64,000 bases of DNA from Strigamia acuminata (Eukaryota). The position numbers were made by a program, and so were the translations under genes. How positions within the stretch are numbered: position 1 is the first letter of the stretch; each line of letters starts with the position of its first letter. The DNA lies in NCBI GenBank assembly GCA_949358305.1, contig OX442314.1, positions 6,014,001 to 6,078,000 on the forward strand, in the 5' to 3' direction. Under the pieces are notes generated by a model that made no database searches, was not told where the DNA came from, and was given only the letters and a program-made list of their open reading frames with translations. Positions 1-64,000 of this stretch are shown piece by piece.

Positions 1-966
1 ATGTCTCAAAAAATTTACCATACAATAGCTTGAAGCGATCTTACCCTTTTATACAAAAAGATTTTTGAGACTCCCTCAGTGACTGTAAGCGTACATGTCA
101 TTTCTCTTTATGTTATTTTCTGTTGTGTCACCTACACTCTTGTTCGACTCAAAAGTGTGGCCTTCTCCTATTGGCCGAGCCGCATCACTCCTAACTCCAG
201 TCTGTATTACTACCACTAGGAGAAGTAGTTTTTATTTGTATTATGTTTTGTGATTGCTATTACCATTTAAGTTGATATAATTTTAATTGTATTTTATTAT
301 AAAACGTTATTTCCATTTAGGAAATAAAGTGTTATGCACAAATAAATGTAAAACTCATGTTTGTTTTGTTTATTGGTTGCTTTGTCTGGAAAGCACAATA
401 TTTTTAAATTTTGGCTGTTACCTAGGAAATCGATTGCAATGTCTGTACATTGTAATGCATTTCTCGTGTTTGGGTCTATATTTTTGGATCACTGCACCAG
501 TGATACGGTTCGGCCAATGGGAGAAGGTCACCCTGTTGAGTCGAACAAGAAATTAGTTTCTAAGTTCCGTTTTTGAGAACGACGATTGAGCGCGCTGAAT
601 GTAATTTTGCAAAAGGCTTGCACGATGTAAACTTACAATAGCCAAGAAGTAAAGTTAATTTTCAATTTTTAACTATTACAAACGTTTCATTGGAATCATT
701 TACGATAAACAAGAAGACAACTCTTGCTTTACAGTGACCCTCATTGTATTGTCGGGCCGGTATTATGCGAGCCACCCGCTGTTATAGCACATTCACACTA
801 AATGATTTCTACACTACATGGTGAAGGGTATGTGTTGTATCCATTTGGTATTATCCATTCAGCATTACTCAATTAATTAATTAATTAATCACCTATAATT
901 AAAATTGCACTCTAGATCTAGCTGAAGCTTCTGAAAAATGACTGTGATCTTTCTAATGTTTTCCAG

Positions 967-2374
967 AAAAAACACACAACCTAATAGTTGACTTTACGTT
1001 TACATTTGAATTCCTACAACCCTCAGACGTATGCAACCATGATATGAAGGTAAGCTAAAATCATTAGACAGATAAATACCTTACCCTCAACAGATTAGAA
1101 TCCAAACGACTGGATTCCTGTAAATCAGGATTTAAATTGATCAGTAAAGGGGTTAGCAAGAATTCTGTAAACCAGGAATGTGCATTTTCCCATATGGGTT
1201 TGAAAAGGTTTGTAACTGGAAAACTGTACGTGCAGAATGCCAGAGTAGATTGTACCATTTATTCAGCCCAGAAACAATGACATTGATAAATTTTTATTTT
1301 GCACATACAATCGCAGACCAAATACCAGGTGGCCCAAATAAAATCAATTGGCCGGACAGTATGAAGAGGGTTAGTATTGTTGGGCGGATTTTATTTAGGC
1401 CACCTGCAACCGGTACAATAGGTGTACTCAAATGAATTGTGACTGATTTGTCTGAAATTACTTGTTACTTGTTACAAGAAGTGATCCAATATGCATCCAC
1501 ATAATTTTTAATTATCTTATATTATTCAGTTATTCCTAAATAATCCAGCAGAGGAAGTTAACATTCTGGAACCATTGGTGTTAATCTATGGATGGATAAA
1601 TATTGTTGTACTTCGAGAATTTATAGTAACAATTTAAACAATATTATTTACAAAAAATACGGTACATCCTGTTTATAATGAACTTGATTTTATAAAATAG
1701 TCTGTGCAAAGAAATACAAAGCGCAATCCATGTGAAGATAACAAAACTACATATTTGATGTGTAAAAATGCTTGCATACAAAACAATTTATTTAGAAGCA
1801 TTAACTGCAGGTATACTAGCCAATTGACACATTTTACTTTATTCACATCTCACAAGTCAGTGCTGATTTGGTGAATTGGCACGAATGTTTATATCTATCG
1901 AAACATCTATGTTCCCTTGTTTCACATTTATTTTTATTTATTGCCACATTTTATTGTCATCTATTTCTTAATTACTTGTTATAATGACTTCTTAGATTAC
2001 CTTACATGACAGCATCAACTTTACCAGACTGCAACACTACAAAAGATGTTACTACCACTCATCAAATGTACTTCAATAACTACGCCTCGAATCAAAAACA
2101 GTGCAAATGTAAACGACCTTGCGAAAATAAGTTTTACCAAATCATTTTCCGTGGGAGTAAGTTATCAGTCAATTTTTTCACGCTTGCGATCTTTCGATTA
2201 GCTGATAGTTTGACCGAGACCATAGAAGAGAAACCGAAATATCCAATGTCTCAATTCTTAAGCGATATCGGCAGCATTCTAGGATTAGGTTTGGGAATGT
2301 CAATACTATCTTTCTACATTTGCATTCTAAACAGTGTTAATTGGTTCAGAGTCTGTTTGGTAAATCGTCGTTAA
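967..2374 (+). CDS. DEG/ENaC (pickpocket/ASIC-like) channel paralog 1, last four exons only (second module); 5' part not identified in the window
   Basis: Exons 967-1049, 1530-1625, 1701-1810 and 1996-2374 have GT/AG boundaries. They match exons 7-10 of paralog 2 in phase, and the middle two match in length (96 and 110 nt). The Cys-rich thumb (CKCKRPC) and TM2 (FLSDIGSILGLGLGMSILS) are present. Confidence 0.85.
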
Positions 2375-2486
2375 CTTGTGGCATTGTTTACAATTTTCAA
2401 ATCACAATTTTACAATTACACAATTTCAGACAATTTTTCCAAATTTTTCCAGTTGCCATTATATTTCGATTTGTGTTGTTGCAATA

Positions 2487-3467
2487 CCGTAAAGCGGGGT
2501 GACTTTGTGCCACTTTTTGTTATAGATTTCAATAACAATCGTAGAAATAATCATATTGTTATAAAAATTGAATGGAAGGTGTATATTTGTATGTGCTAAA
2601 CAATGGCAAGCTTAAAAAAAATTATAGTTATTACATTTTTTAAAAAAAATTTTAATTTAGCTGACCAATCTCACACCTGCTTGGGGTGACTTTGGCCATC
2701 AATTGGAAAACCATTGAAATCCAATGATAATGTTTAATCAGATAATAATTATAATAATAATTATAATAAGATTTTATCAGAAAACATTTAAAAATCATTT
2801 TGTCACATTTTAAAGTTTTTCTGACATTTTTGATGTTCAGTCTATAAATTCATGTGATCATGACTTAATTACAAGAACATTAGAAATTTATTTCTTACAA
2901 AAAATTGAAACAACAATAAAACTGCATTAAAAATGTCATAAATAATCACAGGTGTTTAAAGATAGAAAAATTAACAAATAGGAACAAAACAATCAAAAAA
3001 TAATATTATAAACCTCCTGTCACCCCGTCTGTTGGAGTGGTGTAAAGTCACCCCAAAAAATGGCCAAAGTCACCCCAGTGATGATAACATGTTTCCCTGA
3101 CTTTCCTGTTCATGATAGGTGCATGAAATTTTAACAAAACACTCTGGAGGGAAGGTCGTGAATGATCACAGATTAATACCATAAAAGGACATTGTCCTGA
3201 CTCTAACCATTTCTGAGATATAAAATAATTTTTGCGTGTTTCTTTTTTTAAGTAAAAAATGTGCATCCACTTATGAATTTTTTTAAGTTTTGTGTGCATG
3301 CTGAGATAAAATCCAGCTGAATAGTGTCAAAGAGCATACTTTATAGCACACTTTCATATTTTTTAATTGTAAATATTGCTTGCTGCCTGTCTTTGGCAAT
3401 GCAACAAATCTTTTTTTTCACTTTGGGGTAATCTCACCCCTTAAGCCAAAGTCACCCCACTTTACGG
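2487..3467. mobile_element. Non-autonomous Tc1/mariner-superfamily element (MITE-like)
   Basis: TIRs CCGTAAAGCGGGGTGACTTTG...CAAAGTCACCCCACTTTACGG with TA on both sides. The GGGGTGACTTT motif recurs internally (~2683 forward; ~3044 and ~3065 inverted). No transposase. Confidence 0.85.
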
Positions 3468-5079
3468 TAACTATTTTGTGATGATTGAACAGACGCGAAT
3501 GAATAAGCGCGGAATTTTATTCCGCGCTCATTCATTCCTCGCCAGGTATTGTAACTCATTCATCACTGAATGCACCTCTCATTGTTCCAAGTCTGTGAAC
3601 CACTCATTGTTTGTAGAATTTTGCGTCAGAGGTGCACATCAGCTCAGTACTCACCAACACAGAATTGCTATTTAGAAGCAAGGCAGTGAATCGCAAAAGG
3701 CAATCCCTTAATATTGACGAAATTGTCGCAGTTTTCAAATTTTTGACTGAAAATTTTATAACTACGTTTAAAAATACATAATTTTTCATGTTAAAACTCC
3801 TTAATGTGCATAGAACAAATATTGCTCACTCGCTCCTGGCGTTTGTGTCTGCAAGAAAGATGTAATCGTATTTCGTTACGAAATATTATTAATGTTTCTG
3901 TTGCAAAACTGTAAAGTATTGATTATTAAAACACCGGAAATATAATTCTTGAATGATTAATGTCCTTTTTAAGTACGAATAAAAAACATCGTAAAATTCA
4001 CAAACCTGTTTAAACTTTTATTCCAAAGAAAGCAATAGCATTCAGCTGCCAGTCAGCCGAGCCAAACTATTGTAGCACACAAAACTGTAGCGTGTTAGGA
4101 GCAAACAAATTTAGAATTTGATAGATCGTCTTATTCCAAACTCGAGTCATCAGCCCAAAATCCGAGATCTTGTGTGATCTTGGGTGCCAAGCAGAGAAGC
4201 CAGCCCTAAAGCAACCCCACGCAATTTCTACAGTATACCATACTTGTAGTACCAGGACCATATGGACAAAATGCACAGAAGTAACCAGGTGTTCGTATGA
4301 AATCACTAAATGAGTGGGTTTTTGCAACTGAACAGGCAATAGAGTGTGAGTACCTTTTTTAATTTGCCAATCTTCTAAAGAAATAATTTGCACCGTACAT
4401 GTTTAGCGTTGCACTAAGCTACAACAGTGCTTAGTTTGAATTTTCCTAAGTCGTTTTTATCGTATTTATGTTGAAAAAAGACAGTAGTTGTATTTAAGGA
4501 TTTATCAATTTTCTCGCGAAAATAAACAGTGTCTGTTTGGGTCGAAAACAATTTTATTGAGTCTTTTGAGGTGTCCAAATACAAAATCAAAGGAACAAAG
4601 GCTTATCTCTGATAATTTATGACAAAAATTCCACACTTCCGATTCAGCGTCACCCAATTTCGCCCAAAACTCCCGCTGAATGTTGGCTTACGTTCTCGCC
4701 ACCGCCTTGTCCCCCTCGATCTTACACATCCCCACCCTCTCTTAAACGCCAGTTTTTACAGTTATTGCCTCTATTGCCTATGACCTCCGCCGTTTAAACT
4801 GACCCCGGCACCTACATGAATACGGCGTCAATTTGATGCTTTTACGAGATCACTTTTTTGATGCGATACATTGCTTCTGTGACTTATCGCAGCCAAGTGA
4901 ATACTATAATCGTATTCATATTTGCTTGGAAAAATAATCGCACAGGTCTAGCCATACCAGCCGAAATAGTATTCTATTCAAATTGATCCACATTGTTTCT
5001 AAAATTGCATCTTTAAAAAACTGATGGTATAACACCGTGGTATTGTTTTGGGTAAGGATGCCAGCTGGGCCTGCTTTCC

Positions 5080-5330
5080 AAAGACATAAAAAGACAAAAT
5101 AGAAAGACATAAATAGAACATGAAGAGTCATAAAAATGACATGAAAAGATGTAAAAAAAAAGATATAAAAGACATAAAAAGATATAAAAGACATAAAAAG
5201 ATATAAAAGACATAAAAAGATATGAAAAACATAAAGAGACGTAAAAATGACATGAAAAAACATAAAAAGACGTAAAAATGACATGATAAGACATTAAAAC
5301 GAAATGAAACGACATGAAAAGACAAAATGA
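5080..5330. repeat. Degenerate A-rich 9-10 bp tandem repeat (AAAAGACAT/AAAAGATAT)
   Basis: Directly visible; it produces spurious Phe-rich ORFs on the - strand. Confidence 0.85.
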
Positions 5331-6140
5331 GAAGGAGGTGGGTCTAATTGGATTATGTTGATGAGTAGATATGAGCGGCTTTGAACCCGTGTATGATTTG
5401 GACGATTGGTGCCGCAATTGTACTTTCTAATTTTGAATTCTACTCTGTCATCGATCGCCGATTCGTCCACAGCATTTTGTTGACAAGGCTGTTTCATCTA
5501 AAAGTCAATGATTTCGATAACACGATACTGTCGCTCATTGACAGCAGACAACAGCTCGGTTGTTTTGGGATTATAATAGTTAAATGAAAAGTGCTGTGAA
5601 TTTTTCTACTTGTGTAATGAAAAAATATTAAAAAGACGATTGGAGTAAGCTCAACCATAAAAACTGGAAAGATCATTGAGCTCTTGGACAGTGTCGACTA
5701 CAGCATTCCCGTTTTGGGATTAAATGATTAAACTGGCAGTGCTGAAAAGATAGCCGTCTAAATCAGTGATAAAGCTTAGGAGTCTGTTGCCCATAATCTT
5801 TGTCCAAGACCACTTTCGGGGTCGTAGCCACTGCAAGAATTATAGATTTACAAAATTTTAGTCTTGTAAATTTATTTTTTAAAATGTCTGTTTACAATAT
5901 TTGTAAATTTACATTAAAGTTAAATGACATTTAAAATTTAACAATTAGATTTACATTGAAATTAGGAAAAAGTTAAATTTAATATTTCACATTACGACAA
6001 CTTGTGCATGACGCATGTTTTAACGCATGTCCAAGACACTGTTGTTGTCTTTGTTGGGCCCTAAAGCATTCAGGTTATGACATCTGATTAGTGTCAACTA
6101 ACCAATCTAATCCAAAGCTAAACTATTGTTCTCCTTTTAC

Positions 6141-6447
6141 CAAAGGTGGGGAATCTTTCTTCTGCCAAGGGCCATTTGGATATTTACAACATCATTCGCA
6201 GGCCACACAAATTTTTCAACTTAAAAATTAGCCGCTTATGTTTGGTCAAACATTTAATTAACTCACCCACTATCGATAACTGGAACTGCCTCCGTTTGTT
6301 GAGACGTGTGATGTAGGCCGGTATTGATGACGCTGATACTTGCAATTGCTTTTCCAGGTTTGGGTCGGTCAGTTTGGAATTTCGAGTTCCACCTGTGAGA
6401 GCCTCGGCAGAGCCAGACCAAATAATTTTGCAGTCATTGCACGCCTG
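6141..6447 (+). mobile_element. Degenerate hAT/Charlie-like DNA transposon fragment
   Basis: Starts CAAAGGTGGGGAATCTTTCTTCTGCCAAGGGCCATTTGGATATTTACAACATCATTCGCAGGCC, which resembles hAT-Charlie left ends from memory. Right TIR and TSD not found. Confidence 0.5.
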
Positions 6448-7369
6448 ATAGTGGAGTTGGCCGCTTCAAACATATCTGTGAAAACTGGCGTTTTACTCCA
6501 GTCTAACATTCCCTTTAATGTGTTGTTTTATTCTATAATTTTTGTATTTGATTTCATAACAATTTAATTTGGGTGCACATTCCCTTTAATGTGTCATTAT
6601 TATTGTTATTTTGTAAAACTTGATTTAATAATGTTTAATGTTTAATAATTTGATATTTGTTCTTATTAATTCTTATTATAATATTTTAGTGTCTTTATTT
6701 GCTAATTTTTATATTTCTTGATTTGACATTTTGCATTTGCATTTATTATGTTTTTTATTTGTTTATTTACAATTTAGTGTCATTAACCTTTTTAATTAGA
6801 TTGGGTTAGATTTGTTGTCACTCAACCTGGCTTCAGCTCCCCTCTTAAGAATGCAGCTGAAGCCAATTAACGGATTAGTGTTGCTCCAATAGGAGCGTTT
6901 CTTGTATATAGTTTTTGTGAGACAATAAACTTGACCCCAGTGAACATACAAATTTCATGGTGACAACAAGCATCCATTTTATTTCAACCAACATCACAAT
7001 TTACAAAGAAACCAGAGACTTAAGATTATACAAAAAGAAGTTTGGATTCAACAATATCATTATTAAATTTAGCACCAAGTCGATTACATCTCTTCGGTTA
7101 CACTCTTTCCCCACACCAACACTCCAACTTCTCCATAACCAAAATGAAATAGTGTCTTGAAGTCATAATTAGCCATTAGCAAACACTTTTTGTTCAAGCT
7201 GTATACTTAAACTGGAAAATTGAACTCTGTGTATGTCAATTTATGCAGACGTTAGTTGATTTTCTTGACATATTTAAAAATTGGCACCATTTTGTTTTTC
7301 AGTTTGGCCGTCCCTCTGCATGTTTGCTCAAGCAAACAAACACTTTGATCAAACTCATTCAGTATCTCT

Positions 7370-10300
7370 ATGAGCTTGGAAGGTACCAAAATAATGGAAA
7401 ATAATAATTTGATGTGGAGATACAGAAAAGGGAAAAGACAACTCCGTCTGACAATTCACCGATTAATGAAGGATGATGCCACCAAACCCAACTGCGATAT
7501 AATTGGATTGGAAGATTTCGTCAACAGTAGGAAACGTTGGAGGAGCAAACATCGCATCCTTTGGCTGCTTTTATTCTCATTTTGCATGTGCATGCTCACA
7601 TATCAGACATACGACAGAATAATGCATTACTTCAGTTATCCTACAGCTGTCGACGTGACGACTAGATCAGAAAATGTTACTTTACCAGACTTAATGGTCT
7701 ATAGTACAGACACAAAGAAAATGAATAGGCTTTGGGAAGAAACTCCTACAGCAAATAAACGAACATCAGAATCCATTTCATGCGATAAGATGCTTGAAGA
7801 GCTAATGAGAATTAAAAACCCAACTTACGATATGGATACACTTTGGAAAGCAACTAACAATACTGATGACATCGACAGTATAAAAATGAAAGTAAAAATT
7901 AAAATAAAATAAAACAATACAGAAATCCAGTTAAAAATCACAATTTAAACTACATTTGCATAGGGATATTCAAATACTACTGTTTTCCAGACGGAAACTG
8001 ACAGTGCATTAGGAATATGCTCAACATTTCGATTTGGTAACTACAAACAAGCATTTATCACTACTTTCATGGTTACACTAATATTATTCATTGACATAGC
8101 TGAAGCTTTTAGCAAATCATTTGTCGGAAAGTTACTGACAGTGAATTTAAATAAGAATTACGACTCGATGTGCCTTGAGCCTCATTATCTGGTAACTTAA
8201 TTAAATCACAATAGCAATTGCTGCATTAATTTTCCTCTTTGCCCTTAGGTTTATCTGACATTCAATAATATTGGAAATCACATTTTTCTATCAATGATGT
8301 ATCCTGGTTCAACAACTAAAATAAATTTTAGTTGTAACAAAGTAAAGTTTTACCTAAAAACTTGAAATTCCTGGGCAACACCTTTTAATGTTTTCATTTG
8401 TAGTTCATATTGCAAAATTCACCAATCAGTTCATGCTCTAACGAAGACGAATACAGAGAATGCTATCGGAATTGCTTACTTAACGAATTTAAGAAACTAA
8501 AATGCAGGTAAGAACATGTGGTGAAAATGCTTCTTGTTTGGTATCACAATTAAACAGCTAATTAAATATATTCTATACAAGATTTCCATTCATGAAGTTA
8601 GATTTGCCACTTTGTCAATTAGCACATGATTCAAAAAAGATGTATTCTCGTGTTACGTACTTGGTTAGATATAAAGAACCAATTACTGATTGCCAATGTC
8701 GACGTCCTTGTCAACATATAACTTTTACACCATATATTGATTTAGGCAAAGCTAATAATGATAAAATGACGAGTTTAACATTAGCAATAACTAATGAGAA
8801 GGTCACTGTTTATGAAGAACGGTACACTTATGACGTTATTGCCTTACTATCAGATTTAGGAGGCAATCTGGGCCTGTTTATTGGACTATCCGTAATCTCA
8901 TTACCTGACATCATTTGGTATTCATATTATGTTGCATCAAACATTCGCCGAAAAAGATCCGTCAACAAGATGAGGCGTCTGTATGAAATGTGCAAAAAAA
9001 TAATTGATGAGACTGAGAAGCCAACCAAAATACATCCAATCTTAGAAAAGTTGAAGATAATATTCGTATTAGTTGTTGCAGGATTTACTTTGTATTGCCT
9101 GCACATTCGTGTCAATTACTACCTCGATGAACCGGGCACAACAATCGTTCGAATAAGTCAACGACGCTACACCGAATTTCCTTCTGTCACAGTTTGTGGA
9201 GAAGAATTCAATGAAGAAATGCACGAAGCCCGATTACACTTACTTAAACAACCCAATAAAACTTGTGACAACATATCACCCTGGCAATTGTTCAACAGCA
9301 AATTGTCATTGCAAAACATCTGGGAATCGCTTAATATTGACAAAATGATTGCTGTTAGCCCTGTTGGGACTGGGAAAGATGTAACTACATTCAATCATAT
9401 TCCTCAAACAAAAACCAAACAATACAAGTTTTATGTTTACAGGTACCAACAACTAATCTTATTTCACTTCCATTTGGTAATTGTTCACAAATTAGAAATG
9501 GTAAATTATAAAATTGGTTTCTGATTTTAGTTACCGGTAATTGATGGTTGTATTTAAATTCTACTTTTGAATTCTGGAATGTTTAATGTTTCTTTTTTTT
9601 CCTGATTTATTTAACTGTAAAAATTGATTTCCTGCAGACGAGTTGGAAAATTAATTCTGGCTTTACCGCTGTCTTACAGATAAAACAAGCACAAAGACCA
9701 CTAAGCTAAACATGCACTTTCTTAGATATCTACATCCTCTAGAAGCTTGTGATCCCCAGCTTAAGGTGTGTAAAAAAACATTTTCACTCGAAATCACCTG
9801 TAATTTTGCAACCAAACTGGAATGTGTTTAATTGACAGTCCCGGTGTCTTTTTAAGCAACATTTTTAAATAAGATGCCGAGAAAGTCTAATTATTCGAGC
9901 ACAAAGCCACAAAAAAAGTTCTTAGGATAATCCTAAGCTGAAATAGTAATAAAAATGGTTCGTGTTTTGTTCGGGCACACATTGCTAATTGTGAATAGAA
10001 AAATAGAAAAAATAGTTTTTGTGCACATAACTAACAGTTTTAATTGTTAATATAAATATTTTGGATTATAATAACACGCAGCTAATCATAAATAATCGGG
10101 AAGAGGAAGTTAACATTTTGGCACCATTGACCATAAACTATGGGTGTGTCAACGACGTAGTACTTCGAGACGTTCAGGTAGAAAATGAAATAAATTTATA
10201 AATGCTGATATTAAGATTCCTTTTACGAAATAGATCATACGAAGAAATACAAAGCACAATCCGTGTGAAGCGGACAAAAGTGCTTATCTCAAGTGTAAAA

Positions 10301-11010
10301 GTGCTTGCTGGCTTAACAATGTATTTCGAGGTGTTAAATGCAGGTAAAGTTCACATTTCTTTTCATACATTAGCTCCAATTTTATCACATCTATTTTCAT
10401 TTTCGCCGTTTTAAACGTCGACTGGGCAGCTAATCCGCGGTCAGTTTTCGGTTGGCAATGGATTATTGCACAAGCATTAACCACCCACAAACTTGCAAGC
10501 TTGTTTTGACATGATAGCGATTAAAGATTCATTTGCTGCATCACCAGATTGAATCTGATCGAAAAACACCTAACCCTTTTCAGCAGATAAACTGCCACCA
10601 TTTGCATCTTTGACCAATCTCCTCTTTGTTTCAGATTACCATACATGGGAAAACCTAATTTTCCAGTTTGTAACACTACAAGTGCCGTAACTACGGCTCA
10701 TTTCACGTATTTAAGCAACCTTGGCTCGAATCAAAAACAATGCAAATGCAAACAACCTTGCAAAAATATTTTTTACAAATTTATTTTTCGGGAGAATAAA
10801 TTGCCAAAAAATAAAGGCCTACTAATAATATTCCAATTTGCTGATAGCTCTGTCGAGATTGTAGAAGAGAAACGGGCATATCCAATATCTCAATTCTTAA
10901 GCGATTTCGGTAGCATTGTAGGACTGGGCTTGGGAATGTCACTTCTCTCTTTGTACAATTGGATTTTAAAAACTTACAATTCGTTTCAGAAACAAAATGT
11001 GAGCTGTTGA
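7370..11010 (+). CDS. Tandem double-module DEG/ENaC channel, paralog 2 (intact, 10 exons, 823 aa, four predicted TM helices)
   Basis: Exons 7370-7891, 7964-8191, 8249-8341, 8404-8507, 8582-9380, 9443-9500, 9680-9765, 10082-10177, 10234-10343 and 10635-11010 total 2472 nt, all introns GT-AG, with no internal stop. Module 1: TM1 ILWLLLFSFCMCMLTYQ, YFSYPT, LPDLMV, GICSTF, CQCRRPC, TM2 LLSDLGGNLGLFIGLSVISL. Module 2: TM1 IIFVLVVAGFTLYCL, FPSVTVC, PFGNCS, CKCKQPC, TM2 FLSDFGSIVGLGLGMSLLSL. AATAAA at 11031-11036. Confidence 0.88.
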
Positions 11011-13079
11011 TTTACTCTCTAATGAGTGTAAATAAAATATTACTAATATTAGCTAAGCACATGTAAAAATTATAATTACCGTAGATCAAAAAATAAATCT
11101 ATCATGACGACACTTGTTAGTTCAACATGCACCAGCAAAATGATTATTGTCAAAGTCAGAGTCTGTCTCCAGTCTGTCGCCCAGTCCGATTTTTTGTGTC
11201 CTTCTAACTCCATACGAACTTTATACATCGTATTTAAAAATGAATTAAAAGCACATGGTTGAGACGTCATATATTCGTTTGAATGCACACAAAACTAATT
11301 CTATTTCTGTTCCCAATTTTAGATTTAGTTGGGTAACTTGTGTAAGTTTGTACTTTTACCTATCGATGTAACTCATTTCAAATTATTGAGCAAAAATGGT
11401 TGTTATGACTAAATTAGAATGCACACAGCAGAGAATATACACAATAAAAGCAAGTTAAGTACTAATCGAAACACACTTTTCACATGTGGCAACTCACTTT
11501 CCTAGTGCAGTTTCTAAAATGTTTTAGTGTTGTAACCTACTGGTGTATCTATCATATTTCACATTAATAAAACAATTTATAATGTACTCAAATAATAGAA
11601 AAATAAAATAAAACTTAGAAATTTATATCCAGGCCCATTAATCCACGTTTATTTTCATCTATTTTTGCTTTCGAATTTTTTTCTCGACGTCATCCCTACC
11701 TTATTTCTTGTCACAATTTTTAACCAACACGCATTGTTAGTTTAACATGCACGAGCAAGAATCATTATTCTAAAATTCAGGGCTGGTTCCATGTCTATCA
11801 GCGCACTAAGTAGTTTATAAATCGTATTTATAAGTGGTGGATTAAAGCCACGTGTTTTGTAACAAATAAAATTTAATTCATAACATTATGAACATCAATA
11901 AGTTCATTCTGTGCCAAGAAATCACTCACCGTTGACGGTTCGAATGTCAGATGCCTCCTCGTCGTGTTTCTGTCCTCGTTTGCCGAATCGCGTCGCTCGT
12001 GAGCGACTGCTTTCCGCTTCTCGTCTGTTGAATTTGATGAGATAAAAAAAAAGTCGAATAGTTTACTTTTATGCCAGGGAATCGATTGGCTCCAGTATTA
12101 AGACGATCTAAAGTCACCCTAGCTAGTTGTGAGCGATGTTTCATCCGCTAAGATGATGCGTTTGTTTTTAGTTTGGCGGCCATTTGTGTTTCTGCAGTTC
12201 GATTATGTCATTTCTGTAATTAGAAATCAATAAACGTTTGTTTAAATGGTAATGAAATATTGCCTTGTTTTTTTTAAATAATATTTTACAATTTTTATAT
12301 TTGAATTTTATAATTAAATTGGTCTTTTTTCCGATGTATTTTAAGGCAGTTTTGGGGACCGGGCACTGTGATTGGCCGAAATGATCGCGTGGGCTCCCGA
12401 TTGTGACGAACAGGTTCTGGGTTGCTCTTTTGACAATGTTTTCATTTTATACGGATTGTCTGCCCCAGAAAAGTTTTGTATGTGTGTATATTGTTTTGTA
12501 CCTAATTTACGAGTATTTAAAAATTGATGTTTTAAGCTCATTGTGGAATTTTCTATGTTTATGGAAGAAATTCAAATTTTTGATGACAATTTTAACAGTT
12601 GATGATTGTAGGTAACAATTTTAACAATCGATGGCGCTGTAAAATTTTCTCTCAACAACGAGGATAATGTGATATGGCATCTGGCGAAATGGCTTTGTTA
12701 AAACGTTCAACGGGTGGATCCAGTGTATGTGGTAAGACCTTTGTTGAAATACATCACAGTCATGGCACTTACTTGTGCTTAAACCACAGATTAACTGATA
12801 ATTTAAGGTGAAAAAGGAGAGGAAGGATTTTAATTTATTTGCGCCAGATGAGCAGATGACACGATATCATTGACAGTTCAGCTATCCGCGCATGCCTGAA
12901 CTATGAGCCGCTTTGTGACTTCGGATATACGAGTATTGTTCTTCATTTGAGGCTCCATGCGTGTTGAGAGATATGAACGTATTACCATATTATTAAAATT
13001 ATTTTTTGTTCTTTCACCAGGCCAAGAGACTATTCACTCGATACATTTCTGGCACACCAGCAGAAGGGATTTGCATATA

Positions 13080-13338
13080 CCGTATTTTACCGAATAAGAG
13101 TCGCCCTCGAATTGTAGCCGCCCTTGAATAAGAGCCGCGACTAAGAGAGGCAACTTGAAATAAGAGCCGCCCTCGAATAGTAGCCGCGGCTTATGTTACG
13201 TTCAATGAACGTAACATTGACATTGGCCACTATTTGAAATAAAAGCCGCCCCCGAATTGGAGCCGCCCCCGATTTGGAGCCGCGGCTCAAAGTGCCCGTT
13301 TTGAATAAGAGCCGCGGCTCTTATTTGGTAAAATACGG
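13080..13338. mobile_element. MITE, Tc1/mariner-superfamily type (CCGTA termini, TA TSD)
   Basis: TIRs CCGTATTTTACCGAATAAGAG...CTCTTATTTGGTAAAATACGG, TA on both sides, interior made of about 8 copies of a GAATAAGAGCCGC-like motif. Confidence 0.88.
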
Positions 13339-13383
13339 TAATCACTTTACACGTTTTGTATGACACATTGAATGTTTACAACT

Positions 13384-14203
13384 TGTGGTGACCCAGTTGG
13401 ATAGGTGTCCCCCCAGGGCGGATACTAGTCCTCTGAGTCACTATGATTGAAGAGTCGTTCCCCCCGAGTTGGCTCCACCTCCCCATGGCAGGTGTGTGCC
13501 CCGAGGGGGAGGAAGCGGCTGGTGGTCAGCCCCCATTGGTTGACCGCCGGCCCTTCACCCCACTGCATAAAAGGCTGTGTTTCCCGCCTAAAGTCAGAAC
13601 TTACACAAACGACACCAAGAACACAGCAACTACCTCACCGTCAGGCCAACTTCAACTACAAGTTAGGATTGATCGAGGATCACTGAGTAAAGTGCAAACT
13701 GTAACTCTCACGAAGTCACTTGCGAGCTATTCCTGCGAAAGCACGAGAATAGCCCTTGTGAAATCACCCAGAATAATCGCCCAGACGATTATTCGCCGAA
13801 GTAAGTGTCCGAGTGCTTTGTAGGGAACCCCAAAGTTCCTAGACGAGGCCTCTGCGACGCTAAACCAAACCCTAAACAACAGGCACGGATAGAAGACTCG
13901 AAAGAGCATTCCACCGCGTCCGTGAAGACGAATCCGTGACGAATTAACGACAACTCGAGACGCCGCCTTTGTTCCGCCGACCACGCGGAATCGACGACGC
14001 CATCTTGAGAAATCCTTTGTTCGACGCTGACCACGTCGACTCTAGAATTATTACTGAGTGTATTTTAAAGGCATAAAGCCTGGTGAATAAATTACCTGTT
14101 TATTTACATACATTTGGTATTCATTTGGGTATTTGCATAATTGATCACAGGTAAAGTATTATACGTTAGCGCCATTTAAACCTATACGAAGTAGGACGCG
14201 ACA
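13384..14203 (+). repeat. 5' LTR of Gypsy A
   Basis: Direct repeat of 32225-33044; TGTGG...CGACA; AATAAA near 14086. Confidence 0.97.
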
Positions 14204-14205
14204 CG

Positions 14206-14223
14206 TGGGGGCCTGTCCGGGAT
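14206..14223 (+). promoter_or_regulatory. Primer binding site of Gypsy A, tRNA-Pro-like
   Basis: TGGGGGCCTGTCCGGGAT versus the canonical tRNA-Pro complement TGGGGGCTCGTCCGGGAT (16/18), 2 nt after the LTR. Confidence 0.85.
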
Positions 14224-14297
14224 TTAGAAATAAATCTCAAATCTGAACTTGTGATCTCTCAATAAGATAACCCAAATCGTAGAATTACCGAAAGAAA

Positions 14298-17200
14298 ATG
14301 TCAGACAAAGATGAGCAATCCGCGTCTGAAACCGAGCAGAGAATGCCCGAGAAGGGAAAAAGGACCTCCGACTACCACCTAAGGTCGGATGGTCCCGTCC
14401 CTGAAATGTCCGCAAAGGCGAAAGCCCGAGCGAACAAAAGGAGAGCGAAGGCGCAGAAAGAGGAGCAAGCTGCATCGCTCGCGGCCCTAGACGGGCCAGA
14501 GCGAGAGCGGGTTCCCTTGAATATGCAAACCTTCGAAGATACCGATACGGAAGCCCTAGAAAATCGAGAAGAAATTCACGACGTATCACCGGGACGAGTA
14601 TCGATATTAATGGCCGAGGAGACAGATGAAACTCCAAAGAAAACGGCCACGGTCGGCACGAACCCATCGCCACCAACGGCTCAGACGTCCGTGAAGCAAA
14701 CCCCACGAAAAAACGACGGCGGGACCCCGATAACCCCCCGAGTTACGGCGAGTCCTGCAGTTGTTTCCTTCGAAGTATCTCACCTAATTCGGTTGACGCA
14801 GCAAGCTGCCCAACTGAAAGCGATGATAGACATTCCAGTAGGAACGTCAGTCTGGGAATCGATTACTCTACTCACTGACGCTATCTGTGCGGCACAAGCC
14901 CCGACGCCGGTCGCAAGACCAGCAGCGGAGACGCCCATGCCCCAGGTAACGCCCAGTGACACCGGAGGTTTCGTACCAGACCCCAAAAAAGCCCTTCACG
15001 AATCCAGAGAGAAAGCCCGCGAAGAAGCCAGACAAGAGGCAATTAATCGCCAACGAAGGCTGAGCGCAGAAAGACGAGAACTCTGGAAAGAAGAGGAAGA
15101 AAGGGAACGGCGTGAAGAAAGGACCACCGAGAGAACAGAGAAACTGGTCCAAAAAATGAGGGAAGAACGGGAAGCTAAAATTCGAAAAGAATGGAACGCC
15201 ACAGTAGAAGGGCGGCATCGAGAAGCTCAAGAGTACGAGGACCAATTTCAAGCCCTCATAGCTCAAAGAAAAGCAGAAAAGCTACAAATGTTGCGAAAAG
15301 AAGCCATTCTACAACACCAGAAATGGGAAGAACAACATCGCGAGAGGCTGAGAGAAGAGGAAGCCAGAAAAGAAAAGGAACAGTTTCTGAAGGAGAAAGA
15401 AGAGTGGGAACGAGATAGATGGACCGAAGAGTACAAAGCGAAGAAGCAAGCCATAATAGACGAGCAAAAAAGATGGGAAGCCGAAAACTGGGAAAAAGAA
15501 ACAGAAAAGTTCCAAAAAGAGTACGAACAAGACGTCTCGGACAGGAAGAAAAAGGAAGAAAACCTGAAACGGAAATCAGAACCCCCCAGCGGCTCTGATA
15601 CCGACACAGGAGAAGATACAACAAAGCCGGCAAAAACGGCGAAAAGGGGGAAATCTCAAAAGAGAGACGAGTCGGTCCCAAAAACAAAGGACCGTCACCC
15701 CTCAAAAAGATCCGAGACGGGAGCAGCCATCGACGCGTTACTCGAAAAGAAAAACGCAAATAAAAATCGGGAACGCCCCGAAAGCGAGGAAAACAGATGG
15801 CATTCTTTTTACGAGAACAACGACGGAGAGGAGCCGCCGCCATCCGGAGGCTCGAAAGAGAAGAAGGCTGGCGGAGAGACCCCACCGAGAGGGCCGAGGT
15901 TTCACCCCCAAGGAGATTCCTTCGAGCCCTCCGATTCGTCGGACGACGACAACCCGAGTCGACCATCTACAGGGAGGAGTCGAGAGGGCAGCGATGGGCA
16001 CCGGTCGAACCGACCGAATGCTTCAAACCGCTCTTCCCGAAGCTCCAACCCTCGCTCCGAAGAAGGGAACTTTCAGGACTCATCTGGCCGCCATTACACG
16101 ATGGCTGAGCTAGGCCGAGCCCTGCTGAACTCTTTCAGAAGAGAAGGAATTGATCTAGGCCATCCAGGCGACGAGCATAACCGCGCAGGAGAAAGGGTTA
16201 AGCGCAAATATGGCGTACGCAACGAACCAAGCGGTGAAGCCACGGGTAACATCCGCTGGCAGCACTATATTCAAACGCGATTTGACGGTTCGTGGAAGGC
16301 CGGAGACCGCTTCCTGGACGAAGTAATGCGTATCAAGAAAGCGACAAAAGCCACCGTCGCCGACATGCTAACCCACGGTCTAGTGGAACTAACCACGGGA
16401 TCAGCTCGAGAATGGTATCAGGGACTGAAAAACCCAACCTGGGACGATTTTCTCGTCCGTTTCGATCTCCGATACGGCGAGACTCCAGACGAGATCAGTA
16501 ACAAACTACGTGGTCTACGACAAGCCCCAGGAGAAACATTAGCCGACTACGACGCCCGAGCGAAACTCCTGTTTGCAAGAGCGCCGTATGAAATAAACCC
16601 CGCTGGTTTTACGATGATCTTTTACGGAGGATTATCGGCCCACTCGCAAAGAATTCTGCTAGACATGCGTGCACCCCGCACTGGCGATTACCAAGATGTC
16701 AGTAACTATCTTCTAACAAACACGTTAGAAATAGAACAGCGGTACTACGCCACTCTACCCCCGGAAGAAGCTGACGCGCACGAGAAACGGTTGCAGACGA
16801 GCGCCGAACGTCACAAGACCTCAGAGAAATTAATGAGGCCAAGTGAATATTTGAGCGGCATAATGAGTCTCACCGAAGCATCCTTCGGACGAATGCTGAC
16901 GCCGAAAATAAGCAGTACTCTTCCAGCCAACCCGATAGCTGCCCCAAAGAAAGCACCGGCAGCGACAGCGATGCAGGTGACCTCGACGGACTCCACCCAG
17001 ATGGAGAAAGTCGAGGAGGCAACACCTCTCGCCACGGCTAAAGAAGAGGAGCCAGCGTCAAGCGACGAGGAAGCCCTAAATGAGCACCTCGAAAACTTAT
17101 CGACGGGATGCGACGATCAAGGACCCTATTTGCACCACGCGCACCGAGCCCTAGCAATCGCACAATTCAGAGCACACGTGCAGGCAACAAAAACGAGAGG

Positions 17201-17438
17201 GGCATTGGGAGGAAAAAGACGATTCCCGACGCCCTTCGTCCCGAAAAAACCGGGATTCACTCCCACAGGGGATAAAAGTAACATCAAATGTTACAGCTGC
17301 GGAGAATACGGTCACTATTCCGACAAATGCGAAAAAACCGTCAAAGAAAAAGGCATCATGCAAACCTTGATGAAAATGATGATGGAGTTAAATACTAATC
17401 TGGCAAAAAACTCCCAAGCGCAGGCGTCGCCGAAATAA
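14298..17438 (+). CDS. gag: Gag of Gypsy A (1046 aa): long charged coiled-coil N-terminus, capsid-like region, CCHC knuckle
   Basis: AREWY...TWDDF..RF...LRQAPGETLADY capsid motif; CYSCGEYGHYSDKC knuckle; position just after the PBS. Confidence 0.93.
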   Translation: MSDKDEQSASETEQRMPEKGKRTSDYHLRSDGPVPEMSAKAKARANKRRAKAQKEEQAASLAALDGPERERVPLNMQTFEDTDTEALENREEIHDVSPGRVSILMAEETDETPKKTATVGTNPSPPTAQTSVKQTPRKNDGGTPITPRVTASPAVVSFEVSHLIRLTQQAAQLKAMIDIPVGTSVWESITLLTDAICAAQAPTPVARPAAETPMPQVTPSDTGGFVPDPKKALHESREKAREEARQEAINRQRRLSAERRELWKEEEERERREERTTERTEKLVQKMREEREAKIRKEWNATVEGRHREAQEYEDQFQALIAQRKAEKLQMLRKEAILQHQKWEEQHRERLREEEARKEKEQFLKEKEEWERDRWTEEYKAKKQAIIDEQKRWEAENWEKETEKFQKEYEQDVSDRKKKEENLKRKSEPPSGSDTDTGEDTTKPAKTAKRGKSQKRDESVPKTKDRHPSKRSETGAAIDALLEKKNANKNRERPESEENRWHSFYENNDGEEPPPSGGSKEKKAGGETPPRGPRFHPQGDSFEPSDSSDDDNPSRPSTGRSREGSDGHRSNRPNASNRSSRSSNPRSEEGNFQDSSGRHYTMAELGRALLNSFRREGIDLGHPGDEHNRAGERVKRKYGVRNEPSGEATGNIRWQHYIQTRFDGSWKAGDRFLDEVMRIKKATKATVADMLTHGLVELTTGSAREWYQGLKNPTWDDFLVRFDLRYGETPDEISNKLRGLRQAPGETLADYDARAKLLFARAPYEINPAGFTMIFYGGLSAHSQRILLDMRAPRTGDYQDVSNYLLTNTLEIEQRYYATLPPEEADAHEKRLQTSAERHKTSEKLMRPSEYLSGIMSLTEASFGRMLTPKISSTLPANPIAAPKKAPAATAMQVTSTDSTQMEKVEEATPLATAKEEEPASSDEEALNEHLENLSTGCDDQGPYLHHAHRALAIAQFRAHVQATKTRGALGGKRRFPTPFVPKKPGFTPTGDKSNIKCYSCGEYGHYSDKCEKTVKEKGIMQTLMKMMMELNTNLAKNSQAQASPK

Positions 17439-17458
17439 ATTCAGCTTCGTCTGCGCCA
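17405..17458 (+). promoter_or_regulatory. Predicted -1 ribosomal frameshift signal (gag-pol) of Gypsy A
   Basis: A_AAA_AAC at 17405-17411 in the gag frame, a 6-nt spacer, then stem GCGCAGGCG/CGTCTGCGC. The -1 frame is open and joins pol once the Copia element and one TSD copy are removed. Confidence 0.8.
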
Positions 17459-18763
17459 GCCGCGGAAATTAAAAAGAAGAAATTGTTGGACTTTGGAACC
17501 GCTTTTCACCTAATTAAATCGTTTTTCGATGTGAAATGGCTTTAAAATGTTTATTTTATCATTTATCGGTAATTGTTTCCATTTTCCTGGGTTATTCAGT
17601 GTTTATTTAGTGTTTTCATGCTTGTTTGTAAAGAGAATGCATGATACCGGGTTAAATGTACTCAATACATTAGGTTTCATGCATCCTCTATCTTGTTCTT
17701 ATGTTTTTCATTATTATTGTTTATAATATCGGCCACCAGATGTCTCTGGCACATTGCAAATGGCCGCGCACACAGCCAGTGTGTTTCTCTGTGTTTTCCA
17801 ATGGTTTTTGGATCAATTATGTAAGTTTTCTCGAATTAAAGTGTATTTTGTTAATTATCAGTATTAGTTTATGTGCCACACGTCTTTATAAGTGTGGCAC
17901 ACGCGTTTTCTGGCCCAATACAGACCCGAACTCGCGTTTACGCATCACGGCAATTTTTCCAGCTCATGCATTGCCGTGAGCACGTTATTTTCACGCTTCC
18001 AGCACGATTTATCGTGCATTTATTGCGCCACAGAGCTACAAGTGGTAGCAGAGGCCTGGAAAGACACCAGTGCCTCGTTTTTTCACTAATTTTCCGTAAA
18101 TTTCGCGATTTTTTCGCGATTTGTGCGGAAATTTTTGTTTATTTCCAGTTTTTCGCCGAATTTCCGATGTCTCGACACACTTTGTACCCCGGAGTACAGT
18201 GTGGCCACATAGAACTTCATCTCGCTTAGTACCCCGGTGTACGGCGAATTTTTTTTTCAGAAGTTTTTCCCGATTTTCACAATCGGACGGCGATTTTTTT
18301 CCCGATTTTCGAAATCGGTCGGCGATCTTTTGAAGAATTCCGCATTTTTTATGCGCGGTGTGCACAGGGACGTCTGTGCATACAGATTCATCAACTTCTC
18401 CTTCCTTTTATTTCAGATTTCGAATTTATTTGTTAGTTTTAAGTTTTTTGGTGTGGGTCAATTAGAATCCTTGGCGCCCTTCGTCCAAATCTGGGCAAGC
18501 GTCACTGTATTCTTAGACAAGGCTGAGCCCTGCGCCACCTAACATTCCCGCGGCCCCAGGTGGTCATAAAGGACGTTAGGGGGACACTTGTCTAAGGTTT
18601 TCAAGCCAATTTTAGCATTGGCTCCCCGTCGAGGTCTTTCCGCTTCGAACAACGTTTGTGTGTGCGTCGGTAGTGCTTCGAGTGCTTCGAGTGAAAAGTG
18701 CTTCAATTTCGTCAATTGTGCTTCGATTTTCGGAAATTTTTCGACGATTTTTCCTCCGCAATC

Positions 18764-21700
18764 ATGCAAAAGGCTTCCGAAGCGACGTTGGGACGTGTAC
18801 CGGTCCTGACGACCGGCAACTACGAACAATGGCAACGAACAGTTAAGATGTTGCTCAAAAGTGAAGGCCTGTGGCATCACGTCACAGAAGACGGCGAGGA
18901 GGATTTTCTGAAGACGGCGGATGATAAAGAGAAACGCAAATATCAACGTCGGAAGGAACGAGCCCTAGGAACAATTTATTGTTTGGTATCCGAAGCCAAA
19001 CAGTCGGCACTCGATGGCTGCGAGACACCGAAGGAACAATGGGACATGCTCGCCAAGATCTACGCCCCCAGTTCACTTGCCCGTCAGGCAGCTATGCGCC
19101 GACAGTTCTTGCAATTGAAACTGGAGCCGAACGAGGAGATGCCCGATTTCCTGGGGCGTGTAGACCTGATGGTTCGTCAATTGAAGGACATCGGAGAGGA
19201 CATTCTCCCTCGACATCAGGCCTACCAGTACCTCGATTTTCTTCCAGCGGATTACGACCAGGCAACGTTCTCCATTTACCATTGGCCGTTGGCGAATTTT
19301 ACCCCGGCCAAAGTCTCCGAACAGCTCTTGTCGGAATACCTTCGTTTGAAGTCGAAATCCGACCACGATACGAAGAAGACGTCGGCATTCGCCGCGGACA
19401 ATCGCAACCGCAGTCAATCTCGCAATCCTCGTCCACTATCGAAAATTCGTTGTTTCAATTGCGATCAGATGGGCCACTACGCGAACAAATGCCCTCTTCC
19501 GCGCCGACAATTGAAGGAACAGCAACCGGCAGCTGCACTACAAGGACGATCTCGCAGCAAAAACCGACGTCGAAAGGGAACCAATTCTCAGCAACCGGGT
19601 GGTCAAAGCCGTGAAATTTCCCGCCCGCGACGTGATGCTGCGTACCTCTTGTCTGCGCCACCAGTTGTTACAGCACCGACTGTGCATTTCCTCCAATCCC
19701 ACGAATGGATCGTTGATTGTGGCGCAACAGACCACGTCTCGCACGTTCAAGCGTGGTTCACGAACTTTGTTTCCGTTGTCCCGTTCAACATCGAGTTAGG
19801 ACAAGGCAGTTCGAAGGTCACAGGCAAAGGTGACGTTCCGGTCAAGTCGCTCATCGATGGCTGCGAATGCACCGTAATGCTACGCGACGTCTTATTCGCA
19901 CCTGACTTCGGCGCCAATCTTATCTCGGTTTCTCGGATTGATAAATGCGGACATCACATCCACATTCACAACTCGGAATTGCACACGTATGAAACGGATA
20001 TCAAACTAAGTGTTCTTCGGGCGAAACAGAAGTCTGGACTTTATTTCGTGGATGGGCTTATCTCGCCATTCGCCGCTCCGACTAATGTTTCGAGTCCTCC
20101 ACCCGTTTCATCGTTGCCTCCGACTCCGACACCGACCACTCTAGTGACGAAGGAAGAGGACTTTCCCGCATTGCCCAAGTCTTCCAACAAGGCTAAGACG
20201 AAGTCGGCTGACAATATGACCGATTTCCGCTTGCCCGTCTCCTCCAACACCTTACTGGTCCCTTCACTTTTTCCTACCAGTCCTGCTCCTATTCCCGGAT
20301 CCCAACCTCAACAGATCCGGATGTATTCCAATGCCCTCACCTCTCCTCTTCCCGTTGCCAAGTCAAACGCAACATCACCTCCTCCTGTTGCTAAGTCAAA
20401 TGCAACATCACCTCTTAAACCGGTTACTACGTCGGTCAACGTCGCGGATGCCACGGGATTGTGGCACAGCAGACTGGGTCACCTGCACACCAAAGCCATG
20501 CGGACTTTGGCTGCTAACTCCCAGGTTTACGGACTTGATCCAGCTGCTGTTCGACAGGAACTTTCATGCAACACGTGCCGTGTCGCCAAGTCTACGCGTG
20601 CTTCGCATAAGCCGATTTCCGCGCCTTCGACCACGAAACCGCTTGAATTGCTTCACATGGACGTCTGGGGCCCGTCGAGACTGCCTTCCATTGGTGGCGC
20701 TAATTTCGCCTTCACCATTATCGACGACGCCACCAGGTATGCCTGGCTTTTCCCGATTACCCGTAAATCCGATGTTTTCGCTACGTTCAAAGACTTTGTT
20801 TCCCGTGTCGAACGTATAGCCGATTGCCGGATCAAAACGATTCGTACCGACCGTGGAGGAGAATTCATTTCAAGGGATTTTGACCGTTATCTCGCCGACA
20901 AGGGTATTGTTGCGCAACGGACCAACCCCGCGAGCCCACAGATGAATGGAGTCGCCGAACGCCTGAACCGGACGATGGGCGACTATCTCCGCTCCGTTAG
21001 ATCCGAAACCGGATTTCCGCATACGCTTTGGGCCGAACTTGCTGTGACATTCGTGTACATCAAGAACCGAAGTCCGCATTCGAAGCTCAACGACAAAATC
21101 CCGTACATTTTGTGGCGCCAGCGAGCTCTCTCTGTCAGACATTTTCGTAAAATCGGTTCCAAGTGCTGGGTGCACTTCACCGCGCCTGGACGCAACAAAC
21201 TGGATCCTCGAGCGTGGGAGGGATTTCTCGTCGGCTACGCTTCTGGTACTCGCGGTTATCGAGTTTTGAATCCGGCTACGAACACTGTCACCGAAACTGT
21301 CCACGTCCAAATCGATGAACGGCAGAACTTTAAACGCTCGCCCTTTTATGTTCCGGATCCGGATGACAATGCTCCACCCATGGAGGAGCCTGCTCGTGGC
21401 CACACCCCGTCGCGTGTCACTTTTCATGATAATTTCCCAACTCAACCTTGGCCTCGACGACGTCGCGATTCGGATAACGATTCTTCCGCCGGCAGTAGTG
21501 ACGATGATGGAATTATCAGTCGTGCTCAGTCTGTCGCTTCGACCGCTCCGTCTTTCGCTTCATTTGCCCCGTCCGCCGCTGCAAGCGTGCCTCTGGATGG
21601 TGAGGCTATTCCTGATGGCTCCGTGACCGCTGCCGATGACTCCGTTACTGCAGCGACCGTTGCAGGACATGGCCAATTTTCTCCAACCATACGTTCCACG

Positions 21701-23671
21701 CGTTTACCCCAGCTGCGACGTTCGATCTCTTACCCAACTCTTCCATGTCTTGACGATACCACGGCGATGTCTGTACAGGGTTCTGACTTTGACGACGACC
21801 TTCTTGACGAAGCGGCCGCCTTGCCTATTCCCGCTCCGGGTACGCCTAATTTGGCCCCTTTACGTGCTCTTCATTGCCCTTGGAGTTTTATTGGCGGCGT
21901 TTCGCCCTTCAGCGGATGGAGGAGAGAGGAACATCTCCGGAAAGATCAAATCCCGGGAAAGATCAAGGTCGACGTTTATTATTATCCGGAACACGGTGTC
22001 CGCTTGCGGTCGCAAAACGATATCGCCGCTTATTGTTTCGCACATCGGCTACCGTATGACGAGTCTATTTTCTTTTTTGGCAATTTGGAACACCACATGC
22101 CCTATGTTCCACCATCGCCTCATCGTGTCTTCATGTGTTTTCGGGAACCGGCCACATATGCCGAAGCAGTTAAATTGCCCGAAGCACCGAAATGGACCGA
22201 AGCAATCGACGAGGAGCTTTCTACTTTCAAGAAGCGCGAGGTTTACAAAGAGGTTCCGCGTCCACCCGATAAGACAGTCCTAGCTTGCAAGTGGATTTTC
22301 AAGTTAAAATCGGACGCCACCGGGACAATTCATCGATACCGTGCCCGACTTGTCGCACAAGGTTTCCGCCAAACAATGGGCGTTGATTTCGATGAAGTTT
22401 TTAGTCCGGTAGTTAACTTCGTGCTCATCCGATTTTTCTTCTGTCTTCTAGTCGTCTTGTTAGGATGGAGGGATACTCATCTCGACGTAAAATGTGCCTA
22501 CCTCTACGGCGACCTCGACCACGAAATCTACATGCGGATTCCCGCCGGTGCCACATGCTCCTCGCCCGACAACGTCTGGTTGTTGACCAAGTCGCTTTAC
22601 GGTCTTCATCAGTCGGGGCGCATGTGGTACCAAAAGCTCGATGAAACGTTAACCGGACTCGGATTCCAGAAATTTCCGGCTTGTAATTGCGTTTACGCAT
22701 TTGGACATTCGGCCATCATGTTAGTTTACGTTGACGACATCGTTTTATTTTACGCGTCGGAGAACATCCGAGACCGTATTCTTGCATTGATCACGAGCAA
22801 GTTCGAAATCGTCAACCTCGGCCCGATAACCAAGTTGCTCGGAGTGGAATTCGAGCGTCGTGACGGGAAAGTCTTCATGACTCAACGCAATTACATCGAT
22901 AAACTCCTCAAAAAGTTTAATGTTTCGTCCGATGCACTCATTAAAGTGCCTGTCACACCGGGAACCACGCTCGTGAAAGGCTCGTTGGACAATCTCCCGG
23001 ATTTCCCGTATCGGTCGCTCATCGGATCATTACTTTTTCTCGCTTCTCGCACTCGTCCCGATATCTTATACTCGGTCATCGCTCTCTCGCAGTACAACAA
23101 CTGCTACGACCAAAGCCACATTAAGTGTTTGCTTCAAGTTCTTCGATATGTGGCCAATACGAGTGATTATTCCATCGAACTTTCGAAATGCGATTCGAGT
23201 CAACTGTGGGGTTGCACAGACGCCTCTTGGGCCTCCGACATCGCTACATCGAGATCATTCGGCGGATACATTGTCTACATCGGAAGTGTGCCCATTGGCT
23301 GGAGCTGCAAAAAACAGACCAGTGTTGCTTGCTCCACCATGGAAGCCGAGTTTGTGGCATTAGTCGAAATCGTCAAGGAATTATACTGGTTGGACAGTAT
23401 TTATCAAGTATTTCCGCCTTTACGTCGATTATCGAAACCGATCATATTTTCCGATGCCCTCGCCTCGATTCAGTTCACGAACAACGACATCGAGAACTCG
23501 AAAACGAAACATATTCGAGTGAAGTTTCACTGGCTTCGTGAGTGGCATATTGCCGGTTGTTTCGAACTCCGCAAGATTCCGGGTGAGATAAATGTATCCG
23601 ACATTTTCACCAAGTGGCTCAGTTCAGAGCGTCTTCGAAATTTATTATCCCGGATTTTCGTCTCGAAGTAG
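18764..23671 (+). CDS. Copia Gag-Pol polyprotein with an MBD between integrase and RT
   Basis: First ATG 18764. CFNCDQMGHYANKC knuckle; WIVDCGAT protease; WHSRLGH..CNTC, LHMDVWGP, IRTDRGGEF and NGVAER integrase; YRARLVAQGF and YVDD RT; TDASWA and KHIRVKFH RNase H. Confidence 0.96.
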   Translation: MQKASEATLGRVPVLTTGNYEQWQRTVKMLLKSEGLWHHVTEDGEEDFLKTADDKEKRKYQRRKERALGTIYCLVSEAKQSALDGCETPKEQWDMLAKIYAPSSLARQAAMRRQFLQLKLEPNEEMPDFLGRVDLMVRQLKDIGEDILPRHQAYQYLDFLPADYDQATFSIYHWPLANFTPAKVSEQLLSEYLRLKSKSDHDTKKTSAFAADNRNRSQSRNPRPLSKIRCFNCDQMGHYANKCPLPRRQLKEQQPAAALQGRSRSKNRRRKGTNSQQPGGQSREISRPRRDAAYLLSAPPVVTAPTVHFLQSHEWIVDCGATDHVSHVQAWFTNFVSVVPFNIELGQGSSKVTGKGDVPVKSLIDGCECTVMLRDVLFAPDFGANLISVSRIDKCGHHIHIHNSELHTYETDIKLSVLRAKQKSGLYFVDGLISPFAAPTNVSSPPPVSSLPPTPTPTTLVTKEEDFPALPKSSNKAKTKSADNMTDFRLPVSSNTLLVPSLFPTSPAPIPGSQPQQIRMYSNALTSPLPVAKSNATSPPPVAKSNATSPLKPVTTSVNVADATGLWHSRLGHLHTKAMRTLAANSQVYGLDPAAVRQELSCNTCRVAKSTRASHKPISAPSTTKPLELLHMDVWGPSRLPSIGGANFAFTIIDDATRYAWLFPITRKSDVFATFKDFVSRVERIADCRIKTIRTDRGGEFISRDFDRYLADKGIVAQRTNPASPQMNGVAERLNRTMGDYLRSVRSETGFPHTLWAELAVTFVYIKNRSPHSKLNDKIPYILWRQRALSVRHFRKIGSKCWVHFTAPGRNKLDPRAWEGFLVGYASGTRGYRVLNPATNTVTETVHVQIDERQNFKRSPFYVPDPDDNAPPMEEPARGHTPSRVTFHDNFPTQPWPRRRRDSDNDSSAGSSDDDGIISRAQSVASTAPSFASFAPSAAASVPLDGEAIPDGSVTAADDSVTAATVAGHGQFSPTIRSTRLPQLRRSISYPTLPCLDDTTAMSVQGSDFDDDLLDEAAALPIPAPGTPNLAPLRALHCPWSFIGGVSPFSGWRREEHLRKDQIPGKIKVDVYYYPEHGVRLRSQNDIAAYCFAHRLPYDESIFFFGNLEHHMPYVPPSPHRVFMCFREPATYAEAVKLPEAPKWTEAIDEELSTFKKREVYKEVPRPPDKTVLACKWIFKLKSDATGTIHRYRARLVAQGFRQTMGVDFDEVFSPVVNFVLIRFFFCLLVVLLGWRDTHLDVKCAYLYGDLDHEIYMRIPAGATCSSPDNVWLLTKSLYGLHQSGRMWYQKLDETLTGLGFQKFPACNCVYAFGHSAIMLVYVDDIVLFYASENIRDRILALITSKFEIVNLGPITKLLGVEFERRDGKVFMTQRNYIDKLLKKFNVSSDALIKVPVTPGTTLVKGSLDNLPDFPYRSLIGSLLFLASRTRPDILYSVIALSQYNNCYDQSHIKCLLQVLRYVANTSDYSIELSKCDSSQLWGCTDASWASDIATSRSFGGYIVYIGSVPIGWSCKKQTSVACSTMEAEFVALVEIVKELYWLDSIYQVFPPLRRLSKPIIFSDALASIQFTNNDIENSKTKHIRVKFHWLREWHIAGCFELRKIPGEINVSDIFTKWLSSERLRNLLSRIFVSK
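21905..22081 (+). other. Methyl-CpG-binding domain (MBD) coding segment in the Copia polyprotein
   Basis: GWRREEHLRKDQIPGKIKVDVYYYPEHGVRLRSQNDIAAYC...IFFF matches the MBD pattern GW.RE...RK.....DVYY.(S)P.G..(F/L)RS..E...Y...FDF. Confidence 0.88.
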
Positions 23672-24275
23672 CTTTTTCGATCATTCAACACCAACATTTT
23701 ACATCGAAGGAGGGAATTGTTGGACTTTGGAACCGCTTTTCACCTAATTAAATCGTTTTTCGATGTGAAATGGCTTTAAAATGTTTATTTTATCATTTAT
23801 CGGTAATTGTTTCCATTTTCCTGGGTTATTCAGTGTTTATTTAGTGTTTTCATGCTTGTTTGTAAAGAGAATGCATGATACCGGGTTAAATGTACTCAAT
23901 ACATTAGGTTTCATGCATCCTCTATCTTGTTCTTATGTTTTTCATTATTATTGTTTATAATATCGGCCACCAGATGTCTCTGGCACATTGCAAATGGCCG
24001 CGCACACAGCCAGTGTGTTTCTCTGTGTTTTCCAATGGTTTTTGGATCAATTATGTAAGTTTTCTCGAATTAAAGTGTATTTTGTTAATTATCAGTATTA
24101 GTTTATGTGCCACACGTCTTTATAAGTGTGGCACACGCGTTTTCTGGCCCAATACAGACCCGAACTCGCGTTTACGCATCACGGCAATTTTTCCAGCTCA
24201 TGCATTGCCGTGAGCACGTTATTTTCACGCTTCCAGCACGATTTATCGTGCATTTATTGCGCCACAGAGCTACAG

Positions 24276-27200
24276 AAATATCACATCGGACCCGCAGGTC
24301 ATGCCTTGGCAGAAGCACAGATCAAAGATCGCATGCAGACCATTCCGAAGAAGGAAGAAAGAGTGACGCTGACAAGTATGCAAGTGAGAACGAAGCCGGA
24401 CATCGACATGGATTGGACGGACCTTCCGTTCAATCTGGAGGTCGAACCTCAAAAGCTACGAGTATTTCACTGCAACGTCACGAAAACGCATTGTGAGACT
24501 CTGTGTATGCTGCCAGTGGAGATAGAAAACCAAAAATTGTTCGGTCTGCTGGATTCAGGAGCGGATCGTTCATTCATATCCGAAGATATAGTGAAGGACT
24601 TGGATATTGAAAAAAAAGTGGCACAAGTGAACGCAAACGTAGAATTACTCACCGCCAACGGCTACGTCAAGCCGAAGGGCGTAGTTCGCATCATGATCGA
24701 CTGGAAAGGGGGGAACCTGTCCCACCCCTTCATAGTCCTGCCATCCCACGACAAAGTATTCCTCCTAGGGATGGATATCATGGCAAAACTGAAAATTCAG
24801 CCAAACCCGATAACCCGTTCATGGAACTGGATAAGTCCCGAGGGAGAACGGCCAGTCCCAGTAGTTCCCCAAAAATTACTGGACGAAGCCAAGGACAAAG
24901 AGGAATATGGACGAGGATTGCGAAAATTCGTCCAAGATTACGATTTCGCAGCCTTCACTCTGGAATTACAGAGGAGTAACGTCGTGGACACACTGGTCGA
25001 AGAGGCAGCACTGCGTGTTAACGAGGCATCGCTACTAAGGCGAGTGCTTCGAAAACATGAAAGGATTCTGACCAAGACACCTGGTCGAACGACGGAAGCA
25101 GTCCACGAGATAGTCTTAACCACAGACAAGCCGATTCGAGTGCCTTACAAGGGGATGAACCCCCAGAAAAGAGACATTGTGACGCAAATGTGCCAAGACA
25201 TGCTCGACAAGGGCATAGTAACGCAAGCCCTGGGCGAATACGCCATGCGGATCGTCCTAGTAATGCGTCCAGGCTCGGAACCTCGACTATGCATCGATTA
25301 TCGTCCCCTGAATGCGATAACAGTTATAGACCCGATTCAGATGCCGTCTATAGACTCGATTCTCCGGGAGCTGAGCCCATTCAAGTGGGTAGCCACCATG
25401 GACCTGTCAAAGGGGTATTGGCAAGTGGAGCTCAAACCCGAAGACAAACTGAAAACGGCTTTCTACTCCCCGATAGGAAGATTAATGTTCAACGTGATGC
25501 CGTTCGGGCTTGTAAACGCCCCGAGCACGTTCCAGAAATTGATCGAAAGCGTGTTGGGAGATATGCTTCACGACTTCGTGTGGGCGTATCTCGACGACAT
25601 CATAATAACGTCGGACACATTCGAAGAGCATATAGACCACATCGATAGAGTGGTCTCTCGCCTAGCCAAGGCGGGACTCCACATCCATCCAGGGAAGAGC
25701 AAGTTTTGCAGAAAAGAGCTTGCCTTCCTAGGATATCGAATAGGAGTCGAGGGAATCGCGATTGACCCCGAAAAGGTCAAGGCAATAAACGGATTCCCCG
25801 CCCCCGAAGATATAAAAGGTGTCCAGAGATTTATGGGCATGGTCAATTTCTTCGGCCGACTACTCGCTGGTCTGGCTGAGGTGGCCGCGCCTATAACGGA
25901 TCTCTTACGAACGGATAAAGAGTTTGAGTGGACGGTCCAGTGCGAGGCCGCATTTAGCACCATCAAGCAAATGCTGGCTGACGTCGAAAAGATGCCATTG
26001 CCGGACCTAAACCGACCGTTCGTGTTGCACACCGACGCGAGTAAAATCGGACTGGGTGCAGCCCTTCTGCAGACCCACGTGTACAACGGAATCTCGCAGG
26101 AAGTACCCTGTATGTTTATAAGCAGAAAAATACAGGGCGCGGAGAAAAATTACACGGCAACGGAACTGGAATGCCTAGCCGTAATTTGGGCAGTTCGGAA
26201 ATTTCGCGACTATCTGGAGTACACGAACTTCGAGGTTCAGACAGATCACCAGGCACTAAGCTGGTTGATGAAGCTCAAGGAACCTTCCGGCCGACTCGCA
26301 CGATGGCAACTGGAGTTAATGGCGTGCGATATAACAATTACGTACCGCCCCGGGAAGTACAATCATGTGGCCGACGCCCTCTCAAGAGCCCCAGCCTCTG
26401 ACCCCCAAGGTCCAGACGACGACGGCGAGGACGACACCCACCTCTTGTACTGCCCGACTCCACGAAGGATATGGCGTTTGCGGAAGGCGAACGAACTACC
26501 AGTGATGGAGCCCGAAGATAGAACGTTTTGTGGTTTTTGGACTCGAACATACCAGCCAGCTGGGACGAACGATCCAACACCCGAAATTCAACCTCCGCCC
26601 CCCGGAGAAACCCACAAAACACTACTACGCGCCTTCACAGCAAAAATTGAAGAAAAAACGCAATACGCTCCACCCACGAGACGTGAGTTCGTCGAACACC
26701 AGGCAGCAGACACAAAATGTCAAATTATAACGCAATATTTGCTAAACGGCGAATTTCCGGAAGGGATGACAAACCCACACCGCCGAAAGCAGTTCGCCAA
26801 AGAGGCAACGAGCTACCTCATAGACGATGAACTCCTGGTAAAATACCACCCGACGTTTCAAGACGACCTCAGCGGAGCGGGAAACTCGATTAAAGTGGTC
26901 GTACCGGCATCGCTGCACACCCGACTGTTGTGGCTGATGCACGGACACCCGCTCGCCAGCCATTCCGGCATAGCGAGAACCCTTTATCGAGTAAAACAAC
27001 TTTTCTTCTGGCCGGGCGCGCGGCAAAAGATAACGAAATTTATCCGACACTGCCCCCGGTGCCAAGCGTGTAGACCGCGAAATAAAGTAGCCAGAAACGC
27101 CATGTCTCTCGGACCCTACGCACCGTTTGACTGCTTAAGCATAGACTTGATGGGCCCCAAGCCCACAACGGGAAACAAGAACATGTATATTCTCGTAATC

Positions 27201-28337
27201 ATGGACGTGGCCACCCGATGGCCGGAGCTGTACGCCCTCGCGAAGCCCTCGGCTGAAAATATAGTCGAGTGCCTTTACGACGTGGCAATGCGATTTGGGT
27301 TTCCCAGAAAACTCATTTCGGATAACGGCCCCCAATTCCGATCAAGAATATATAAGGACTTCTGTAGAAAATTTAAGATGGATGCATCGAACACCTCCAC
27401 ATATAATCCTCAGACAAATCCAGTCGAGAGATTAAATAAAGACATAAAGTATGCGCTGACAGTATTCACCGATATTCACAATCGATGGGACGAATACCTG
27501 CGAGAAATCGCTTTCAGCATTCGCTCAACCGTGTCAAGAACACGCGAATTCTCACCGGCGTACCTAAACTTCGCCCGCGAATTAAGGATGCCATGGGACC
27601 CACGCGTTGCCGAAGCTGTTAACGTATTAGACCCATCGAGCCCACATGAGTACGTGTGCCGGTTGGAACAGACTATATCCGACACATACCAGCACATGAT
27701 GGCGCATATTTTCAACATGAGAGAGAGAATCGCAGATAAAGAAGGCGATCTCGCTTTCGCGAACTTTAAAGTGAACGATCTAGTGTGGAAGGAGGCACAC
27801 ACGTTGTCCAATGCAGCGAGGGGCATCGCCGCCGGTTTAGCCGACAAGAGGGACGGTCCCTATGTAATTGTGGCCGAACACGGCGGCAACGCATACCAGC
27901 TACGCCGCTTAGAGGACAACAAAAATTTTCAGTCGATACATGGCCGAGATTTAAGGCCATATCTGCCAGAGTTTCCCCAAGAAATCTGGCTGGAAGGTCA
28001 GACACACAGCGGCCAAGGGGGCACCGTGGTCGACACGTTCCAAAAAACAAATGAAGCTGAAAATATAGCGGAGAACGAGGATGAATTCTTCGACGCCGAA
28101 TCCCCAGCCGACGAGGCTCCAGCTCAACCGGAGCAAGCAATTTCGGAGAGGGAGGAAGCAGAAGAATGTACTTCTGAAATGGAAAATAAAAAAATCAATA
28201 ATGAGAAAAATGCCAACACATCGGAGATGAACGAGCAAGTAGAGTCACGATCTACGAGCACGTCGAAACTCAACCTTCGACCACGACGAAGCAATAATCC
28301 GTTCATTCGGGACGGCAAAGTCGTGGGGAAGAACTAA
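24276..28337 (+). CDS. pol: Pol of Gypsy A (PR-RT-RNaseH-IN), separated from gag by the Copia insertion
   Basis: LLDSGA protease; RLCIDYR, MPFGL and YLDD RT; HTDAS, ELECLA and TDHQAL RNase H; HGHPLASH..CPRC, IDLMGP, SDNG, NPVER and GPY integrase. The first ~50 codons of the listed ORF come from the Copia LTR. Confidence 0.95.
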   Translation, partial: KYHIGPAGHALAEAQIKDRMQTIPKKEERVTLTSMQVRTKPDIDMDWTDLPFNLEVEPQKLRVFHCNVTKTHCETLCMLPVEIENQKLFGLLDSGADRSFISEDIVKDLDIEKKVAQVNANVELLTANGYVKPKGVVRIMIDWKGGNLSHPFIVLPSHDKVFLLGMDIMAKLKIQPNPITRSWNWISPEGERPVPVVPQKLLDEAKDKEEYGRGLRKFVQDYDFAAFTLELQRSNVVDTLVEEAALRVNEASLLRRVLRKHERILTKTPGRTTEAVHEIVLTTDKPIRVPYKGMNPQKRDIVTQMCQDMLDKGIVTQALGEYAMRIVLVMRPGSEPRLCIDYRPLNAITVIDPIQMPSIDSILRELSPFKWVATMDLSKGYWQVELKPEDKLKTAFYSPIGRLMFNVMPFGLVNAPSTFQKLIESVLGDMLHDFVWAYLDDIIITSDTFEEHIDHIDRVVSRLAKAGLHIHPGKSKFCRKELAFLGYRIGVEGIAIDPEKVKAINGFPAPEDIKGVQRFMGMVNFFGRLLAGLAEVAAPITDLLRTDKEFEWTVQCEAAFSTIKQMLADVEKMPLPDLNRPFVLHTDASKIGLGAALLQTHVYNGISQEVPCMFISRKIQGAEKNYTATELECLAVIWAVRKFRDYLEYTNFEVQTDHQALSWLMKLKEPSGRLARWQLELMACDITITYRPGKYNHVADALSRAPASDPQGPDDDGEDDTHLLYCPTPRRIWRLRKANELPVMEPEDRTFCGFWTRTYQPAGTNDPTPEIQPPPPGETHKTLLRAFTAKIEEKTQYAPPTRREFVEHQAADTKCQIITQYLLNGEFPEGMTNPHRRKQFAKEATSYLIDDELLVKYHPTFQDDLSGAGNSIKVVVPASLHTRLLWLMHGHPLASHSGIARTLYRVKQLFFWPGARQKITKFIRHCPRCQACRPRNKVARNAMSLGPYAPFDCLSIDLMGPKPTTGNKNMYILVIMDVATRWPELYALAKPSAENIVECLYDVAMRFGFPRKLISDNGPQFRSRIYKDFCRKFKMDASNTSTYNPQTNPVERLNKDIKYALTVFTDIHNRWDEYLREIAFSIRSTVSRTREFSPAYLNFARELRMPWDPRVAEAVNVLDPSSPHEYVCRLEQTISDTYQHMMAHIFNMRERIADKEGDLAFANFKVNDLVWKEAHTLSNAARGIAAGLADKRDGPYVIVAEHGGNAYQLRRLEDNKNFQSIHGRDLRPYLPEFPQEIWLEGQTHSGQGGTVVDTFQKTNEAENIAENEDEFFDAESPADEAPAQPEQAISEREEAEECTSEMENKKINNEKNANTSEMNEQVESRSTSTSKLNLRPRRSNNPFIRDGKVVGKN

Positions 28338-28718
28338 AAATAAAAGAAAATGTGATAACATGGAGCGGAGGCCTTGTAAAATAAAAAGATTTACTTACGA
28401 GAGCTGCTGCACATGTTGAGACGCGAAAATTTGGCTAAGTCCAAACTTCGCAACGAATTGTCGCAGTCACCACTAACAGACGAGAAGTTATGACGTATCG
28501 GGCGACCACGTGACAATGAAACCACGCGGTCGACCCCGTAGCGTCATTGCCAGCACGGCGGATCTCGCAAAGTACGAGACGCGTTCGAGACCCACAATTC
28601 TCAGCGTCGATAGGCCCAGTTTCCGACTGTTTTTAACACGACGAGACGTGTTTCTTTTGCTTCTCCCCAAAGAGAAAACAAAGACCTCTCTAACAAAACT
28701 TTATTTTCCTAAATTGAA

Positions 28719-31700
28719 ATGGCCGATCGACGCAACCCACGATTAGAGCCGAGCGCATCGTCGAGAGACGAGAGCGACGGCCTAATCGTAAACGCTGAAG
28801 AAGATGAGAATTGGGACGAACAACCGCCGTTGCAGGTAAATTAGTGTGATTTCCCCAGAGAAATCACATAATTCTTTGAATCTGTTGCATCCAACCCAGA
28901 TTGGAGCGTGACTTGTGACTGATATATTTCTTTCTGTTTTATTATTGATTTAAGGCTGGCTAAAAACCCGAGAGTGGACCCAGATTCACCTCGGAGTCAA
29001 GGCCGCCAAAAAACTAGAACAAAGGAAGTGTTCGCGGAATGGCGTCGTGGCAAACCAAAACCAAAACTAAAGGTTTTCTTTCTTTTAAATTTAAACATCG
29101 TAATAAATTAAAATACGATTAGAGTTAAAATAAAAAAGTTTAACGTAAAATTAAGAATTTAACGATCGGTTCTGCCTGCGACCCCTTCCTAAAAGCGGAT
29201 CACCTGAGTTCAAAAGTAGTGTTGGATCAGCGCTACAACGGCGGAGATCATCGCAGAACTGCGAAACAAGAAAATAAGACCGACGGCCGCAACAAAAGAA
29301 AGGAGTTGCTGCCACCGTCGATCTTGAGCATATTTCTGATCCCCATCGTTAACTGGGATTTATTATATTAATCTTGTGATCTAAAATTATACAGGTTGAC
29401 CCGCTAGAATCGTGGGACGCCCTGCCTTCGACGGTGTCAACCGCCAACAACATCTTTCGCGGAGCCCTGCCGGTTTACCTGCGGCAGGCCTATCCTGCGG
29501 AGACCAGCGCCTGGAAAATCCGATTGATGTATTCCAGGACCCTCGAGGAAAAATTCGAGCGATCCAAAACGCTGGTCGAGTGCATGACGAAGGAGATGAG
29601 GGAGCGAGTGGGGCCGCGGATCCCACCCGATGCGGATCCGCCGAGCCCCGTTTACTCCGGGTATCTGGAAGAGGCTTACCCAGGCACGGTGGCCGAGCTG
29701 CACACCTCCCACAGGTGGCGCGAGGCCCCGACTTTGGCAGCCCGCCAGAGAATAGTGGACGACGAGATCGAACGCTTAAAGCGCACCGAGACTCACGGAG
29801 TAACCCGAGTTCTCGAGAGAAACGGTTTCTCCCCCGAAGAAATCCGTAGATGGCTTCGCGACATCGAAGAAGACCATTTGACACCCAGATGGATACCGCC
29901 GGCGAATTTTACGGCCACGCAGTCTGAGATGTGGCAGTTATACCACGCTGGTATCCTGGGAAGTCGCCGCCATCACAGAAGATCGAAGCGTCCGGCGGAG
30001 TCTGCCCCACGCGGACCCGCACGAAGAAGACAGGCCGTCTCCCCAATAGAGGCCGGCCCGTCAACGAGCCGCGACTACCGCAGCCGCTCGAGCAGCTCCA
30101 GTTCCCGAACTCGAGTTGTCGTGCGCTCGGAGTGTCGCCGAGTAGTAACGCTCGAGCCTGCCTCGCCAGACGACGCGCGGGCTGAGCGAACAGTCGAAAC
30201 TTCCGCCCACTGGGCCGCGAGGACCGAGACACACCAAGATCGAGGAAAGAAAAGATCCTCGTTGTTTATGGCGATTACCACACAGTTGTCAGATCAATCC
30301 TCGTCGCGACGAACCGTCTCATCACACCAGAGACCGGATTCTCCGACGGACGTCCCCCAGAGGACGGTCCAACGAAGGTCCGTCGCAGCCAACACCAGGA
30401 GGAATCGGAAGCGTAAAATACGACAGAAGATGCGTGCACAGTCTCTGATCGCTAAAGGATTGGAGAAAGAGCGAGAGATGGCCGCCGTAAAAAGGTCCGA
30501 ACCCCGAAGTCTCGGACCCACGGCTGGGCCGTCCAGGCTCCAAGCGGAGACCGATTTGGGCGAGTTGACGGAGGAACAAATGTCCCCAGATGAGTCGGAC
30601 AAAGATGGACCGGTTACAAAACAGGATTTGGCCAAAGCTCTAAAGAACGCCTTTCGAGGATACGCGGCCAACCGGCCGTCGGGATCAACCCCGACCGTGC
30701 CGACAGCGCTCGTGCCCCCACAGGTACAGGCGCGATGGCCGCCACTTCTTGAGGGCACGAATCCAGCCGTAACTGCGTGGACTCCTCCCCGGATGATTCC
30801 GGTGGGAGATCCAGCTCCGAAACGGGTCAGATACGATAATCTACCTGGGTTGGGCCGTCCACCGTCACCCCCAACGCCACGAGTGTGTCGACCTTATCGC
30901 AACGCCGAATGGTACGCACAGCGAGAGATGGACGCTCGATGCCGGCGTGAAGCGGCCTATCCTCCACTCAGCGAGCTGCAGGAATATCTGGCCGAATACG
31001 AGAACCCCGCGATTGCCGAGTTGGCCATACGACAGGCCGACGCCGCCCAAACTCACCACATCAATTGGGCGATCGAACAGATGCGGACGCTGTCACAACA
31101 ATTCAGTGACAATCCGGACCGCGCTCACCCCTGCCATCGGAGCAGTTTGAATTTGGCCGTGACGAACGTCATGGCCCAGCTGTTGTCCCTGGGCGTCTTC
31201 TTGGACAGTCGGCAGGCTATGGCGGCCTGGACAATCGTCGACCGTGAGGGAGTTCACCTTCCCCGGGCGTTGTACCAGGTATGGGCCGGATGGACTCCTG
31301 AGCCCGCCTCGCTGCGCTTCGACCTGGCCAGGAATACAGAGAACCCAGGCCTGCAGTTTTCAAAGATGCGTTCGTTGGCATTCCGCTACCGGAACCCCGG
31401 AGTCCACCCTTCCTTGTTGCGAACAATTCGGGAGGCTCCGGAGATACCGGGAACGACAGCGAGCCTCCCACAGGCCATCGAGACCGCCCCCCCAGAGGCG
31501 GCGGTCCAACCATACATACCGACCCCAAAGCCGGTATTCCCAAAGGAGAAGCGGTACGCGAATCGACCCAAATTGATTCCGAAGCGCTCCAACCGAGGAC
31601 CGCGAACTCCTCCGCTGCCCTCTCCTTCACCACCAGCGGCAGAGCTGGCCGCTCTTTCACCAGAGCCGGCTGCGCCGCCGTTGGAGAGCCCAGTGGAGAT

Positions 31701-32180
31701 TCCGCTTCCACCATCGCCTCCGCCGCCCCCAACAGCGCAGCTTTACTTGAGGTTGGGAGTGGAATACCCCTTCCTTCAGATGTCGGAGTTCACGCGACAA
31801 CGCATCATTGACTCCGATGATCACGGCGAGTCGATCCTCAAATGGCTGAACAGAGAGGCCGATCTACCATGGACGCCGTCTTCCATCGTCGAATCCTGCG
31901 GGCCCACCGGAAACCCGGATCGAGCGCCGAATCGCGAAGGATCCGGCTCGTTCCCGACCGATTCCCGGCATCCACCCGGATTTGGATCCACGAACGTACG
32001 GGGCTGATTGGCGAGCCAGTCGGCGGTCACCCGCAGTACTTCATCAACGAGCGACAGAATCCTGCGGATCTGACAACCTCTCTGCCCCCGGATTTACCAC
32101 CGCCGCCACCGGCAGTGCCGCCAGTGATCCTCCGCCCATGCAGAGGAGTGCTGCCGGCTCTTCGCAGAGGAGAGCGATAA
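28719..32180 (+). CDS. Third ORF of Gypsy A, unknown function, not Env; predicted spliced (28719-28835 + 29395-32180) with a 1-nt frameshift near 31862
   Basis: The long ORF 29434-32007 has no ATG near its 5' end. Upstream ATG exon ends CAG|GTAAAT and acceptor TACAG|GTT at 29394, both phase 0. Blocks of similarity to ORF3 of element B continue in another frame to 32180. Confidence 0.75.
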
Positions 32181-32224
32181 AATTGAGATCGCTCCGATCC
32201 GAGATCGAAGCTGGAGGAGGGACG

Positions 32225-33044
32225 TGTGGTGACCCAGTTGGATAGGTGTCCCCCCAGGGCGGATACTAGTCCTCTGAGTCACTATGATTGAAGAGTCGTT
32301 CCCCCCGAGTTGGCTCCACCTCCCCATGGCAGGTGTGTGCCCCGAGGGGGAGGAAGCGGCTGGTGGTCAGCCCCCATTGGTTGACCGCCGGCCCTTCACC
32401 CCACTGCATAAAAGGCTGTGTTTCCCGCCTAAAGTCAGAACTTACACAAACGACACCAAGAACACAGCAACTACCTCACCGTCAGGCCAACTTCAACTAC
32501 AAGTTAGGATTGATCGAGGATCGCTGAGTAAAGTGCAAACTGTAACTCTCACGAAGTCACTTGCGAGCTATTCCTGCGAAAGCACGAGAATAGCCCTTGT
32601 GAAATCACCCAGAATAATCGCCCAGACGATTATTCGCTGAAGTAAGTGTCCGAGTGCTTTGTAGGGAACCCCAAAGTTCCTAGACGAGGCCTCTGCGACG
32701 CTAAACCAAACCCTAAACAACAGGCACGGATAGAAGACTCGAAAGAGCATTCCACCGCGTCCGTGAAGACGAATCCGTGACGAATTAACGACAACTCGAG
32801 ACGCCGCCTTTGTTCCGCCGACCACGCGGAATCGACGACGCCATCTTGAGAAATCCTTTGTTCGACGCTGACCACGTCGACTCTAGAATTATTACTGAGT
32901 GTATTTTAAAGGCATAAAGCCTGGTGAATAAATTACCTGTTTATTTACATACATTTGGTATTCATTTGGGTATTTGCATAATTGATCACAGGTAAAATAT
33001 TACACGTTAGCGCCATTTAAACCTATACGAAGTAGGACGCGACA
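32225..33044 (+). repeat. 3' LTR of Gypsy A
   Basis: Direct repeat of 13384-14203, followed by TSD AACT. Confidence 0.97.
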
Positions 33045-34043
33045 AACTTTTATTTTATTTTGCCACTGTGCACCGGTAAGTACATAATTAATTATAGTGT
33101 TATTCTTACAATAAACCATTGCATAAATGATGTTAAATTGATACACTGGGAGGTTAAATCACCAAACTTTTTAATAAACCGAGTCAAGATAGAAAGAAAA
33201 TCATTTGAAGAGCAATTGCTGTATTAGAATTGCAGTTAACGTGCTGGGACTAAAATTAAATGGAGAGAATCCTCAGACAAGTGCATCTAGTGTTATTTTT
33301 AAAATAATGATTTTTGGCCGTGCGTGTCAAATTAACCATTTGTATTGATTGAATACATATTTTTGTGTAATTGGGACATGAAAGATTTAAAATGTCCGTA
33401 TAAGGATAGCGTCAACGAGTAGTATTTAGAACCTCATTTTGAGTGCGAATTGACAATCCACATCCTGCTTCTTATACCAATTACAACTGTTTAAAATCCA
33501 AATGTAGAGAGACAGCAATGACATTCCCAAACCTAATCCTATAATGCTGCCCACATCGCTTAATAATTGCGATACTGGATAAGCCTGTTTTTCTTCTATA
33601 GTCTCTGTTAAAGTGTTGGCAAATGCAACACCTAGCACTGTAATATGAGCATATTTCAAATCACCAATGTTAAAAATAATTCGGTAATAGGTATTTTCAC
33701 AAGGAGGTTTACATTTGCATTGTTTTTGATTTGCGTTAAAATTGTTAAAGTAGATTAAATGAGCGTTAGTAACGTCCTTTGAAGTGTTGCAAAATGGCAA
33801 ATTCGGTTGTTCTATGTACGGCAATCTGAAATAAACAATAGTTGGGTATGAAATGTTGACCATTAATTAATTAATTAATTTTAATTAGCGTGCATTCACA
33901 ACTAAAAGATTCTGTATGTCTCGCTGGTTGCGATGGGAATGAAGTGTCGTAAAAACACAAAAGCTTCCATACTGCAATGTTTGGATTTGGATTTGTTTGT
34001 AATAAGTGAGGTTAAGTGTTTAGCTTCACTTTGCTACGATATA

Positions 34044-34480
34044 CAGGGTGGTAAAAAAGTCTGTAACTTTACTAAATATTTCTGAACGTGCTGACAATGC
34101 ATCTAATTCAATGATGGTAAAGTATCAAAGTTGGGTGGGGCAATTTTTCGGTGACCCAAAATTTGATCTTCGGATGTTCCATCAAGGTCATTGGAAAATT
34201 ATCGTGGAAACTATTAGACATAGACAGAAATTTCCAATTGTAAACTTGAAACTTGAAACTTGAAACTTGTAAACTTGAAAAAATGACTACTTCTTAAATC
34301 TTTAGGTTGCAATTTTTAAAGTACCAGTAGACACAAGATGGAACATTGCAAGGTCAAATTTTGGGTCAGCAAAAAATTGCCCCACCCGACTTTAATACTT
34401 TACCATCATTGAATTAGATGCATTGTCAGCACTTTCAGAAAAACTTATTTAGTAGAGTTACAGACCTTTTTACCACCCTG
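34044..34480. mobile_element. Foldback MITE, Tc1/mariner-type CAGGGTG termini, intronic
   Basis: ~150-bp inverted arms (CAGGGTGGTAAAAAAGTCTGTAAC.../...GTTACAGACCTTTTTACCACCCTG). TA on the left, AA on the right. Central (AAACTTG)n. Confidence 0.85.
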
Positions 34481-35428
34481 AATAATCAAGCGGTAAGACC
34501 AATATACTGTATATCGAAGCTGAGTGTGTCATTACGCGTCATTATGTTGGCACTGTCATTGAGTCCGTCGTGCAAAGCTAATTGATAAAATCGGAGGTGG
34601 AGTAAAGAATTGAAAAATCTGAAATACCTGCAGTTAACATTTTGGAATAAATTGTTTTGGATACAGGCCTTTTTGCACTTGAAATGAGCAGTTTAATTTT
34701 TTTCACATGGATTATGCTTCGTATTTCTCCGTATAGTCTATATTGTTAAATTAAAGTTGGTTAGCATAATCACACAACATAATTTGTTTAATTTGTTACC
34801 TTGACTACTCTAAGTCCAACAATATTCATCAATTCATAGTGTAAATATAAAGGTGCCAAAATGTTGACTTCATCTTCCGGGTCATTTAAGAATAGCTGTG
34901 TACAGTAGTTCTTTGATTAAGAGTCGCCCTCAAATAATAGCGGGGGCTATAACTTCGAGGGTGCCTACAATTCCAGGCTATTATTCCGACTACATTTATT
35001 TGCAAACCCACGTACCGCAAAGTCAGAAATTTAAAAAAAAATAAGGTTTAACTTCTTTTTTTTTTAATTTGCGCAACTTGTATAAACATACAGGCTATGG
35101 CAGTGGTTCCCAAAATCGAAGAAATGCTGTATTATTTTATTTGCGTTCCTTCCAGTCATCGACGACAAAAGGAAAAGGAAACAATAATTTTGTTGCCATG
35201 TGTCAATTTGTGTTTTTATTTTTGTGTACGGGGATTTGCAGAATTGATGCGCCCTAAATATTTAATCCCACCTTTAGCTGCGGGTGGCATATTTTGGGAG
35301 CTCGAATAAAAAACCCAATTGCAGTGGAAATATCTAAGTGCGAAGTTTCGTCTGAAAAGTGAGAATCAATTTTCAGTTGCATCCAGGGATAAAAGTAAAA
35401 CAAAATGTCATTGCAACGTTATCAAAAT

Positions 35429-36665
35429 GGGTCCCATTTATTGATCCACTAAATTTCCTTGGATTTCCACTGAAAAAAAACTAATTCTCCCACTTACTGA
35501 AATTTCCACCAACGCTCCTTTTTTGTGCCACTAAATTTATACACTAAAAAAAAACTAAATCTTCCACTAAAATCAAATTTGGAAAGAAAAAACTAATATT
35601 ACCACTACTACTTTTACGTTTTTTTTTTTTTTTTTTTTTTTTGTGCTGCAGCTGTGCGAACGTTTGGCTAACGTCGAGGACGACCAACCCTTCTCCCGCA
35701 TGGTCTACGAGCGCCCCAACAGTCGCCCGCTCCTGCAACCGAGTCCCCGCCAAGGCCCGAGTCCTAGTCCCCAGTTCTAGTCACGTGTCGGGACCCAGTC
35801 CCAACTAGACCTCGGGGCCCCTCGCCCTGGCCATAGTCGTCCATCTCTCGCTCGTAGACCATGCGGGGAGAGGGTTGGTCGTACTGCTCAATAGACAAGA
35901 ACAAGTTCCCTCACCCCACTTCTGGTGACAAAATTGTACGACGGCGGCCACATCTCGCCGGGCGAAGGCTGGTGTCTCCCCGTTCGTCGACTCCCGCCGG
36001 TCCTAGTCACGTGTAGGGACCCAGTCCCAACAAGACCTCGGGGCCCCTCGCCGGCCGCAACATCTTCATGGACGACTATGGCCACGCAAATGCCCACGAC
36101 GACACACCACCTTCGTTTGTTGACTCCTGCCGCTCCCCGATGAGCCGGCGGACTCCCCAATTGTTGGAAGCTCCGCAAGGCGCTGCAGCAATTGGGGAGT
36201 CTAGCGACCACGCCGTGGATTATCGGGGAGCGGCGGGAGTCGACGAACGAAGGTGGTGTGTCGTCGTGAACATCCGCGTGGCCATGAGGATGGACCCGAT
36301 GTGCATGCCGAAGGCGATGTTGTGGCCAGCGAGAGGCCCCGAGGTCTTGTTGGGATGAGGGAACTTGTTCTTGACCTATTATTGAGCAGTACCTAAGTAG
36401 AACGTGCCTTTGGGCGAGAAAAGGAAGCAAGGAAGACCATCGAAAGCCAGTAAGGCCTTCCTTTTGTAATAAAGAAATTAGTAGAAATAGTGTATGTACT
36501 TAGTTTTTTATAGTGGGGAAAGTCAGTAGTGGAAAATTTAGTTTTTTTAGTGTATAAATTTAGTGGAACAAAAAAGGAGCGTTAGTGGAAATTTCAGTAA
36601 GTGGGAGAATTAGTTTTTTTTTAGTGTAAATCCAAGGAATTTTAGTGTATTAATAATATATTCCC
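35429..36665. mobile_element. Non-autonomous Mutator-like (MULE) element with a GC-rich palindromic interior
   Basis: 9-bp TSD TATCAAAAT (35420-35428 and 36666-36674), GGG...CCC ends, AT-rich TIRs of about 140 bp, no transposase. Confidence 0.88.
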
Positions 36666-38641
36666 TATCAAAATCAATTGGTGATGTGCTGCTAAGGTCC
36701 CACGCCGGCAAGGGCAACCGTGCCTAGTGCCGACTTTGCTCCTCTCACCATTCACCACTGGGAAGACAGCCAAGCCTGTTGGTATTTTATGTCACCTGGC
36801 TAATTGTATTGTAAATCCCGAATGAGGGTCTCCCACCGCCAGGGCGAGCTGGGTGTAATCACATGGACCAATCACGTTGTCATGTGACTTCCGGTCACTT
36901 CTTGTATCGAGACAATGGCGTGCGGTTCGTGTTCGGAGTGTGTGCGCGAATAAACGAACTTTATCTTCAACAATCAATGCGATCGTTCTCCATCCATTTA
37001 CAACAAAGGGTTATGGGCACCAGGACGTTCAAATGCGTGAGTTTCTAGTCTTTTGCAAGACATTTCCGTGCGTTTTTGGACACTTGACCGCTGATCGGAC
37101 CACGTGAATTTGGGCCTATTGAAATTTCGTGGTAGATATAAGTTTGGTATTTGTTCAAATGGCAGATCAAGAATCAACGCAGATTGAAAAGTTGGAGGAC
37201 GATAATTACGCCACATGGGCATTTAAGGTGCGTGTATTCCTCCGAAAATACGAATGGTGGACGGTCATTGTGGACGAGCCACCATTATCATCCAGATGCT
37301 GCCGAAGGACTACTACAGCATCCCGAGAGCATTCGACATGTGCGACGACGACGAGATCACGATGATAAAATTGCGGCACATGATTTTGCAGGAGACACGG
37401 CAGAAGGGCGACCGCATGAACGGCAACAATCAGGGCGGTGAACGCGACAGTGAAGGAAACAGCGAGCAGAGCGGTGAACGCAGACGAGATATGAAGCACA
37501 TGAAGTGCTACAACTGCAAGAACCTCCGGCACATCGCAAAAAATTGTCGAAGCCAAGCGGGAATCAAAAACGAGCACGATGCAGACCACAACAAGCCAAA
37601 GCGGAACGTGAATAAGGAGCAGCAGCCAGACGCGACCGTCAGGGCTGTGAAGACTAACCAATTTGTTTTTCAGGTTAAGACCGAGGGACGAGAATGGAAC
37701 CTCCACTCAGGAGCGACACGACACCTGACGGCAAATCGGGATTTCTTTGAGACGTTTACGGCCAACGACGGAAGTTGCAAAGTAACGCTGGCCGAAGGTC
37801 GATAAATTTCCATCCTGGAGAGCGCAAACGTGCGGTTAACGATGGACGATGCGGATACAGTCGCAAGGGACGTGCTGTATATTCCCGATTTGTGCGACAA
37901 TCTGATTTCTGTGCCAAAACTGGACGATGCGGGACTGTGAATTGCTTTTGGGGGCGGAGTGTGCACGATTTCAAGCGGGGATTAAGTGCTGATGACTGCC
38001 ACAAAGATGGGAGACGTATACATGGATTGAATGTCGAGACGGTGTGGTAATCCCAAATTACTACATAAAGGAAATTCCTTAAATCTAATAATTTTATGTG
38101 AGTCTAATTTGAGTACCAAAAGGATTGCAAGAATTATCCAGGCACTACAGGATGTAGCCCCTATCTTGTGTGGGACACAAGATAAGATCTAGGGACTACA
38201 GGATGTGCTACATCCTGTTAGCAGTGAGAGCAGCTGCTAAGAACTCAGTCTAAACCTGAATCTGAACCTGAAAACACCTCCTGAAAAACACACAACTGAA
38301 ACTACTGAAAATCATTGTTTGTTATGGGAGAAACTTCACTTTGGACTCTGGACTCACTTCTGAAATAGCACAACTAGCTATTTCAGGAAACATAATTGGT
38401 AATTCTCTTCCCAACAAGAAGAGAGGGATTACACTCTTCTCCAAGTAAGAGTCAGCTCACACTCTTTGCTGAAAAGAGTCAAGATTCTCCAGTCGCCACG
38501 GCTAGGACGCTCGCCCATCGTCGCAACCAACGTTGGGTAGAAGGAGGGAGAATCAACACGTTGCCGAACGTAAGCAGATCTAGTTTACGGGATTTCCCGA
38601 CTAAGACAGCGGAATTCCGCTTGCGTTTGTATTCCGCTCGT

Positions 38642-38956
38642 ATGAGTGGAAATATTCCGTTGGAACCAATTCCCGAGACGTACGAAGACGCCACGGACGA
38701 GATACAGCCAGGACCGGCATATCTCGAGATAGTAGCAGTCCCAGACGAGCCACAGCCCGCCAGGACGCATACGAGGACCGAAGCGAGGTTGGACTTCAAG
38801 TTTGACGTCCAAGCGAACTCCATCGCCCACGCTGAAAGATTAGATGCGATAAGAAGATTTCGGACGGAATCGATAATCTTCATCGGCAGTGTATTTTTCC
38901 TTATTTCACTTTTCCTAATTATAAGTTATTTTGTCGTGAAATCATATATTAATTAA
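38642..38956 (+). CDS. LTR-encoded 104-aa putative membrane protein with a C-terminal TM helix (5' LTR copy)
   Basis: ATG 38642; acidic Pro-rich N-terminus, then RRFR, then IIFIGSVFFLISLFLIISYFVV and a 5-aa tail. The frame is open back to 38396. Confidence 0.55.
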   Translation: MSGNIPLEPIPETYEDATDEIQPGPAYLEIVAVPDEPQPARTHTRTEARLDFKFDVQANSIAHAERLDAIRRFRTESIIFIGSVFFLISLFLIISYFVVKSYIN

Positions 38957-39303
38957 TCTTTCTATTTCATACTGTTCTCAAAGTCTGGAAAACCCAGCAT
39001 TGTAAATTAGCATTTATTCATATTTTATTGTAAGATAATTCCGGGTCGGAATTATCCCTATTTTTATATCAAAGTATTTTTATTAAAAGTCAGAGAGTTA
39101 AATTATAAAAGTTAGTAATTATTTATATTATATGTAAGTCTTTTTAAAAGCAATCCTAGCAAGCCCGAGTATAACATTTTAATAATATTATATTCGAGGT
39201 TTGTTACACTTGGGGGCCTGTCGATTTGAACTAAAAATTGTTAATTTTAACGGGACTCTCGACTTTCTTACTGTTTCTTTCTTGCACCTTTTATTATAAA
39301 AAA

Positions 39304-42300
39304 ATGCCGAGAAGAAAGAGCTTTATCTCTACGAAAAAGTATCCGACGCGTCAATCAGGACCACCGACGGACAGCCAAGCGCCAGATCAAGATATGGAAG
39401 TGGATATTCCACAAGTACCTGTAATAGTTGATCAGGCGCAAGGAGCGGTCGGAGGCAACGTAACAACGCCTTCGCCGCCCAAATTAACACATTCACCGCC
39501 AAAATCGGTTGAATTATCTGGAGAACCTGTGTTGCAACAAGTGCGGCCGAAAACTCCGGAAGTGACGGCAAAAAAGCCGCCAGACATTTTGGCGCAGCAA
39601 AAATCGCCAAAATCGCCAAAATCGGCGACGAAAGAGACTGAAACTTCGTCGTCAAAAATTCCACGCTCAATTTCACGACCACCGTCACGTAGAAGTCACA
39701 TGTCGGAAGCGGATCGTGAATTGTACGAAAAAACACTGGCCAACGTGAACAAAGTGGGCTCAGTGTACAAGCAACAATCGTCCAGTGAACGAGACGCGGC
39801 CGAAGTTTCGTTAATGGACTTAATGGACATTGTTGAGGACAGAGTACGTGAACGACCACTTATTCGACGCCAACCAGGCGAAAGGCTTGTGGACGCCTAC
39901 CGGAGAAGCCTCAGTGCAATTCGGGCAGATATGGCAGACAGAGCAGGTGAAGCTTTCGACACGGAATCGGCCCGCGTAGAAAGTGAAAAGGGCCTCTCAC
40001 CAAGCGAAAGAGACATTCGACGCCGTGAAAGACTAAAAAATTTCAAGCGTGATGACGTTTGGGTCGCCTTAATGAGTGAAGAACAAGCAGCCGTTCGCGC
40101 AAAAAATCAACAACGAGAAGTTGATAAAAGACGCCGTGACAGCACAGAAAAATTTGCAGAAAATTCCGTTGAGTGGGTGCGTAACGAAAATAATCGTATC
40201 CTGTCCGGAATGAAACGTCTACGAGAAGAGAGAGACATGTTGGAGGCAGAGCAACAAAGATTGGTGGAAGAAAAACGTGAAGTCGAAAAACGTAAGCAAG
40301 AGGCCATTACAGCAATAGAGGCAGAAAATGAGCAGCTTCGTTTGATCACCTTTCGCGCTGAACAAGACGCGGAAGCGGTGCGACGACACTTACGCAGAAA
40401 TCAATTCTCTCAAGACATTCCATACTCTGCATATGACGTCACGATTAGTGAACTACATGAACGTGCAGGACGACAACAAACCGATGAAGAGTCGGAAAGT
40501 CCGTCTAAAAAAAAGAGGGGGGAGGAGCCAGTACCTGGAGAAAGGAGAATACAGCCACCCTCACCTGCACAAAATCAAAATTTAATTGATATGTTAAATC
40601 AACGAAATTTGCAGCCACACGGTCAGCCAAAAAATAGTGATATGCAGCCAATGGAAATAGATACAAATTTCAGAAGTGTAAGACTGACAATGGACATAGA
40701 CATTCCAGTTCGAGCAAAATGCCCATACACGGGAGATGATCTCGTAACAAGGCAAGGAAATGTGCAAAATATTCAAAACACTCCAAATAGAAGGGAAGTG
40801 CGTCGAGAAAGGCAGCAGACAACCGAAAATCGACCAAATTGGCAAAATCTACCGCCAACTCGACCAAAGGCACCAATATTGGGAGAAAGAGCAAATTCAC
40901 CTGTGTCAATAATTCGACCGGAACCACAGTATGCATGGGAACGTCAATACAATAGGCAAGAAGGTGAATCGAGCAGAGAAAATCCGTTTGGACGACCAAT
41001 ATTGAGTCCACCAGAATATGAAGACTCGGAAAGAGCAAGAAATAATCCTTTTCTCACTCCACCAAGAGAGAGAGACCAGGAAGTGCCAAGAAATGAGTAT
41101 CAGCTGCCACAAGGATTTAAACAGCCAAAGGAGGAAACAAGAAGTTTCCAAACATACGTAAATCCATGGCTGAACAGCGCAGCAAATCAGCAAAGAGAAT
41201 TTCCCCAAAGTCAAGAAGGAGGATTCACGCATCATAACCGAGGATTTCGAGATTTTAATGCGCCACCATCCTATGACAGAGGAAATCCTCAACAGTCGCA
41301 ACAAGAAAATAATAATTTTCAGCGACAACAGAGAAGTGATAAATTCTCACAAAATAATCCAAGATCAGATAATTTTCGACAAGAACAAAATTATCACAGG
41401 ACGAATTTCGAACCACGTTGTGGACAGCAACAACAGCAAAGGACAAACAATCCATTTGCTGAGCAACTTCCAGAACAAGGAGCGACAGCACCGACTCCAG
41501 ATGCACAATATTGGGAGCAATACATCAAAGATCAAATTGATTCCAAATTGGCAGCGACAGAAGTCGATGAAGCTGACGAAGCTCGCCAGAGAAGGTTCGA
41601 AAAATATCGAGCAATAAACTGGACACACGTTTGAGCCAGAAAGTCAAATTAAATGGGACAGAATTTTGCCAGATATATTTGATGGAAATTGGCATGCCGG
41701 AACACAATTTCTGGAAGAAATGGTGCGACTAGCCAGAGCAAGCGGTGCGAGTCCATATTTGACGTTAAAAAAGATTGTTCCAAAAGCAGTATCCGATAAT
41801 AGGGGGTTTCATTATATGAATGATTTTGCAATTTTGTGATTTTGCATTAATCACAAAATCATTATTTTTTGATGCCTCCAAAAATGAGTTTACATTGAAT
41901 TAACCCAGTCAATTTTGCAATTGTGTGATCTGGACAATTTTGTGATTTTTGAGTATTGTCATGTGATATCTGTTCTACCAATCACATTCACATTCACTAA
42001 AGCACAAAAGAGTAAAAACACAAAATCCCAAAAACATCTAAAAGGTAGTTTTTGTGATTTTGATAAGAAGTGATTTTGAGGCTTGTGAAACTCAAAACAA
42101 AATGGAGGCATCCAAGCTCTATCTAAGTGGCCAACTTGTATCCTTGTATATCATCAAAATGCTGATGCATCCATGACTGTATAACAGCTAGGAAACTCAA
42201 TACTTCGATTCGGGTAAAAAAAAGTACCGATTCAGGGCGATTCAGGGCGATTTTAGCGGGTGCCCGAATGGAAATTCAGGCGGAAATGTTCGTCGCGTAT

Positions 42301-44424
42301 CGTTTTTTATTGTTTTCTATGTCAAGATGAGCTCGGAAAATTATGGAACCAAGCTCATTTTGAAGAGGAGACAATTCTGCACAAGCCTGTATTTTTTATT
42401 TTTTGATTCGGGCGAGGAAAAGTGCCGATTCGGGCCATCTTAGCGGGGGACCGAATGGGAAAATTTGGAAATTTGGTGCAGAATTTGGATTCGAGATTCG
42501 ACCATGACAAAACCAAAAATTCGTAAAATTAACCGAATGAAATGTTTAAAACAGGTTTCCAGAGAAGAAAATCCCGCTGAAAACGATGGTACAGATAACT
42601 TTTTGATCGGATTAACCGTTGATTTTAAATTTTGGAAAAAACGATCTTTTTTGGGTTGATTTATAAGAAAAAGTTGGAAAAAGTGGTTGAATAATAAAGG
42701 AGGACAAAATAGCAGGTTGCAGTGGTTTGGGCCAAAATTGAATTGGCTGGATTGGCGTTGGGTTTAGGTTAACTTTTGGGTTTGATTGTGTTTGGGTATT
42801 GGCCAGATTGGCATTGGTTTTGGTTTGGTGTGGTTTGGGTTTGGGTTGCATTATTATGGGTTTGGTTTAGTTTTGCAAAAATTTATTTTATGATTTGGTT
42901 GTATACATTTGTCTGATCTATGGCTTTGGCTTTGTGGGTGAACAGCTAGTATTTATTAAAATGCACCTTATTAAAAAATATTTTGTTCCATCACACAAAT
43001 AAGAACTAGTTTTTTTGCATCACATTTTAAAATTGGTTGGATATAACTATAACCTAATATGGTGGATAGGAAGTCACGTGACTATTTAAATAATTGCAAA
43101 ATTGCAAAATTATGAGATTGTTTTTGAAACTAATTATTAATCACAATTTGTGATGGCCACTTGGATTGAGTTTGGCTGCTGCCATTTTTGCCAAAATAGC
43201 AAAACTACCTTTGATTTTGTGATTGTGTATTTTTTCTGTTTTGTGTTTTTGCAATTATGCACATGATTGGTAGAACTGATATCATGTGACAAATCCAAAA
43301 GTGCAAAATTGCTAAAGTTGCAAAATTACAAAATTGCTTAATTAATGAAACCCCCTAATGCAGCTGATTGGTTCTACGAGCAAGGATTCCAAGATTGGGA
43401 TTCGTTCGTAAAAGCATTTTTGACAGAATATGGCGAACCAATCGAGACTCTATTGTACCATTGGGATAATTGGCAACAATATAGAGGAGAGGATTTACGA
43501 GCGTACTTACGACGAACAGAGGATCTCCTCGCCAAATTGCCATACAAAATGGGCGATGCGTCGCATGATAGACAATTTAGAAAAGGCTTGACTCAATATT
43601 CGAAAAATATATTGATGTCAGTAAATGCACCCAACCCAGGGTCATTCAAAAAATTAGCCACATTCATGCGAGCGCACCAAACAAAAATCGACGAACGGTT
43701 TATAACGTATATGACCAACGCCGATCGAGAAGCTATGAAAGAGCTAAGCAAGAAGCAGTCAGAAGCAGCTTCCGGAGGTACGAGACGAATGAAACCGCGA
43801 CAATACATTCTCCCACCTTCATCAAATACGCCAGCTGAACGTACAGTACCAGTTGACCCATCCAATCCGCACCCACCACCCAAAAGTGCAGTCAAAATGA
43901 CGGCAAAGGCAATAGTGGAAAGGTTGGAAATGGAAGATGAAGAAGAAGTGCCAAATGAGACAAATTGGGCACAGGAGGAAGTAGAGTCAGAAGTAAATGA
44001 TTTATTAGAAGGAGCTCACGCTTTCTACACAAGAAATAACACGACAGCTCCAAAATATAAACCATCACTGCAAGGAAGGACAACAAATCCGTTTACTCGT
44101 CCAGCAGCAGCAGCAGCGCCCGTATCTGCGCCAGCTTCAATGCCAGCCCAAGCTGCAAAGCCGACCACAGCTTCAAATAACTTCACGAAGGTGATGGAAA
44201 GATTTCTAAGTCAACCTTCAACTTCAACTGCACCCCTGCCTACAGGAGCGGTTCCCAAGCCTACACCGCCAGTAGTCAAAGCAACGCCAGAGAACTCACC
44301 TTGCAACAATTGTCAGCAATTAGGACATTGGTCAAGGAACTGTCCCCAACCGAAGAAATTCACGAAGGAGGACATTGAGCAGATAGTAAAATCACTGACG
44401 GAGCTCGTTCAAAAAAACATGTAG
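39304..44424 (+). pseudogene. gag: Gag of Gypsy B, disrupted by a frameshift (~41617-41630) and a TIR-element insertion (41801-43356)
   Basis: Reconstructed IKWDRILPDIFDGNWHAGTQFLEE...AVSDN|AADWFYEQ aligns with Gag A IRWQHYIQTRFDGSWKAGDRFLDE...GSAREWYQ. CNNCQQLGHWSRNC knuckle. Confidence 0.88.
41801..43356. mobile_element. Non-autonomous TIR DNA transposon with 3-bp TSD (PIF/Harbinger-like), inserted in gag B
   Basis: Perfect 14-bp TIR AGGGGGTTTCATTA/TAATGAAACCCCCT and TSD AAT. Inverted subterminal blocks (e.g. 41957-41985 versus 43263-43291) and many TTTTG(C/T)(A/G)A motifs. Removing it restores the gag frame. Confidence 0.9.
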
Positions 44425-44458
44425 GCGCGGACTCTCGAAGCCAAGAGCAGCCCGCGCC
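44412..44458 (+). promoter_or_regulatory. Predicted -1 frameshift signal (gag-pol) of Gypsy B
   Basis: A_AAA_AAC at 44412-44418, a 5-nt spacer, then stem GGCGCGG/CCGCGCC. The -1 frame is open into pol. Confidence 0.82.
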
Positions 44459-47400
44459 CACGTGTAACTCGGAAACCGGTGCAAAAGGAGAAAAGGCAGT
44501 GGAACAAACAAAAGAAGTGGAAATTTCAGAAGAAGTTAAAATAAATGACGATAAACTGGAATCTCCAGAATGCAAGTTGGAAGTGAAGGAAGAAATCAAA
44601 GCAGAAATTCAAAATATAGATGCATCATATTTCACCAAAGAAGTAAAAGCAGAGCTGGAAAAAATGGAAAAACCGACAGAGTTGCCAGCTACAGTCTTTT
44701 GGTGCAATGTGAAAAAAGATTTTGAGGAAACACCGACATTAAGCGAAGAAATAATGTCGATGAAGAGTGAATTCATAACATTGGACGCGATGTTTGAAGA
44801 ATTACCTCAGTTCTCAGGCGAAGAAAAATACCGTCTAAGGCGAAGTGACATCTTGGTTTCCAACGACGAAATCATGAATGGTCTAACGACGCTGAGAATA
44901 ATTACGAAAAAAGGATCCATAGTAACTATGTTGGATTCAGGGGCCAACCGGAGCTACATCACGATGCCTCTAATCAAGAAAATGGAATTGGAAAAGAAAA
45001 TAATTCCAGGAGACTCAAAAGCAGTTGTATCAACTGCAGATGGAGATGTAACACCCGTTGGACACATCAATTTGTCATTCACGTGGTCTCATGGTGTAAA
45101 TAATCATCATTTCATAATTTTGCCGCATCAGTATTCCTTCATTCTCGCTGGAAATGATTTTATGAAAAAATTAAATATTCAGCCAAATCCAGTAACGGGA
45201 GGATGGAATTTTATTGCAAATGTGCCAGCGCCAAGACCGTACATTGCGCAAGATGTGCTGGAACGCTACGAAGAGAAATTAGAGCAGCCAACATCATCAT
45301 TTATGACATTTGTGAAAAGGACAGATTATAAAACATTCCAAGCTCGACTAAAAGTTGGAAATGCGATCGCAACATTGACTGAAGAAGCAAAATTAGAATT
45401 AACTGAAGCAAAACAGTTAGAAAAGGTGTTACGCAGACATGAAAAGATTCTGACAAAAGTACCAGGGAGAACACACGTGACACAACATAGCATTGACTTA
45501 GATACAGATAAGCCAATAAGAGTGCCATTTCACAGCTGGAATCCCCAGAAACGTGAAATTTTAAAGCAAATGTGCACAGATTTGAAAGAAAAAGGCTATG
45601 TGTCAGATGCAATCGGCGATTACGCAACAAGGATAGTCCTTGTGATGAGGCAAGGATCGGACCCTCGTCTCTGTATTGATTATCGTCCGATAAATGAACA
45701 CACCAAATATGATCCACCGCAAATGCCGACAATAGACGAAATTTTGCGTGAATTAGGCGAGTTCAATTGGGTCTCGACAATAGACTTAACAAAAGGGTAC
45801 TGGCAGATTGAACTAAGGCCAGAGGACCGCCCTAAAACAGCTTTTTGGAGTCCGATCGGACGTCTCATGTTTAACGTGATGCCGTTCGGTCTGGTCAATG
45901 CGCCCACGACATTCCAAAGAATGATCGAAAAAGTTTTGGGAGACGCATACAGGATGTATGCGTGGGCATATTTGGATGACATTGTCATTGTTTCAAAAAC
46001 ATTCAAGGAACACATACAGCATGTTGACAATGTTTTGACCAAATTGAAAAATGCTGGATTACACGTAAATCCAGAAAAATCAAAGTTTTTCAGAAAAGAA
46101 CTTTCCTTTTTGGGCTACAAGCTTGGAGTTAATGGGCTCAGTGTGGACCCAAAGAAAGTCTCAGCAATCAAAGACTTTCCAGCACCAACGGATCTCAAAA
46201 GTTTACAAAGATTCCTTGGAATGGTGAATTTCTTTCACCGACTGCTAAAGAATTTGGCAACCACTGCAGAGCCATTACGCCCACTGCTAAAAAAGGAAAC
46301 AGAATTTGTGTGGACTGAAGTTCATCAAAAAGCATTTGACGAAATTAAAGCAGCACTAACCGACTCAGATACGCTAAAGCTGCCAAACCTATACAAGCCA
46401 TTTATTGTGCATACAGATGCCAGTCAAAAAGGACTTGGAGCGGCACTTATGCAGGAGCAGCTAGTCGATGGTCAAATGATAGAAGTTCCGTGTGTTTACG
46501 CGAGCAGAAGCCTTCAGCAAGCTGAGAAAAATTACAGCGCTACGGACTTAGAATGTCTCGGCGTAATCTGGGCACTACGGAAATTCCGTCCATATTTAGA
46601 GTTTACGCACTTTACAGTGCAAACGGACCACCAAGCACTCAAGTGGTTAATGATGTTAGAAGAACCAGCCGGACGTTTGGCAAGATGGCAGATGGAACTT
46701 ATGAGTTTCAACTTCAAAATAAATTACATCAAAGGGCCATCAAACGTCGTAGCTGACGCATTATCACGAGCGCCAGTAGATAATTTGGATGAACCAGAGA
46801 TCTACGACGAGATTACGTCATACTGCCCAACAGCAAATGGACAATGGTCATTCACAAATTGGAACCAACTTCCACGTCAAGATCGCGAGCCAACTCCTGA
46901 AGAAAAAGAAGAAAAATTCATAACATATTGGTGCCAATCACTCAACACCAAAGATGAGGAGTTTGAGCCAGATCAAGAAGAAGAAGATTGGAAATATATA
47001 CCCAATACAGAAAATAAAATGATGAAAGCATTTGTCGCCAGAGTAACAGAACAATTAGATTGTGCGCCACCTTCGCGACAAGACTTTATTGATCATCAAA
47101 TCCGAGATAGACAATGTCAACAAATGCGACATTTTCTAGAAACACAAGAACTTCCACCACAAGTTAGAACGCCAATAGAAAAACAAATTTTCCGAAAAAT
47201 GGCAAATCAACACATTGTGGAAGACGGATTACTACTTCGATTCCAACCCACTCTTTCCGACGAATTAGGAGATGATGGGAGAGCGATGAAAGTAGTAGTA
47301 CCAAAGACTTTACGTCACAGAGTCTTATGGTTAATGCACGGCCATCCGCTGGCAAGCCATTGTGGAATTTCTCGCACATTATATCGCATGCGACGAATTT

Positions 47401-48734
47401 ATACATGGTCAGGAATGAAAAGAGACGTGGCACGCTTTATTAAACACTGCCCACGTTGCCAGGCATGTAAGCCACGCATTAAGCCAAAAATTGAATCCGC
47501 AGAAATTGGGCCTTATGCACCATTTGAGTGTCTCAGTATCGACCTCACAGGCCCAAAACCACGAACAGATCGCGGAAACACATACATCTTGGTAATTGTA
47601 GATGTCGCAACAAGATGGCCAATTTTTTATCCAATGTCAAATCCAACAGCGGTAAAAATTGCAAATTGCATCTACGATGTATCAATGAGATGGGGATTTC
47701 CCCGCAAATTATTGTCAGACAATGGCCCACAATTTAAAGCCAAAGTCTACAAAGAATTTTGCCGAAAATTTAAAATTGTGCCGAAATTTACGTCCCCGTA
47801 TCATCCTCAGGCTAACCCAGTAGAAAGGGTTAACAGGGACATAAAATATATTATTTCGATTTATTCAGATCTTCACAATAAGTGGGATGAATATTTACGC
47901 GAAATAGCATTCAGTATAAAAACCACTGACACCCGTGGTAGAGGCTATTCGCCAGCCTATTTAAGTTGCGGGCGCGAATTTCGAGTGCCATGGGACCCGC
48001 GAATATTGGATGATATGCTGCAAATCGACCCGCAAAATCCTCATATTTACGTGCAAAAATTGGAGCGCATCATTGGTGACACATATCAACACATGATGGC
48101 GCACATCGTCGATTTCCGAGAAAGAGTAAAAAACAAGAAAATTTACGGAAAATTTCAAGATTTCCGAGTCAACGATCTTGTGTGGCGAGAAAGTCACGTA
48201 TTATCAAATGCACAACAAGGAATTTCGGCAGGATTAGCTGATAAACGCACAGGGCCGTACGTCATCATGCAAATTCATCAAGGAGGCGCGGCAAAATTGA
48301 AAAGATTAAAAGACAACAAAATCTTTGGCTCAATTCATTTAACCGAATTGACTCCATATTTTCCCGAATTTAATCAGGAAATATGGAAAGAAAATCAATC
48401 TGCAAGCGACATAAATGCAGAAGTTGTCAACACACTTTATGACGAAGTCGCGACCCCTCCAAATGATGAGACAGCGCCTGTAGAAAACAATGGAGCGCAT
48501 TCCACACCAGAGTGTGAAGTCCAAGCCACTCCATTCCCACCTGTCAATAATGTAGAAATCCGTCAACAAGTGGACGAATTTTTAAAAAGGAGGGAGGAAG
48601 GGGTGAGAAGGAAAAATAGAAATAAATTGCGCAAAAAAGATAAAGTGGAAAATCCACACGAAACCAGTGAAAAACCGACTCTTAAATATAATTTAAGAGA
48701 TCGAGCAAAAATCCGAAGTCCCCAGTATTTATAA
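44415..48734 (+). CDS. pol: Pol of Gypsy B (PR-RT-RNaseH-IN), uninterrupted
   Basis: MLDSGA, RLCIDYR, YLDD, HTDAS, TDHQAL, HGHPLASH..CPRC, IDLTGP, SDNG, NPVER and GPY; colinear with Pol A. Confidence 0.96.
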   Translation, partial: KHVGADSRSQEQPAPTCNSETGAKGEKAVEQTKEVEISEEVKINDDKLESPECKLEVKEEIKAEIQNIDASYFTKEVKAELEKMEKPTELPATVFWCNVKKDFEETPTLSEEIMSMKSEFITLDAMFEELPQFSGEEKYRLRRSDILVSNDEIMNGLTTLRIITKKGSIVTMLDSGANRSYITMPLIKKMELEKKIIPGDSKAVVSTADGDVTPVGHINLSFTWSHGVNNHHFIILPHQYSFILAGNDFMKKLNIQPNPVTGGWNFIANVPAPRPYIAQDVLERYEEKLEQPTSSFMTFVKRTDYKTFQARLKVGNAIATLTEEAKLELTEAKQLEKVLRRHEKILTKVPGRTHVTQHSIDLDTDKPIRVPFHSWNPQKREILKQMCTDLKEKGYVSDAIGDYATRIVLVMRQGSDPRLCIDYRPINEHTKYDPPQMPTIDEILRELGEFNWVSTIDLTKGYWQIELRPEDRPKTAFWSPIGRLMFNVMPFGLVNAPTTFQRMIEKVLGDAYRMYAWAYLDDIVIVSKTFKEHIQHVDNVLTKLKNAGLHVNPEKSKFFRKELSFLGYKLGVNGLSVDPKKVSAIKDFPAPTDLKSLQRFLGMVNFFHRLLKNLATTAEPLRPLLKKETEFVWTEVHQKAFDEIKAALTDSDTLKLPNLYKPFIVHTDASQKGLGAALMQEQLVDGQMIEVPCVYASRSLQQAEKNYSATDLECLGVIWALRKFRPYLEFTHFTVQTDHQALKWLMMLEEPAGRLARWQMELMSFNFKINYIKGPSNVVADALSRAPVDNLDEPEIYDEITSYCPTANGQWSFTNWNQLPRQDREPTPEEKEEKFITYWCQSLNTKDEEFEPDQEEEDWKYIPNTENKMMKAFVARVTEQLDCAPPSRQDFIDHQIRDRQCQQMRHFLETQELPPQVRTPIEKQIFRKMANQHIVEDGLLLRFQPTLSDELGDDGRAMKVVVPKTLRHRVLWLMHGHPLASHCGISRTLYRMRRIYTWSGMKRDVARFIKHCPRCQACKPRIKPKIESAEIGPYAPFECLSIDLTGPKPRTDRGNTYILVIVDVATRWPIFYPMSNPTAVKIANCIYDVSMRWGFPRKLLSDNGPQFKAKVYKEFCRKFKIVPKFTSPYHPQANPVERVNRDIKYIISIYSDLHNKWDEYLREIAFSIKTTDTRGRGYSPAYLSCGREFRVPWDPRILDDMLQIDPQNPHIYVQKLERIIGDTYQHMMAHIVDFRERVKNKKIYGKFQDFRVNDLVWRESHVLSNAQQGISAGLADKRTGPYVIMQIHQGGAAKLKRLKDNKIFGSIHLTELTPYFPEFNQEIWKENQSASDINAEVVNTLYDEVATPPNDETAPVENNGAHSTPECEVQATPFPPVNNVEIRQQVDEFLKRREEGVRRKNRNKLRKKDKVENPHETSEKPTLKYNLRDRAKIRSPQYL

Positions 48735-49010
48735 ATAGAAATGGCGTCACTCGGAATCCAGGATATGGATGACGTCATGGGATAGGGACTGAACGGAAAC
48801 AAAACGTCACTTTTCCGTTCATCGCCAAAGTAGAAACACACAAGTGTTCGTGTCAGCTAAAAAATCGGATTTATCAACAGAAAATAGGATTTATCACTGA
48901 GTAGTAAGTTAAACTGAAGTGGATTGCCACAATAAATATATAATGACAAACAAACTTCGTCGAAATTAGGAAATTATCGGAATTTCGGACGAAAGAGGCG
49001 AACGCCAATT

Positions 49011-51822
49011 ATGTCACGCAAACGCGCCTACATCCCCGACGAGGATAGCGAGGATGAAGAAGAATTTGAAGAGACCATGAAGGTATTTATGATTAACACA
49101 AAAAAGGAAAAGTAAATCCTTAAAAAATTTAGTTAAAAAATTGCAAAGTCAAAAAAGCAATTTCGGAAAAGAGAAAGTTGTTAATCGAAACCAACATGGC
49201 TGCCTTCAAATATGGGAGTTTCCCGTCTAATGGAATAATTAATTTATTCAGGTTCTCTCGTATATGGCCACGTGGGAAGACATTTACGACGCCGGATTTT
49301 GCAATTGGGCGATACAACGGGGCAGAATTCCGGAGGCGCTGAGAACCGCTTTCGAGAAATATGGGCCCTGGCGAGTAAGGAAATGGTGGTCCAAAGCGAT
49401 CGAAAAACGATGGGGGACAGACAAACGACTATGTGTCTGCATGCCAGTTAATAAACGCGAGGAATCACGTATCGCGTTATGGGGCGCCGATGTACCATCG
49501 CCGTTATGGACGGAACTATTAGCCGAAGAATACCCCATCACAAGGCAAGAAGCTCATGATCGGAGACGCTATTTCCAACGAGGATCGGATAAGCGAGTTA
49601 TTTTGGAGGAAATAAGAGAACGGCTGCGATCAAATATGCACGAAGTCGCCGCCAAATACCTGAAGGCGAAAGCGGAATATGAGAAAAAGCTGAAACGATT
49701 TCCACAGTCAGTTAGGCCTGGATCACGCCCTCCATACTTCGCAAAAACGCAGTCAGAGATGCACCAACTCCATATGGCAGGTGTATTTTCCAGCGCTGAT
49801 CCAGTCATGTCCAAAGAAATAGGGGACAAGAAAAGAGCCAACGAAAAACGCCGTCGTATACACGAAAACGAACCCGAGAGGAAAATCCTCAACCAAGACT
49901 ACAGTGATTTGCGAACACGACTAGATCTCCGAAGTCAACTCGCAAAATCAAAACACCAAAGTCGGCGTGATCAACATCAAAATCGATGGAACTCACATCA
50001 TCAGCGATCACCTCCACCAAGGCATCGAGAGACGTACGTTGGAACCCAGAATTATCCAACGCCACCTGAGTCGAGCCGTCAACTTCCGCCCGACGAATGG
50101 AAAATTTTATCTGAGGTCGTGACGAAGAAAAGCCATAGCTATCAGCAGCAGCGGCCGAATAGAACCATTCATATCACGCCCACAACAGTTCAGGTGACCA
50201 CTGAAGGACGACAAAGCGATGCAGAACTTCAAAGCAATCTCGAGTTAGCACAGAAGGCTCCAAGGACGCCGCCAGGCTCTACACGAAGTTCAAACCATAG
50301 CAAACATTCACCAATAATCTGGTCGAACGAAAATCGCCCAGAAAAAGAGAAGTCGCCGCCACCTCCTCCTCCGCCACCATTGGAGAAGAAGGGAGCTGTC
50401 AAACCCAGAAAGATTCTGCGGCCTAGACACAGACAAGCAAGCATTCCGGAAAGTTTGAGGAATTCCTCTAAAGCTACCAAGAATGCAGGGCAGGTGCAAC
50501 AATACATCATGCCACACGAAAAGCTCGTAAGCTACCGACTTCCAAAAGAGGACTCATCAATTCCAGTTCCCGATGTGCCGCAAATTAATTTTTCGGGAAA
50601 TATATCCATGCAGCCAGTTGATGGATTTAATCAAGATTACCGAAAATTGTGCGAAAGATATTCAGTATATGCAAAAGAAGCGCAAGAACTGCTCAAACCG
50701 CATTTGGACGTCTTCCAGAACGACCAAATAAACGAGGGAATATTCGATTGGCAGCGGAACGCAGAAGAGTTCAGGAAAACCCCACTCAACGAACAAAACG
50801 AAAGGTTCCTGAAGCGCTTCAAACGAAAAATGACTCGCGCACCACAAAGAATTCTGTATCCAGGAGTATTGGCAACGGACGAATACGCCTTTATGGCAAT
50901 AACATTTCTATGGTCGTCGCCAATGGGAATTCCCAAAGAGATGATACAGAATTGGATGTCGATATTACCCGACCCCGCCGAATTGCGAGCCGACCTGATA
51001 AGAAAAGCCCTTGCAAGCGGCGAGACAGCGAGTCAGGGGGCCATACGCTTGCGTAGTGAATGGCAAGCCAGAAAATCCGAAGTTGAGTTAGGATTGAAGC
51101 CATTCGTGCCACCAGCCACAAACCCGTATATGCCAGTATTTGCAACCGGACGGACGCCTGGACCACAGCCGCCTTCGTCCAGACCTGAAGCCACATACAC
51201 ACCAATGGCTGCCGCCATTGCATCAGGTCACCAGAGTTCGACGAGTACATCGAAACCGACACCGGAAAAGGATCAGCGAACTTCTGGTTACACATCAGGA
51301 TGGCAATCAGATGCGTGTCCAACACCACGATTGGTGCAAGCCGACGCTAAGTTGCAGGAAGAGCGCGTCCGTCATCGATTGGAATTGCTAGAGATTTCAA
51401 GGGCAATCGCGGAGAGCAAAACTCAGCAAGCAAACGAAAAACCTAAAGGGCCCGTAATCGACAACAACAATTACGGAAAAATTCGTTATTACTACCCTTT
51501 GCTCAAATTCTCCGCAAGCACTCGCATTATATTGATGAATAATTCGGTGCTTTGCCAGGAAACATTTGACTGGTTGGAGATCCATGCCAAATGTGGATCC
51601 GACCCAATTCTCCAAGCCAGACTGGTAAAAGCCCGAAGACACATCGACGAATGTCCAGAGACTTACCAGATTCCAGTCAGACATGTCTACGCCCGAATCC
51701 AAGACATTGGCGAAGTATGGCTCAAGATCAACCTTGGAATGGTATCCGGACCCGAAAGAGGAAACCCAAGATTCACCATTTTGGAAAGCCCGGTCCCGAC
51801 CTTGGATCTGAGCAACGCATAA
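49011..51822 (+). CDS. Third ORF of Gypsy B, unknown function, not Env; predicted spliced (49011-49082 + 49252-51822, 880 aa)
   Basis: 852-aa ORF between pol and the PPT. Upstream acidic ATG exon ends AAG|GTATTT and acceptor TTCAG|GTT, both phase 0. Homologous to ORF3 of A. Confidence 0.8.
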
Positions 51823-52466
51823 AAGAAAAAAAAAGTGGTTCCACTTCTCCCCTAAAAAGGAGGGAAGTGTGGTAATCCCAAATTACTACATAAAGGAAAT
51901 TCCTTAAATCTAATAATTTTATGTGAGTCTAATTTGAGTACCAAAAGGATTGCAAGAATTATCCAGGCACTACAGGATGTAGCCCCTATCTTGTGTGGGA
52001 AACAAGATAAGATCTAGGGACTACAGGATGTGCTACATCCTGTTAGCAGTGAGAGCAGCTGCTAAGAACTCAGTCTAAACCTGAATCTGAACCTGAAAAC
52101 ACCTCCTGAAAAACACACAACTGAAACTACTGAAAATCATTGTTTGTTATGGGAGAAACTTCACTTTGGACTCTGGACTCACTTCTGAAATAGCACAGCT
52201 AGCTATTTCAGGAAACATAATTGGTAATTCTCTTCCCAACAAGAAGAGAGGGATTACACTCTTCTCCAAGTAAGAGTCAGCTCACACTCTTTGCTGAAAA
52301 GAGTCAAGATTCTCCAGTCGCCACGGCTAGGACGCTCGCCCATCGTCGCAACCAACGTTGGGTAGAAGGAGGGAGAATCAACACGTTGCCGAACGTAAGC
52401 AGATCTAGTTTACGGGATTTCCCGACTAAGACAGCGGAATTCCGCTTGCGTTTGTATTCCGCTCGT

Positions 52467-52781
52467 ATGAGTGGAAATATTCCGTTGGAACCAATTCCCG
52501 AGACGTACGAAGACGCCACGGACGAGATACAGCCAGGACCGGCATATCTCGAGATAGTAGCAGTCCCAGACGAGCCACAGCCCGCCAGGACGCATACGAG
52601 GACCGAAGCGAGGTTGGACTTCAAGTTTGACGTCCAAGCGAACTCCATCGCCCACGCTGAAAGATTAGATGCGATAAGAAGATTTCGGACGGAATCGATA
52701 ATCTTCATCGGCAGTGTATTTTTCCTTATTTCACTTTTCCTAATTATAAGTTATTTTGTCGTGAAATCATATATTAATTAA
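52467..52781 (+). CDS. LTR-encoded 104-aa putative membrane protein (3' LTR copy)
   Basis: Translation identical to 38642-38956. Confidence 0.5.
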   Translation: MSGNIPLEPIPETYEDATDEIQPGPAYLEIVAVPDEPQPARTHTRTEARLDFKFDVQANSIAHAERLDAIRRFRTESIIFIGSVFFLISLFLIISYFVVKSYIN

Positions 52782-53690
52782 TCTTTCTATTTCATACTGT
52801 TCTCAAAGTCTGGAAAACCCAGCATTGTAAATTAGCATTTATTCATATTTTATTGTAAGATAATTCCGGGTCGGAATTATCCCTATTTTTATATCAAAGT
52901 ATTTTTATTAAAAGTCAGAGAGTTAAATTATAAAAGTTAGTAATTATTTATATTATATGTAAATCTTTTTAAAAGCAATCCTAGCAAGCCCGAGTATAAC
53001 ATTTTAATAATATTATATTCGAGGTTTGTTACAACGGCTATAAATGTGCGAGCCAATGTGTGTCAGATGGCAACCATGGTCTCCCACCGCCAGGAGGAGT
53101 TGGGTGTAATCTCACAGTCCAATCACGTTGTCATGTGACTTCTGGTCACTTCTTGTATCGTGACAATGGCGTGCGGTTCGTGGTCGGAGTGTGTGCGCGA
53201 ATAAACGAACTTTATCTTCAACAATCAATGCGATCGTTCTCTATCCATTTACAACAAAGCCAGCACAAAAACCTCGCCTTTAGTCAGCCACGAGGTAAAC
53301 GTCTCATGAGCCTTATAGGTGAGTGTGACATAAGACTCTGCGTGAGCTGTCAAGTGAACGAAATAAGACTGTGTGTGAGCATTCATGCGAAATAAACAAG
53401 GTGAGTGATTTCATAATAAATTTAAGTTCGACAGTGAAGCAGCTTTCTCGTCCCTTAAGGCAAAATAAGAAAGTGACAAAGTTTATTAAATAAGCAATTA
53501 AGAAGGCCTAACAAACAAACAAACAAAATTAATGTTTTAATTGGTGTTACAGTGGTGCCAGGCGACTTTTAATAATTTTTATGACACCATTGAACTTAGC
53601 TGAAACTAAACCTTCTGCTAAGTTTTATAAGCTACTGTGTTTTACTAATAGACATAAAACTTAACATAACGTGTGAAATCATGTTGAACT

Positions 53691-54087
53691 TGTGACCTCT
53701 TGGCCACCCACGGTTACCTGCGTCACTGCCACACACCACCTTACGGCCCCAAGGTCATCCCCTTTGTGGTGGACTGACCCAAGCTGGCAGAGGAGGGAGC
53801 TGAGTTGTGTGATGAGGAAGAGATGTGAGATGAGAGAGAGGAGCAGCGACCACCGACAAGACAAGGCCTGACGTCAGCACGGGCAACCCTGCCCTCTGCT
53901 AACTCTGCTCTCCTCACCATTCACCACGGCGATGCTCAGTAGTATGGCGTGTTCCATACTGCAGCCTCCATGAGTGGCTGCGTGGGTCGTACAGGTAAGC
54001 ACGACACGAATGTTACAGTGATGACAAAAAGTAAGTTAACACACACGATTAAAGCCATACTTTATGATTAAAGACATACCAGTCACA
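53691..54087 (+). mobile_element. Solo LTR (397 bp) in an intron of paralog 3
   Basis: TGTGAC...GTCACA inverted termini, 4-bp TSD AACT, ATTAAA signals near the 3' end. Confidence 0.82.
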
Positions 54088-56161
54088 AACTTAATGAATT
54101 AATGTTGTAAAATACCTGCATTTATTTTCGAACAATTACCAAAAGGAAGTGGAATAGGATGCTTTGATGCCTTCTATAAAAAAAAATTTTTTTTTTACTG
54201 TCCTGTTTATATTTTAGGTTTATAAGCCTATAGTATCAGTTACTTTTGTGTAGAGTTTAGTCATTTCGTAAATACTGAGAATGTCCCAGATTTTTTCCAC
54301 TGACAATTCCTTACCGAACAAATGCCAGGGTGATATGTTGCCACAACTTTTATTGTTTCGATTAAGTAAGTGTAATCTCACTTTGCCCATTTCTTCGTTT
54401 CTAAATTCACCACAAACTGTGGTAGAAGGAAAGTCCGTATAGCGTACGAGAGGTGTTCTAACATGTGCAGTTACCGGGTCATCGAGGTAGTAGTTTAAAC
54501 GAATGTGCAGGCAAAATAAAGTTAACCCTGCACTAATGAACACGAATATTAATTTCAGCATTACCAAGACTCCATTTGCTGCGATTTGATCTTCACTCGC
54601 TTTGACTTTCTTTTTGCATTTCTCGTACAGTTGTCGGATTTTATTAATGGGTTGTTTTTGTTGGTTGTTTAATGCAATGCAATGCAAATACCAAAAGATT
54701 TCAGGTAGTGAGATTACGGATAGACCGATACGGACATCGTTTTGTTATCATCCGCTGTGCTAGCATCAGCGTAGGGTGTATAGTTTACTTCTTGACACGG
54801 ACGCTGACATAGACAATCAGTAATTGAGTCCGGGGGTGGAAATAATATACCGTTAATTTCATCTTCATATTTCTTATATGTCTTTTTTGCACATTTGCAA
54901 AGTGGCAAATCTATTTCCATGTAGGGAAATCTTGCAAAGAAGATATTTAATTTTTTTTTATTATGCGTCACCAAACCGGCAGCATTGTCACCGTGACATG
55001 TTCTTACCTGCACGTAAGACGTTTTTTTAATGTTTTCAATACACAACTCCGATAGCATTGTCTGTATTCGTCTTCACTGGAGCATGGATTTAGAGATGAA
55101 TTAAGAAATACGAACTGAAAGATAACGTATTAATAGATGTTGTATAATTCTTTTTAAGTTCTAAACTAAAATTTTACTTTGTTTAGACTCAAATCTATTT
55201 TGAATATTGAACCAGCATGAAGCCTGCCCACACCAAGGTGTTTTCCATCATGTAATGTCAGGTATAGCTAATAAGAGAAAAGAGATTAATATAATAATTA
55301 CATTTACGTTTTATTGAAATTATACCTTATATGCATCATTAAGACAAGCATTTTCGTAATTTTTGACAAACTTTACTGTCAATAACTTTCCAATAAATGA
55401 TTTGCTAGGAGCTTTAGCTGTGCCAATGACAGATGTTAGTGGAATAAATTCGGGGAAAAATGTTTATTTGTAATTACCAAATTGAAATGTTGAGCATATT
55501 CCGTACGGACTGTTAGTTTCCTTCTGAATAACCGTTTCCTTTGTGTATCCCTGTGAAAATAAGGTTTTAAAATGAATATTTTCACTTATTGCTAGTGTTT
55601 TCCTTAATTAATTTTTTACTTTCGTCTTTACACTGACTATTTCATCAGTATTATTAGTTGCCTTCCAAAGTTTATCCATATCATAATTTGGGATTGCCCC
55701 GTCGATCAGTTTGTCAAAAATTCCCTCACATGAATAGATTTTTTTGTTTTTATAACTTTCGCTCCAAATCTTGACCATTTTTTTTGTAACCTTATTACAG
55801 ACCATTAAGTCTGGCAAAGTTACTTCTTCCGATTTGCTCGTAACGTCAACCGCTGTAGGATAACTGAAGTAATGGATTATTCTGTCATATGTCTGATATG
55901 TAAGCATGCTTGTGCACAATAAGAACAAGAGCAGCCAAAAGGTGTGACGCTGGCTCCAACATTTCTTTTTGTTTACGATGTCATCGAAACCAATTAAGTC
56001 GCAGCGTGGTTGATTTCCATCATCTTTCGTTAATTGGTGAATCATCCGTCGTAATCTTCTTAATCTCAGCATATTTCTTCTCATCGAGTATTTATTCTGC
56101 ATTATATTTTTTATTTAAATCTACAACGCTAGTTAAGTTAAGAAGTTTGTGCAAAATTTAA

Positions 56162-56579
56162 CTAACAAGGGGAGCCCATGAATAAGATACTCACAGATTG
56201 TTGCAATATTAAATGTGAAGGATTGTTATGTCATGCTGAATGAGATCCTGAAATAATTTCATTCCATAAACAGCCAACAATGTAAACAATGAGCTGAAAG
56301 TATGCACTATTTTGTCTGTGTATTTATCCACTCTGAGCAATCAGGCCTAGTGTATGAATACTGTAAACAACAGTTGCTAGGTGACAAAGTGTAGGAATAA
56401 GTTCCGAGATCCAAGTTGAATTTTATCATTTAAGATTCAATGATGTCATGGTCATGACATCAGAACTTTGTTTATGGAATGAAATTATTTCAGGATCTCA
56501 TTCAGCATGATATAACAATCTTTCACATTTAATATTGCAACAATCTGTGAGTATCTTATTCATGTGCTCCCCTTGTTCG
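56162..56579. mobile_element. Foldback MITE with ~110-bp inverted arms, just upstream of the paralog 3 start codon
   Basis: AACAAGGGGAGC...ATTCCATAAACA (56164-56271) is inverted at ~56469-56577. TSD unclear (TA on the right only). Confidence 0.8.
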
Positions 56580-57772
56580 TACCGAAAACGATGTGTATTG
56601 AACTAAAAACACGATTTTCGGGGTCAGAATTTGATTTGTTTAGGGGCTGAAATAGATCGACACTCGACAGCTATTTTGTGGTTCCAGATTAAAATGTGGC
56701 GTAATACTTGCCAGAAAACTAGGACGTATAAACGCACAAAGTTATCCAGATAAGTAAAATCCAGATTTTAACTTTTCTGGAAATCTGAGTTCATGTAAAC
56801 ATGGTAAATGTCTCTATTGCGTCGCCTTTGTGGTGCTCCCTAGTCTCGTACTTACTTTGCCGGCGACGTTGTCTCGATGAAAATCAACTGCAGTTATTGG
56901 TGTCAGTCCTGAGTGACTGTTGTGTTTTCGTTTAAAATCTTATTTCTATAGCAGCACTTTGTGATTATAATCGATTCATACATTTCTTTTAATGAACAGG
57001 TATCAACTTGCTCGGAGGGAGAAGGTTTTGTTGGATTTCTTTTTATTGTGTGGTGAATTATTCACTGCAAATCGTTTTTTTTTTGTATACTTTTTCATGA
57101 AATGTACTTCAAGATCCACGAGTAGCTACCACGCCTACTCAAATTGAAGGTTATTCGTGGTTAGTATGTGACAAATTAATAGGGCTATAAATGCCTGATT
57201 TTCCACCAGAAGGCGCTGTTGCGCCATTTTGACGGTAATTCTACTGTATTTGTTGTAGAACCAATGTAATTCCTAAATAAAGTTATTTATGGTGTTTTAA
57301 TTACAAATATGTTCGTTTGATAAGAATAAACAATTCAATCTTCATGATATCGAAATATCACGGCCGAAATTACAGAGAATCGTCTGCTAAAACCGCATTT
57401 GTCAATGCGCAATGTCGCCACTAGATGGCGCTATCGCAAATCAGCGGTAAATTCGAAATACGGAATTAAATGAATAACAAGATATATATATTAAATAAGT
57501 AGTTAATATATTCACGTAGATTATTTAATTGGACAATAATATAAAGATATATTATTGCATTGAATGTTTGGAAGAAGAATTGGTCACATTCTTGGAAATG
57601 TGACCTTGCGGATTAAAGGATTAATGTGTGACTTGGGAATGTGTCCTGGGTATCCACTTCCGGTCCCCGGTATCCATTTCCTGTTTCATGTCAAGGATTA
57701 GCATAATCCAAGTTTGCATCTCCGTATCCACTTCCTGCGATACGAGATTGGTGGAACTTAATCCCACCGAGT

Positions 57773-57807
57773 ATAAAACTCCCTGACAACAGGAAGTTAA
57801 GTCAGTT
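57773..57807 (+). promoter_or_regulatory. TATA + initiator core promoter in the LTR (also present in the 3' LTR)
   Basis: TATAAAA at 57773 and TCAGTT at 57802-57807, with the A 31 nt after the TATA start. Repeated ACTTCC/GGAAGT motifs lie nearby. Confidence 0.6.
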
Positions 57808-59081
57808 CTTGATTTCTGGTTATTTGGTATGTTCCGCATGTCAAATAACTGTTTCTTACTCAGGGCATGGGCCTACCGGTCCATGCATAGCATGGCTCTG
57901 CTGAGCCATGCAACCCCCGTCAACTGAAGGCGAAGTTCGGACTGTTCATGTTTCCGTCAAACGGTCTTGCCGAGGAGAAAGCCTCCCGCATAAGTATCCT
58001 CGTGGTCGGACAATAGAATCACGTGTGATACCAAAGTATTTAGTAACCGTCAGTAGCACTGTTACTGCAAGAGATTGACTCCATCACCTGATGGTGCCAA
58101 AGCAGTCTGCATGCAAAACATGCAGTTACCGCCAGTAGCACTATGTGTTTGGGAAAGTTATATCTCTTCGGTGATGGTGCCAAAGCAGTCTACTTATGAG
58201 TAGTATCTCGGGTGATTAATTCTGTTGTGCAGAACTGCGGGCTATATCCCCCTGAATACCAGTGCCGTCTCTCACCGCACTGTTATTTAGGGCACGCGCG
58301 ATACTGTTCTGCTCAGCAAGGCGAACTTTGACGGCAATTGTGTGTTGCGACGTTTAACCTTTATTATATTTTGACAGTCGATAATAGATATTAATTGTTT
58401 GAACTTGACAACAAGTAAACAACCGAAGTAAGTCACGAGACTTATTTCACTGTATGACGAATCAAATTCGTAACAATAAATTGAATACAATTTATTGAGT
58501 TAATTTATTAAACTCACAACATCGCGAATTAAATATAATTCGCAAGCGGAACCTTGGCGAATAAATAACTTCATTTATTCATTGCCAATTTCCAACCCTA
58601 GTTGTGGCGGTGCAGTTAAAAGTCAACCGCACCTCTCGGATCGAACCACGAAGCATTACACGGACCATTACACCAGATACGAACCAGGAACGCGATGGAA
58701 CGCGAAGGAACCAGTTCCACGATTACGACGCGCCGACGGAAGCCGCGAGGACACAGCCAGCCCGGCTACGTATAGACGACATCTTTAACTCGGTCGAGCG
58801 GGCGTTTTGCCGTTCCCGAACCCCGGATCACCAATAACCGTAATCATATTATTTTAGGGCCATTCGGCCATTTTATTTGTATAGTTTAATTTACTATTAA
58901 CTTGCCTAATGTCGGCATTAGTCATTTGTATAACTTAGATTTGTTTATATTGTTTGATAACAATAAATGTCTTGTTTTGATAACTCTGTTGTATTTATTT
59001 TATCTCGTATTATTCACTATTTCACGCGACTTATACCCGGTACTATCATGCGATAGGAGTTGTGGTCGTCACCGTCACACG

Positions 59082-59099
59082 TGGAGGTCCCACCGAGAT
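59082..59099 (+). promoter_or_regulatory. Primer binding site, tRNA-Gln
   Basis: TGGAGGTCCCACCGAGAT is the 18-nt complement of the animal tRNA-Gln 3' end, 2 nt after the LTR. Confidence 0.85.
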
Positions 59100-61116
59100 A
59101 GGTTGCACAGTTTTAAATTTATCGAATTTAAATAGAAAGTGAAAATTGAGATAAATAAAGATTATAACATTTTGAAACGAATTTTATATTCCTACTTTTG
59201 CGAAGTAGGAGAATTTCTTTTAAAAACGTTGGAATTCATACGAAAACCGACATTAAAGGGAATGTTATGTGTGTTGAAAAAACACTCGAAATATTGAAGT
59301 GAAATTATTTATTAATTTTCACATAAACTGGCTGGTATTTTATAAATTTTATAAAAATATTTTCGAAGGAAAATATTCAATCAGTAAAAAGATTGACCAG
59401 ACCAAAGAGCGGACCTAGTAGAAGACTACTACAAACGAACTGGTGAAAATACTTACGGAAATTAAGTTTTCCGAAACAGTACGTCGACACCGATGCCAAG
59501 CGACCAAACCGCAGCTTCAACAAGCGACGATCTCCGTCATAAACGCGGCAGGAAAGCCACTCAAACCTTCGATGCAAGGTGCGAACGAATGCTTGGAAAT
59601 TAGAGCGGACAACGTATCAAAATAGCGTGAAAACGTTACACAAGGTCAGTAGGGACTTGATTAGGTGCTGCGAAATTATTTTCCACTGCCATCGGTACCC
59701 AAAAACGATCTAGTTGTTTTGAAAAAACAACACTTCATTTTGCTAAAAAGAAAGTTGCAAATCGAAATAAAAATTAGCTTTATTTGAAGGAATTAACTAG
59801 TTTCAAAAGTACATTTTTTCCTTCGAAAACAATGGAAATTAAAGAAATATAAAATGGCGGCGATTTAAGTTACCGACCACGTGGAGTAGTATTTTTTCCG
59901 CCGAAAATTACGAATCCTGATAAACACTTTCCTTCGGCAAAGTAAAAAAGATTTCATCCAATCTTTTCTTTCGGAAACTTAACAGTAATGTTTTAAGTTT
60001 CCAACCAATACTTGGTTTTCAAAGAATTGTGAAAGTTTCTAAATGAAATTTGGCTGTTTGAGAAACAACCAATCCAATCGAATCGGACATTTTCCACGTG
60101 GAAAATTTCGTAATTGAAATGGCAAAACCATTTGTGGCTACAAACTTGGCCACATGAAATATTTCCAGATCGAATATTTCTTGGACGAATTGAAGCTTTA
60201 AAATCAGATGGCTGATTTAAATAAAAAAGAGGTTTCAGCGTTTATTTTCTTTCTGGAAAATTAAATTGAAAATAAGAGACCGCTGATAAAAGTGACATTT
60301 TTTTTTCTTCAATCGAATTGAAAAGATTTCAACAAACATCTCGTTATTAGAGATAAGGGGGACAAATTATTAAAACTAATAATCAAAAACACGTCCTTCG
60401 TAAGTAAGAATTAGAGAATTTTTCTCGTGGCAAATTTAAAGGATTTTAACGAATTTGTATCTGTTAAAAAATTTGTTAAAAAAGGGGGAAATGGATGTTA
60501 TTAAACAATTATAACTATACTTTTCCACTCGAAAAATGGAATTTAACCCCTGAAAATGTAAAACTGGATCAAATCACTTTTTTTCTATCGGAAATAAAAA
60601 TACACAATGTTGAAAGTCAAAAACTTTATTAAAACTGTGGTTGTAATAATATTACACACAAACAGAATAATTAAAGAAAAAATATTTTTCGAAGAAAAAT
60701 TATTTAATTATTTGGATTGCTAAAAAGTCCAAATCCCAAGAAGTACGGACTTAGTAGAGAACTACTAATTAAGGTGAAACCAAAATTCACCAATCAGAGA
60801 GGCGCAGATCAGGATCCAGATTTAAGCGTGGACCCAGATCACCAGACCAGACCCGGATAGACGTATTCCAGTGCCATCTTGACCACGCCGTCTCGTTTTA
60901 GTCCCGATTCGAATTACCTCGCCGTAACCTGCAAAGCTAAGTATTGTTTATTCTTTTATTGTTAACTTTGAATTAAGCGTGTTCGCAATCACGCCAGTTT
61001 AAATATTCTGATATTTAGTGTTTTGTTTTAATTCTGTTATAAGTTTAACGCGTATTAAACAACGCGAAGTTTAATGTCACTTTATTAAAGTTAGAAGTGT
61101 TTCCTTTTGAAAGTGT

Positions 61117-61590
61117 ATGGTATTAAAGTGTATATTGAATTCTTTAATAATAAAGAATTCTTTATTTCCGAATTGTTCAAGTTTTAATATGGTTCAACAA
61201 CCGTTTACCATATTTGACTCTGAAGAAGGAGATAATGAAGGTGATAGTTTAAATCTAAGTTATCAACCTTTAGGAGAAAATGAGCAGGCAAACTTAAATC
61301 TAAGTTACCAACTGTTCAAAAATCAACCCGAAGTAATTCCGGATGATCTGACAGTCTACTGTCAAGTGTATGAATTAGATCGAAATCGATTTGCGATCCT
61401 AAGGGAAGCAATACTTCATGTAAAAACTATGGATAAACAAAATCAGTGGATAAATCCAGATAATGTTCCGTTGAATTCAGTGGATTCTCTGCTAAAGCCC
61501 AATCAAAGTCACTTGATTGTGGAAACCCCAGTCGAAACTTGGCGAATCAAATTATTTCAAGTGAAAGGTTTGATTCACTTAACTCGATAA
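61117..61590 (+). CDS. Hypothetical 157-aa ORF inside the non-autonomous LTR element
   Basis: Longest ORF in a very AT-rich interior. Internal duplication SLNLSYQ/NLNLSYQ. No recognisable domain. Confidence 0.35.
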   Translation: MVLKCILNSLIIKNSLFPNCSSFNMVQQPFTIFDSEEGDNEGDSLNLSYQPLGENEQANLNLSYQLFKNQPEVIPDDLTVYCQVYELDRNRFAILREAILHVKTMDKQNQWINPDNVPLNSVDSLLKPNQSHLIVETPVETWRIKLFQVKGLIHLTR

Positions 61591-64000
61591 AAAAAAAAGA
61601 GGAATTAAGAACTGAAAACAAGCGTTTTCAATTACCAAACACAGCTGGATGTGAAGAAACTTTGATTACAAACCAATGTTTGCAATCGGCACATACACAC
61701 TGACGTGTTCGAATGCCAACTCCAGGTTTGCAGTCGTTAGAGATACGACACAAGTTACACTATACATCACCGTGTAACTATCCAAGAAAAAGGGCCGAAA
61801 ATTGTTAAAGCGAGCTAAGAGAGCTCGGAAATTCGCAATGGCGCAAGCTCAAAATTTTGTAAGGAATCTTATTGACTAAACATGATAAGAAAAAATACGA
61901 TGTCTTTTCTAAAGAATTGACTATAGTTACGACAATTAAGGGGGACGTGATGATGCTTAATTGTCAATATAATCGGAAGGAAGTTTTATTATTTATTAAT
62001 AAACTTGACTAAATTACGTAGAACAAAATCGAATTTGTGCTATTGAAAAATCCTGAACTTAGGCAATCTAATTGAGTTAAACAACTAAATTCAGAATTGG
62101 AAGTCACAGCATCTCCCAAGATATATCAAGCCTGACAAAAGCATTTATATCCATTAATAGGATAGAAATAAGTGAAAGTGTAAACACTTCCAATTATTTA
62201 AGGGGGATTTGTGACAAATTAATAGGGCTATAAATGCCTGATTTTCCACCAGAAGGCGCTGTTGCGCCATTTTGACGGTAATTCTACTGTATTTGTTGTA
62301 GAACCAATGTAATTCCTAAATAAAGTTATTTATGGTGTTTTAATTACAAATATGTTCGTTTGATAAGAATAAACAATTCAATCTTCATGATATCGAAATA
62401 TCACGGCCGAAATTACAGAGAATCGTCTGCTAAAACCGCATTTGTCAATGCGCAATGTCGCCACTAGATGGCGCTATCGCAAATCAGCGGTAAATTCGAA
62501 ATACGGAATTAAATGAATAACAAGATATATATATTAAATAAGTAGTTAATATATTCACGTAGATTATTTAATTGGACAATAATATAAAGATATATTATTG
62601 CATTGAATGTTTGGAAGAAGAATTGGTCACATTCTTGGAAATGTGACCTTGCGGATTAAAGGATTAATGTGTGACTTGGGAATGTGTCCTGGGTATCCAC
62701 TTCCGGTCCCCGGTATCCATTTCCTGTTTCATGTCAAGGATTAGCATAATCCAAGTTTGCATCTCCGTATCCACTTCCTGCGATACGAGATTGGTGGAAC
62801 TTAATCCCACCGAGTATAAAACTCCCTGACAACAGGAAGTTAAGTCAGTTCTTGATTTCTGGTTATTTGGTATGTTCCGCATGTCAAATAACTGTTTCTT
62901 ACTCAGGGCATGGGCCTACCGGTCCATGCATAGCATGGCTCTGCTGAGCCATGCAACCCCCGTCAACTGAAGGCGAAGTTCGGACTGTTCATGTTTCCGT
63001 CAAACGGTCTTGCCGAGGAGAAAGCCTCCCGCATAAGTATCCTCGTGGTCGGACAATAGAATCACGTGTGATACCAAAGTATTTAGTAACCGTCAGTAGC
63101 ACTGTTACTGCAAGAGATTGACTCCATCACCTGATGGTGCCAAAGCAGTCTGCATGCAAAACATGCAGTTACCGCCAGTAGCACTATGTGTTTGGGAAAG
63201 TTATATCTCTTCGGTGATGGTGCCAAAGCAGTCTACTTATGAGTAGTATCTCGGGTGATTAATTCTGTTGTGCAGAACTGCGGGCTATATCCCCCTGAAT
63301 ACCAGTGCCGTCTCTCACCGCACTGTTATTTAGGGCACGCGCGATACTGTTCTGCTCAGCAAGGCGAACTTTGACGGCAATTGTGTGTTGCGACGTTTAA
63401 CCTTTATTATATTTTGACAGTCGATAATAGATATTAATTGTTTGAACTTGACAACAAGTAAACAACCGAAGTAAGTCACGAGACTTATTTCACTGTATGA
63501 CGAATCAAATTCGTAACAATAAATTGAATACAATTTATTGAGTTAATTTATTAAACTCACAACATCGCGAATTAAATATAATTCGCAAGCGGAACCTTGG
63601 CGAATAAATAACTTCATTTATTCATTGCCAATTTCCAACCCTAGTTGTGGCGGTGCAGTTAAAAGTCAACCGCACCTCTCGGATCGAACCACGAAGCATT
63701 ACACGGACCATTACACCAGATACGAACCAGGAACGCGATGGAACGCGAAGGAACCAGTTCCACGATTACGACGCGCCGACGGAAGCCGCGAGGACACAGC
63801 CAGCCCGGCTACGTATAGACGACATCTTTAACTCGGTCGAGCGGGCGTTTTGCCGTTCCCGAACCCCGGATCACCAATAACCGTAATCATATTATTTTAG
63901 GGCCATTCGGCCATTTTATTTGTATAGTTTAATTTACTATTAACTTGCCTAATGTCGGCATTAGTCATTTGTATAACTTAGATTTGTTTATATTGTTTGA

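What the first reader, a model, noticed from the sequence alone, without database searches (positions are those of the whole stretch)
7370..11010. Naturally concatenated two-subunit DEG/ENaC channel gene family
Seen: one spliced 823-aa frame holds TM1-ectodomain-TM2 twice. The join (TM2 GGNLGLFIGLSVISL, ~40-aa basic linker, new TM1, YYLDEP, FPSVTVC) lies inside one continuous exon (8582-9380), so it is not a gene-prediction merge. The same linker plus second TM1 is open in paralog 3 (54220-54730), and paralog 1 has a matching second module. Established: DEG/ENaC/ASIC/ppk subunits have two TM helices and assemble as trimers. Inference: a covalent dimer cannot form a simple homotrimer. It may fix a 2+1 stoichiometry with a separate monomer, link neighbouring channels, leave one module outside the pore, or be cleaved at the RRKR-containing linker. 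I do not know of a characterised example.
Basis: partly seen in the sequence, partly recalled or inferred. Interest (0 to 1): 0.9.

Follow-up and report, generated by a model that had tools for sequence, protein, structure and literature searches.

The report
Centipede ion channel with fused subunits
A centipede gene encodes two different DEG/ENaC sodium-channel subunits head to tail in one reading frame, likely made as one four-helix protein that would fill two of the three seats of a sensory channel, an architecture shared by many unstudied centipede genes and echoed by three-subunit chains in shrimp.

Summary
Observation confirmed, with corrections. The gene (7370-11010) holds two complete DEG/ENaC modules; TM2, a 36-residue basic linker and the next TM1 lie in one open exon. 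A missed 63-nt intron makes it 802 aa in 11 exons; both modules then share the intron phases 0-1-0-0-2, so two genes fused. Nearest relatives are unnamed Strigamia maritima proteins: 15 named ones carry the junction. First (A) and second (B) modules form separate groups in trees: one old fusion, then expansion as a unit. A keeps a canonical pore; B mostly has a bulkier residue at pore position 3'. Likely A and B take two seats of one trimer, a separate subunit the third; untested. Paralog 3 is a pseudogene; the RRKR site is not conserved (2 of 22). Independent three-module chains occur in decapods as continuous frames. Ten literature searches showed no description of natural concatemers. No transcript evidence exists for this gene. 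The scan had not noted this before.

The parts
7370..7891 (+). Exon 1: cytosolic N-terminus, TM1 of module A (Trp kept, His of the HG motif absent), start of ectodomain
   Evidence: ATG behind an in-frame stop; Pfam ASC 4-96, E 1e-10
7964..8036 (+). Exon 2 (module A, G-x-C-x-x-F motif)
8037..8099 (+).
   Evidence: GT..AG ends; stop inside the matching 60-nt intron of paralog 3, same phase and column as an intron of module B; segment absent in T1JEH2. Inferred, no transcript
8100..8191 (+). Exon 3 (module A)
8249..8341 (+). Exon 4 (module A)
8404..8507 (+). Exon 5 (module A, start of the cysteine-rich thumb)
8582..9380 (+). Exon 6, the fusion exon: end of module A, linker, start of module B in one open frame
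   Evidence: 51% identity over 95% to S. maritima T1JEH2
8850..8891 (+). Pore motif of module A: D0', G3', G6', G-L-S
   Evidence: sequence
8937..9044 (+). 36-residue basic linker, predicted cytosolic (11 K/R, 4 D/E)
   Evidence: same length in T1JEH2, T1JEG4, T1JGJ4 and paralog 3
9045..9199 (+). TM1 of module B, YYLDEP and FPSVTVC
   Evidence: Pfam ASC 26-79, E 7e-5; own TM1 profile E 3e-10
9443..9500 (+). Exon 7 (module B)
9680..9765 (+). Exon 8 (module B)
10082..10177 (+). Exon 9 (module B)
10234..10343 (+). Exon 10 (module B)
10635..11010 (+). Exon 11: thumb, TM2 of module B (D0', S3', G6', G-M-S at 10900-10941), short tail, stop
   Evidence: Pfam ASC 324-450, E 2e-13
967..2374 (+). Paralog 1: last four exons of a B-type module (967-1049, 1530-1625, 1701-1810, 1996-2374), open; the rest lies outside the window
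33426..56102 (-). Paralog 3: same exon plan, pseudogene (103-nt frameshifting deletion in the fusion exon near 54730, TAA near 34694); about 18.8 kb of nested LTR elements in one intron

Best explanation
The gene encodes two different DEG/ENaC subunits (A then B) in one reading frame, likely translated as one 802-residue chain with four membrane helices, whose two modules would sit side by side as two of the three subunits of one cation channel, with a separately encoded single-module subunit likely filling the third seat. Shown: the frame, the two modules, the shared intron plan, the family, the separate A and B groups, the pore differences. Inferred: (1) two neighbouring paralogous genes fused when the last exon of A joined the first coding exon of B, once, early in this centipede lineage, and the pair then multiplied as a unit; (2) the short basic linker is cytosolic and ties the end of TM2 of A to TM1 of B, which in solved DEG/ENaC trimers are neighbours because the lower half of TM2 swaps under the adjacent subunit; (3) B diverged at pore-lining positions (3', the acidic residue after G-x-S, the pre-TM1 loop) because a pore holds only one B; (4) by analogy with the nearest solved relatives, antennal sensors of another centipede, and with its birth-and-death pattern, the family likely serves sensory detection.
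For: One open fusion exon. Intron phases 0-1-0-0-2 in both modules, 4 of 5 at the same alignment column, with A and B only 17.5% identical. 39 of 157 rows (156 database proteins plus this gene) show a TM2-then-TM1 junction; after dropping one overlap artefact, one model with no linker, one with a 260-residue gap, five near-copies of one shrimp protein, four repeat-type and five non-centipede rows, 22 are A-B type, with cytosolic linkers of 31-59 residues, all basic. 12 of these 22 are named S. maritima entries, 1 is a frame on a 1,154-nt ENA contig, 1 is this gene, 8 were not looked up. Trees: 16 A rows one group (97/69), 16 B rows one group (97/88); 10 and 10 rows under a mixture model 92/88 and 98/93. 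Contigs of diverged copies carry the junction with a same-length linker (2 of 10 joints; pieces on both sides) and none of the 12 indel rows shown, of 17, falls between 8651 and 9353. Linker dN/dS about 0.34 against paralog 3 over 44 codons. Pore: Gly at 3' in 22 of 22 A modules and 70 of 77 single-module rows, Ser/Asn in 7 of 8 B modules; acidic residue six places after G-x-S in 16 of 22 A and 1 of 7 B (the last two counts by hand). AlphaFold2 of the S. maritima relative T1JD34: pLDDT 74.7, pTM 0.69, two full folds, four long helices; best fold matches BRTNaC1 and PDPNaC1. TM2 swap between neighbours: PMC11026163, passages. Single-module S. maritima relatives exist near the A/B groups (T1IGW0, T1JAY0). 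In decapod chains one linker is only about 6-14 residues, which forces adjacency there.
Against: No transcript or protein evidence for this gene. S. maritima entries are automatic gene models, many broken or chimeric (T1JEH2 has a doubled N-terminus, T1IS61 joins A's start to B's end), and only models that kept the junction could be counted. The two sequencing runs may be the window's own sample. The third subunit is not identified; nothing here shows co-expression or binding. The structure is of a relative at about 25% identity, its linker has pLDDT under 50, and coordinates could not be inspected; reading pTM 0.69 as a fixed A-B pose is my inference. Engineered ASIC1a dimers conduct without a partner, with lower-mass by-products (PMC4529235). 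A's support is modest (SH-aLRT 69), and A and B are not resolved as sisters. B's pore changes also fit a module that has left the pore. One neighbour in the window is a pseudogene.
Confidence: 0.5

Rival explanations
1. The chain is real and assembles without a separate partner: the third seat is taken by a module of another tandem chain, so three chains build two linked trimers (A-B-A and A-B-B) or channel clusters.
For: Engineered ASIC1a dimers gave typical currents alone (PMC4529235, passages). Tandem genes are many, and no partner is identified.
Against: Linkers of 31-59 residues would hold two trimers very close; two B modules with Ser/Asn at 3' would crowd a constriction that FaNaC1 lines with Gly (PMC11026163). 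Both points are inference.
Confidence: 0.2
2. Module A forms the pore (as A3 or with partners) and module B hangs outside it as a tethered sensor, chaperone or regulator.
For: In this gene B lacks the TM1 Trp, a pre-TM1 loop and the acidic residue after G-x-S; B is more variable in TM2 than A.
Against: B keeps D0' and G-x-S/C/T in 8 of 8 complete TM2s and its thumb cysteines; an unpaired DEG/ENaC module would expose trimer interfaces (general knowledge).
Confidence: 0.12
3. The two modules are not made as one protein: transcripts stop, start or splice inside the fusion exon, giving single-module products.
For: No transcript seen; a 44-codon frame is open by chance about 5% of the time; this linker has Met codons, one weak donor (8892) and one weak acceptor (9043), and an AATAAA at 9255.
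Against: No stop follows TM2 of A; linker length is identical in four close relatives and paralog 3, two of which (T1JGJ4, T1IYF0) have no Met in it; A and B groups mirror each other in the tree; the last-exon/first-exon fusion explains the intron plan.
Confidence: 0.1
4. The chain is cut in the linker, releasing two ordinary subunits at a fixed 1:1 ratio.
For: R-R-K-R in this linker; engineered concatemers shed smaller products (PMC4529235, PMC10329638, passages).
Against: R-x-K/R-R in 2 of 22 linkers, absent in paralog 3; the linker is predicted cytosolic.
Confidence: 0.04
5. Two chains form a four-module A-B-A-B channel, as two-repeat potassium channels do.
For: A two-module chain fits fourfold symmetry; one study argued for ASIC1a tetramers (PMC4529235).
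Against: The nearest solved relatives have three chains per entry and PDPNaC1 is a homotrimer (PMC12714832); three-module natural chains in decapods fit a trimer.
Confidence: 0.04

Closest known systems
[quoted passage not shown]
   Same: Best sequence hits for the fusion exon (E about 1e-10) and best fold hits for a family member (E 7e-18 and 6e-15, 20-22% identity); compact ectodomain, TM2 motif.
   Different: Single-module proteins of 431 and 421 aa with two helices, three chains per structure; here two unlike modules share one chain. No ligand, heat or proton response can be transferred at this distance.
Uncharacterized Strigamia maritima proteins T1JEH2, T1JEG4, T1JGJ4, T1IYF0 (close) and T1JD34, T1ITL7, T1IPM9, T1J963, T1JBK6, T1JF12, T1ITA9, T1IQZ3 (distant)
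   Same: Same A-linker-B plan; A and B modules group with those of this gene.
   Different: Automatic models without a functional name, many partial; 20-55% identity. They show the sequences have been public, not that the architecture was described.
Vertebrate ENaC heterotrimer and insect pickpocket heteromers
   Same: Unlike subunits share one pore; expanded, fast-evolving sensory families are known in mites (PMC5203786, passages) and insects (PMC8438182, passages).
   Different: Their subunits are separate genes. PMC8438182 notes 46 insect PPKs (8%) with three to five predicted helices but, in the passages seen, no fusion. That alpha-ENaC has Ser at 3' like module B is recalled, not tested.
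Engineered ASIC/ENaC concatemers (PMC4529235, PMC10329638)
   Same: Head-to-tail subunits in one chain are functional and fix subunit order.
   Different: Laboratory constructs that keep both termini plus an added linker; here the join is natural, the termini are trimmed and the modules have diverged by position.
Natural repeat-fused channels of other families (K2P, TPC, Nav/Cav); recalled
   Same: Subunit fusion followed by asymmetric divergence of the pore.
   Different: Their repeat number divides the fourfold symmetry; two does not divide three.

Membership tests
DEG/ENaC superfamily (Pfam PF00858), each module | ASC profile match | tested here: met
   Exon-wise hits for both ends of both modules; the start of B alone scores 22.5 bits, just under the 23.6 cut-off; the joined protein was scanned only with my own profiles
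DEG/ENaC superfamily, each module | TM1, cysteine-rich ectodomain, TM2 | tested here: met
   Hydropathy and cysteine positions; AlphaFold2 and Foldseek of relative T1JD34
DEG/ENaC superfamily, each module | G-x-S filter, D0' and G6' in TM2 | tested here: met
   A: D, G, GLS; B: D, G, GMS
DEG/ENaC superfamily, each module | Pre-TM1 T/S-x-h-H-G motif and TM1 Trp (common, not universal: 43% and 66% of insect PPKs, PMC8438182) | tested here: not met
   A keeps Trp and Gly but not His; B has neither motif
Canonical DEG/ENaC subunit | One module, two membrane helices per chain | tested here: not met
   Two modules in one frame; this is the novelty
DEG/ENaC superfamily | Trimeric cation channel | not testable with these tools
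   Needs electrophysiology and a structure
BRTNaC1/PDPNaC1-like myriapod channels | Nearest solved relatives by sequence and fold | tested here: inconclusive
   Top hits, but at about 20% identity and not placed in my trees; orthology not shown
Gene-prediction merge of two genes | Stop, intron or intergenic DNA between TM2 and the next TM1 | tested here: not met
   Open, coding-like, length-conserved linker inside one exon

The most novel reading that the evidence does not exclude
Arthropods have repeatedly fused DEG/ENaC subunits into single chains: centipedes use an expanded family of fixed A-B pairs that combine with an exchangeable third subunit as a combinatorial sensory receptor system, and decapod shrimp have complete three-module, single-polypeptide channels with position-specific modules, the threefold counterpart of four-repeat Nav/Cav channels.
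Probability: 0.45. Interest if true: 0.9.

Novelty: new variant of a known kind. Interest (0 to 1): 0.78.

Why it matters
DEG/ENaC subunits are treated as two-helix monomers, and multi-module entries in databases are easily dismissed as prediction errors. A natural two-module chain breaks the match between repeat number and threefold symmetry and so makes subunit order, stoichiometry and pore asymmetry directly testable without artificial linkers. The position-specific pore changes point to which residues a pore needs only once or twice. The family appears large and fast-evolving in a blind soil centipede lineage, so it may be an overlooked class of sensory receptors. The three-module shrimp chains found on the way would be ready-made single-chain channels for asymmetric mutagenesis.

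Tried and rejected
No whole genome is held for the window, so no genome-wide copy count. RNA search: no RNA holder listed. Summed contig depth is not used as a copy number; 1,049 and 812 contigs laid at 85% only indicate many related copies. AlphaFold2 of the fusion exon without an alignment was useless (pLDDT 33.9). Complex prediction of module A with module B of T1JD34 gave no verdict (score 0.07, mark 0.34, alignment not used). The word-index search with the family alignment returned only 3 proteins among 7,854 candidates. The ESM Atlas returned generic ASC clusters of 378-412 aa for the fusion exon and did not answer for T1JD34; the VIA re-alignment was not obtained. The first FastTree run put T1ITL7's B module beside its A module; this was traced to the chimeric model T1IS61, which was left out of later trees, along with most distant single-module rows (66 and 30 of 154 modules used). 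The hydrophobic stretch at residues 202-228 of the 823-aa model is not a fifth helix: it lies in the 63-nt intron. Two-module models from Centruroides (XP_067131715) and P0022, and the Polypedilum three-module model, have modules that group with each other and may be recent fusions or merges; not used as support. Met counts included helix ends and are used only for the two linkers with none. Earlier scan notes on Naegleria ENaC-like genes concern separate neighbouring genes, not fusions.
Full report
Observation. The ten exons proposed for 7370-11010 splice at GT-AG junctions into one 823-codon frame with a single terminal stop. The stretch 8582-9380 is stop-free and holds TM2 of a first DEG/ENaC module, a basic linker, a second TM1, YYLDEP and FPSVTVC. 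Pfam ASC matches the start of module A in exon 1, its end and the start of module B in the fusion exon, and the end of B in the last exon. Profiles for TM1 and TM2 that I built from 67 single-module proteins give the order TM1-TM2-TM1-TM2. A 266-codon open frame is far beyond chance (about 2e-8), but the 44-codon linker alone is not (about 0.05), so conservation had to be tested.

Corrections. 8037-8099 is very likely a 63-nt in-frame intron: paralog 3 has a 60-nt GT-AG intron with a stop at the same place, and the S. maritima relative lacks the segment. The product is then 802 aa from 11 exons, and a spurious hydrophobic stretch disappears. With it, both modules have five introns in phases 0-1-0-0-2, four at identical alignment columns, although A and B are only 17.5% identical (54 of 308). 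The fusion exon is thus the last exon of one gene joined to the first coding exon of another. Paralog 3 (minus strand, 56102 to about 33426) has the same plan but a 103-nt deletion that removes most of TM2 of A and shifts the frame, and a TAA in a later exon: a pseudogene. Paralog 1 shows four open B-type exons; its linker is outside the window.

Relatives. The fusion exon finds Strigamia maritima T1JEH2 at 51% identity over 95% of its length, one of 2 hits among 1,656 candidates, so the window likely comes from a centipede of that kind; the species is not determined. A full HMMER search with T1JEH2 gave 338 proteins at E 0.001, of which 150 were listed. Of 157 rows examined, 39 show TM2 followed by TM1. 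Twenty-two are of the A-B type, with basic linkers of 31-59 residues; the distance from G-x-S to the conserved Pro after TM1 is 80 residues in this gene, T1JEH2, T1JEG4 and T1JGJ4, and 79 in T1IYF0. I looked up sources for 30 proteins: 12 A-B and 3 repeat-type junction carriers (T1JEH2 included) are S. maritima entries and one is a frame on a 1,154-nt ENA contig. These are automatic models and several are broken. In two public runs of unknown kind, possibly the window's own sample, 334 and 275 contigs lie on the fusion exon at 80% or more; some carry both sides of the junction with a diverged linker of the same length, and none of the 12 indel rows shown (of 17) falls in 8651-9353. Against paralog 3 the linker has pN 0.34 and pS 0.62 (dN/dS about 0.34, 44 codons); the wider stretch gives about 0.53.

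History. In a 66-row tree all 16 first modules form one group (97/69) and all 16 second modules another (97/88); under a mixture model with 30 rows the values are 92/88 and 98/93. Several subfamilies recur on both sides. This fits one old fusion and later duplication of the pair. Whether A and B are sisters is unresolved. A separate S. maritima subfamily (T1IU28, T1IZL2, T1ITG7) has like modules repeated two to three or more times (100/100), a likely second origin. Single-module S. maritima proteins (T1IGW0, T1JAY0, T1IGY6) lie nearby and are candidate partners.

Pore. Using the FaNaC1 numbering seen in PMC11026163 (passages), position 3' is Gly in 22 of 22 A modules and 70 of 77 single-module rows, but Ser or Asn in 7 of 8 complete B modules; paralogs 1 and 3 also have Ser. 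The acidic residue six places after G-x-S is present in 16 of 22 A and 1 of 7 B modules (hand count). B of this gene also lacks the TM1 Trp and a pre-TM1 loop, yet keeps D0', G6', G-x-S and its thumb cysteines. R-x-K/R-R occurs in 2 of 22 linkers, so cleavage there is not a family trait.

Structure. AlphaFold2 of T1JD34 with a 30-row alignment gave pLDDT 74.7 and pTM 0.69, two full folds and four long helices, with a poorly predicted linker. Best fold matches are BRTNaC1 and PDPNaC1, then ASIC1 and FaNaC, all single-module chains; the fusion exon finds the same two first by sequence. They are antennal heat and proton sensors of Scolopendra (PMC9974506, PMC12714832; passages).

Mechanism. In solved trimers the lower half of TM2 completes a helix of the adjacent subunit, so a short cytosolic tie from TM2 of A to TM1 of B suits two neighbours in one channel. 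B's pore changes suit a subunit present once per pore. I therefore favour A-B plus a separate third subunit (0.5), over linked trimers from tandem chains alone (0.2), B outside the pore (0.12), no single product (0.1), cleavage (0.04) and a four-module pore (0.04). Engineered ASIC1a dimers conduct alone (PMC4529235, passages), which keeps the second option open. None of this is shown by experiment, and a sensory role is an analogy.

Beyond the window. Three-module chains occur in Halocaridina rubra (KAK7028032, KAK7013173; three ASC stretches each) and penaeid shrimp (XP_069977668; unnamed Logan frames of 1,001, 1,005 and 986 aa on contigs of 3.3-4.2 kb, which leaves little room for introns). 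Their modules group by position across species (95/87, 73/87, 97/93; long branches flagged), and the second linker is about 6-14 residues in two of three. The penaeid middle module has a much reduced ectodomain. Polypedilum KAG5672929 has three like modules.

Novelty. Ten full-text searches (I saw listings, for the larger ones only part, for example 25 of 86 and 20 of 564) showed no title or abstract start on natural DEG/ENaC concatemers. Passages were read in PMC5203786, PMC8438182, PMC9974506, PMC12714832, PMC7067487, PMC5952958, PMC11026163, PMC4529235, PMC9822975 and PMC10329638; term counts only in PMC13372173 and PMC4244043 (no pickpocket, amiloride or sodium channel in the S. maritima genome paper's main text). 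No supplements were read, subscription papers are not covered, and Vizueta et al. 2020 was not seen; a remark there could lower the novelty. The scan's own notes hold nothing similar. Verdict: a real, likely undescribed architecture within a known family; interest 0.78.

Noticed in passing
P0131, P0152, P0158, P0159, P0095, P0103 (database proteins): Three-module DEG/ENaC chains in penaeid and caridean shrimp, modules grouped by position, one linker about 6 residues, penaeid middle module with a reduced ectodomain: candidate single-chain channels that deserve their own study.
   Followed up: partly
P0007, P0008, P0009, P0020: A second S. maritima subfamily with two to three or more like modules in a row, all with canonical pore motifs; likely an independent, younger origin.
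   Followed up: partly
P0023, P0150, P0022: Three-module pickpocket-like model in Polypedilum vanderplanki with linkers of about 21 and 29 residues; two-module models in Centruroides and an unnamed source that may be merges.
   Followed up: partly
window 13381-32640: Gypsy-type LTR element with identical LTR starts (13381, 32222), interrupted by an intact-looking copia-type element (LTRs 17473, 23707; 1,658-aa frame with an MBD-like Pfam hit); long frames at 14283-17435 and 29380-32004 have no Pfam match.
   Followed up: partly
window 36827-53259: Second gypsy-type element (identical LTR starts 38042, 51867; extra frames 39235-41631 and 49243-51819 without Pfam match) nested in an older copia-like remnant, all inside one intron of paralog 3.
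   Followed up: partly
window 61111-61587: 159-codon open frame without a Pfam match.
   Followed up: no
window 8508-8581 and 55007-54932 (minus): The intron before the fusion exon is visibly conserved in sequence between the gene and paralog 3.
   Followed up: no
window 5080-5330: A+T-rich array of short degenerate repeats between paralog 1 and the gene.
   Followed up: no

Follow-up and report, generated by a model that had tools for sequence, protein, structure and literature searches.

Two distantly related Ty3/Gypsy elements of Strigamia acuminata, elements A and B, carry in the env position homologous copies of a large third gene, ORF3, in which an intron is predicted and which we regard with high confidence as a selected accessory gene. 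Both elements lie in the window analysed here, a stretch of 64,000 nt (GCA_949358305.1, OX442314.1, 6,014,001-6,078,000, forward strand) whose positions serve as coordinates throughout; the element features given below are on the + strand.

Element A comprises a 5' LTR (13385..14203; 819 bp, TG...CA ends, 5-bp target duplication), a PBS (14205-14224), a gag gene with a CCHC knuckle (14298..17438; ~1,046 aa), a pol gene (24276..28337) and a 3' LTR (32226..33044) with a polypurine tract just ahead of it. A slippery heptamer was found at 17405, pol is in the -1 frame relative to gag, and a Copia element (17484-24274) is nested between the two genes. In element B, the 5' LTR (38043..39208; 1,166 bp, 4-bp target duplication) is followed by a PBS whose first 12 nt are the same as in element A, by gag (39304..44424, whose frame changes near 41,620 and which is broken again by a TIR element at ~41801-43356), by pol (44379..48734, -1 frame relative to gag) and by a 3' LTR (51868..53033), again with a polypurine tract just ahead. 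The Pol order PR-RT-RH-INT, together with TG...CA LTRs, a PBS, a polypurine tract and a target duplication, identified both as Ty3/Gypsy (Metaviridae) elements, of ~12.9 and 13.4 kb without their insertions. They are recent insertions and distant relatives of each other. The two LTRs of A show 4 differences and those of B show 3, and the LTRs of A could not be aligned with those of B (154 of 200 shuffles scored equally well), in agreement with the preliminary description of this DNA. The window contains a Copia element carrying an MBD.

In an RT tree, A and B formed a branch of their own (support 100/100) inside a group supported at 98/94, which further holds metagenomic proteins and one protein of Orchesella cincta; the tree was built without the Osvaldo, Woot and Ulysses reference elements and does not fix the lineage against references. 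The PBS may correspond to tRNA-Pro, which it resembles, and no host tRNA was found within the 64-kb window. A and B are long and have 4-5 bp target duplications, like the Osvaldo/Woot-like lineage as outlined in an excerpt of PMC3286476; that excerpt gives the lineage 1-2 ORFs and a PBS for tRNA-Lys, whereas A and B have a third gene and a PBS that we take to be tRNA-Pro-like. Troyka was dropped as an identity because A and B begin with TG and end with CA (TG...CA) and their duplications span 4-5 bp, judged against part of the description in PMC12440569.

ORF3 had been described as starting at 29395 in A and 49252 in B. These positions are not start codons; they lie directly after TTATACAG and TTATTCAG, respectively, which are predicted splice acceptors, and each is preceded by a short ATG exon and an intron. 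The predicted exon 1 of A (28719..28835; 39 codons) has a basic start, turns acidic and ends in phase 0 with CAG before the donor GTAAAT; it is followed by a predicted GT-AG intron (28836..29394; 559 nt, 39% GC) and by exon 2 (29395..32180), whose first ATG comes only past the first conserved block. The predicted exon 1 of B (49011..49082; ATG, 24 codons), likewise basic and then acidic, ends in phase 0 with AAG before the donor GTATTT, and its GT-AG intron (49083..49251; 169 nt, 28% GC), with a CTAAT branch-point-like motif, leads to an exon 2 that is open for 856 codons (49252..51822). The predicted acceptors fall in the same alignment column within one codon, both in phase 0, and the last 8 nt of the introns are identical at 7 of 8 positions, the remainder being unalignable. 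P0003, the one metagenomic homolog of ORF3 found among 1.84 billion representatives (source contig of 2,921 bp), has an in-frame acidic leader ahead of the first conserved block. Among the indels listed for public DNA runs, the contigs of three runs were a net 23 nt shorter over the exon 1-exon 2 span, and are therefore incompatible with a read-through frame. No splice joint was seen in the contigs of the public DNA runs, a result that has no bearing on expression. Of 2000 shuffles, 7.5% and 3.7% contained an open ATG exon closed by a donor, a pattern that had been picked after being seen. The predicted intron of A folded better than 100 of 100 shuffles (z -4.96), the structure of that of B was not unusual (z -0.76), and an Rfam search gave 0 matches. 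Judged from these sequence features, ORF3 is predicted to be an intron-split gene in both elements, encoding a protein of ~880-970 aa.

Nor is 29395-32180 a single ORF, as had been proposed. The frame changes near 31,860, the first frame stopping at 32007 and the second at 32178-32180, so this interval is a frameshifted gene. The six pairs of shared blocks in the preliminary description were otherwise borne out: all 12 motifs are present and five of the six pairs keep to a single frame in A as in B, but in A the frameshift puts the sixth block (IWIHER, 31980) out of frame with the others. Exon 2 contains three domains, N (~29395-29970 in A, ~49252-49794 in B), M (~31018-31335 and ~50686-51006) and C (from ~31744 and ~51472-51819). 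In A, the N-M linker is basic and rich in Ser and Arg, with its most basic patch at 30391-30435, and the M-C linker is Pro-rich; the basic patch of B is at 49828-49857.

The homology between the two proteins is real. BLASTP aligned the N-terminal 190 aa at 30% identity (E=1e-14) and the middle domain at E=1e-5, with no significant alignment in the second linker. None of 300 shuffles scored as well for the whole protein, and none of 1000 for N or for M; in the C domain, 5 of 1000 did so for the block before the frame break and 0 of 1000 for the second-frame block. The first linker was not alignable (545 of 1000 shuffles), and neither was the spacer ahead of exon 1 conserved (69 of 200). The N domain is conserved about as well as the Gag capsid region, which is 25% identical between A and B. 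Nucleotide identity at the three codon positions was 0.45/0.55/0.27 for N and 0.42/0.50/0.34 for M, third positions being the most diverged. Among the element-B variants listed from public DNA runs (40 of 514 substitutions and 12 of 55 indels), 9 of 14 codon changes were synonymous, against 28% expected (p=0.005). A selected accessory protein, as first proposed, is thus supported because N, M and C have kept their similarity whereas LTR, spacer and intron can no longer be aligned, and because within-family variants lean synonymous.

Further homologs were sought widely. A word-index search with ORF3-B covered 6,393 candidates (470-1,498 aa) and gave no homolog; of 7,990 proteins scored with a profile of A, B and P0003, P0003 alone was recovered. 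ORF3 patterns were confirmed in 0 of 245 metagenomic, 0 of 27 viral and 0 of 20 prokaryotic stretches, integrase patterns gave 0 of 54 in viral contigs, and ESM Atlas gave no usable match. Six-frame translations of 80 metagenomic integrase loci, scanned with an ORF3 HMM, gave at best E=0.015, in low-complexity sequence; since these loci are distant (23-34% identical to the B integrase), come from 4 of 64 collection parts and are often short, absence of ORF3 in sister clades does not follow. At E<=0.1, neither full-length protein matched any Pfam family, Env, F and gB families included; no family was assigned in PHROGs (one weak match, E=0.036) or by a sequence search of the PDB (lowest E values 0.17 and 0.25), which accords with the earlier statement that no domain is recognisable. 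The predicted models were of low confidence (mean pLDDT 41 and 45) and mostly helical, the M domain being predicted as helical at pLDDT 59-75. With these models Foldseek reached E<=0.001 for no entry of the PDB or of viral libraries, and the best VIA fold-search matches, to a designed helical bundle (Z 7.3, rmsd 3.2, 92 aligned) and to BAR helices (Z 7.8, rmsd 2.7, 86 aligned), are at the level of generic helical matches, with the N and C domains barely covered.

ORF3 had also been said to lack a signal peptide and a TM segment, and we reach the same conclusion by hydropathy and charge, without a dedicated predictor. The highest 19-residue hydropathy was 1.65 (internal) in A, 1.09 in B and 1.33, at a different place, in P0003; the borderline stretch of A is not hydrophobic in B, the exon-1 peptides are charged, the first 30 residues of exon 2 average 0.05-0.09 and the tail of ORF3-A 0.82. 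Thus no N-terminal signal peptide, C-terminal anchor or fusion peptide was detected in either protein. The preliminary description was therefore sound in reading ORF3 as an accessory, non-Env protein of no known domain, and had overlooked that A is frameshifted and that an intron is predicted. The nuclear location and the functions it listed are tentative, basic patches and analogy being what speaks for them.

Third ORFs that do not encode Env are already known as a category; the ORF3 protein family appears new, and no description of it was found in the open literature searched. An excerpt of PMC5408684 describes non-env ORF3s of bdelloid LTR elements, of GDSL, DEDDy, coiled-coil and TM types, with spliced messages as the typical expression route. 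ORF3 is likewise a separate third ORF after pol, but belongs to an unrelated lineage, has no TM segment and matched neither a GDSL nor a DEDDy family with catalytic motifs. It shares its position with the F-type or gB-type Env of errantiviruses, but not the signal peptide, TM anchor, Cys pattern or family match, as far as these are covered in part of PMC13524379. MDG1-group sORF1 and sORF2, according to a portion of 10.1101/2025.03.14.642691, are also non-Env accessory genes of arthropod Gypsy elements, of ~70-110 aa and mostly upstream of gag, sORF1 being nuclear and sORF2 a TM protein. Unlike sORF2 and FAST-like proteins (70-200 aa, one TM segment), ORF3 is far longer and has no TM segment.

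What could the protein do? Rev, Rex and Tas of complex retroviruses are encoded by a small coding exon after pol and a larger 3' exon, and have an arginine-rich patch. ORF3 resembles them in its predicted exon layout and in its patch, but is much larger, Rev being far smaller, and no homology was found. By analogy, our leading, still tentative, hypothesis is that ORF3 is a Rev/CERV-like nuclear regulator that binds intron-retaining genomic RNA and aids its export. A spliced subgenomic mRNA would yield the protein, the Arg/Lys-rich patch after the N domain might serve nuclear import and RNA binding, the helical M domain could be a protein-interaction or self-association module, and full-length RNA keeping the ORF3 intron would leave the nucleus via ORF3 for Gag/Pol translation and packaging. 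The anatomy is regulator-like because the first linker has a basic patch in all three proteins (A, B and P0003), ORF3-A has 21 RS/SR dipeptides, M is predicted to be helical and the A intron is structured. Against this, no link to CERV or Rev emerged by sequence or by fold, CERV being absent from the matches of the homolog searches; no export-signal-like motif occurs at a shared position across A, B and P0003, the B intron is unstructured, the A copy is frameshifted, and the basic patches are equally compatible with import alone or with binding to DNA. As presented in part of PMC10309623, CERV of C. elegans Cer1 joins gag-frame exons and is a 517-aa protein with a Cys loop; ORF3, in contrast, opens with a separate ATG exon downstream of pol, shows a single invariant Cys, located in the N domain, and is far larger.

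That same ATG exon would suit a close rival, which we consider possible if somewhat doubtful: a nuclear factor for transactivation or anti-silencing, expressed from an internal promoter downstream of pol, that binds LTR DNA or chromatin and sustains transcription. Foamy-virus Tas and plant VANC are the models. The acidic N-terminus, Pro/Ser-rich linkers and basic patches are consistent with it, and the MBD-carrying Copia hints that chromatin marks matter to the host's elements (part of PMC6673714); yet no DNA-binding or chromatin-reader family was matched, the spacer ahead of exon 1 is not conserved, and the elements lack CpG depletion (o/e 1.0-1.2). A cytoplasmic, peripheral factor that brings capsids to membranes, ESCRT or the cytoskeleton for cell-to-cell passage without a fusogen seems unlikely. 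YPxL, an ALIX-binding late motif, opens the C domain in A and B, both proteins have poly-Pro tracts, ORF3 sits in the env position, and Env-independent spread exists among Gypsy elements (excerpt of 10.1101/2025.03.14.642691); but there is no TM segment, P0003 has neither C domain nor YPxL, and the motif may just belong to the folded core. We give little credence to a captured host gene without a role in the element cycle, or to P0003 marking its host source family: the short contig of P0003 (2,921 bp) leaves room for this, but ORF3 persisted while the LTRs diverged beyond similarity, and a named cellular homolog did not emerge from the homolog searches. A highly diverged Env, despite the position, is largely refuted and most improbable, given the missing signal peptide and C-terminal anchor, Cys below 1%, N-glycosylation sequons numbering 1 and 6, linkers of disorder type, low-confidence models that are mostly helical and the lack of an Env family match.

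For a third ORF in the env position, annotation as env by default is thus unwarranted. It is conceivable, if speculative, that a deep Gypsy lineage of arthropods, so far undescribed, arrived independently at a layout like that of complex retroviruses, with an intron-split regulatory gene encoding a new three-domain family, as conserved as capsid, that would control genomic RNA export or expression, possibly via structured RNA in the retained intron. Outside retroviruses there are few worked examples of LTR retrotransposons exporting intron-containing genomic RNA and countering silencing, CERV being the one found in the literature. ORF3-B would be a second, unrelated candidate; as it is intact, and its invariant residues are mapped from three diverged sequences, localisation and reporter tests are feasible at once.

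Two full-length Ty3/Gypsy elements lie in the window, A at 13385-33044 (819-bp LTRs with 4 differing positions, 5-bp target duplication) and B at 38043-53033 (1,166-bp LTRs with 3 differing positions, 4-bp duplication). The few differences between the LTRs of each element indicate that both insertions are recent. In both, pol has the order PR-RT-RH-INT and is in the -1 frame relative to gag. Both copies are damaged. In A, a Copia element separates gag from most of pol; in B, gag carries a TIR insertion as well as a change of frame. Identity between the two elements is 62% for RT, 59% for integrase and 25% for the capsid region. Their LTRs, described as unalignable in the preliminary description, indeed aligned no better than shuffles, and neither did their post-pol spacers or introns. 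An RT tree was built from 45 rows, without reference elements (12 long-branch or duplicate rows having been removed from the 57 of an earlier quick tree). In it, A and B formed their own long branch (support 100/100), nested in a group supported at 98/94 that also holds one Orchesella cincta protein and unnamed metagenomic proteins. Their closest integrase matches were just 26-38% identical. Together with the DEG/ENaC genes and the MBD-carrying Copia described below, these relatives make an arthropod host probable.

Both gags (A, 14298-17438; B, 39304-44424) are very long, and their charged N-terminal halves did not align with each other. A 12-nt PBS is common to A (14205-14224) and B (39210-39221), the longer match of A resembling a tRNA-Pro primer site. 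The 8-nt start of this PBS was not found in the supplements of PMC13524379. A strong fold directly follows the pol stop of A (28338-28490; compared with 20 rough shuffles, z was about -4.4). The Copia nested in A (17484-24274) looks intact, with identical 557-bp LTRs and a single 1,658-codon frame; an MBD match (PF01429, E=2e-5, above cut-off) lies between its integrase and its RT. The element is similar to CopiaMBD, which has been reported in a centipede and in a spider (PMC6673714); a further host for an element of this type would be noteworthy. The TIR element in the B gag (about 41801-43356) is non-coding and about 1.55 kb long; its ends are of the GGGGG type, and it has a duplication of 2-3 bp. 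A Copia-like gag/protease remnant adjoins B (about 36500-38042 and 53034-53932), as do flanking repeats (36827-37008 versus 53078-53259, 94%), and the insertion of B apparently took place within an older element. An LTR element at 57167-64000 runs past the window end; its long LTRs are identical, at least 1,791 bp of them being matched. It looks non-autonomous, having a PBS-like site at 59080 and neither a gag nor a pol ORF in its interior. Two DEG/ENaC copies (PF00858; 7349-9524 and 54220-56114) lie on opposite strands and are about 71% identical, with related repeats near 1500-2350, 10080-11000 and 33460-34900. An A-rich tandem array and several MITE-like inverted repeats occupy 5075-5320, 34073-34447, 35438-36656 and 56161-56580.

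After pol, each element carries a third gene, ORF3-A and ORF3-B, placed by the preliminary description at 29395-32180 and 49252-51822. All 12 motifs attributed to the pair were found in the window, and the pairwise alignment was significant (N domain about 190 aa, 30%, E=1e-14; M domain about 110 aa, E=1e-5). The two are homologous in three blocks, N, M and C, each outscoring 1000/1000 shuffles except for the part of C ahead of A's frame break, for which 5/1000 shuffles were as good. The first linker was not alignable (545/1000 as good). ORF3-B is open for 856 codons. ORF3-A shifts frame near 31,860: the frame in which it begins stops at 32007, and its last block lies in the one that ends at 32180.

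The starts proposed for both genes proved to be predicted splice acceptors, following TTATACAG and TTATTCAG. A short ATG exon is predicted upstream in A (28719-28835, 39 codons) and in B (49011-49082, 24 codons), each with a basic start, an acidic body and a terminal GT donor in phase 0, and the acceptors map to the same alignment column to within one codon. Since exon 2 of A has no ATG ahead of its first conserved block, an upstream exon is needed. The predicted introns are AT-rich (GC 39% in A and 28% in B, versus 60% and 49% in exon 2). Such an ATG exon occurred in 7.5% (A) and 3.7% (B) of 2000 shuffles, the pattern having been picked post hoc. In contigs from three public DNA sequencing runs, the span from exon 1 to exon 2 of B is a net 23 nt shorter; among the 12 of 55 indels listed, the sole one inside the ORF3-B gene falls in the intron and none in coding exons. 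Both genes are predicted to be spliced.

Nucleotide identity between A and B per codon position was 0.45/0.55/0.27 in N and 0.42/0.50/0.34 in M, and different codons are used at 37 of 54 identical N-domain residues. Four public runs were aligned to B, three spanning 30/30 bins and the fourth 14. In the small, tool-selected sample of 40 listed substitutions (of 514), 15 lie in ORF3-B exons and make 14 codon changes. Of these changes, 9 are synonymous, where 28% would be expected (p=0.005); all three in the mini-exon are among them.

By sequence criteria, ORF3 is not Env: it has no signal peptide or conserved hydrophobic segment, as first described, contains <1% cysteine and matched no Env family. 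Nor was a domain recognised, again as described, Pfam, PHROGs and PDB giving no family match. HMMER with B's N domain returned a single protein from 1.84 billion representatives, the hypothetical JGI/IMG protein P0003 (525 aa, E=1.3e-6), which also matches ORF3-A (N, E=3e-13; M, E=1e-6). P0003 has the acidic leader and basic linker and lacks the C domain. N-domain invariants include W4, G20, P23, L26, W36, R39, S43, L56 and C59, a D76-P78-P80 motif and Y90-P91-T93. AlphaFold2 models had low overall confidence (mean pLDDT 41 and 45); for the M domain of P0003, a helical bundle is predicted (pLDDT 59-75). No account of the family was found in a literature search that did not extend to Repbase and GyDB. 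Unrelated metagenomic Gypsy loci (L012:12572, L029:12462, L076:5103) have 684-709-codon ORFs 3' of integrase matches, without homology to ORF3.

ORF3 consists of an acidic leader, N, an Arg/Lys- and Ser/Arg-rich linker, a helical M, a Pro-rich linker and C, with basic patches in the first linker of all three proteins; as far as sequence indicates, this is the anatomy of a soluble regulator. A role like that of Rev or CERV is the leading possibility, though less likely than not. CERV, from Cer1 of C. elegans, is the closest worked example, being spliced, in the env position, three-domained and needed for genomic RNA export (PMC10309623). The predicted intron of A folds far beyond chance (z -4.96, 0/100 shuffles as good) and might serve as a response element; that of B is not unusually folded (z -0.76), and no export-signal-like motif is common to the ORF3 proteins. 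A role as transactivator or anti-silencing factor is nearly as likely as the Rev/CERV-like one; it would suit the acidic segment, the Pro-rich segments and the ATG exon that ORF3 has for itself after pol. A trafficking factor, for which a YPxL motif common to ORF3-A and ORF3-B only would speak, is improbable. The remaining probability is divided among Env, a passenger gene and explanations outside this list.

Third ORFs other than env have been described in bdelloid elements (PMC5408684) and reviewed in PMC6431247, and CERV and sORF1/2 (10.1101/2025.03.14.642691) are further examples. ORF3 belongs to this known category; it is a real, selected accessory gene, predicted to be split by an intron, of an apparently new protein family.
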